This document shows, piece after piece, positions 1 through 39,159 of a stretch of DNA of 39,159 bases (position 1 is the first letter of the stretch; every line of letters starts with the position of its first letter). The stretch spans positions 85,124 to 124,282 of the forward strand of contig WELB01000023.1 in assembly GCA_009602725.1 (NCBI GenBank), written 5' to 3'. Source of the stretch: Spirogloea muscicola. Lineage: Eukaryota. The translations under genes were made by a program, and so were the position numbers. The notes under the pieces are model-generated. The model had not been told where the DNA came from, did no database searches, and saw only the letters and a program-made list of their open reading frames with translations.

Positions 1-197
1 GAAAGCTGGGCGAGCTCTAGTAGGTGGCAGAAGGGCTCCGTTCCTGGCATCTAGTATTCATGCATCGAGTAGTGACCTTTATGTTTTGACCCGTGGTTAT
101 TGAGCGGGTCAATCTGCTGTAGGTTATGTAGATTTTTAGATGTGCTTGCCTTTGTACCTGGCCATTTGGCCTACATTTCTTTCTAATACACGATCTC
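1..197 (+). mobile_element. CRE-like non-LTR retrotransposon 3' end (family E): ORF C-terminus plus 3' UTR
   Basis: Frame 2..103 reads KAGRAL...SSDLYVLTRGY*, the terminal motif shared by all copies. The UTR segment atgtgcttgcctttgtacctggcca recurs at ~31410 (+) and ~38170-38200 (-). Confidence 0.75.
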
Positions 198-249
198 TCC
201 GATGCCGGCCCAGCCGCCGGCTTTGTCATCGTGATGGTGATATACCAGA

Positions 250-377
250 GGTCGCCGGCATCCCCTGGTGCTTCTCTAACGCTTTTCTGTCTCTTGCGAG
301 TTTTCTGGTGTTCGCTGTGGTGACGCACTTCTCCGGCTGCAAGCAAGTCTGACTTGCAGCTGCTGATTAAGAAGTGA
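250..377 (+). mobile_element. Degenerate CRE-like ORF C-terminus
   Basis: Ends ...PAASKSDLQLLIKK*, resembling FPAASLSDLRLLTRTY* of other copies. Confidence 0.45.
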
Positions 378-386
378 GCTCTTCCA

Positions 387-491
387 GAGAGAGAAGGCGC
401 GCGGGGCGCATGAATTGAAAGGGAGGCCAATTCAAGCCAATACATTGTTCAGGCAGAGTCGAGTGCAGACTAAACAAGGCTACATTATACG
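387..491 (-). mobile_element. CRE-like family A 3' tip with (TC)n tail
   Basis: Identical by eye to 2417-2521 and near-identical to the reverse complement of 3055-3160, which follows an LSDLFVLTRGY* ORF end. Confidence 0.8.
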
Positions 492-544
492 CGAGAGAAG
501 AAACAGCTCTTCTGTGTAAGGCTGTAACAGGTCTTCAATGTCAG

Positions 545-918
545 GCCTCGGAGGCTGGACATGCAGCTGCGAATGCTGCTCGTGGTAGTGCGCGGCCAAG
601 TACGCGGACCACCCGGACGGGGACGAGTTCGTCCGACTGGCCGTCGGTGTGCACGGGGCTTTTGGGTCTTAGTGTATCGACCTGTTGGCCCGGCTTGCGC
701 GACGCGCAGTGTCCCGCAAGCGAGGCGAGAGGACTGAGCTGAACGCCGCTGGCTCACTAGCACGGTGTTCTGCATGCGCCTATCCATACCACTCCAGCGG
801 TCCATGGCCCACGCCTTGCATCTGCGTGCTGGCCGTGCTCTAGCTGCAGCCTCTGGCTTCCGTCAGGGGGATTGCTTTCCGGCTGCTAGTCTTTCTGATG
901 TGCGACTCCTCACTAGAG
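545..918 (+). mobile_element. Frameshifted CRE-like restriction-like endonuclease (RLE) domain fragment
   Basis: Pieces read AGHAAANAAR..KYADHPDGDEFVRLAVGVHGA..MRLSIPLQRSMAHALHLRAGRALAAASGFRQGDCFPAASLSDVRLLTR. The KY...F.P.A.d..GalG...RLS.sLQR layout is typical of the RLE C-terminus. Confidence 0.8.
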
Positions 919-1007
919 AGAAGGCGCGGGTCGCATGAAATTGAAAGGGAGGCCAATTCTAGCCTTACAAATGTCCTGTTAACTGGGTAATGAGCTGGCT
1001 AGGGGGG
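916..1007 (-). mobile_element. CRE-like family A' 3' tip
   Basis: Near-identical to the reverse complement of ~30915-31010. Ends ttggcctccc...atgcg..cgcgccttctctct. Confidence 0.75.
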
Positions 1008-1567
1008 ACACTCACTAGAGGTTACTAAGTGATTCTCCTACCAGGAAAGCTTTGGGAAAGCGCTTTCTGGCCCCTTCGGACCTTGTCAATACTTTCCGGG
1101 CTGGCTGTTCACAGCCCTTGGCCCCTTTGAGAGAGGCACTTTGAAACGTAAGCAATACACACAAGTGTTTCCAGAATGTCCTGGTTTGAGTTCGGACATA
1201 GAGCGTTTAGGAGACAACCCTCTCACAGGAGAACGCCAACGAACACACGCGCACATATCACAGCAGAGTGTTCCCCTGAGGCACCGCACACTCACTAGAG
1301 GTCACTAAGTGATTCTCCTACCAGGAAAGCTTTGGGAAAGCGCTTTCTGGCCCCTTCGGACCTTGTCAATACTTTCCGGGCTGGCTGTTCACAGCCCTTG
1401 GCCCCTTTGAGAGAGACACTTTGAAACGTAAGCAATACACACAAGTGTTTCCAGAATGTCCTGGTTTGAGTTCGGACATAGGGCGTTTAGGAGACAACTC
1501 TCTCACAGGAGAACGCCAACGAACACACGCGCACATATCACAGCAGAGTCTTCCCCTGAGGCACCGC
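1008..1567 (+). repeat. Tandem duplication, 2 x 280 bp
   Basis: Units 1008-1287 and 1288-1567 differ at about 5 positions. Each unit is a CRE family C 3' end (LTRGY*/LTRGH* plus UTR) fused to part of an LTR. Confidence 0.95.
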
Positions 1568-1790
1568 CCAAGGGCGGTGACTTACCGAGGGTCAGTTGCT
1601 GTCCCACATGGGGCGCAGCCATATACTCACAGAGAGCCGGCGAGACCCGCAGCGACGAGCTGCTGCGATGGGCTGGGCAGCAGGCAACAGCAGCAGAGCT
1701 GTGGCGGCGGCTGCGGCAGCAGGCAGCAGCAGGGCTGTGCCTCTCTTGGCGTCACGGATCTTCAAATTCAGTCTGGCCTCGGCCTACTAC
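1422..1790 (-). mobile_element. Solo-LTR-like sequence related to the gypsy LTRs at 23925, 28359 and 30496
   Basis: Shares gtcctggtt.ga.t.cggacatag...taggag and gctgtggcg.c.ggctg.gg.agcaggcagcagca blocks with 30496-30814. The left end TG corresponds to a CA LTR terminus on the minus strand. Confidence 0.55.
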
Positions 1791-1791
1791 T

Positions 1792-2250
1792 GAGAGGAAG
1801 GCGCGCGGCGCGCTTGAAGATGGAAGGGAGGCCAAACTCGAGCCTTACAAAAGTCCTGGTACCGGGGCAGTGTGCTGTCTAAGGGGGACACTAGTTCCAC
1901 GATTGAGCACAGTCATATCTGACAAGCTAAGCTGAGGAGCCAGACCACCGCCGCGGAAGCCATTGGCCTGGCCAAATGCACGCCCAGCACGCTGGTGTAT
2001 CGCGAATGCCTGGGAGCGCTGCTGACTCAATGATAGCCGCATTCTATAGCAAACCACGAGGGCTTGTGGGACGCTAGACTGCCCATAGCTACTTGCCCGA
2101 CCACGTCGGCGGGCATCGACATTCTGTGCCAGGTGATGGAGGAGGGAAGACCAATTTGTCCCTAAGCCGCGTATATGTCCATGGCCCATGGGGAGAAGTG
2201 GCTCGCTCCGGGGGTAGTAGTTATAATGCCTCTCCTTGCTTGTCTGCATG
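1792..2250 (-). mobile_element. 5'-truncated CRE-like element (family A' type)
   Basis: ORF 1845..2249 contains YRMRLSLSQQRSQAFAIHQRAGRAFGQANGFRGGGLAPQLSLSDMTVLNRG, followed by an A-type tip. Confidence 0.75.
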
Positions 2251-2264
2251 GTGTGTCGCCCAAT

Positions 2265-2345
2265 TATGATAGGATTTCTTTTTAGGCTGGCTTTGCCAGC
2301 CCCTCTTCTCTATGGGCGAAAGAAAGAGCACTTTCTTTCTTTGCT
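2265..2345 (+). mobile_element. CRE-like family B' 3' tip
   Basis: ggctggctttgccagcccctcttctctatgggcga...gcactttc matches 2941-2979 and 31870-31915. Confidence 0.7.
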
Positions 2346-2406
2346 TTGCCTCTTCTCTATGCCCGGCTTCAACGCCGGGTCAGGAAGAAGAAGGCTCGCC
2401 CATTCT

Positions 2407-2645
2407 GAGAGAGAGAGAGAGAGAAGGCGCGCGGGGCGCATGAATTGAAAGGGAGGCCAATTCAAGCCAATACATTGTTCAGGCAGAGTCGAGTGCAGAC
2501 TAAACAAGGCTACATTATACGGAGACCTAATCTAAGATACCTAAGATGACATTAGTACCCACGGGTGAGCACAAACAAATCTGACAAGCTAACTTGGGGA
2601 GCTGGAGCGCCGCCGCGAAAGCCGGAGGCCTGACTTAGAGCGCGC
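2407..2645 (-). mobile_element. 5'-truncated CRE-like family A copy with (TC)n tail
   Basis: RALSQASGFRGGAPAPQVSLSDLFVLTRGY* (stop at 2552), ~140-bp UTR, then a (TC) dinucleotide tail. Confidence 0.85.
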
Positions 2646-2673
2646 ATAGAGAAAGAGGGGCTGGCAAAGCCAG

Positions 2674-2979
2674 CCCGCCGGGTCGCTCGCCCAAGTCTTT
2701 CGCATGCGCCTGGCGGTATCGTTCCAACGTCCCTTGCCCACGCAGTCCACACGCGCGCAGGACGCGCTCTGGCCGCCGCCTCCGGGTATCAGCGGAGTGC
2801 CTCCTTCCCGGCATCGAGCTACCCTGACCTGATGTTGCTCACTCGCGGGTACTGAGCTTCCCTAGTGTGTTGTCGTGTTTGGTGGAGTAGTCCTTTTTCG
2901 GCACCTCTTTCTTTGGCTTTGGCCATTGTCCATTGTGTTTGGGCTGGCTTTGCCAGCCCCTCTTCTCTATGGGCGAGCC
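2674..2979 (+). mobile_element. 5'-truncated CRE-like family B' copy
   Basis: AGSLAQVFRMRLAVSFQR / AHAVHTRAGRALAAASGYQRSASFPASSYPDLMLLTRGY* (stop 2853-2855), then a UTR ending gggctggctttgccagcccc...gggcgagc. Confidence 0.85.
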
Positions 2980-3160
2980 AAGTTAGCTTGTCAGATTTGT
3001 TTGTGCTCACCCGTGGGTACTAATGTCATCTTAGGTACCTTAGATTAGGTCTCCGTATTACGTAGCATTGTTTAGTCTGCACTCGACTCTGCCTGAACAA
3101 TGTATTGGCTTGAATTGGCCTCCCTTTCAATTCATGCGCCCCGCGCGCCTTCTCTCTCTC
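2978..3160 (+). mobile_element. 5'-truncated CRE-like family A copy flanked by a 15-bp direct repeat
   Basis: LSDLFVLTRGY* (stop 3021-3023), UTR and (TC)n tail. tctctatgggcgagc occurs at 2964-2978 and 3157-3171. Confidence 0.85.
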
Positions 3161-3277
3161 TATGGGCGAGCACTTTCTTCTCTATGGGCGAGCACTTGCT
3201 TCTTTCTTTCACCTGCCACCCCTCCCCCGAGGGTCTGACGAGGGTCGCCTCCAAGGTCCCCCGGCGGGCCTGACACA

Positions 3278-3390
3278 GAAGAAGTGGCACTCCCAATGGG
3301 GGCAAGGGCTGCGAAAAGCCAGCGCAGACAAGGGAAAGTGCTCGCCCATAGAAGGGAGGGGCTGGGAAAGGCCAGCCCAAAAAGGAATAG
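3278..3390 (-). mobile_element. Two stacked CRE-like 3' tips (B' then C type)
   Basis: Reverse complement contains gggctggcctttcccagcccc...tatgggcgagcacttt and gctggcttttcgcagcccttgcccccattgggagtgcc. Confidence 0.7.
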
Positions 3391-3970
3391 GAGATACGAC
3401 GGATCTCCCGGACGATGCCGCGCGCGAGCGAAGCTGCGCTTGTCGGAGAGAGTACGACTCCCGGACGATGCCGCCGCACGAGCGAAGCAGCGCCGCTCTC
3501 TCCGACAGTACGGTTGGCGGCCAATGCCGCGTGCCCGTGCGATACGAGCCCGGGGCCTCACACCGTACTTATCAAGGAGGCTACACGGGGTGTAGCAACG
3601 TTCCGCACCGTCTGCACTCCCAAACGGAGGGGAGGAAAGAAACGACGACGCTGTTGCTGTGGAACGAGTGGAGCGCTTCCTTTCCCACTGGGGGACTGAC
3701 GGGCGGGCCCGGTGGCGAGCGGCGGGCCTTCTGCCCCCCGGCCTGCCCGCCAAGGTGGGAACATTTCCGGGCCTGCCCGCGGTCGCCGGGCAGGGCCCGG
3801 GTCCGCGGAGCCGGGCGACGGCAGTAGGCTCCGGGCCGTTGGGGAGCTCCCCCCCCCCTCCCCTCCCCACCTCCCTCCCCTCCGTCGGGATAGCGTATGT
3901 ACTGGCCCCCTCGCCCGACGTCCCCCGGGCCTGGCCGCCCCCGGGTGGCACCTCCCCCCACACTTCCCGC

Positions 3971-4104
3971 NNNNNNNNNNNNNNNNNNNNNNNNNNNNNN
4001 NNNNNNNNNNNNNNNNNNNNNNNNNNNNNNNNNNNNNNNNNNNNNNNNNNNNNNNNNNNNNNNNNNNNNNNNNNNNNNNNNNNNNNNNNNNNNNNNNNNN
4101 NNNN
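3971..4104. other. Assembly gap (134 N)
   Basis: Run of N within very GC-rich sequence. It probably hides the first coding exon of the GH79 gene. Confidence 0.99.
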
Positions 4105-4176
4105 GCCGCGGCGCCCGCGGGGCCGCCGCCGCAGTGAGCTGAGCCCCGCCGTCGTCCCGGCCCGGCGGCGGCGCAG

Positions 4177-7100
4177 GTGCTGCTGGCGGTGGGCGGGCAG
4201 GAGGAGGTGGCGACGACGGCCGAGGACTTTGTGTGCGCCACGCTGGACTGGTGGCCGCCCCAGAAGTGCGACTACGGCCGCTGCGCCTGGGGCCTCGCCT
4301 CCCTCCTCAACCTGGTCCGCCCCCCCTCCATGGCTCAGCGGTTCAAGCGCCCAACACATGATTCGAGACCTCGCAGGTTCGACTCCTGCTGGATGCAGTG
4401 CCCAATTCCCATCACCTCACTTTGAAGACTGATGCACGTCTGCTTTGCCCAATTCGTCTCTTGCAGGACCTCCAGAACCCACAGCTCCAGGCGGCCATCG
4501 GAGGTGACGGCCCTCTGCTCCCCCAGCTCCGATGCTCATGGCCGCCACTCGCCTGACCCTGTGAAGCCTGCCGCAGCCGCCGTCCTCTTCAACCTTGCTG
4601 AACTGGTCACGTCGGCAATTGGGACGTTCTGCTGCAAGCCCACTACGCCAGCAGACTAGCAATTGCAGTTGTTCTCAGCAGCTTCGCATGCCACGCCTTC
4701 GATGGTGCAGGGCTCGCGCCGTTCGTCCTCCGGCTGGGAGGCTCGCTGCAGGACCACATCACGTATGAAGTTGGCCTGAAGGAGGGCGAGGAGTGCCCCC
4801 CGATCACGCCCAATGCGACTGACGCCCTCGGCTTCAGCGGTGGCTGTCTGCCCATGAGCCGCTGGGACGAGCTCAACGACCTGTGCTACAACCACGGGTA
4901 GGCCTCGCGCACTGCCGCTCAGTGCTTGGTATTCAACCGTGCCTTGTGAGCATGCGGCTATGGGACTGGCACAGCAAAGTGCTGCAGGGCTCTCAGGGCC
5001 GAGTGGCCGGTCCTCCATGCAGCGCAGCTGCGAGCTGGTGTTTGGCCTCAACGCGCTCCGTGGCCGTCACCAAGTGGGCCCCCGCACCTGGGTTGGCCCC
5101 TGGAACCCCAGCAACGCTCAGGCGCTCATCCACTACACTGCCGCCAAAGGCTATCACATCAAGGCCTGGGAATTGGGTACGCGATCATCCAAGTTATAAG
5201 TTGAAGCAAGCATCATCCCTGCTAGCTATACAGAACTGCAGTCACCGACCACATGGCAATTAGAGAAGTCACCAGGCATTTTCTGCATGCGTTGGTGCGT
5301 CTGTGAGCCTTGCAGCTTCCACCAAGTGCAGTCTATTAGCCAATATTGACAGTGGCACTGGTGTCATGAGGAGCTGCAGGGAACGAGGTCGCTGGGGGAA
5401 GCGGCATAGCAGCGAGGTTGCGGCCCGAGCAATATGCTGCAGATGTAGAGAAGCTGAGGGACACTGTGGCTGCCGAGTACTCCATGCCCGTGACCGTCCA
5501 GCTGCCGCCCCCCCTGGTCGTCGCGGCTGACACCTTCTTCAGTGCCGAGTTCTACCGCCAGTTCCTCAGAGCTGCCGGGCCGGGCGTTGTCAATGCTGTC
5601 TCCCACCATATCTACAATCTGGGCTCCGGTGCGTGCTATGTGACCGACTTTCTCCTATCCTCCTCCAAGCCACAGGCCAACGTCCACAGTTGTCCTTCCC
5701 TTGCTATTCCTGATATCTCTTCCATTGCTGAGATGGGCAGATGAGCTGATCAGAAGCCAGCACCTTCTGGCATACGCCTGATCCGCTCCACTCTTGCAGG
5801 TTTGGAGCCAACATTGGTGGAGAGAATACTGAACCCCAGGTACTTGGACAAGGCTGGCGCACTCCTGCAGCTGGCCCAGGGGACGGTGTCCAAGTACGGC
5901 AATGGCGCAACCATTTGGGTGGGCGAGGCGGGCGGGGCCTTCAACAGCGGCCAGCACGGCGTCACGGACGCCTTTGTGTCTGCATTTTGGTGCGGGTCCC
6001 CTAGGACTTGATAATTCAAGATCTCTTGCATATTTACACGAGTCTCAGACGATTGTAGAGTCAAGGATGTCATTCTTTGCTACACTTGATTGATATGTTT
6101 TCACAGAACAGTGCCATAAGGTGTGCTCTCTGATTACTGAGTGAACGACTAGCGCGTGATCAGGTACTTGGATCAGATGGCAATGGCTGCGATTGCAGGC
6201 CATAGCATGTATTGCAGGCAATCTCTTGTTGGAGGGAATTACGGCCTTCTCAATCTGACAAACTTTGTGCCCAATCCAGACTACTATGGGTGCGTCACTG
6301 TAAATTGAATCGCGCCTGGCTCTGGCGCTAGCAGCTGCACCACTAAAGTCGGACAGCACAATCAATCAAGCAATATGATGCTCTTGTGTGCTGAATGCTT
6401 CTACGTGGTGCGCTTGGCCTTGTGCTTCTCAGATGCCGGGTTCTTGGCAAGGTCGTATGAGCCTGAAGCATGAGCTTGGAAATTGATATTGAAGGCACAA
6501 TGCTATGTGTAGTGCAGGGCTCTCCTTTGGAGGAAACTGATGGGTGCTCGAGTACTTCGAGTAGTGAGCCCTGCTGATACTCCTATGTTGCGAGCCTATG
6601 CCCACTGCCTGAGGGGATCCCGGGTACGTTTCCTCATGTGATGGCGCTGCCTTAGAATGCAGCAGCAGGCTTCTGCCTACTTGTACTGAGCAGGGAGCCC
6701 TTTTAGTCTCACCAGATACCAATCATTTAGCCAGCTTAAGTTTCTTGACCTTACTTGTTGGAACTATGTGCTATATGTATGAACCTGCTGTCGATCGAAT
6801 GAATGTGTCTTTCCAGGGTACAACAAAAGAACGTGCTTGAGGCCCTTGCTTGAGTCTATTGCATTAACAAGACTGCACCAGGGAAGCAATGAACACTCTC
6901 AGCAGACGTCTCTTGACAGTGGCCTTTTGTCGCCATCACAGGGTGGCATCACGCTCCTGCTGCTGAATCTGAGCAACTCCACCAGCTTCTATGTCAAGCC
7001 CGACATTGTGGACATTGCGTGGAAGAGGAAGCGCAGGCTCGGAGCCTTGCTTGGGCGGAGGGAGGAGTACCACCTGCAGCCGGTAGGCGGAGACCTGTCT

Positions 7101-7265
7101 AGCCAGCAGGTGCTGCTCAACGGCCAGCTGCTGGCGCCCTCTAAGGATGGCCAACTGCCTCCCCTGCTGCCCAGGAGGAAGAGGGCAAGGGCTGGCCTGT
7201 GGATGGACGCCCTTTCCTATGCCTATGTCACGTATCCAGATGGTTCAGTGCCAGCCTGCGAGTGA
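4177..7265 (+). CDS. Heparanase-like protein / beta-glucuronidase, glycoside hydrolase family 79 (5' end in gap)
   Basis: GT-AG exons 4177-4314, 4467-4503, 4711-4897, 5028-5176, 5380-5628, 5800-5989, 6164-6289, 6518-6623, 6942-7265 join in frame (1506 nt). Motifs [38 protein letters not shown] (acid/base Glu), [12 protein letters not shown] (nucleophile Glu), [20 protein letters not shown] and LRAYAHC are typical of plant GH79. Confidence 0.95.
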
Positions 7266-7770
7266 TGCCCCTTCTTGCTGTTCAACCAGCAGCATATGCT
7301 ACTTACATGCGTCTGTCTGGGTATTTGACACTTGTATGTTTAAGGCGGAATATCGAGTTCCTCATATTCCCCCTTAAGCCCACAAAGTAGGGCAGGTATA
7401 TTCATTCTTTCTGCCATTCTAAAGCTTTGGCATGACTCTCTATTCTGCACGGTATTCATCGTCACCGTGGGCAGCGACTGAGCCCGCAAAGCAGGGCAGG
7501 TAGGAGTAGTCAACTCCATCATGCCAACAAACTTGGCCTGACATCCTACATATTCAATGCCAAGGTACCTCATATGCTTTGACTTGTCCCTTTACAGTTG
7601 CACATTCTGGACGACAGGGAACTGGGGGGTAGTAACACTCTTAACTGCTTCAAAGCTGTGCAGCTCTTCAGACATGACAGTCAACGAAGGGACAGTCAAG
7701 CCTATGTAGCAGTCATGCCCGGGTGCCCATCTATACGCTCTTCACGACCACAATTGTGTTCTTAAAGATG

Positions 7771-8140
7771 GGGACAACTCTTGCTGCTCCTCTAGTACCT
7801 CTCTTCACAAACCAGTACCCCTCATTGTGCACAACTTTGACTCTGTTGGTAGATGTAGTCCTGAAGACTTGCCAACCTGTATGTTTAAAGCAGAACTCCC
7901 AGCAGACCAGATATTGAGAAATGCATTGCATGTCTCAAGTACCACAAAGCCCTTTCGGAACAACTCTTGCTACTTCCTAGACACCTTTCTTCACACCCAG
8001 TACCCCGTTGTGCAAAACTGTGAGTCTGGTGGCTGAAGTGAATTGGACTTTTTGCCACACCTGTGAATACATATACAAACAGCAGACCAGGTCTTGCAAC
8101 ATGCACTGCAGGCCATCAAGTACCACAGGGCCTCACGAGC
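7771..8140. repeat. Degenerate tandem duplication, 2 x ~187 bp
   Basis: Blocks acaactcttgct, tcttcaca..ccagtacccc, ttgtgca.aact, cagcagaccag and tcaagtaccaca recur at a ~187-bp period. Confidence 0.75.
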
Positions 8141-8598
8141 AGCAAGTCAATGTCAATTAAGGTGGTGATCAGCTAATGAACAAGTGGACACTGGAGATCA
8201 AAATTGTTGGAGCGGAGCTGTACAGGTTGCACTCCTTCTATTGCTTGTCCAACGATTGGCAAATCTACACTGTTGCTAAATGCTGTGACACGCACAAGCA
8301 TTGCCAGACCTCCCTTTGAGATACCAGGTGACTTGAGATGGTAACATTCATCTGCACTGAGCAGCTAAATAGGAGCTGGTGGCTGCTCCTCTCATCCTGC
8401 CTCCCGTCCTGCCCCGGCAACCAGCACTTTGCTCTGCAATTCGATCAATTTCCCAGGAACTTCAGTCATGCACTGAGACATGCAGAAGTAAGCTCTTGTC
8501 CTCATCAACTGAATACATAGGTTACGGAGCGTCCACCCGCCACATAGCACATACCCCACCGCACAATCAACCACAGAGCTTCAGAAGGTACGACCTCA

Positions 8599-9362
8599 TT
8601 AGGCATACACTGAGCCACACGCATGATCACCAACTGCAAAACGTAGACACTCCAAAGGCGCCTGGTAGGTCGCCAGGACTACTGTAAATTGTCTTCTAAT
8701 ATGTGATGCAATCGTACGCCTGCATTTGCATGACAAGGATGACTGACCTGTTTCGTTCACCAGGGCTGCCTGTAACCCACTGTCAACCGGGTGATCCAAA
8801 CCATTGCTTGGCAAACCCCTCTGCTGCTGATGGACAGCTGCAGGTGCAGGTGCTTCATCCAGCTGCTGGCCAGACACAGATGGCTCATGATGCTGGCGCC
8901 GAGCTTGTTCAAAGCGCTCCTCAGCAGCCTGTCAACTCCAGCAGATTATTCTCCAGCAAACTGCTTCTGCATGAAGCTCACTTCTAGCAGGCTAGGCACT
9001 GGGGCGAAGTGAGAAAGAAAAGATAGCCGGCAAATGTAAGCAAGAAACGGCTATCGTTGACTGATTCCTCTGATCAGCTGTGAGCAGCCTAACATATCGA
9101 AAGGCGTTACCTGTAGGGCCGGCGGTGACATGGTCTGTGTCGCGCTCCGAAAGTGCTGCAGCCGCTCGTTGGCCTCGTCCAAGCTGACCTGCGAGCGCCA
9201 CGGATAAGAGGTGTGAGGCACATGCACATTCCTCAAAACGAACTCCGCGCATGTGCTGGTGCCGCGAAGCAGCGGACGGAAGCGACTCATGCCAGAGGGC
9301 CTCCTCACCCTGCGCGGGTCCCGGGGGGAGGCCCGTGGCGACAGCTGCGCCTGGCCCGCCAT
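8599..9362 (-). CDS. Hypothetical protein; N-terminal motif shared with the LEA-like gene; 3' end uncertain
   Basis: Phase-0 exons 9362-9309 (MAGQAQLSPRASPRDPRR), 9188-9111 (VSLDEANERLQHFRSATQTMSPPALQ) and 8928 onward (AAEERFEQARRQHHEP...) with GT-AG sites. It either reads to the stop at 8599 or splices at 8761. Confidence 0.6.
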
Positions 9363-9442
9363 GGCCACTGCCGACGGAGGCCGGCGCAGACGGACGGCTC
9401 AGAGCCGAGCGGAGCGCCCGGCGGCGGCGGCGGCGGCGGCGG

Positions 9443-10312
9443 NNNNNNNNNNNNNNNNNNNNNNNNNNNNNNNNNNNNNNNNNNNNNNNNNNNNNNNNNN
9501 NNNNNNNNNNNNNNNNNNNNNNNNNNNNNNNNNNNNNNNNNNNNNNNNNNNNNNNNNNNNNNNNNNNNNNNNNNNNNNNNNNNNNNNNNNNNNNNNNNNN
9601 NNNNNNNNNNNNNNNNNNNNNNNNNNNNNNNNNNNNNNNNNNNNNNNNNNNNNNNNNNNNNNNNNNNNNNNNNNNNNNNNNNNNNNNNNNNNNNNNNNNN
9701 NNNNNNNNNNNNNNNNNNNNNNNNNNNNNNNNNNNNNNNNNNNNNNNNNNNNNNNNNNNNNNNNNNNNNNNNNNNNNNNNNNNNNNNNNNNNNNNNNNNN
9801 NNNNNNNNNNNNNNNNNNNNNNNNNNNNNNNNNNNNNNNNNNNNNNNNNNNNNNNNNNNNNNNNNNNNNNNNNNNNNNNNNNNNNNNNNNNNNNNNNNNN
9901 NNNNNNNNNNNNNNNNNNNNNNNNNNNNNNNNNNNNNNNNNNNNNNNNNNNNNNNNNNNNNNNNNNNNNNNNNNNNNNNNNNNNNNNNNNNNNNNNNNNN
10001 NNNNNNNNNNNNNNNNNNNNNNNNNNNNNNNNNNNNNNNNNNNNNNNNNNNNNNNNNNNNNNNNNNNNNNNNNNNNNNNNNNNNNNNNNNNNNNNNNNNN
10101 NNNNNNNNNNNNNNNNNNNNNNNNNNNNNNNNNNNNNNNNNNNNNNNNNNNNNNNNNNNNNNNNNNNNNNNNNNNNNNNNNNNNNNNNNNNNNNNNNNNN
10201 NNNNNNNNNNNNNNNNNNNNNNNNNNNNNNNNNNNNNNNNNNNNNNNNNNNNNNNNNNNNNNNNNNNNNNNNNNNNNNNNNNNNNNNNNNNNNNNNNNNN
10301 NNNNNNNNNNNN
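9443..10312. other. Assembly gap (870 N), preceded by a (GGC)n tract
   Basis: Run of N with (GCG)n at ~9420-9442. Confidence 0.99.
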
Positions 10313-10610
10313 GGCCAGCTTTCTGGTGCAAGGCATTAGCCTGAGCACGCTGCAAACAGGCCGAAACACGTCGTCGCAAGAAAGACAGATATGCAGCTGG
10401 CAAGCCCAACTCAACCGGAAACACATCTGCACGACGTGTGTAGCCTAGATTGGCAATGTTTTGGAGGAGGGTGTGGAAACGAGGACCCAGACAACCAAAG
10501 ACGTCGATTGCCGCTGGCAGGAGCTGATCGCATTGAGGGTAGTCGGAGTAATGCTGCAGCTTTCTTTGTTCTGCAACGCCCACTGCGTGACCAGCGATGT
10601 GTGTGGATGC
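10313..10610 (-). mobile_element. CRE-like RLE domain fragment (family E type)
   Basis: AGHAVGVAEQRKLQHYSDYPQCDQLLPAAIDVFGCLGP...LRRRVSACLQRAQANALHQKAG, running into the gap. Confidence 0.8.
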
Positions 10611-10671
10611 TGAGCCAGGCGGCCAGTGGGCAGCAACAGCCAGGTGGCCAAGAGAGTGGCTCCAAAAGCGG

Positions 10672-10907
10672 GAAAGATGTGGCTCTCCCAAAGAGAGAAG
10701 GTGTGCGGGGCGCATGAAATGAAAGAGAGGCCAATTCAAAAGGGGAGCAGGGGCTGTGAACAGCCAGCCCGAAAGATGACAAGGTCCGAAGGGGCCAAAT
10801 GCGCTGTCTCAGAGCTGGGTAGGATGATCACTTAGTAACCACGAGTGAGGAGCCGCAAATCTGAAAGACTAGCAGCAGGAAAGCAATCCCCCTGACGAAA
10901 GCCAAAG
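10672..10907 (-). mobile_element. CRE-like family C 3' end with a family A tip nested inside it
   Basis: FRQGDCFPAASLSDLRLLTRGY* (stop 10832-10834). The C tip is interrupted at ~10692-10740 by ttgaattggcctc...ccttctctct, then resumes ttgggagagcc. Confidence 0.8.
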
Positions 10908-11249
10908 GCTAAGAGAGTCGAAAGGGCCCCACAACACTGGCCGCCGCAACGTTGTCAGGCTGCGTGCCGCTGCCACCAGCCATGCGCCTCCAGCAAAAGC
11001 TCGCACGTACTGCCTTGGGCCGACAAGGCACCGTTGCTTGACATTCCTGGCACGCGTCACATTTAAATATTTGGCCGGATCATAGCTGAATGGCAACAGG
11101 GACACTGCCCTTCCTTTTCTTGTTCCTCACTATTTTCCCTCCTATCTTCCCTTATCCCTTGAAAGGCTCTCTCTCAATGACATCAAAGGCGACCTCTTCC
11201 GCTCATACCCTTAGTCGCCAAAGCACACGCACATAACGTGGGCGGGGTG

Positions 11250-12452
11250 CTCTGACCCTTGGGCGTGGATCTGCTTCAGGCACGCCGCCAACAAGCAGGC
11301 CGTTACCTACTGATAATGTAACACAAGAACGATGGCGTTCTCTCTCGCCTCCACTCAATCAGCTCTAGGGGGGCGTCCGAGTGCTCAATGCACATTCTTA
11401 ACAAGTCCCTTGGACTCCCCAATGACTGCAGTCCACCACCATGTCCGCCTTCCCCCCCTTTGCTTTGCCGGCTTCCGACAATGGGAGTGTGGGCATAAAT
11501 CTAAAATGAGATTGCGTTGGCTGCTCACAACTTAGGTGTGTTGAGGGCGGTGAGCGTAACGCCTCCCACAACTTACTGAGAGACGCAATGTGTGGTTTAC
11601 TTCGGAACTCTGGTACATCCGGCTATGGAGGTGCTGGGCATCATGCCCGTCATCCGGAAAGCGGCAGGCTTACATGAGTCGTCTGGATGCGATTCCCACT
11701 CTCTCAGAACTGCGGGCCTCGCCTCCTGCTCAAAGTCATGTTAAGTGATGCTTTCCAATCGGGACACCCAGGCCAACTGTGTGTGCATAGCTGGTCGACA
11801 ACCTATGCGGAAATGGAGTGGCACTACAAGGACCACCCCTTGGGGAGACCAATCTAATTCGTGCACTGTGGACATTCACAGCGGCTTTAGTATGATGTGG
11901 TCTTCCCTCCTCCATCGCCTGGCCGAGCTGGTAGATGCACGCCATCGTGGTCAGGCAGGTAGCTCGGGGCATACCAGCATCCTGCAAGCATTGGTCGCCC
12001 AGAGAGAATGCCGCTCTCACTCAGGCTCTAGCCATACATCAGTATGCTGGGCACGCTCTATGTCAGGCCACTGGCTTGCATCATGGTGCTCCGGCTCCCC
12101 AGATTAGCTGTTGGATGTATAAGCGTGTACTCGTTAGTAGAATAGTCCCTCTTCGATTGTGCTTCTCATTCTTCTAACTCAGCCCCTCTCTATTTTCTCC
12201 GTTCGTACCATAACAACAATGTACCGGTTTGGCTTGGACTCCTGTACTTTGTGCACCACGTACTGTCTCTTAGTATTGAAGGCCCCTTCCCGCCAGCTAG
12301 TACCAAATGCATAACTCGGGCGGCCATGCTTTATAAGACATCCTTTGAGCACTTTGAGCACTCCTTGTTTGCATTAGACACTGCCTGAACAATGTATTGC
12401 CTTGAATTGGCCTCCCTTTCATTTTCTGCGCTTCGCACGCCTGCTCTCTCTT
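11250..12452 (+). mobile_element. Old, decayed CRE-like element (family A type), zinc knuckle to 3' tip
   Basis: Broken frames give LPPLCFAGFRQWECG, LRCVEGGERNASHNLLRDAMCGLL, PRLLL, WSSLLHRLAELVDARHRG and QALAIHQYAGHAL, collinear with the 36.5-37.8 kb copy. An A-type tip lies at ~12365-12452. Confidence 0.7.
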
Positions 12453-13607
12453 TAAGCACAGTCATCCTGGGCCCCTAGCAGAAGGCTTTGCTTTGTGTGG
12501 CGTTTCCCTGAATAGTGTGTTACAAAGATTTGACGACCTCCTCATTTATGCTCACCGCTTCACCTTTTCTAAGACAAAACTGCATCTGACTCATTCAAGG
12601 AACTGAGAGTAAATTTGATATTCTTTATATACACTTCATCCCCCCGCCGTTTTTCCTGACAGATTCAACTTTCTGTGTGATACAAACCTTGACAACCACA
12701 CTTGATTGCTCTGCATTTGAAAGTTTTCAACACATTCTTGTATACTATTGTCCAAAGTAAACAAGTAGCCAGTGATTGGTGAAGAGCTATATGGTGATGA
12801 CATTTGCCTCAGCCAGCTACCTAATTTTTTCCAATGAAAACTTATGTAGATAGCATGTTGTGTTCGTTTCCCAAGTAATTAGTATAAGTTGTTGCCTTTC
12901 TTCCGAGTTATGTATTTGATAGTAATTAATGGTGACATGCTTCAAAAAGTCCTTCGTTTAACAATTAACGCTTGTGAGATATTACTCATATGAATTGATA
13001 TAAAACCACAAGACAAGTTGACTTTTGGTAGAGTTGGTGGACTGACAGTATTCGTTTGCAGTGGTTGACTACGAGACATGGTCCATGCAAAGAGCGTATA
13101 CATGTATGTAGCTTGTCATAGCTCAGTGATGCACAATAAGTGATAAAACTTGTGTAAGTCATCATATTTCACCCAAATCACAACAGTGTTCACCAAGTTC
13201 ACTCCGTATTTCGGGGTTATATGTGTAAGTAGTAAATATCAGCAAGAACCTGAATTCATAAAGCCACGTGAAAACGACCTATAGAGGACATAAATGAATG
13301 CACTACGTTTGCATCGACACAGCCATTCACTTTAAATTGTGTCCAGTACAGATATGCACAATCACTAGGTTTACATTGTTTCTCAAGCATAACGGCACGC
13401 AGACCACAAAGGAAGTTCATAAAGCTGACTCATATTCCAAAGTAAAGTCTAAGCAGATGTTAGCCTCAAATGAAGTAGGCAATCAAGTGCACCATCCTGA
13501 TGCTTTGGTCAAACTTGCAAATCTGAAAGTGGTCAGTGAGCCAGATTCTCCTAGGGGCAGCTGCATGTCTGCACTTCTGAGAAGGAGCAAAGATAATCTG
13601 GCCTGAT

Positions 13608-16600
13608 TCAAAGCCGTCTCTCAGCTGCTTCAAAAGCTCGTCCGGCTGGCTCCTTATTACCACCAGTGACTGTGTCATATTCCCCAGGACCTTGATGTCC
13701 AGCAAGCTCACTAGCACCCTACATTACAACTTCGAGAAATTTAGCTTCACCACAAATTTCACAATCTCCAAGAATGAATGAGTAATTTGCTCAGACTGTC
13801 ACACATATGATGTATACTGTGAAGTGATAGAAGATTGCAAGCACACATGCTGCCTCACTGCAATGGAAGTTTAGCGTACTGGTTCAGTACCTTCTTCATG
13901 TCCTGATAGGCAGTTTGCAAGCTGTCATCACTCTGGCCACCGATCTGTGCTGCGTAGCCACCGGATGTGTATGCGGGTTGAGTCGCCGTTTTACCAGGCG
14001 AAAGATCAACATACCCACCAGTCTGATCGCTGGAGAGATTGACATAACCGCCTGTGACGGTGTTGGGCTGCCTCTGGGTCGTGCTTCCCAATGTATCAGC
14101 ATATCCTTGCAGGCTTTTCTTATCTAAATCCTCGCCTATGCCCTGCACTGTCTGCACAACAATCAATGACCAGTCAGGACAGGCCAGGGCTGTCAAATCT
14201 GATCTAGAAAACGTGCTGAAAGAGTAAGCTGGCCTTGACCTTCAACCCAAGGCCAAGTAAGCTCTGCAACAACATCATCAGATATCAGGTCATCACATGC
14301 ACCTTCAGCAGCATAAGGAATTTCTTCATACCTGCTTTGTGCCTTCGTAGGCACCCTGAAGAGTGCCCTGAACAGTGTCTGAAACCTTGGCACCAGCTTG
14401 ACTGAGCGTTTGCCGCGTGTTGTCGTAGTTGGTATCTCCAGCAAATCTGGCAGAGTGGTAAGAGCCCGTTAGCTCACAACAGGAGAGTAGGAATGTCACA
14501 GCATATGTGATATTCTTAATATACCATGTAGCAAGAGGCAAACATACTTGGAAGTTCCGTGTGATGCTGCATCTTGTCCCTCTATAACTCCTTCCTTTGC
14601 TCCTTGATAAGCACTGGCAGCTTGATCATATGCTTGGCCAAGTTGCTGCCTAGCAGCATCGTAGATACTCTGAGCAGTCTGCAAGTGCACAACTGCTGGG
14701 TCAACCAAAGGAAAACAAACAGGTGCACAGGATAACCCCACATCACAGAGAGGAATTAGGGATCACAAAGGAGGAGTAGGGAAAACATGCCTGCTTCGTC
14801 GCGTCAGCAGCGCCCTGCACAGTGTCGCTGGCCTGTCCAACCACATTCCTGCTTGTCTGGTAGGTCGAATCACTACCAGTTGTAGTACCAGTGGTGGGGT
14901 AGTTGCTTGCAGACACTGAGCTTGGTGTGACGTTAACAGTTCCAGTTGCATTGCTGGTGAACGTAGGGCCTTGAACAGTACCAGCTGCATTGGTAGTATA
15001 CGTAGGGCCTGAGACTGTCTTAGAGTCCACAGTCGAGGTTGTTGAGTTACTGGCAGAGAAAGAGGGTTGGCAGTGAGTCAGTGCGAGAGAAAACCTGTAC
15101 GGCCTTGATAAAGCTATGAAGAATGTAGTGGTATATATTGAGACCAGCCTTGCTCATGATCAGTCAATCTTCAGGTATATGCGAATGGAAGCACACCTCA
15201 AGTCTTGGCCAAGACTGCTCTCTTTTGCACCATCCTTGACGCCTTTGTAAGCACCAGAGATGTGGTCATAAGCTGCTCCAATGGCATTCCTTGCACCCTG
15301 GTTGATATCGCCAGCAACCTGAGCAACACATGACATAGTGGCATTCTAAGGCAACCGAGACTAAGGTACAAATAATCAGCTCCGATGCAAACACAGTAAC
15401 CACATGTAGATGTGATTGACAATTTGGCAAATTTATGAGCCAAAAGATGAGCAAAACGTCATGTCACAAGTCCAACTGAGAGCCCTTCAGAAGGCAGCAT
15501 ATACCTTTTGAACCAACTCGCCAGCGCTGGCTGCTACAGTGGTGGTGCTGTCATATACTTGGCTGCCAGTGACCTTAGCACCTTCGGACAAGTCAGAAGC
15601 TGTACCGGCTGCTGAATTGTAAGCGCTGTTCAGGCGATCCTTTGCACCTTGATGCGTATCAGCCACAGTTTGTTTTGTTGAATCAAACACACCTTGGACC
15701 GTGCCTGTAATCTTCTCAACCGTAGATCCAACCGCTTGTTTGGTCTGATCATAAGTAGTACCTGGGCTCTGAGTATCCGTGGTGTTCAAGGCTGATGCAG
15801 TATCCCTGGTATTCAAGCCTGATGCCATCGAGTTATCGTAGGTGCTACTGTTGGTGGTCGAGGTGATGTCAGAAGACCTGACAATCAGGGCCGCTTGTCC
15901 TCAGATACTGTGATGGAAGAAAGTGCAAACCAGAACTGTCCTCAAGGACAAGTGTACTAGCAGCAATGCACACGAGAATGAGGTGAAGTATGCGAAATGT
16001 GATGCCTTCTTGCTTAGCTGATCGTGTAAAATTGTGAGACACCTCATATACATTGTGTACTGCTAGAATGTCAGTGCAAACCATGTGTGAGTGACCTACT
16101 TACTTGTTCTGAATTCCTGCAGCTGTGCCTTGAAGTCCTGCATGTGTGCCTTGGATGGTCTGCCTTGCCCCTTCATAGACATAGTTAGCTGTGCCAGCGA
16201 TGCCAGAGTACACGGATCCAGCCACTGCTTTTGTCTTGTCCAGTATCGCACCAGTTGTGCTTTTGGCAGCATCATAGGTCTGGTTGCTGGTGTTGCCTGT
16301 AGTGGTGCTCTGGCTGCCATCATACCTGAGTAGCACACATGAGGTGAGCTGTAGAGAACGTGCAAGGACCATCCTAGCACGAACTGAAATCCTACGAATA
16401 ATTGAATGTATACAACTGGCAATTGGCACATTTTGTGCAATCAACATTGACAGTTGTTACCTTAATGCCTTTGTTCGACATACCTTCTCTCAGCATCCTG
16501 ATGTACATCATCTGCAGTCTGCTTGACACTGCTCTGAACGTTGTCAATTGCCTGGTTGATGTTATTCTTGACACTGTCCATGACGTGGTCTGAGGGGTCA

Positions 16601-17344
16601 TTCACTTGCCCAGTTGTGTCGGAATACAAGCTGCTTGTTGGTCTGCGCAGAACCAAAAGGCAGATTTGCCGAGAGGTGAGCGCCTATCACAATCCCATCT
16701 GATTATAGTGACAAAAGGATTTTCTTTCAAATGAAGTGACACACCCCACTACGAGCAAGGTGCAAACAGTGCATGTTGGACGTGTACGCCATACCCAGAA
16801 GTGCTTTGGCCACCAGTAGATGTCTGTATAGCTGCTGCTGCAGCACGTTGGTATTGATCTTTGCTGTCAGACTGGCTGCCAATGTCCAGTCTGTCAAGAA
16901 CATCGGTATTGCTGGACTGCTGCTTGGCAGTGTTGTATCTATCCTCAGCAGCCTATTCACGAGATTGGTAGCAGAACAGTCAGAGTTACACTCACACTAA
17001 GGCAAGCACCAACATTGATGCTGGTCCATGGCAACGTCGGCCTGGCACAATCCACCTAGACGAGTGTCTGCAGGGGTGGCACTAATACCTGAAGCACTGT
17101 ATTTGCTTGACCTTGTGCAGCGTTGCGGTACTGCGTGAGCTGGTCAAGGGAATCCTGGTCCTACGTCAATTGAGACGACAAGGCATGCGTATCAGCCCCA
17201 GGACCTGCCTGTTATTGCTGAGAACAAGATATCCCGGTGCACATACCCCGTAAAAATTCATGTACTGTAAGTACTCACTTGCTGCACGCCTTGGCGAAAG
17301 GCAGGGGCGCCCTCGAAAGTTCGCTTGTCTTGCCCCGACGCCAT
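13608..17344 (-). CDS. LEA (group 3-like)/hydrophilin-like protein, ~682 aa, 12 exons
   Basis: Exons 17344-17279, 17160-17089, 16952-16795, 16642-16484, 16325-16104, 15877-15505, 15318-15197, 15049-14791, 14678-14548, 14446-14332, 14151-13891, 13718-13608 join in frame (2049 nt). The product is A/T/S/G/Q/D-rich, lacks Cys and Trp, and has repeated YD.(A/T)KQ / VQG.Y.G(A/T)K amphipathic units. If the last intron is not spliced the frame stops at 13855. Confidence 0.8.
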
Positions 17345-17820
17345 GTCTGCGGCAAAGCTTCGCGCTGCCTGGCAGGCTCTGCGTCTGCAAGCCGCGCTGG
17401 GATGAGGCGGAGAGCCCGAGGCGCGGTAGCAACACGCAGCGGGTACGGAGGGCAAGGGGCAGATAGGCGAGGTGAGGTGAAGAGTGGAGGCGTGGACGAG
17501 ACAAGCGGAGACAATAAGGCGATTTACACCTTTACTGCTGTAGGGACCGCTTATAGCCACCGCCCCGAGGAGCCAGGTGCAGCCGAATCCGTCCTCGGCG
17601 GGTCCGGGTGCCTGCCGACGACTTCCGCGGTCACAGAGCAGCGGGGAAATAGTGGCGCGGCCCGTTTCGCGGGGTCGGCCTCGGGTCCCGGCTGCCGGTG
17701 GGTGCCGCAGAGGATGGGCCCCCGCCCTCGTGCCGCGCCTTATCCCAGGCCGCGCGCCCATTCGCTCCACGGCTGGCGCGGCGACGCCCATTGGCCCGCG
17801 CCGCGCCAGCACAGCTGCAC

Positions 17821-17943
17821 GCCACGTCAGAGCCCCTGCCACGCGCCGGGCCCGCGTGCGCCCTGCGGCAGCCGCGCCCGCTCCAGTAGGGAGCACGTGT
17901 CAGCCACAGAGCACCTCCGGGCCCCTGAGCGAGGACGCGTGGC
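17821..17943. promoter_or_regulatory. ABRE/G-box and CE3-like cluster in a divergent promoter
   Basis: GCCACGTC (17821), GCCACGCG (17838), CACGTGTC (17894) and ACGCGTGGC (17935) lie within ~120 bp, between the LEA-like ATG (17344, -) and the small-protein ATG (18304, +). Confidence 0.55.
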
Positions 17944-18303
17944 GGTCGGCGGATCGCCCCTCCTGGGCTGCCACCCTGGCAGGCCGCTTCCGCGCGCTTT
18001 CCGAGGTTGTGCAGAGCTGAGAATTTGTCGATATTTTTTGGGTGTCAGTGTCACCCTTGCCGTGCCGTTGCACCGCGGCCGCCGCCGGGCGGCGTCCGCC
18101 GCCGCCAGCGCCGACGCGGCAGCTTCGCACAGCGTGCCCTGCTTTCGCTCCGGCTGGCCTGCGCCGCACGGCGGATGGCGCTGCAGCGGCCTTGAGCTCT
18201 AGGCGCAGGCGGGCGCCCATTGTTGCACTGCTTGAGAGGCCGGCTGTGGTGGTCTGGGAGCCTGAGGCAGCAACTCCGGGCGCGGGCCGCGCAGGCAGTC
18301 GCC

Positions 18304-18739
18304 ATGGCGGCAATCCCGCTGTGCTTCCAGTGCGGTGTTGTTGACTCTCCTTGTGGCTGCAAGGTCAGCTGCCATCTGATCTCTGTCAAGACCCGCCAAG
18401 CTGCCATGAACTAGTGCAACTTTACACTATTGCGCAAATGTCAAGGGGAGGTCTACTTTGTGAGCTACGGAAGGCAATGGGAAGAAAGCATTGAGTAGCA
18501 CTGATCTCGTTGTGAGTGGATACAATGGCTGGTCCGCTTTGCTGGAATTGCTGACATGACATAAATCCTGACAGGTGGTTTCTCCCACGCTGGCCTTTAT
18601 TGCTATGTTGATTGTTGGCATCATCTGCTGGCCGCTGGGTCTCATTATTTGGTGCTGCAATCGCCTCAGAGGAAGTGCAATCATGAGGAAGCCGGTATAT
18701 GAAGTCTACCCTATGGTGGCCAGTTTACTGCCTATCTAG
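18304..18739 (+). CDS. Small Cys-rich membrane protein, 74 aa (resembles the plant 'cold-regulated' CxxC...PCxCK-VVGPTLG family), copy 1
   Basis: Exons 18304-18363 and 18575-18739: MAAIPLCFQCGVVDSPCGCK|VVSPTLAFIAMLIVGIICWPLGLIIWCCNRLRGSAIMRKPVYEVYPMVASLLPI*. Paralog of 20931-21494 with the same intron position. Family assignment is from recall. Confidence 0.85.
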
Positions 18740-19399
18740 ATTACGCCTTGAAAGTCGTGCATAGGCCTTTATCTGCCATGCGCAGGGTGCCTTTTACAGT
18801 AGTTCCCATATGTGGAACAAGAGGACCTCTGGCTCCTCCAAAGTTAAAGATAGGATGTGCTGCATATGTCTCGCCAGAATCTGCTCACTTGAAGGGTGGT
18901 GCTGCTTCCAAGCTTGAATGACTTTCAAGTCTGGTTGGTTAGCCCGCAACATGACAGTGCTATCTGGAATTGTGTTGCCAGCACTTTTAGTTGCTGATTT
19001 ACCTGAGGTGCCAAAGTTGCTCTCTGGATTATGGTTTGACGTCGGAATAAGCTCACACCTCTCGCGATGCCTGCAAAAGCATGCATGAGAAAACAGCCTA
19101 CTGACCTTAAGCTCAACCCTTTGCCGGCAGCATTCATAGTGCTCAGCAGTCCAAATTATCATCGTTTATGTTGCACATCAGATGACAATCCAAGAATTGG
19201 TTCTGCGAACAGCACTTGTGTCAAGCATTTGCAGTTGAGTTTTGACTTTGCCATCAGTTCCGCATAGTGCTGCATGCAATGTGGTAGTGCCCTCAAAGGC
19301 AGCCTGCAGCAAATCGTTCCTACTATGCAAATCCTCTAGCATAGGGTTCAATCCTGATCACAACGTGGCAGAGAGCTCAAGAAAAGGTTGATGCGTGTG

Positions 19400-19745
19400 G
19401 GTTGGCAGCCTCCACGTCTTTGTATGTTGATAGCGCCCCTCCGAGCAGCAGCCTCGCCTTCTCCTCAACGTTGGATTGGTTGAAGTTTTCCAGTTGGGGG
19501 ACCCATGCAGACGTTGCCTCACTGGGCAACAATCAATGCGGAAGGGCAGAGCAAGTACCACCTTTGGTGAACCAATTTAAACAGTGCACTACAAAGTCTA
19601 TTGCGGCTGCGGTATCAAGTGGTACCCCCTCCTCCATCACTTGGTCCAGCTGGTAGATGCACGCCATCGTAGTTGGGCAGGTAGCATGGGCATCCTAGCG
19701 TCCCACAAGAATTGGTTGCTCATCACAGAATGCGGCTCTCGCTTA
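19400..19745 (+). mobile_element. Decayed CRE-like RLE fragment (family A type)
   Basis: Aligns to ~11660-12020, e.g. ctcctccatc.c.tgg.c.agctggtagatgcacgccatcgt. Confidence 0.6.
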
Positions 19746-19779
19746 CTTTGTAGTATTCCTAGACGCCCTATGTACTGTT

Positions 19780-20395
19780 TTCCCCTATTTTTAGGCTGGC
19801 CTATTACAGCCATCGCCCTCTATGGGAAGAGTTCCCTACCGACGCATTCGACCGCTCCCACCCAGCCCAGTCTGCCACCAAGGCTGGGTATGCGGTCGCC
19901 TGCGCCGCTCGGGCAAAAGAGATCAAGTACGCCGACCATCCGCCGGAAGACGAGTTCTTCCCGTTGGCAATTGACATCCATGGGGCACTGGGCGCTCGGT
20001 GGCTTAAGCTACTTAACCAGCTCGCCCGCCACGCAATCGCCCGTCGCTTCCATGGTGAACCGGTTGACTTTCCTGCAGCCGGGTCGCTGGCGCAAGTGTA
20101 TCGCATGCGCTTGGCCGTCTCGCTGCAGAGGTCCATGGCCCGTGCGCTGCACCTTCGTGCCGGAAGAGCCCTAGCTGCTGCCTCTGGCTCTGTCCAGGGG
20201 ACCCACTTCCAGGACCCTAGCATCTCTGATCTGCGGCTGCTCAGCAGGAATTACTGAGTCATTCGTAGTTGCTTTGTTTCTTCTTGTGCTTGTTCCTTAG
20301 CGCTTCCCCTGGCTCCCTTCTCGTACTTTGTCCATTCTTTTTTGGGCTGGCTGTTCCAGCCCCTATCCTCAATGGGCGAGCTCTTTCTTCCCTTG
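19780..20395 (+). mobile_element. Family F tip followed by a 5'-truncated CRE-like family B copy
   Basis: Tip ggctggcctattacagccatcgccc (~19795-19830). Then an open frame TDAFDRSHPAQSATKAGYAVACAARAKEIKYADHPPEDEFFPLAIDIHGALG...SDLRLLSRNY* (stop 20257) and a UTR ending aatgggcgagc. Highly similar to 36511-36933 (-). Confidence 0.85.
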
Positions 20396-20504
20396 GAAGA
20401 ATGGACGCCTCCCTTGGAGAGAGCTACTTCATCTTTGGAGCTTCTTCCTTCTTAGCGCGTCGTCTTGCCCTTGCCAGTATCGCATATCTCAAAACTGGGG
20501 TAGG

Positions 20505-20607
20505 ATGAATTGCTCAATAGCAACGAGTGAGGAGCCTCAGATCCGTCAGATTTTTTCTCGGGCTGGCTTCTCACAGCCCTTGCCCCCATTGGGAGAGCCA
20601 CTTCTCT
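20505..20607. mobile_element. Inverted ORF-end scrap (-) joined to a family C tip (+)
   Basis: 20512-20547 matches 27811-27847 (DLRLLTRCY* on -). 20560-20605 is gggctggcttctcacagcccttgcccccattgggagagccactt. Confidence 0.7.
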
Positions 20608-20930
20608 TGCCAGTTGGCGGCTCCTCCTCTCATCTAGTGCTTCGCTCTCCGCCTGCCGCCACCGCCGCTCCTCCACATCCGCCTCCACCCTCTGCCGGTG
20701 GCGCGCTCGCGCCCTCGCGGCCTCGCCCTTCCGACAGAGCCCGCGGCAGCGCGTGCTCCTCGCTCGCTCGCCTACTGCTAATCCCGGCTTTCGGGGTGCT
20801 GGCGAGGCGATCTCCGTCGTGGCAGGGACCGGTGGCCTGAAGGAGGACGACGAACAGCAGCAGACGTCTCTGCACGCAACGAGCTGAGCTGAGGAGGCCG
20901 AGCTTGCGGCAAGGAGGTCAGGTTGCGGCC

Positions 20931-21494
20931 ATGTCGCTTCCGGTCTTCATACCGCTGTGTTTCGAGTGCGGGAGCCACGACAACCCCTGCCGCTGCAAGG
21001 TAACCTGGACTTGCCTTGTATATTTATACGCCGTACGCAGGACCTAGACCTAGTGTAGCTGTTACAAGCGAGCGTGGCGCAGTATGCTGGGTGGCAAGCG
21101 CCGCACTTGGCCAGCAACTGTGCATGCCGTGCTTAGCACCCACAGCCTTTCCCCAGAAGCCGCAAGGAAGACTAGGTTCAAGAGCAGCATCTAGGTGCTC
21201 CTGCTGAATTGCGCGTGCTGCTGCTAGTAAACCCTCTCAATTTGTAGTCCAGTGCTTGAAGAGAAGCAGCACCTTGCCGCCTTAGTCAGCTGCTCATGTC
21301 TGTACTCAGTCGAAATTTGCACACTGCAGGTTGTAGGGCCCACTTTGGGTTTCATTGGCGGCGTTTTAGCAGCACTTATTGAATGGCCAGTGGGTGCAAT
21401 TGTGTGGTGTTGCAATCACAAGGCTGGCAACAGGATCATGGGGCAGCCTTTTGCAGTCATTGGGCCTTCTATCAATCATGCCATCCCTATATGA
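20931..21494 (+). CDS. Small Cys-rich membrane protein, 77 aa (same family), copy 2
   Basis: Exons 20931-20999 and 21330-21494: MSLPVFIPLCFECGSHDNPCRCK|VVGPTLGFIGGVLAALIEWPVGAIVWCCNHKAGNRIMGQPFAVIGPSINHAIPI*. Canonical GT-AG intron. Confidence 0.88.
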
Positions 21495-23084
21495 GGCTGG
21501 TTGAGATGTACGTTGGTGCCTCTGCAGTTGCATGTCACGCTTGTGCTGTGTAGGTTGTTGGCTACTGTTCTTGAGCTTGTACTACACATGCTGGCAGCAG
21601 TCAGATCGACGAAGATTGCAGATTTCTGAGAAGATTGTACAGAACCTTGGCAAGGGCATTGCCGCTATCCAGCAGCAAGCATGGCTTTTGAAGATGGAAA
21701 TGGCTTCTGGCGTGTTTGTTGTCCAGCTGCCTTGGGATGCCCAGAAATTGACTCCTAGGATAGTCACAATTACAAGCCGGGGGGAGTTGTGTGTATACAG
21801 GCAAAGCTTAAGGAGGTGTCAAGCATCAATCATCATCTAGACAGCAATCGGCCATAAGCTGAGAGGCCACTAAGGTCAACCCAACTGCTGCTGAAATATG
21901 TACACGCGATTTGCAGACTATCTTTAGTCGCCGACACTGGTAAGATGGACCTCTGCATACTGCAGATTACATGGCCACTGCTACATGAGACTGAAGTCTA
22001 CATCTAATGTCCTCACAGTCTGCTTCTCCGGTGCAGCACAAGTTGCCTTCTTTGCTCAGTCGGCATGCGGCCTATGCAACCTCAGTTGGTGACGTCCTCT
22101 GGTCACGCTGATAACGCCTAGGACACACATCAGAAAAAAGTGCATAGATGTGTGAGTCTGTTGTGCATTGGTCAGCTTGGAGCCAAGTGGAGAATAACAT
22201 TTCTCACCATGGTGTTGCCTGGGATGCATGATGAAACGGCCAGGATCAGCATTGAAACGAGGTCACTATTGGTTGAAATATAGAATGTAGCCATTCGCAA
22301 AGAAAGGGTGCTTGATAGAATGCCATGATCAGCATAGGTATGAGGTCACGATCAGCATAGGTGCCGCCATCATCTCCCAATTACTACTGGGCTAGCTGAC
22401 TGCTGGCAGGCCTACGTGGTTCCTGATCCTCACAGGATCTCCTCTGCTGAGCAATCTGGAGAGCTGATGCCGTGAAGTAGCCGGCAAAGAGGACAACCGG
22501 CATGGCCACAAATTCAGCGAAGAAGGCAGCCCTATCCAGGAGTAGCAACTGCCTGCTGGTAGCGCCCATGACCAACAGGCTCCGCTTCGCTGAACTGCAC
22601 AGCTGGAGCGACTTATGGGGTCGCTACAGTGCAGCACGCAGCTGTACAATCAGCTCCTTGTATAAGCAGAGCCTCAACTATCAAGCAGCCACCTGCATCG
22701 GAGTCAAACCCAGAGGGATGAGCTTAGTGTGGGTGGCGAAGCGTATGAAGCGCCGCCGCTGCGGGCCCGTTGCATACGAAGCTGCCGCAATAGGCTGCAG
22801 AGGCGGCAGCTTGCTAGGCAGCGCAAAGCCGACGCACAACTATGCAGCCCCTTAAGGCGGCCGACGACCCCGACATGGTTGCTAGGTCCACGGCCACACA
22901 ACCTTGGGCTGCTCTAAGGGCCACCTTGACACACAGAAACAGCTCTGGCTGGCTCGACTCGAACACCCGTGCCCACATACACCAAAGAATGCCGCTGCTG
23001 GAGCCCAAAGTTGAAAATGATGGACGAAAGCATGTGTTGAGTGACAGAGCGGCCAAGCAACAAAGGCAAGGCCCATCCACGATT

Positions 23085-23735
23085 TTAAGCCGCCTGCTGC
23101 TGTACCAACCTGTTCAGTAGCCGCGAGTCAAATATGAAGATTGTGATGCCCGTACACCGGACCTCCACTGATACAGGCGCGTGGTGCGCTTGAAGTGGAA
23201 TTGAGGCCAAGCAGAGCCAAAATACTGTCCATGCGAAAGAAGCGCAAAGCACGGGACTACACAGATTGAAAGCCTTGGGTTCACGAGGCTGAGCAAGAGG
23301 GTGTATTGAGTGATTGAGGGTTAAACGATGTAAACAAAAGCGAAGGCTTCGTACAAATACAAAGGCAAAGGGGGTGGGCGCACGCTACCACTACCACTGT
23401 CCATTCCTGTTGGGCTGGCCTCTCCCAGCCACCAGTCAATCTGGCCGCGCTTGCATACCACTGGGACTTGCGCCGTCTGGATCCACCAGGCGCCGGGCTC
23501 GTTGGGGGCCGGGCACAGAAGAATCAATAATGACCGCAAAACGCATGCCGAGGCGGAGTCCGAAACGGGGCTGTGAGAGGAAGCGCGCGGTGCGCATGAA
23601 ACGAAAGGGTGGCCAACTTAAGCCAAAACATTGTTCAGGCAAAAGCTAGTGCAAAGAATGGGGCTACATAAAGAACGAAGCCCTATGCTAAGGTGGCAAA
23701 GGAAACAGTGTGGCGAAAGTACCCACGGGTGACAT
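23085..23735. mobile_element. Cluster of CRE-like 3' ends (A-type on -, D-type on +)
   Basis: YLTRGY* (-, 23114), A-like tips (-) at ~23173-23260 and ~23575-23735, and D tip gggctggcctctcccagccaccagtcaatctggccgcgc (+) at 23412-23450. Confidence 0.7.
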
Positions 23736-23924
23736 TTTGCCCACGGCCCTGCGTGCAGAGCGCGCAATCTCAGTCAGGGTGAAATTCCTCCTCCGATTTT
23801 CAGCCAGTCGCTACAAAGAGGTTGCGGTGGTCCCAGCTAAGCTGTTGCGACCGCTGGGCCAAACGCGACCATGTAAGAACCTGACGTTTTGGCATCTCCT
23901 TCGACACAGGGTGCAGAGAAGCAC

Positions 23925-25178
23925 CGTAAGGGGCGGGCGAAGACCCGGCTAAGGGACCTCGGGTCGGTGAAGCCCACGAGAGGCGCAGTACTGCGGCTGC
24001 AGCTCGCCGCCGCCGCCGCCGCAGCTTGCTGCCAGCTCGCTGCGAGGCGTCCGTGCCTGGCCCTTGGTGGGGTAGCTGTTGACTGGTGCCCAGGAGGTGG
24101 AGTCGCTGCCTGACGGCGGCGCCCACTAGGCGAAGTCCTACGCTGTGCTAACACGCGAGTGCGTCATCGTGTAGGAGGTTCGCTCCTAAGACTCATATGC
24201 CCCGATTCAATCAGGACCTGACCTCCTAGTTGCCTGTGTACAGAAGGCAGTCGCTACATTTGGTGTCAAAGGTGTTCCTGCATCTTGCAGGCCTTGTCTT
24301 CAGGATTTAGGGTTTAGACGTTCCACAGGCTGCTGGTGCAAGGATCGACCTGATGCTCTGGCCTGAACGTCTCGTTTGAGTGGACACGTTCATACCAGAG
24401 CGGGTACATGGTACTGCAGAAGGGTCGGCAATCTCAACATTGCTCCCAACCACCACAACCACCACGACCACCGGCATTGGCTGCTAGATAGACCCTTCAC
24501 ACGCGTACGACCTGCTGTCGGCAAATAGCCTAACTTGGGAAGGGGAGTTGCAACCGGCAGCCACTGGGCGGCTTAGTATTTCAGTGCAACCAAGATCGGG
24601 TTTGTGCTCCAGTCTTGGACCTTCCCTGCAGTTTCTTGTCTGCCTTACCTGTTTGGAGGTACGGCTTAGCGCGCTGCCCTGCTTGCTCGCTTGCTGTTGC
24701 ACCGGTATTGCAGACACTAACTACTCGGTATGGAAACGGAATTTGCTGACCCAGTGGAATCTGAAATGATCACCCAGTGATTCCCCTGGACAGCATGGAG
24801 TCGGGGAAGTCCAGTGTGCGCCCCAGTCCTTCTCGGCTGGCGGACCAATCGGCTGTATTGGAGGATTTGGTCCAAGAGGTGGCACAGCTCCGTACGACCT
24901 CTGGCCAAGAGGGCCTGTCGCCTCGTGACATGCGCAGAGTCGCACTCCTCGGGGAGCATCTGGAGGCGGCAGCAGCTGTTATGGACCCTGCCTCCCACGC
25001 CGTGCTGGGGGCATTGTGCGAGGTGGTGCAAGCCACGCATGGACTGCTGGCTACCAGCGAGCAACAGCTTAAGACGGTCAGGGCTCAGGTGCATGGGTTG
25101 CACCAAGGCCTGGGCCAGGCGAACAGGCTTCGCGGGTTGAACCTCCCGACTCCACCCCGGAAGTTTTATGGGTACTAG
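23925..25178 (+). mobile_element. Truncated Ty3/gypsy-type LTR retrotransposon: 5' LTR, PBS, leader, gag N-terminus
   Basis: LTR ~23925-24258 ends ...TACA, followed by PBS-like TGGTGTCAAAGG (24261-24272). Leader and ORF from ATG 24795 are collinear with 28359-29610. Confidence 0.8.
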
Positions 25179-26189
25179 CTTGTGTAATCAAGACCATCAA
25201 CACTCAAACTCAAAGACCTAGTCCAAGCCCGCTCTGCTATGCTTCCCGAAAATCGGGCAGAACGTGATGCTAGCTCGCCTCGAAGGACCATTACAAGTGA
25301 TACATGTTGTCATGCTGGCTACCAGCAGCTACTACCAACCCTCTTACAGGGAAGATAATCTCAAAGGCATTTGCAGAGAGGCACCTGGCTGCCTTGACAG
25401 CTTGCCTTACCAGAAATGACATTCTTTCTTAGCGGGGGAACCCAAAGGACATTCTGCGTGATGCAAGAAGTGATCCTGTTCCTCACTCAGGCACAAATTC
25501 TGACTGTACCTTAGATCATTAGCATCCCCCACGCTTTATTTGCATAGGTGGTGAAAAGGGGTGAAAATCACTTGAAGCTGTCTAAGCACTCCTTATGACA
25601 GCTGATATGCTGGGTTGCTGCTGCTGCTGGTTGCTCCAAAATCGTCAATCACTTTTATATTCTCCTTAAGATGAAAAGTAATGATTCCAGAGAGAGGCTT
25701 GAAGGCTTCCTCTGAGGATACTGACGATGTTGAGGGTCGTTTGGGTGCTAAGATAGTGTTTCTGTTTACATATTCTTGCAGGTCTTTCCACTGTGCCTAG
25801 GTCTTCTTACAGAAGGAGCAAACTGGAGAGCCAGCCTCAAAATATGGTCTGCATGACTAATAAAAGCCATGGCCTAAAGACAACTTAGTGGATGCCTTGT
25901 CCTTCCTTCTACTCTCTTCCAGTACTAGTCTGGCAAATTACTTGAGAAAGGAAAGGAGCTGATTTTTCCCCTTAAAGGGAGGTTATCACCAAGTCATGAG
26001 AGGAAAGGCAAGCTGGACAGCAGTATGGCGCCCTTTGCCTATCTGATACAGGACCACCTGATTCTGTCTGCTGATTTCTTAAGGTCTGCATTGCCTCTGG
26101 TACTGAGCTTCCTTTAACAATTAGGAGTCGTCTGAAGAGGCACTCATTTATATCTGACCTGCATAGATAAGCCTTCAAAGCCTCCGTCA

Positions 26190-26272
26190 TTTGGCCCCTT
26201 CGAACCTTCGTCAATTGTTTTGGGCTGGCTTTTCACAGCCCTTGCCCCCATTGGGAGAGCCACTTTCTTTCA
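26190..26272 (+). mobile_element. CRE-like family C 3' tip
   Basis: tggccccttcgaaccttcgtcaatt...gggctggcttttcacagcccttgcccccattgggagagccactttc. Confidence 0.75.
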
Positions 26273-26699
26273 AAGCCTATCGCAACAGGCCTTCACAGCA
26301 TCAAGAAGTTCAACGTGTGTACTTGATTACGTTCCAGGTACAGAAGATTGACTGCTCTAGCCTGGTGATCCATACTATGCCAAGTCTTTACAGCGGCGAT
26401 GTGTTCTCCGGCTTCGTTTGACAACATCGACAATTTCCCGCAGACCTATGGTTTGCAACACACTTTTCACCTTCAGAGATAAATGTCTTACCTCCCACCT
26501 TCAAACCAACAGCTTGGACTGACTTGATTGTACAACGTTCCCACCATCCTGTGAGCCCTAACCAGCGCTGACACGGCCCTGAAGGCACCTGATGGCGGCA
26601 GAAGCTCTGTCGCTAGCCGCTTGGCAGCATACGCTTGTCGCATGACCCTCGTGCGCCCCCGTAGACTTGTGCCATCCTGGCCTTGACTAATTTCATGCT

Positions 26700-28358
26700 T
26701 TTTGCGCCTCTCGGCCCTTTCAGACCATGAACATTCCTTGGGCTGGCCTCTCACGTCCTATCCTACCCAACCTCTGAGTAAGCGCTTTTCGCCTTACTAG
26801 AGGTCACTGAGCGTCCCCTGGCTGATGTCTTAGTCCTAGTCCTTCTCACTCCGGCTCCTTCAGACCTTGTCCATTCCTTTGGGCTGGCCTTTCCCAGCCA
26901 CCAGTCAATCTGGCCGCGCTTTCTCTTTTAGCCCCTTCGGTCCTTGTCAATCCTTTTTGGAATATAGAAAAACGCTTCCGTAGAAGGCGATGGCTGTGAG
27001 TGGCCCAGGAAAAAGAATGAGCGAAGTCCGAAGGGGCCAGAAAAGCGCTGAAGCAGAATTTTGTGTAATCGAAACAAACAAAGGCCAAATGGCCAAGTGG
27101 TCAAGGAAGCACACAGCGACCTAACTCCCACACTCCCACACTCCACACACCCTCCCCTGGAGGGAGGTTGGCACGCAGATGCACCATACGAGAGCAAGCG
27201 CGGCCAGATTGACTGGTGGCTGGGAGAGGCCAGCCCAAAAGGAATGGACAAGGACAGAAGAAGCCTGGGTGCGAAGTACTAAGACAGCAGCAAGGGGACT
27301 CTCAGTAACCTCTAGTCAGAAGATGCAAGTCTGAATAGCTAGACGGCGGAAAGACGTCGCCCTGACGGTAGCCGGAGGCCGCAGCCAAAGCGCGGCCGGC
27401 GCGCAGGTGAACCGCGAATGCGAGGGACCGCTGCAAAGAGATAGATAGCCAAGCGCATCGAGAGAATGGGGGCAAGGGCTGCGAAAAGCCAGCCCAAAAA
27501 GAATTCACAAAGGTTCAGAGGGGCCTTAGAGCGGTGAGCAGCTACAAAGAAAGAAAGAAAGGGCTCGCCCATTGAGGATAGGGGCTGGACAAGCCAGCCC
27601 AAAAAAGAATAAACAAGAACGAGAAGGGGGCCAGAGGAAGCCAGAGGAAGCGCTAAGAAACCAAAGTACACAAAGAAAGAAAGCAGCTACAACTCACTCA
27701 GTAACCCCTGCTAAGCAGCCGCAAATCAGAGAGGCTAGGGTCCTGGAAGTGGGTCCCAGCTACAAAGGGGCCTGAGGATGCTAAGGTAAAACAGGGGAAG
27801 AATGGATCACTCAGTACGTACGAGTGAGGAGCCTCAGATCCGACAGACTAGCTGCCGGGAAGCTATCACCCTGACGAAAGCCAGAGCCCGCAGCGAGAGC
27901 ACGGCCAGCTCGCAGATGCAGAGCGTGGGCCATGGACCGCTGCAGGGATACAGAGAGGCGCATCCGATATACCTGAGCCCACGAGCCCGCGGCGTTGAAG
28001 TCGGCTGGCTCGCCGCGTCTGCGGGACACAGCCCGCCGCGCAAGCCTAGCCTAGCCAATAGGTCAAGCCACTGGGACCCAAGAGCCCCGTGCACGTCCAC
28101 CGCCAAGGGGACGAACTCGTCGGCAGGTGGGTGGTCGGAGTGCTTGGCGCATCCGGTAGACCTGAGCGAGGGACCCGGCCACGTTAAAGCCAGGCTGCTC
28201 ACCCTGTTGCCCGTGGCGGCGGGCCGCTGCGAGCCGGGCAAGGCGGTGAAGCAGGTCCAGCAGCCATTTGGTGCCAAAGGGTCGTGGAAGTCGACAGCCC
28301 GTGGGACAAATTCGTCGCCCACCGGGTGGTCCGAGTATTTCCGTTCCTTTGCGCCAGC
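26700..28358. mobile_element. Mosaic cluster of about 9 CRE-like 3' fragments
   Basis: D end (+) 26795-26927, F tip (-) ~26965-27060, D end (-) 27190-27460 (SSYSDLHLLTRGY*), C tip (-) ~27460-27535, B end (-) 27545-27760 (SDLRLLSRGY*), and RLE fragments (-) 27811-28145 and ~28245-28358. Confidence 0.8.
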
Positions 28359-30140
28359 CATAAGGAGCGGGCGGACACCCGGCTAAGGGAGCTTGGATCG
28401 GAGCGGTGAAGCCCGGAGAGAGGGGCAGTACTGCGGCTGCCTGCTGCCGCAGCCCGTCGCCGGAGCTCGCTGCCGGCTCGCTAGGAGGCGTCCGTGGCTG
28501 GCCCTTGGTGGGCTAGCTGCTGACTGGTGCCCAGGAGGTGGAGTTGCTGCCTGTCGGCTGCACCTCGGGGCGAAGTCTCCCGCTGCGCTAACACGCGAGT
28601 ACTTCATCATGTAGGGTCTGCTCCTAAACCCCTATGTCCGGAACCAACCAGGACTTGACCTCCTAGTTGCCTGTGTATAGGAGCAGGTGTGTTAGAGGTA
28701 TTCGTGCATCTTGCAGGCCTTGTGTTCAGGGGTTACGGTTTTGGGCTTTCTACAGGCTGCTAATGCAAAGATCCACCAGATGCTCTGGCCTGACTTTCTT
28801 GTTTGAGTGGAAAAGATCTTGCCAGAGCGGGTACGTGGTGCTGCAGACGGTCGGCAATCTCGATATTGCTCCCCGGCGCCACGACCACCGGCATTGGCTT
28901 CCCCATTACCCATCTACACACATACCACCTGCTGTTGGCGAGATTGCCTATCTTGGAATTGGGAGTTGGAACAAGCAGCTGCTGGGCAGGTGAAAGTGCA
29001 AGCAAATGTGGGTTCGTGCTCCGGTTCTGGACCCTCCCTGCAGTTTCTTGTCTGCCTTACTTTTTGAAGGTACGGCTCAGCGCGCTGTCCTGCTTGCTCG
29101 CTTGCTCGTGCACCAGTATTGGGGAGACTAGCTATCTAGTATGGAGGCGCGGTATGCTGACCAGTGGAACTTGAATTAATCACTCAGTGATTCTCCTGGA
29201 CGGCATGGAGTCGGAAACCTCCAGTGCGCATCCCAGTCCTTCTGGGCCGGCGGATGAACTGGCTCTGTTGGAGAAGTTGGTCAAAGGGATGGTACAGCTC
29301 AGTACGGCCGCGTTTGGAGCTGTCCCAAGCGGAGGAGCTTCCGGCCAAGAGGGCCTGTTGCCTCAGGACATGCGCAGAGTCGCAGGCCTCGGGGAGCAAC
29401 TGGAGGCGGCAAAGGCTGTTGTGGACCCTGCCTGCCACACCCTGCTGGAAGGGTTGTTCGGTATGATGCAAGCCAATTTCGCCCGACTTGATACCAGCGA
29501 GCGACGGCTTAGGAGGGCCAGGGCTCAGGCGCATCAGTTGCACCAACGCCTGGACCGGGTGGACACCCTTCACGGGTCCCGCAGGCCTGCACCCCAGAAG
29601 TTTTCTGGCCAGATGGAGCGTGTGGGCCTCCAAGCCTAGCTGGACGAGATTACGGAGTGGTGCGGGCTGTGTTGCACGGATGAGGGGGCAAGAGTGCATG
29701 TTGCCTCTACGTACCTCACTGGCGAGCCTCTCCGGTGGTGGAACACCGTGAAGAAAACCTCCACTCCCAAGATGTACAACACGTGGGAGTTTTTCTCGAC
29801 CTCTTTGACCAATGTGTATAGTGAGGTCCATTTGGAGCTTGAAGCTTGTGACGAGCTTGTCCCTTCTTATCAAGCGGTGGCTCACAAGAAGGCGAGGCTC
29901 AATGAGGGCCAGCACTCCCTTCCCACCAGGGACTCGAGGTCTGAGGTGTCGGAGCCGCGCGGTTGCTTTCGCTGCGGCGACTTGAACCATTGTATCCGAG
30001 ACTGCAAGGCTCCCGGGCCTTCTACCTCTCGGCCAGAACGTCCCTTCAAGAGGGACAAGGGCGATGACAAGGGCAAGCGTGAGTACCCTGTCCAAGCCTT
30101 AATGTCTGAGCAAACAGCAAGCCGTCTGTCAGCTATTTGA
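28359..30140 (+). mobile_element. Truncated Ty3/gypsy-type LTR retrotransposon (5' LTR, leader, gag)
   Basis: LTR ~28359-28687 is homologous to 23925-24258. The LTR/PBS junction carries a small deletion. A gag relic follows, and no pol is seen. Confidence 0.85.
29205..30140 (+). pseudogene. gag: gag pseudogene (retrotransposon capsid plus CCHC zinc knuckle)
   Basis: PQKFSG...QA*LDEITEW...(frameshift) VHVASTYLTGEPLRWWNTV...TWEFF...CFRCGDLNHCIRDC. There is an in-frame TAG at 29637-29639 where Trp is expected. Confidence 0.85.
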
Positions 30141-30480
30141 CCTTGTTGGCCAGCCTGCCCACAAATGGACGTACCTGTCGTACGCTCATTTCCTGCTCTC
30201 TTGCAAGCTCTGGAGGCCGGTGGACCTTCACTTGTATGAGTGTCCCATGCTGACTTGCACATAGCAGCGAATGTGTACCTACTTTTTCTCGTCGGCGGCC
30301 TGAAAACATGGTGTTCGTCATTCTGCCTTGCAGGCGCTGCGTGATCCAATGAACTCCGCGTGGTTGTCGCTGCTGTGCTCGTTCACTGCGGGACACCAGC
30401 TCCTTCTGAATGGCGTCGATGAGATTCAGGAGAGGCCAAGCGCGACTGCTGATCTATGTCGATTACACCCCCTCAACCCC

Positions 30481-30814
30481 GCCTTTGATACCAAATGTTA
30501 CCGGCTCCTATACACAGGCCATTAGGAGGTCTGGTCCTGGTTGACTCCGGACATAGGGGGTCTAGGAGCAAACTCCCCACCCGATGAAGCTGCATGAACG
30601 AAGCGGAAGACTTTGCCCTGTGGCGCTGCCATCAGGCTGCATCTCCACCTCGTGGGCGCTTGTAGCAACTAGCCCACCAAGTGCTAGCCATGGACGCCTC
30701 GCAGCGAGCCGGCAGCAAGCTGTGGCGACAGGCTGTGGAAGCAGGCAGCAGCAATACTGCACCTCTCTCTGGGCTTCACCGATCCAAGCTCTCTCAGCCG
30801 GGTCACCCGGTACG
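30481..30814 (-). mobile_element. LTR (30814-30496) with tRNA-iMet-type primer binding site
   Basis: Minus strand reads ...GGTAACA-TT-TGGTATCAAAGGC. The body is the reverse complement of the LTRs at 28359 and 23925. Confidence 0.85.
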
Positions 30815-30822
30815 ATAATTAC

Positions 30823-31915
30823 TTAGTAACCTCTAGTTAGGAGCGGCAGGGCAGAAAGACTAGCCACCAAAAAGCAACCCCCTTGACAAAGAGCTTGGAA
30901 GAGCTGTTTCCTTTGGCCCCCCTTAGCCAGCTCATTACCCAGTTAACAGGACATTTGTAAGGCTAGAATTGGCCTCCCATTCAATTTCATGCGCACCGCG
31001 CGCCTTCTCGCTTTGGATGTTTATTTCTTTCCTTGGGCTGGCCGATCACAGCCATCGCCCTCTTCTGGAGCAGTCTTCTATTTGGATAAGCTTACGGTTA
31101 CTTACTACTTCGGCTATCCGCAAGACTAGCCTGTGGGCTTCGTTTGTGCTCACTTGTGGGTGCTCAAGGCCCCCTTTAGCAGGCTTTTGGCGATGTTGAC
31201 ATTGGCCCCGCTAGCATAAGTACATGCTTTGAGCAGACCCATGCTTTGTTACCTTAGCCCCTCTCAGATTTCTTTCTTTCTTCTTCTTCTTCTTACAGAC
31301 AGAGTATTGGCCTGCTTCAGCCTCCCTCTCATCAGTTAAGCGACCTCTACGTGCTGACTTGTGGTAACTGAGCGGGTCAGTTTAGCAGCAGGTGATGTAC
31401 AACAGTCAATGTGCCTGCCTTTGTACTTGGCCACACAGGCCCTCCATCACTTGATACGCACTCCATCCTCTCACTTCTTGCGCACCTGGCGCTTTCTCTC
31501 TGCGCACTGGCCTTCGCCTGATCAGTGTTTAGACTTGGCCTCCCTTGTACTTGCATGCGCAGCGCGCGCCTCCCCGCCTCTGGATTGTTTCTTCTTGTGG
31601 CTTCTAGCTTTAATCTCATGCGCACCGCGCGCCTTCTCTCTTGTGGAAAATCTCCGTTTGGTGTAGCACCAATCTTTGCCAAAATCAGCTCTACTGGAAG
31701 CGTCTTCGCTTCGTTGCAATGTTTCCCAATTGCATCCAACACTGTGTTCGCTAGAGGTTACTGAGCGTCCTCTGGCTGATGTCTTCGTCCTAGTCCAAAG
31801 GCATGGACTGTAGTGTAGTTCTTTTTCGGCACCTCTTTCTTTGGCTTGGGATATTGTCCATTCTTTTTGGGCTGGCTTTGCCAGCCACTCTTCTCTGTGG
31901 GCGAGCACTTCTTCT
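30823..31915. mobile_element. Mosaic cluster of CRE-like 3' ends
   Basis: ORF end (-) 30823-30890, A' tip 30915-31010, F tip ~31030-31080, E end 31335-31500, two more A-like tips to 31640, and a D/B' chimeric end 31750-31915. Confidence 0.75.
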
Positions 31916-32170
31916 TGTTCGCTTGGCTTGATCTTTTCCGATCCATCCACACGGCGCCCTCTCTCCTCCTGCTGCCCCACAGCCTTCCGCGGCATCGGCT
32001 GCCGCGCCGGCGGCAGCCGCGGCGGCGGCATTGGCGGCGGCGCAGGTTGCGGCGGCTTTCCTCTCCGTGCCATCGCCTGTGGCCTGTTGCTCAAAAGCCC
32101 TGCCTTTCCTTCCCAGCGGCCCGCACGGCAGCACGGGCTGCATTGCCACAATCAGGCGCACGCTTCCCTT

Positions 32171-35100
32171 ATGCACTCCCTCGTCCCGTATAGCTACCGG
32201 CCTCTCTGCAACGACGCGGCAGATGACCTTTCGTAAGAGGCGGTGCCTATCAATGCCTTGCGGTAAGCCTGTTGGATGGCAGTGGCGTGCGCTCTCTACT
32301 GAGATTAGTGGCGCTTCCATCTGCGAGATGTCACGAGATTGCACCATCGTCAGTTGCTGCAGGCCCTGCAATTAGCGAGTGATCACCAGAAACTGTCGCT
32401 GGCACGTCAATGTTTGTCACTATGAGCTTGCCATCTGATCTAGTGCACATGGTACGTGCGATGGCCGCAGGCTTAGTTGGTGTAAGACGTCGAGAAGGTC
32501 TTCTGCTGTCAGCTTGGGCGCGTTTGCAGCTTCTTTGGCCTTGGCAGCGAGAGGCAACTCAAGGGGCGAGATCTTATCTTATTGTGCATCTTCAATTGAT
32601 GGGGGCAGCGTGAGTCTCTCAGTGCTTTTCCACAGTAGGCAAAGAACGATTCGTGGCAACATGTGTGCTGTCAAGTACAAGACAGCAAACTGAAGCTTAC
32701 ACAACCAGACACCTGAGATGGATTATCAATTGCTGGAGTGCAAAGCTGAAGCATTTCTATGTCCTGAGCAGCGGCGATGGCTCGGCTCCAGGAGACCAAT
32801 GTGAAACAGTCAAAGGCTTCACCTTCAGCCCGCGTCCTGGGAAAGCACACACGCTCGACCCTGCTTACTCGGCTCCAGAGTTAGACTCGGATGCTGGGGA
32901 GGAACCTCTGAAGGTGGTCAATGGCACTACTGATGAACATGACGACGAGTTTGAGGTGGCCATGAGCAAAATGAGCAACTTGTCAAGCCCATGTTCATGG
33001 TTAACAGCACCACTCAGACCAGTACTGAGCACTCTGGAGTGGCTTAGAACCTTGAGGGCAGCATTTGGGCCGCAGTTTGTTGCTGTTGTGATGATCATAT
33101 ATGGAGTCAGTCAGGGCTATGGGGAGTCATTACAGGAAATATCAACAAACTACTATTGGAAAGATGTCCAACAAGTTGAGCCTGCCTCAGCCCAGGTCTA
33201 CCAGGTAGGCGGTCGCTCTGGAAACGCCTTCACATCAAGTGATGTCCTATCTTATGATTTGTTAAAAAGACCATGCTTGCCAGATGGTATGCAAGGGAGT
33301 AAGAGACTACCTCAAGCATTGGGTGCCTGCAATCTTATATTGAATGTTGAGAATTGAAGCAAGCCCGTCTCACTGTCAGGCCCTTGCTGACTTGCCATGG
33401 AGTGTCAAGCCTATCTACGGTCTTCTCTCTGACACGCTACCCATTGGAGGGTATGTGCCAAACTATCCTGACATCTACTCGCAAGTCCTTGTGGAGTTGC
33501 ATGTTCTGCCACAAGACAATCACCTGATTGACAAATAGCTTAACTCAAAGCTGATGGTGACAACGAGCTTCTACTGCCAGGTACAAACGCTGGCCATACC
33601 TGGCTCTTGCAGGTTTGACAGGGGCTCTCTGCTGGTGGGCGCTTGTCCTAATCCCTTGTTCACCCACCATGGCGACCACCTTGCTGATGGGGGTCGGCTT
33701 ATCCATGGCCTTCCCTGATGTAGTCGTTGATGCGGCTATTGCGCAGAAGAGTAGACAAGTACCAGCCCTGGCTGGTGACCTCCAGGTATGGACTTCACCC
33801 TGCTTGTGCAGATGTGGTTCTGCCGTTTCTTGGCATCTCCTTGTCTGTATCTTGTGAGATCTTGGAAGCTCAGAGCCAAGGAAGAAGACTGAAGCATGAC
33901 CAATAGTAGTTCATAATGATCTAGTCAATTGTCATATGGCAAGCTTGGCTGAAGAGATGGGGTTACATCATTAGCAGGAGCCAGGTGACCAAATGTTGCA
34001 TCTTGTGGCAGAGTCTCTCTTGGGGAAGCTTAGCAGTGGGTGGCTTGTTTGGAACTGCAATCAGTGGGCCCGCTGTCAGCACCTTCAGTCCAACGGGCTG
34101 CTTTTGGCTCCTGTCGCTGGCCCCTCTGTTGGTCTTCACTGTAGCCTGGGTACTCCCAGAAGATCGGTTACCAACACACCTCAGGATGTTCCGCCTTGCA
34201 AAGGTCGTTGAAATTGGTCAGCTGTTCTGGCAAACAGTCAGGCAGCGCAGCTTTTGGATGCCGGCGTTGTATATATACCTCCAGGTATGCTCATCACTGA
34301 TCAGCTCCACCGCTATGCAACCAAGCAAGAAGCTGGTAGTCCTAGCTTGTTCTGGTGCTCCAGTTTGTCGGTGGTCTATTTCTCAGGAGATACCTCTGCC
34401 ATGTCAAGTTACCAGTCGGTAAAGGGTATGACTGAGCAATGCTTGGAGGCCACCTAGGAGTGGTCAAGGTTCTTCACAAGCTTATCACATCCAACTGATC
34501 TTGCGCCTCTCATCGAGCAGAAAGCCATGAGCCCCAACATAACAGAAGCACTCTTCTATTGGTGCACCAGTGGCGCTGATGGTCCACACTTCGAAGAGGA
34601 GTTCATGGGGCTCGTTGGCATGACTGCTTACATTGGTATGATACTTGGCGTCATAATATACAACCGCTGGTTCAAGCTACAACCCTTACGCCAGATTTCC
34701 CTCTGGGCTCAGGTGTGCCCTGCTTGTTACATTGTCTAGAAGCTTTCTCGCTTTGGTCTCTGATTGAGCATTGAAGTGAAACTGTTTTTGTCCAAGAATG
34801 CAGTGAAGTGCAGGAGTAGGTGAAGAAGGGTGCATAGGCTGCTCTGCATCAGCAGATGCTTACTATGACATGTGATGGAATGTGCAGGTGTTGATGACCG
34901 TAGGTGGTATGCTCGACTTGATTCAAGTCACCAGAGTCAATCTTAGGATTGGCATACCAGACAAAGCCTTCATCCTTGGCGATGCTGCCATTGTGGATGT
35001 CTTCCAACGTTTGCAACTTATGCCTATGCTGGTGCTGGCTGCAAGACTCTGTCCTCCAGGTATAGAGGGAACGCTCTTTGCTTTCCTCATGTCACTTTCT

Positions 35101-35376
35101 AACTTCGGGTCCCTGACGGCTCGATGGCTAGGTTCAGTGCTAATAACAGCTGTAGGAGTCAGGAAGGATCACTATGATCTTCTCTGGCTGGCCGTGTTGA
35201 TAAGGACATGTATGCGACTCCTACCCATCTGCGTCCTCTTCCTATTGCCACCTGGAGACGGGAGTGTTGAGCTAGCACCTGTATTTTCCCGTCTTCCTGA
35301 GGATGACCAAGAGGGCGACTCGCAACCTGCAGCATTCTCAAAGCTTGAGCTAGGGCATCCTGGCCACGATTTGTAA
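32171..35376 (+). CDS. Folate/biopterin transporter (BT1 family, MFS), ~574 aa
   Basis: Exons 32171-32232, 32772-33204, 33380-33450, 33581-33785, 34012-34284, 34521-34712, 34888-35376 join in frame (1725 nt). Motifs YYWKDVQQVEP, LPWSVKPIYGLLSDTLPIGGYKRWPY, DVVVDAAIA, NLRIGIPD and LAARLCPPGIEGTLFAFLMSLSNFG are typical of BT1. Exon 1 is less certain. Confidence 0.93.
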
Positions 35377-36317
35377 TTGATATTTACAGTACTCAAGACC
35401 TCCCTACCTCAGTCTCTTCAGATTGCTGGTCCCGAGCTGCAGCTAATACCAGCCTGCGTCTGTCTGCGAACACCAAAGAGAGAGAACAAATGCACCTTAC
35501 TTACAGGGCTGGTGAGATTGGATCTGTGCGGTTCCTGAGACGAAGTAACACATGTGCCACTTTACACTGCTGAAGTAGATTTGTCCCCATGGCATACTTC
35601 TGCTGTCGACCAAGAAGAGGATAGAACTCCTTGACGCCTGAATTGGTGAAATGCTAACAAGAAGGACACTTCAGAATCAGCACCCCGCACCATTTAGTGA
35701 CTTGATCATGGCTTCTGCAGGAGCTTAATTTAGCAGTGGATATTCTCTGCAAAGTGGAAGCGTTTACTAGTGGACAGGAAGGAACATGCAGGTCAAAGTT
35801 CATGGGCAGATGGGAAGGGCAAGGGAAAAAAGGATGTGCACCTGGATTGTGCTCTGAAAAGTGAAGCTCAGCCGCACCTTTCAATGAGCCTCATTGGTAG
35901 TAATAGTGGCCAGCCTCGATAGGTCGTTACAATAGGGGGAGGGGAAGCTTGACGAAGATGCAGCACAAAGGTGAGGAATCAAACTGCAGGAGGGGCTTTG
36001 ACAGACCCGCTAGAATTAGGACAGGCCTGCCAGCTCTTAGCTCGAAATGAATGGCCGGGAGCAGTGACATAATGGCTCGTCTCAACGAATCTGGTGATCT
36101 GGTGGAACAGCCTAGCAGGCTAAGATTAGTCTAACTCTGCCTAGTGAGCCGTGGGTGCGCTCCCTGTGAAGTAGTAGTGCTCCAGCACATTGGGCTTCTC
36201 CTGATGCTGAGGTGGCCTGCGCTGCTCCTTGCTTGCGCCCTAGCTATGGCTGCTTCCCACCCTGAGTGACCTGTGACCACGGCTATGCAAGAGACTACAG
36301 CGAATGGGAGCTTCAGA

Positions 36318-36466
36318 AAAGAAAGTGGCTCTCCCAAAAGGCGACAAGGGCTGTGAACAGCCAGCCCGACAACATCCGAAGGAGCCAAAAGCGCTTTCTC
36401 TAAAGCTTCTGGCCCCTTCGAACTTTTGTCAATTCTTTTTGGGCTGGCTTTTCACAGCCCTTGCCC
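36318..36466. mobile_element. Two family C tips in opposite orientation
   Basis: 36318-36400 (-) and ~36405-36466 (+) both carry gggctggct.ttcacagccc. Confidence 0.7.
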
Positions 36467-37820
36467 TAAGAAAGACAAGCACAGAAAGAGACAAAGCAGC
36501 TACGAATCACTCAGTAACCCCTGCTAAGCAGTCGCAGGTCAGAGATGCTAGGCTCCTGGAAGTGGGTCCCCTGGCCAGAGCCAGAGGCAGCAGCGAGGGC
36601 TCTGCCGGCACGCAGGTGCAGCGCACGGGCCATAGACCTCTGCAGCGAGACGCCCAGGCGCATTCGGTATACCTGCGCGAGCGACCAGGCTGCAGGAAAG
36701 TCCACCGGCTCCCCATGGAAGCGGCGGGTGATGGCGTGGCGGGCGAGCTGGTTGAGCAGCTCGAGCCACCGAGCACCCAACGCCCCATGGGTGTCGATAG
36801 CCAGCGGGAAGAAATCGTCTTCCAGCGGATGGTCAGCATACTTGAGATTTTTTGCCCGAGCGGCGCAGGCAACCGCATACTCAGCCTTGGTGGCACACTG
36901 GGCTGGGTGGGAGCGGTCGAATGCGTCGGTAGTCAAGGAGAAGACGTGGCCCACGGGCTTATGGGGTGGCCACAAGGTCTACACGACGTGCCTGGAGACC
37001 GTCGGCCCTTTCCTGGAGCGGCATGACGCCGGGGTGCTCCGCGGCCACCAAGAAGCCAGCCTCCACCAGGATGCCATGCATCGCATCCCGGAGGCGGTCA
37101 TGGGCCACTGTCCGCTCTCCGCCGTGCGAACAGCGAAGAACGTGAGCAGCCAGCTCCCCCGGCTCGGCCCCGCGCTCACCACACTCGCATTGACGCACGC
37201 CCTGGAGGCATGGCGGCGGCAGGCCAAGGAGCCGGTGGACGGCACTTCGGAATACCTCGTCCGGGAGGGCGAGGGCGTCGTTGAGTGGGAGGGCCTGGAG
37301 CCACGCCGCTGCCCCCGGGGAAGAGGCCGATTGAAGTCTCGCGCGCCCGCGCAGGTCGGCCTCGGGGAGCTGTCGCACGGCGGTGGTGTAGGCGGCCTTG
37401 TCGACCACGGCCGCGAAGCGCGCTTGGACGCGCATGTCAGCGGTGTGCGTGAGATGCGCAAAGGAGACCGCCTGGCCTGCCAGGTCCGGGTGCGCCGCGA
37501 GCAGCTCCTGGTGGGCGGAGCGGAGCGACACCTGGAACGGCAGCGCGCCCATGTCGACCTCCATCACCGCCTGCTCCAGTGCACACCGGCCGTGGACCAT
37601 GAAGCGCTGGGCCACGGAGGCGGCAGTCTGCGCCCAGCTGCCGAGGTATGCAGCCCGACAAGAACGGGCCGAGAAGAAGAGGCCAAGACCGCCGTGGCTG
37701 AGGGGTACCGCCGCCTGGTGGATAGCGGCTGGCGACTGGAGGAAGCCCTGGTGGCGGACCAGGGCCGCCAAGCTGGCCACCATGCCTGCGTCCAACTCCG
37801 CGTACGCCGCCAACGCCCCT
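36467..37820 (-). mobile_element. CRE-like non-LTR retrotransposon (family B), 3' ~1.3 kb: post-RT region, CCHC knuckle, RLE; disabled
   Basis: QAAVPLSHGGLGL, AAYLGSW, ARLQSASSPGAAAWLQALP, CECG..HVLRCSHGGERTVAHDRLRD, RRVDL..*..RLLLD (stop plus small deletion), AKNLKYADHP..FFPLAIDTHGALG..RLGVSLQR..SDLRLLSRGY*. Confidence 0.9.
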
Positions 37821-38468
37821 GGGCGTTGTAAGCGGACTTTGACGCAGGCATGGTGGCGAGCTTGGCGGCCCTGGTCCGCCACCAGGGCTTCCTCCAGTCG
37901 CCAGTTGCTATCCACCAGGCGGCGGTACCCCTCAGCCACGGTGGTCTCGGCCTGCGCCCGCTCGCTCGGTCTTGTCGGGCTGCATACCTCGGCAGCTGGG
38001 CGCAGACTGCCGCCTCCGTGGCCCAGCGCTTCATCATGGTCCACGGCCGCGTACGCCGCCAACGCCCCTGGGCGTTGTACGCGGAGCTTGACGCAGAGGC
38101 ATGGTGGCGAGCTTGGCGGCCCTGGCCCGCCACCAGGAAAATGCGTGTATATTAAGAGATGGGGAGGCCATGTGTGGCCAAGTACAAAGGCAAGCACATT
38201 GGACAAAAAGGGAAGCCAGGAAGGGCTCGCCCATTGAGGATAGGGGCTGGAAAAGGCCAGCCCAAAAAAGAAAATGAACAAAGTACGAGAAGGAAATCTC
38301 GTGTATTTGAAACAAACAGGGGGCCAGAGGAAGCGCTAAGAAAAACAAAGCACACCAGGGCTTCCTCCAGTCGCCAGCCGCTATCGCCTGGTCCCCTTCT
38401 TGTACTCTGCTCATTCTTTTTTGGGCTGGCTGCTCCAGCCCATATCCTCAATGGGCGAGCCCTTTCTT
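37821..38468. mobile_element. Rearranged CRE-like scraps (fold-back arms, E-type UTR, B tips in both orientations)
   Basis: 37821-38048 and 38070-38135 (+) mirror 37590-37820 (-). E UTR (-) ~38140-38200, B tip (-) ~38220-38350, B tip (+) ~38390-38468. Confidence 0.75.
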
Positions 38469-39159
38469 CTGCTGGGGGTCCCCATCGGCGCGCCGTCCTT
38501 CGTGGAGGGGCAGCTGCGAGCCCGCCTGGCGGAGCACCTTCAGCCTGCGGCCCGGCTTCCCGAGCTGGACGACATGCAACTATCGCTGGCCATATTGACC
38601 AGGGCCATTGGGCAGCGGCCCCAGTACCTGACGCGGGCCACTCCGCCGTCCCCTGGGGCGTTGGCAGCGTATGCAGATTTCGATGCAAGCATGGTGGCGA
38701 GCTTGGCGGCCCTGGTCCGCCACCAGGGCTTCCTCCAGTCGCCAGCAGCTATCCACCAGGCGGCGCTACCCCTCAGCCACGGTGGTCTCGGCCTGCGCCC
38801 GCTCGCTCGTTCTTGCCGGGCGGCATACCTCGGCAGCTGGGCGCAGACTGCCGCCTCCGTGGCCCAGCGCTTCTTGGTCCACGGCCGGCGGGCACTGGAG
38901 CAGGCGGTGGCGGAGGTCGACATGGGCCCGCTGCCGTTCCAGGTGTCGCTTCGCTCCGCCCACCAGGAGCTGCTCGCGGCGCACCCGGACCTGGCCGGCC
39001 AGGCGGTATCCTTTGCGCACCTCGCGCACACCGCCGACTTGCGCGTCCAAGCGCGCATCGCGGCAGTGGTCGACAAGGCCGCCTACACCACCGCCGTGCT
39101 CCAGCTCCCCGAGGCCGACTTGCGCGGGCGCGCGAGACTCCACTCGGCCTCTTCTTTTT
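38469..39159 (+). mobile_element. CRE-like ORF fragment: end of RT domain (LGVPIG) and thumb/linker, open to window end
   Basis: Stop-free frame from 38469: LLGVPIGAPSFVEGQLRARL...PQYLTRATPP...QAALPLSHGGLGLRPLARSCRAAYLGSW...ARLHSASS. It is absent from the ORF track because no stop falls inside the window. Confidence 0.88.

Follow-up and report, generated by a model that had tools for sequence, protein, structure and literature searches.

The window analysed here, 39,159 nucleotides of Spirogloea muscicola contig WELB01000023.1, contains dozens of very short retrotransposon 3' ends from several related families, nested in one another between genes. Most of these mosaics are the product of serial insertions, and we consider it probable that the stacks grew by separate, one-at-a-time target-primed insertions favouring the T/C-rich tails of earlier copies. 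Altogether, we interpret the elements as a CRE-like, non-site-specific family with Alu-like self-nesting.

Short 3' ends in the spacers between host genes

An iterated nhmmer search of the window recovered 36 3'-UTR tips (12 A-class and 24 B-class; 35 of the 36 with E<1e-3) and none in 20 composition-matched shuffles, in agreement with the roughly 35 tips counted in the initial annotation. Its estimate of about 20 ORF termini was reproduced with 14 termini found by a protein HMM (24 rows in total; two of the 14 are weak, with E-values of 0.04 and 0.4) and about six more by eye. The earlier figure was at least five to six families; BLAST against window-derived references distinguished at least eight 3'-UTR types. 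The labels used below (F1–F4, F6, A1–A4) are our own. With piece lengths set by hand, the median is 175 bp and 28/35 pieces measure 400 bp or less, consistent with the earlier description of mostly 40–400 bp, and all seven clusters were found again in place. In total, CRE-derived DNA amounts to 10.2 of 38.2 kb, and the clusters are the spacers separating host genes (GH79, BT1 and others). The individual pieces are as follows.

386–496 (−): A-class 3' end, then a B-like end motif; duplication ambiguous
555–1146 (+): F4 ORF end, 3' UTR and B-class tip, broken at 919–1010
917–1007 (−): A-class 3' end, antisense within the F4 ORF end; 10-bp duplication 909–918/1011–1020
1790–2275 (−): A2 ORF end, UTR and A-class tip
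2361–3174 (+): F2 3' end within a B tip, host of two more insertions; 11-bp duplication 2351–2361/3176–3186
2382–2676 (−): B tip, antisense within the F2 ORF, split by a co-oriented A1 piece (2414–2640); 9-bp duplication 2373–2381/2676–2684
2980–3160 (+): A1 3' end within the F2 tip; 15-bp duplication 2964–2978/3157–3171
3278–3390 (−): two B tips, head to tail; single-copy contigs bridge the junction near 3330
10313–10910 (−): F4 3' end whose B tip contains an A tip of 48 bp (10692–10739), then an ORF piece of another family reaching into a gap
11400–12454 (+): isolated, decayed copy of ~1 kb with CCHC remnant and A tip
19400–20395 (+): decayed ORF piece, then an F6 tip, then a 560-bp F1 3' end
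20479–20605 (+): insertion with inverted 5' part, its ORF end and the beginning of its UTR reading on the minus strand (20479–20550) and its tip on the plus strand; duplication of 9 bp, 20470–20478/20606–20614
23170–23760 (−): two A-class ends flanking a plus-strand B tip of 56 bp (23400–23455; 8-bp duplication)
26184–26270 (+): F4 end of 85 bp, surrounded by non-CRE DNA; 10-bp duplication 26174–26183/26269–26278
26719–27190: F4 UTR holding an F3 end (+), followed by an F6-like end (−); types from BLAST, junctions by eye
27190–28360 (−): F3 copy interrupted by an F4 copy (27460–28146; 7-bp duplication), whose UTR is in turn split by an F1 copy (27550–27756; 11-bp duplication)
30806–31080 (+): second 5'-inverted piece, no duplication found; contig 30194–30945 in runs X2 and X4; an A2 end (30917–31010; 6-bp duplication) lies within its UTR
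31115–31915 (+): co-oriented ORF ends and tips in series (A3, A4, F3 piece, F2-like)
36316–36466: head-to-head pair of F4-type tips, one of them cut
36463–37828 (−): longest copy, F1, with thumb/linker, CCHC knuckle and RLE but without 3' tip; frame break near 36960
37811–38470: short ORF pieces and two F1 tips in a fold-back patchwork, without any duplication found
38460–39159 (+): piece that starts with the LGVPIG motif and shares 92% identity with the long F1 copy; continues past the window end

The isolated copy at 11.4–12.45 kb is additional to the clusters listed earlier. Besides that, the same spacers are occupied by 5' ends of LTR retrotransposons. Inverted repeats at 28.36–30.8 kb were considered as a DIRS/TIR element, which was dropped in view of an LTR end, followed by what we take to be a primer-binding-like site, and gag/zinc-knuckle matches; these point to two opposed LTR-element pieces.

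The encoded protein and its classification

Judged by its motifs, the encoded protein is an R2-group (restriction-like-endonuclease, RLE) non-LTR element with a CRE-like layout. The endonuclease region of the long copy carries the R2-group RLE motif in the form C-x1-C-x12-H-x3-C-x8-AHD-x19-E-x17-RVD. It deviates from the reference CCHC and RHD...E...RxD pattern (PMC12857005) in a longer C-to-H spacing, an A for the R of RHD and a last acidic residue at the frame break. When thumb, linker and endonuclease were compared by fold, R2 proteins took the first two places among 48,161 chains (Z 7.3, rmsd 5.5, 219 aligned residues, and Z 7.2, rmsd 6.0, 233 aligned residues; next Z 5.3), which at Z<8 is no more than a lead; Foldseek likewise ranked R2 first, with E above 1. 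Motif layout and fold fit the CRE-like assignment of the initial annotation, but no named CRE element was among the protein-search matches, and Atlas scores stayed below 0.9. Four CRE pieces scanned against Pfam and a PDB sequence search gave no match.

The window covers the ORF from LGVPIG onward, and no full-length copy was seen. In the closest relative, P0001, the RVT_1 match is weak (E 2.4e-4, below the cut-off), while it is strong in other relatives; a C2H2-like motif upstream of the RT in P0001 and P0007, a candidate for the N-terminal zinc finger of the CRE clade, is absent from the window. Target-site duplications, which known CRE elements make (PMC3636483), flank 10 of 34 pieces and were partly confirmed blind. 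Rfam returned no ribozyme and, at E<=1, no snRNA or SL family, a search that an undescribed SL RNA would escape; no telomere-like dimer or telomere-type tandem array occurs in the window. According to RNAalifold, 18 B tips share a 5-bp hairpin that hardly varies and shows no two-sided change, besides a second, weak helix, and nine A tips share four pairs with no covariation. A pseudoknot was also considered and found no support.

Serial insertion and the choice of target

With boundaries set by hand, duplications of 7–15 bp were found at the 10 pieces mentioned above versus 1.8 expected from swapped flanks, and an exact duplication of at least 7 bp is absent at the other 24. A re-test using self-BLAST boundaries only yielded duplications of at least 10 bp at 5/33 pieces versus 0.54 expected, one of the five stemming from a tandem duplication. 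A 6-bp match around 27190–27460 was dropped as a duplication, since the copy continues at 28147; three runs have contigs with the uninterrupted form of the 27460–28146 site (joint 27444 to 28147). Nesting goes up to three levels deep, and the inverted-plus-sense piece at 20479–20605, framed by its 9-bp duplication, has the form produced by twin priming. Duplications, three-level nests and the framed inverted piece argue against both template-jump concatenation and assembly chimeras at those junctions.

The initial annotation had suggested that the elements use each other's 3' ends as landing pads. In a weak form this holds: duplications, split tips and co-orientation show that sister 3' UTRs and tips have indeed received serial insertions. 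They are not the exclusive target, however, as duplication-flanked insertions also occur in non-CRE DNA (at least two) and in sister ORFs (three). Strict nests in a sister UTR or tip are co-oriented with their host in 7/7 cases (p 0.008), compared with 1/3 in ORFs. This matches the pyrimidine-rich sense strand of sister UTRs and tips: the UTR sense strand is 65% pyrimidine and carries 0.109 six-pyrimidine runs per base, against 0.004 on the antisense strand and 0.02–0.03 in other spacer DNA. At the 10 duplication sites, the preceding base is C in 8, and bases 1–3 are pyrimidines in 8, 7 and 10.

Under the preferred reading of one-at-a-time insertion, the endonuclease would nick a loose site with a C before and pyrimidines within the later duplication, and the U/C-rich tail of the RNA would anneal to the purine-rich strand carrying the nick. 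Reverse transcription would end after some 50–500 nt, second-strand cleavage 6–15 bp away would create the duplication, and an occasional second priming would give 5' inversions. Such a T/C-rich site preference would account for repeated co-oriented landing in pyrimidine-rich 3' UTRs and tips, with every insertion providing a new pyrimidine patch for later ones, while selection against insertions in genes would confine the stacks to spacers.

It is possible, but in our view rather unlikely, that sister targeting has evolved, with the endonuclease or zinc fingers recognising conserved B-tip DNA and the tips serving as a specific safe harbour. Target specificity is the rule for most RLE elements (PMC4640811), and the top Logan-contig joints, listed without a denominator, tie tip ends to sister-tip interiors at several times single-copy depth. 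Moreover, the B-class-tip end motif follows 4/12 A-class tails within 8 nt, exceeding five of six nulls (0.09–0.84 expected), and pyrimidine bias alone may not fully explain this adjacency; the B-class element at 2361–3174 is inserted in the same tip patch. Yet the most lenient null gives P 0.08, two of these four adjacencies come from a single nest and one is ambiguous, the other 8/12 A tails lie elsewhere, and cuts in the tip are scattered over about 10 nt rather than at a single base; the insertions in ORFs and non-CRE DNA also speak against it. We are similarly doubtful of its fuller version, in which the sisters' conserved 3' tip has replaced SL-RNA or telomere targets, with reciprocal cross-family safe-harbour nesting and twin priming in an RLE element, and in which the RNA hairpin for each family's priming would double, as DNA, as the sisters' preferred nuclease target.

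A passive pile-up of near-random insertions, with stacks arising only because insertions are tolerated nowhere but in spacers, appears improbable. It would fit the observation that none of the 10,232 CRE-derived bases falls within gene spans (drawn by hand) and that LTR fragments share the spacers, but it predicts no orientation bias, in conflict with the co-oriented nests, and no tip lies within the two LTR fragments at 23.9–25.2 and 28.4–30.8 kb. The enrichment of sister sequence beside 3' tails, a check suggested by the initial annotation, bears on this point and is overall equivocal. An automated call, which misses orphan halves of split tips, assigned 12/32 flanks to CRE-derived DNA and gave no excess: this share is lower than the static CRE density of the spacers (44%), and a null of sequential insertions was not exceeded either (P 0.14 with 11 kb of usable DNA). 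A subjective hand count of ~21/35 is in excess only if at least 8 kb of spacer DNA was usable, and loses significance at only ~5 kb; the sample is one window with about 35 events.

Template jumping, the other mechanism initially proposed, in which one reverse transcriptase joins the 3' ends of several RNAs in a single event, is known for R2 (PMC2912911) but very improbable here as a general explanation. End-to-end joining cannot give an inner piece that is framed by a duplication and lies between the two halves of its host, duplications are found at antisense nests too, and no multi-family cassette with a single outer and no inner duplications was found in the window. The proposal is thus unsupported wherever duplications surround an inner piece and could apply only at duplication-free junctions, such as the head-to-tail ones at 27190, 31586 and 38460 and chiefly the patchwork of short ORF pieces at 37.8–38.5 kb. 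Finally, misjoining of a very abundant repeat (38,408 contigs of one run match 19.9 kb) by short-read assembly can hardly explain the stacks: there are scaffold gaps, contig depth is zero at 2200–2241 and low at 2326–2409 (the holes at 2200–2241 and 37831 are non-diagnostic), and no listed contig bridges junctions 2414, 2640, 2676, 2979 and 37.8–38.5 kb, but chimeras would not produce duplications, single-copy contigs span junctions near 3330, 23400, 23760–23930, 30806 and 30895, and a gene model at another locus contains three consecutive ORF-end pieces.

Known systems and implications

Like the CRE clade (SLACS, CRE1/2, CZAR; MoTeR, FoTeR, Cnl1), the window elements probably have an RT ahead of their CCHC knuckle and restriction-like endonuclease, and they show target-site duplications and numerous 5'-truncated copies. 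For example, the size of Cnl1 insertions varies between 25 bp and full length; they carry duplications of 1–12 bp and form arrays (10.1101/2021.08.11.455996). In contrast to the clade, many families coexist in ordinary gene spacers, forming small nests and no subtelomeric arrays. Neither the SL-RNA insertion and poly(A) of trypanosomatid elements (SLACS, CZAR, CRE1/2) nor the insertion in telomeric repeats of MoTeR/FoTeR was seen in the window, where tails are T/C-rich.

Zepp of Coccomyxa is an L1-type element. In this green alga, nested LINE copies form one 1.5–42 kb cluster per chromosome, probably centromeric (PMC3446292), whereas the window has many small multi-family nests between genes. 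MoTeR relics resemble our pieces in being very short 3' fragments, at interstitial sites, of an element related to CRE, but are described as having telomere remnants and no duplications (PMC8381367), the reverse of what we see. Similarly, the piece at 20479–20605 corresponds to L1 twin priming, with an inverted 5' and a sense 3' part in one duplication (PMC2912911), although it belongs to an RLE-type element and the whole unit measures only about 130 bp. Alu self-insertion likewise occurs on the sense strand at a hotspot beside a tail-like tract, attributed to tail pairing and a loose nuclease preference (PMC2836564); the window differs in its RLE-type LINE, T/C-rich tract and cross-family nesting. 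Alu-in-Alu (via L1 machinery), Zepp and Cnl1 are precedents that temper the earlier notion of an unusual self-nesting community. In the literature searched (Repbase entries, subscription papers and supplements were outside its scope), we found no CRE-like nesting in streptophyte algae; the family may already have been deposited.

R2-type gene-insertion tools rest on RLE retrotransposons, most of which are tied to one multicopy target. An apparently young, abundant CRE-like family with relaxed targeting, duplications of 6–15 bp, a 45-nt conserved 3' tip and short insertions in the thousands would make RLE target rules, truncation and twin priming readable within one genome. Should the tip be the true target, the family would show how site specificity can pass from a host gene to sister elements; otherwise, it would be an algal parallel to Alu-in-Alu nesting and a warning for gene annotation, as stacks of this kind are called as genes (P0001).

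CRE-like 3' ends and their setting

Self-BLAST of the window returned 142 repeat pairs at the places where the initial annotation had described clusters of retrotransposon 3' ends. Iterated nhmmer found 12 A-class and 24 B-class tips, the two classes of conserved 3' tips (about 35 had been claimed), and none in 20 shuffles; the roughly 20 ORF termini are matched by 14 from an ORF-end HMM and about six further ones by eye. The claim of at least five to six families was likewise borne out, as window-derived references separated at least eight UTR types. CRE-derived sequence makes up 10,232 of 38,155 called bases, none of it within the gene spans, which were drawn by hand. By contig counts, these families are also abundant elsewhere: in the short-read contig run X1, 38,408 contigs fall on 19.9 kb at ≥95% identity, and 4,342 contigs fall on 1.25 kb at ≥99% identity, where summed depth does not equal copy number. 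Directly behind tips, at 36130–36320 (−), 31640–31765 (+) and 27050–27190 (−), stretches that the ORF-end HMM does not detect may be the ORF ends of less closely related families. All B families, although their UTRs differ, share a nearly invariant 5-bp hairpin (e.g. 26219–26266), which shows no covariation and is likely an RNA signal for priming.

The longest copy (36463–37828, −) carries LP..GGLG and AWL.ALP, followed by C-x1-C-x12-H-x3-C-x8-AHD-x19-E-x17-RVD. This series comes near the REL pattern printed for SLACS/CRE and MoTeR in PMC12857005, in line with the CRE-clade layout proposed initially. Because protein sequence searches returned no named CRE element, we use the label "CRE-like" instead of CRE member. 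Two R2 proteins were the best matches among 48,161 chains to a structure model of this copy (mean pLDDT 74), with modest Z scores of 7.3 and 7.2. The nearest protein, at 66% identity, is the eukprot gene model P0001, in which the RT match is weak and a C2H2-like motif is also present. A Closterium RT is among its relatives, and together these matches point to a green, probably streptophyte, alga. The 1499-aa prediction P0001 joins several CRE pieces read in sense, antisense and UTR frames, and likely represents a spurious gene model across a comparable stack. Element tails are T/C-rich, and neither an SL-RNA nor a telomere target was found in the window.

The scaffold is gapped (N runs at 3971–4104 and 9443–10312) and contains intron-bearing genes, including a GH79 glycosidase and a BT1 transporter. 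A multi-exon gene (~13500–17400, −) encodes a repetitive, hydrophilic protein that resembles LEA proteins and has only a weak, apolipoprotein-like Pfam match. Two small adjacent genes (~18300–18750 and 20930–21495) have alike cysteine-bearing N-termini by eye and are probably paralogues. Within the GH79 gene region, a 74-nt tRNA-like stretch (4325–4398) has a sub-threshold minus-strand match to Rfam Plastid-ycf2 (60.9 bits); ARAGORN called no tRNA there, and it is possibly an organelle-derived tRNA fragment. The spacers also contain 5' fragments from one family of LTR retrotransposons, with a ~340-bp LTR, what resembles a primer-binding site, and matches to gag and a zinc knuckle (Pfam, below cut-off). 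Two of these fragments, in opposed orientation, resemble inverted terminal repeats:

23920–25171 (+), LTR retrotransposon 5' piece
28358–30140 (+), LTR retrotransposon 5' piece
30480–30803 (−), LTR retrotransposon 5' piece
about 1146–1760, LTR retrotransposon 5' piece

Target-site duplications and nests

Exact direct repeats of 7–15 bp flank 10 of 34 pieces, compared with 1.8 expected with swapped flanks, the boundaries being set by hand from the limits of homology. No exact repeat of ≥7 bp borders the remaining 24, of which some are old and some are hosts. Since setting by hand may bias this count, it was redone with self-BLAST boundaries only, giving repeats of ≥10 bp at 5 of 33 pieces (0.54 expected), one of the five owed to a 280-bp tandem duplication. 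The latter (1008–1567, 98% identity) takes in part of an LTR element as well as a CRE 3' end and may be either real or an assembly echo. Flanking repeats resolved two three-level nests (families labelled by 3'-UTR type):

2.3–3.2 kb, outer: F2 end within a B tip, 11-bp repeat
2.3–3.2 kb, in F2's own tip: A1 end, 15-bp repeat
2.3–3.2 kb, in the F2 ORF: antisense B tip, 9-bp repeat
2.3–3.2 kb, innermost: second A1 end, splitting the antisense B tip
27.2–28.4 kb: F4 splits an F3 copy (7-bp repeat); F1 splits F4 (11-bp repeat)

In contigs from three runs, other copies have an uninterrupted F3 ORF at the position where F4 is inserted here (joint 27444 to 28147). In the unit 20479–20605, one 9-bp repeat frames an inverted ORF end and a sense tip, a form attributed to twin priming in the part of PMC2912911 available; 30806–31080 is shaped alike, without a flanking repeat.

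The inner duplications are the mark of serial target-primed insertion. Misassembly of repeats, as a source of the mosaic junctions, would leave no such duplications. Single-copy contigs span junctions near 3330, 23400, 23760–23930, 30806 and 30895, in short-read contigs from four runs of one sample, possibly the assembly's own source. Among the pieces listed, no contig bridges the junctions at 2414, 2640, 2676, 2979 and 37.8–38.5 kb, and contig depth is zero at 2200–2241. At another locus, the spliced model P0001 contains three ORF-end pieces in series. End-to-end template jumping, offered in the initial annotation, is not supported at the junctions with inner duplications, as it would leave none. 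Beside the long copy's 5' end, a fold-back patchwork (37811–38470), in which a single short ORF stretch runs in both directions, is a candidate for template switching or misassembly.

Orientation of nested pieces and a possible mechanism

All statistics were computed from this single 39-kb window. The proposed enrichment of CRE sequence beside tails depended on the count: in the automated call, which showed no excess, 30-nt flanks were CRE-derived at 12 of 32 full tips, below the static density in spacer DNA (44%), and a sequential-insertion null with 11 kb usable DNA gave 28% (P = 0.14). The automated mask overlooks orphan halves of split tips. Counted by hand, about 21 of 35 flanks are CRE-derived, an excess at 11 and 8 kb usable DNA: the null reaches ≥55% in none of 5,000 runs for 11 kb and in 0.6% of runs for 8 kb, but in 11% for 5 kb.

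Orientation and adjacency signals are clearer than flank counts. A strict set of 13 events, curated by hand, contains 7 insertions into UTRs or tips, all 7 co-oriented (p = 0.008); three lie in ORFs (one co-oriented), two in non-CRE DNA and one has no assignment. The B-tip end motif adjoins 4 of 12 A tails (one of the four ambiguous), with 0.09–0.84 expected by five nulls and 1.69 by the most lenient (P = 0.08). Less probably, the tip itself is specifically recognised as a target.

The UTR sense strand is 65% pyrimidine, and its six-pyrimidine runs are ~27 times as dense as in antisense and 3–5 times as dense as in the rest of the spacer DNA. At the 10 duplication sites, C precedes in 8, a count that may be inflated by how the duplication edge is drawn, and pyrimidines predominate at the first three positions. 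The likely explanation is a nuclease with loose site preference, with the U/C tail pairing with the nicked strand. Such insertion would be expected to yield co-oriented nests where the host is a UTR, either orientation where it is an ORF, and some insertions into unique DNA; all three are seen. The mosaic feature is real and its mechanism is probably ordinary; the accessible part of PMC2836564 offers an Alu parallel to co-oriented self-nesting.

Precedents and novelty

Precedents, as far as the available portions of the sources go, are the nested clusters of Zepp (PMC3446292), Cnl1 arrays and 25-bp inserts (10.1101/2021.08.11.455996), MoTeR relics (PMC8381367) and LINEs that target transposons (PMC4640811); related literature, likewise seen in part, includes PMC12278014, PMC3636483 and PMC13580325. 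Our literature search, with Repbase outside its scope, found no report of such nests in streptophyte algae. What looks new beside these precedents is the combination: ultra-short CRE-like elements of several families that lack site specificity, nest across family lines and show 5' inversion.

What the first reader, a model, noticed from the sequence alone, without database searches (positions are those of the whole stretch)
2385..3200. Family A lands at the same position inside other families' 3' tips, once with a 15-bp target duplication
Seen: the A copy at 2978-3160 is flanked by tctctatgggcgagc on both sides (2964-2978 and 3157-3171, third copy 3179-3193). The A copy at 2407-2645 (-) is preceded by a B' tip cut at ...tctctatg and followed by aatgggcgagcc. 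At 10692-10740 an A tip splits a C tip just before ttgggagagcc. At 387 the A tail is followed by tggaagagc. So 4 of about 10 A-type tails abut a TGG(G)NGAGC motif, the terminal motif of the B/C/F tips. Inference: sequence-specific targeting of sister retroelements by the family A endonuclease, or (TC)n-tail pairing with the ttctct tract just upstream of that motif.
Basis: partly seen in the sequence, partly recalled or inferred. Interest (0 to 1): 0.82.

Follow-up and report, generated by a model that had tools for sequence, protein, structure and literature searches.

The report
Sister retrotransposons landing in each other's tails
In this alga, several related jumping-gene families have landed again and again at one spot in the tail of their sister families, likely because their own C/T-rich tails pair with a C/T run there; it is a favoured spot, not an exclusive target, and not special to one family.

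Summary
The 15-bp repeat is an exact target duplication around a 5'-truncated family-A copy inside a family-B 3' tip, and 4 of 13 A-type tails abut TGG(G)NGAGC (3 clean splits; P about 2e-5 even against a pyrimidine-run null). All the families are 3' ends of restriction-like-endonuclease (CRE-like) non-LTR retrotransposons, with closest homologs in Zygnematophyceae. The 'third copy' is explained: a B copy had already inserted at the same spot of another B tip (11-bp duplication), after a tiny B tail (13 bp). So the site attracts B as well as A. Targeting is not strict. Six of 10 duplication-flanked insertions in the window have no such motif nearby, and in genome-wide contigs most A tails run into unrelated flanks without consensus. 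Eight of 8 longest contig pieces do continue into the motif, but too briefly to count as formal bridges. Eight of 10 duplications begin with 3 or more pyrimidines, which favours tail-primer pairing at a C/T run. Some recognition of the motif by the protein is not excluded. Verdict: a real hot spot of mutual nesting; a new variant of known transposon-targeting LINEs.

The parts
2276..2314 (+). Outer (oldest) family-B 3' tip, proximal half: GC-rich hairpin 2285-2301, then pyrimidine run; 2302-2314 is the left copy of a 13-bp duplication
2315..2361 (+). Tiny insert ending in a B-type tail, with the right copy (2349-2361) of the 13-bp duplication; 2351-2361 is also the left copy of the next, 11-bp duplication
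   Evidence: exact repeats; that it is a retrotransposition event is inferred
2362..2381 (+). 5' piece of a 5'-truncated B1 element (endonuclease-domain coding); 2373-2381 is one copy of a 9-bp duplication
   Evidence: frame continues without stop into 2685+ once the insert is left out
2382..2406 (-). Distal half of the B' tip (motif plus TTC-type tail), inserted antisense in the B1 ORF
2407..2644 (-). Family A1 copy, 5'-truncated inside the ORF end, (TC)9 tail; splits the B' tip; no duplication of 8 nt or more at its ends
2645..2684 (-). Proximal half of the B' tip (hairpin 2658-2676) and the other copy (2676-2684) of the 9-bp duplication, which lies directly behind an internal antisense TGGGCGAGC (2693-2685) of the B1 ORF
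2685..2978 (+). B1 ORF end (stop 2853-2855), 3' UTR and tip with hairpin 2941-2959; 2964-2978 is the left copy of the 15-bp target duplication
2979..3156 (+). Family A1 copy, 5'-truncated (ORF stop 3021-3023), (TC)n tail
3157..3175 (+). Right copy of the 15-bp target duplication (3157-3171) and short tail of B1
3176..3210 (+).
386..496 (-). A1 copy whose tail abuts tggaagagc (F-like tip half); upstream side not a clean match
10690..10739 (-). 48-nt A1-like tip splitting a family-C tip before its motif
909..1020 (-). A2 copy with a 10-bp duplication (909-918, 1011-1020), antisense at the ORF end of family C: an A-type insertion at a different target
36514..37822 (-). Longest coding fragment in the window (B2 family): post-RT region, CCHC knuckle and restriction-like endonuclease motifs, frameshifted; defines the element class
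   Evidence: 34% identity to residues 642-986 of a single-ORF RT protein P0054, E 1e-39; motifs read

Best explanation
The nest is made of 5'-truncated copies of several sister CRE-like non-LTR retrotransposons that have inserted into one another, likely by target-primed reverse transcription at a loosely chosen site where the element's C/T-rich RNA tail would pair with the nicked strand opposite a pyrimidine run. Shown: element class motifs, nesting order, exact duplications of 8-15 bp, repeated use of one spot in B/C tips by both A and B, pyrimidine starts of the duplications. Inferred: the endonuclease nicks the bottom strand at the end of a pyrimidine run followed by a purine (often GCC-Yn^R); the freed purine-rich 3' end pairs with the (UC)n or (UUC)n tail and primes cDNA; the top strand is cut 0-15 nt further on; most products are truncated within 50-600 nt. 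B and C tips carry such a run between their GC hairpin and TGGGNGAGC, and each duplication regenerates it, so the spot is reused. TGGGNGAGC then mostly marks the site and need not be what is read.
For: Five insertions at the tip site in the window, by two families: A1 at 2979, 2407 and 10690; B1 at 2362; a tiny B tail at 2315. 8 of 10 exact duplications start with 3 or more pyrimidines against a background of 0.15, P 9e-6. 6 of 10 duplication-flanked insertions have no tip motif nearby; 9 of 13 A-type tails do not abut it. Genome-wide contigs: in run X1, 87 and 112 contigs stop matching at 3156 and 3157, agreement 0.37 and 0.36, with consensus strings that differ between the four runs after the first 3-4 letters, whereas B tips continue with ACTTTCTTCTT in 181-216 contigs per run, the same first 11 letters in all four. 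Joints show A starting behind the B tail, A antisense at the B tip, and A or B pieces following A tails (tables 5 and 5c). Summed depth falls from 907,621 at 3148-3150 to 20,690 at 3163-3165 (not a copy number).
Against: Motif enrichment survives a pyrimidine-run null (P 2e-5 for 4 of 13). All 4 motif-abutting tails belong to the A1 type, three of them identical over their last 50 nt, so within the window this subfamily looks specific. The B' insertion has no tail homology at its duplication and lies directly behind an internal TGGGCGAGC. The C tip offers only about 2 nt of tail homology. All 8 of the 8 longest contig pieces listed run from the A tip into the B motif. Contig counts under-represent junctions into repeats, so the share of A copies at tips may be larger than the loose-end rows suggest. 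No biochemical evidence.
Confidence: 0.58

Rival explanations
1. The proteins of A1 (and B) recognise the tip DNA itself (TGGGNGAGC and/or the adjacent GC hairpin) with their N-terminal zinc finger, as site-specific REL elements do, but leakily; sister tips are the evolved target and tail pairing is secondary.
For: 4 of 4 A1-type tails in the window abut the motif; insertion of B' next to an internal motif copy without tail homology; the A2 site shares CTCTA and a GAG at the same spacing with the B site (read by eye, post hoc); 8 contig pieces with 1-5 other letters run A tip to motif; one joint joins a B tip cut after ATGG to an A copy truncated at 3105. Four of five REL clades are mostly target-specific (PMC4640811, passage).
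Confidence: 0.27
2. Insertion has only a weak general preference; the pattern comes from local clustering (repeat nests tolerate insertions or are accessible) plus tandem duplication and recombination among similar tips.
For: The window is dense in these fragments (about 60 segments); a 280-bp tandem duplication that includes flank (1008-1567) and fold-back duplications (36322-36466, 37587-38049) show that other rearrangements occur; three of the five tip events lie in one 900-bp nest.
Against: Exact duplications sit precisely at both ends of truncated elements and peel off in a consistent order that restores normal tips and an open frame; clustering does not give base-level reuse of one spot.
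Confidence: 0.11
3. The repeats are artefacts of a short-read assembly in collapsed repeats.
For: The window has two N gaps; no listed contig piece spans the window's own junctions.
Against: Each copy has its own truncation point and substitutions; five nested events are mutually consistent; contigs with other substitutions show the same junction type.
Confidence: 0.04

Closest known systems
Cnl1 of Cryptococcus neoformans and MoTeR/FoTeR (CRE-related REL elements of fungi)
   Same: Single-ORF RT plus C-terminal REL elements; many truncated copies; Cnl1 is reported to insert preferentially into copies of itself, with specificity undefined and some insertions elsewhere (PMC12810828, passages); FoTeR 3' ends are followed by the repeat they target (PMC12857005, passages).
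   Different: Those are telomere-associated and mostly one family per genome; here at least five sister families are interspersed among genes and hit each other's 3' tips, with (TC)n or (TTC)n tails.
Zepp and ZeppL (L1 clade) of green algae
   Same: Nested insertion into existing copies, giving arrays of 5'-truncated 3' ends (PMC8226300, passages).
   Different: Zepp is an L1-clade element, self-targeting, one cluster per chromosome; these are REL elements, cross-family, dispersed, with a relaxed preference.
Transposon-targeting non-LTR elements such as Tx1L in Tx1D of Xenopus
   Same: A non-LTR element using another transposon as target; transposons are listed among known targets (PMC4640811, passage). 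The Tx1L/Tx1D pair is recalled and named in unchecked notes.
   Different: Tx1 elements use an APE endonuclease and are strict; here targeting is leaky and mutual.
Trypanosomatid CRE1/CRE2, SLACS, CZAR (type members of the CRE clade)
   Same: Single ORF, zinc finger, RT, REL, duplications of variable size (PMC12278014, passages).
   Different: They insert at one position in spliced-leader genes and end in poly(A); neither holds here.

Membership tests
REL-type non-LTR retrotransposon | RT domain followed by C-terminal CCHC knuckle and PD-(D/E)xK-like endonuclease in one ORF | tested here: met
   Window 36514-37822 (-) has C-E-C...H-X3-C, HD, E, RVD and K..KY and aligns to P0054, a 1096-aa RT (PF00078) protein whose best solved relatives are R2 proteins, E 1e-6. 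The RT core itself is not in the window; it is in same-lineage gene model P0004.
REL-type non-LTR retrotransposon | TPRT hallmarks: 5' truncation, 3' simple tail, target duplication | tested here: met
   10 exact duplications of 8-15 bp at element ends; truncations and tails.
CRE clade | REL motif spacing of SLACS/CRE (C-X1-3-C-X7-8-H-X3-4-C-X9-10-RHD/N...E...R/KPD...D/E, PMC12857005) | tested here: inconclusive
   Order and most spacings fit by eye, but the first spacer is 13, RHD reads AHD and RPD reads RVD; my relaxed pattern matched P0010, P0035 and P0082 but not P0054 or the frameshifted window copy.
CRE clade | RT phylogeny grouping with CRE1/SLACS/Cnl1/MoTeR | not testable with these tools
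   No named CRE reference came back; the clade label rests on motif likeness and my recall.
Strictly site-specific non-LTR element | Most copies at one position of one target repeat | tested here: not met
   9 of 13 A-type tails and 6 of 10 duplication-flanked insertions have no tip motif nearby; heterogeneous flanks in contigs. For the A1 subfamily alone the window gives 4 of 4 and the contig data give a minority, so a leaky specificity stays open.
Strictly site-specific non-LTR element | Sequence-specific nicking by the encoded protein | not testable with these tools
   Needs biochemistry.
Zepp-like self-nesting L1 | L1 clade with N-terminal APE endonuclease | tested here: not met
   Endonuclease is C-terminal and restriction-like.

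The most novel reading that the evidence does not exclude
A radiation of CRE-like retrotransposons in conjugating green algae has made the conserved 3'-terminal hairpin-plus-TGGGNGAGC module of its own sister families its evolved safe-harbour target; family A1 has lost that module from its own tip, so it attacks B/C/F tips at a fixed site while escaping the same attack.
Probability: 0.2. Interest if true: 0.72.

Novelty: new variant of a known kind. Interest (0 to 1): 0.46.

Why it matters
Transposon-on-transposon targeting is known, but a set of sister REL families with different tips and tails hitting each other at base-level hot spots gives a natural series for separating two sources of target choice: protein recognition of DNA and pairing of the RNA tail with the primer. 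That question is open for Cnl1 (PMC12810828, passage) and matters for retargeting REL elements as gene-insertion tools. I found no description of these elements in Zygnematophyceae in searches; Repbase and most subscription papers could not be searched, so they may already be catalogued.

Tried and rejected
No whole genome is held for this window, so the logo of all A flanks could not be made; contig tables were used instead. The four runs are one sample and may be the source of the assembly, so they are not independent. No RNA holder was listed. Pfam has no model for the endonuclease fragments; the window fragment has no solved relative by sequence. A metagenome scan gave one 33%-identical locus, L001, not pursued. 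Pattern scans for the A tip in prokaryote and viral contigs gave 0. A tree of ORF ends is unusable: three rows were in the wrong frame, three were short, no branch was starred. Reading the third copy as slippage or as part of the A duplication was rejected for the B-in-B reading. Reading TGGGNGAGC as A's own 3' end was rejected: 9 of 13 A-type tails lack it and three copies have the matching proximal tip half upstream. Terminator-like hits at the hairpins are a bacterial consensus and carry no weight here; tip hairpins fold only modestly better than shuffles (z -2.3 to +0.1, 7 sequences). Direct repeats of 8-10 nt found far from element starts (tails 386, 2407, 3278, 23454, 26926, 27190) were dropped as chance or as other tips; the 18-nt hit for tail 3178 is the match to B1's own tip.

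Full report
Setting. The window is eukaryotic: it holds a GH79 glycosidase gene and a BT1 transporter gene (Pfam). The closest protein hits to its repeats are gene models of one lineage at up to 88-94% identity; one of that series is labelled Spirogloea muscicola by its source, and further homologs come from Closterium and a Mesen1 gene model. I infer a Zygnematophyceae alga. No genome is held.

What the families are. Self-comparison and translation show that A, B, C, E and G fragments are 3' ends of one class of element (F is seen only as a similar tip): their frames end in similar peptides, followed by a 100-150 nt UTR, a GC-rich hairpin and a pyrimidine tail. The longest piece, 36514-37822 (-), has a CCHC knuckle and restriction-like endonuclease motifs and aligns at 34% (E 1e-39) to P0054, a single-ORF protein with an N-terminal zinc finger and an RT whose best solved relatives are R2 proteins. 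These are REL-type non-LTR retrotransposons. The CRE label rests on motif likeness to the pattern in PMC12857005 (passages) and on recall; no named reference was available for a tree.

The observation. The 15-mer is exact at 2964, 3157 and 3179 and occurs nowhere else. Four of 13 A-type tails have TGG(G)NGAGC within -1 to +4 nt; three are clean splits of a tip (2407, 3157, 10690) and one is ambiguous (386). Chance is 7e-9 under uniform insertion and 2e-5 if only ends of ctct/tctc pyrimidine runs are allowed; the window was chosen for this pattern, so these values flatter it.

The nest at 2276-3210 peels into five events. An outer B tip received a tiny B-type tail with a 13-bp duplication (2302-2314, 2349-2361). 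A short B' tip entered the B1 ORF antisense with a 9-bp duplication (2373-2381, 2676-2684); leaving it out restores an open frame. One A1 copy split that B' tip, and another split B1's tip with the 15-bp duplication. So the spot between hairpin and motif was used four times in 900 bp, twice by B and twice by A. This strengthens the hot spot and removes its restriction to family A.

What all insertions share. I scanned 35 tails and kept 10 exact duplications of 8-15 bp that sit at both ends of an element. Three are at the B-tip site, one lies directly behind an internal antisense TGGGCGAGC, six have no motif nearby. Eight of 10 begin with 3 or more pyrimidines (background 0.15, P 9e-6; three of the ten are the same site type). 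Six of those 8 empty sites have GCC at the start of the run, against 0.09 of such runs; without the three tip cases it is 3 of 5, a post hoc hint only.

Genome-wide view. Four public runs of one sample hold the stretch as contigs. Laid on 2880-3260, 79-116 contigs per listed row stop matching at 3156 or 3157 and go on with agreement 0.36-0.37; the four consensus strings share only a C/T-T-T start. B tips, as a positive control, continue with the same 11 letters in 181-216 contigs per run (24 of 1500 loose-end rows shown). Joints show A beginning behind the B tail, A antisense at the B tip, A and B pieces behind A tails, and once A behind a B tip cut after ATGG (15 of 156 and 12 of 515 rows shown). 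Contigs that continue into the motif are absent from the loose-end rows, so I laid run X1 on 3124-3200. Of 219 partly fitting contigs, 106 stop at 3156-3159 without consensus; the rows not shown hold at most 9 each; summed depth drops 44-fold across the tail end. All 8 pieces listed (of 1498, longest first) run from the A tip into the B motif with 1-5 other letters, so they are probably other loci, but their far sides are 16-23 letters, under the tool's 31-letter rule, and I do not count them as proven bridges. Depth is no copy number and junctions into repeats collapse, so my estimate of the share of A copies at B tips is only 'a minority, from about 1% to perhaps a third' (inference).

Mechanism. 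By established TPRT (PMC4760211, passages), a nick frees a 3' end that primes reverse transcription. The duplications place that end opposite a pyrimidine run, where it can pair with a (UC)n or (UUC)n tail; the second cut varies from about 0 to 15 nt away. B and C tips have such a run between hairpin and motif, and duplication regenerates it. I put 0.58 on this. Protein recognition of the tip (0.27) is kept alive by the residual enrichment, by 4 of 4 A1-type copies in the window and by the B' event, which has no tail homology. The two can both be partly true.

Comparison. REL elements are mostly target-specific, and transposons are among the known targets of non-LTR elements (PMC4640811, passages). 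Cnl1 is reported to insert into itself with undefined specificity (PMC12810828, passages); Zepp forms nested arrays of 3' ends (PMC8226300, passages); trypanosomatid CRE elements are fixed to spliced-leader genes (PMC12278014, passages). Passages of PMC8381367, PMC3747384, PMC13708176 and bioRxiv 10.1101/2021.08.11.455996 added nothing that bears on the claim. Ten searches (listings and abstract starts) showed no paper on these elements in Zygnematophyceae or on mutual tip targeting among CRE-like families; Repbase, supplements and most subscription papers were not seen. Unchecked notes of this scan describe similar ideas in other genomes; I did not test them.

Verdict. Real, well-supported hot spot of mutual nesting among sister REL retrotransposons; strict family-A specificity not supported; tail pairing is the better single explanation; new variant of a known kind; interest 0.46.

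Noticed in passing
window 28358-30803 and 23924-25171: A gag-like frame with a zinc knuckle (weak Pfam hits) lies between two ~310-bp repeats that are inverted (28377-28688 vs 30803-30500, 81%). Either two opposed insertions or a DIRS-like non-autonomous element; a second 76% copy of the left part is at 23924-25171.
   Followed up: no
window 1008-1567: 280-bp tandem duplication (98%) of a family-C 3' UTR plus its flank, starting next to the A2 target duplication.
   Followed up: partly
window 36322-36466 and 37587-38049: Fold-back (inverted) duplications of a C tip and of the post-RT coding region (90%).
   Followed up: no
window 7-15 (+) and 2693-2685 (-): TGGGCGAGC also occurs inside ORFs: sense in family E's C-terminal codons and antisense in B1's; the latter received an insertion right behind it.
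   Followed up: partly
proteins P0003, P0005, P0007, P0009, P0011: Public gene models of this lineage fuse host domains (NAP, AP2, MIP, formyl transferase) to endonuclease fragments of these elements, probably annotation errors; P0011 repeats one ~81-residue endonuclease piece nine times.
   Followed up: no
window 18304-18720 and 20931-21495 (+): Two short paralogous genes whose first exons encode similar Cys-rich starts (read by eye).
   Followed up: no
window about 4200-7262 (+) and 32900-35376 (+): Host genes: GH79 heparanase-like glycosidase and BT1 folate/biopterin transporter.
   Followed up: no
window about 13850-17300 (-): Multi-exon Thr/Ala/Gln-rich repetitive gene that looks LEA-like to me; not tested.
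   Followed up: no
window 19745-20460 (+): Possible older triple nest: B2 behind an F tip, followed by two degenerate tip halves with TGGAAGA and TGGAGAGAGC; duplications too decayed to call.
   Followed up: partly
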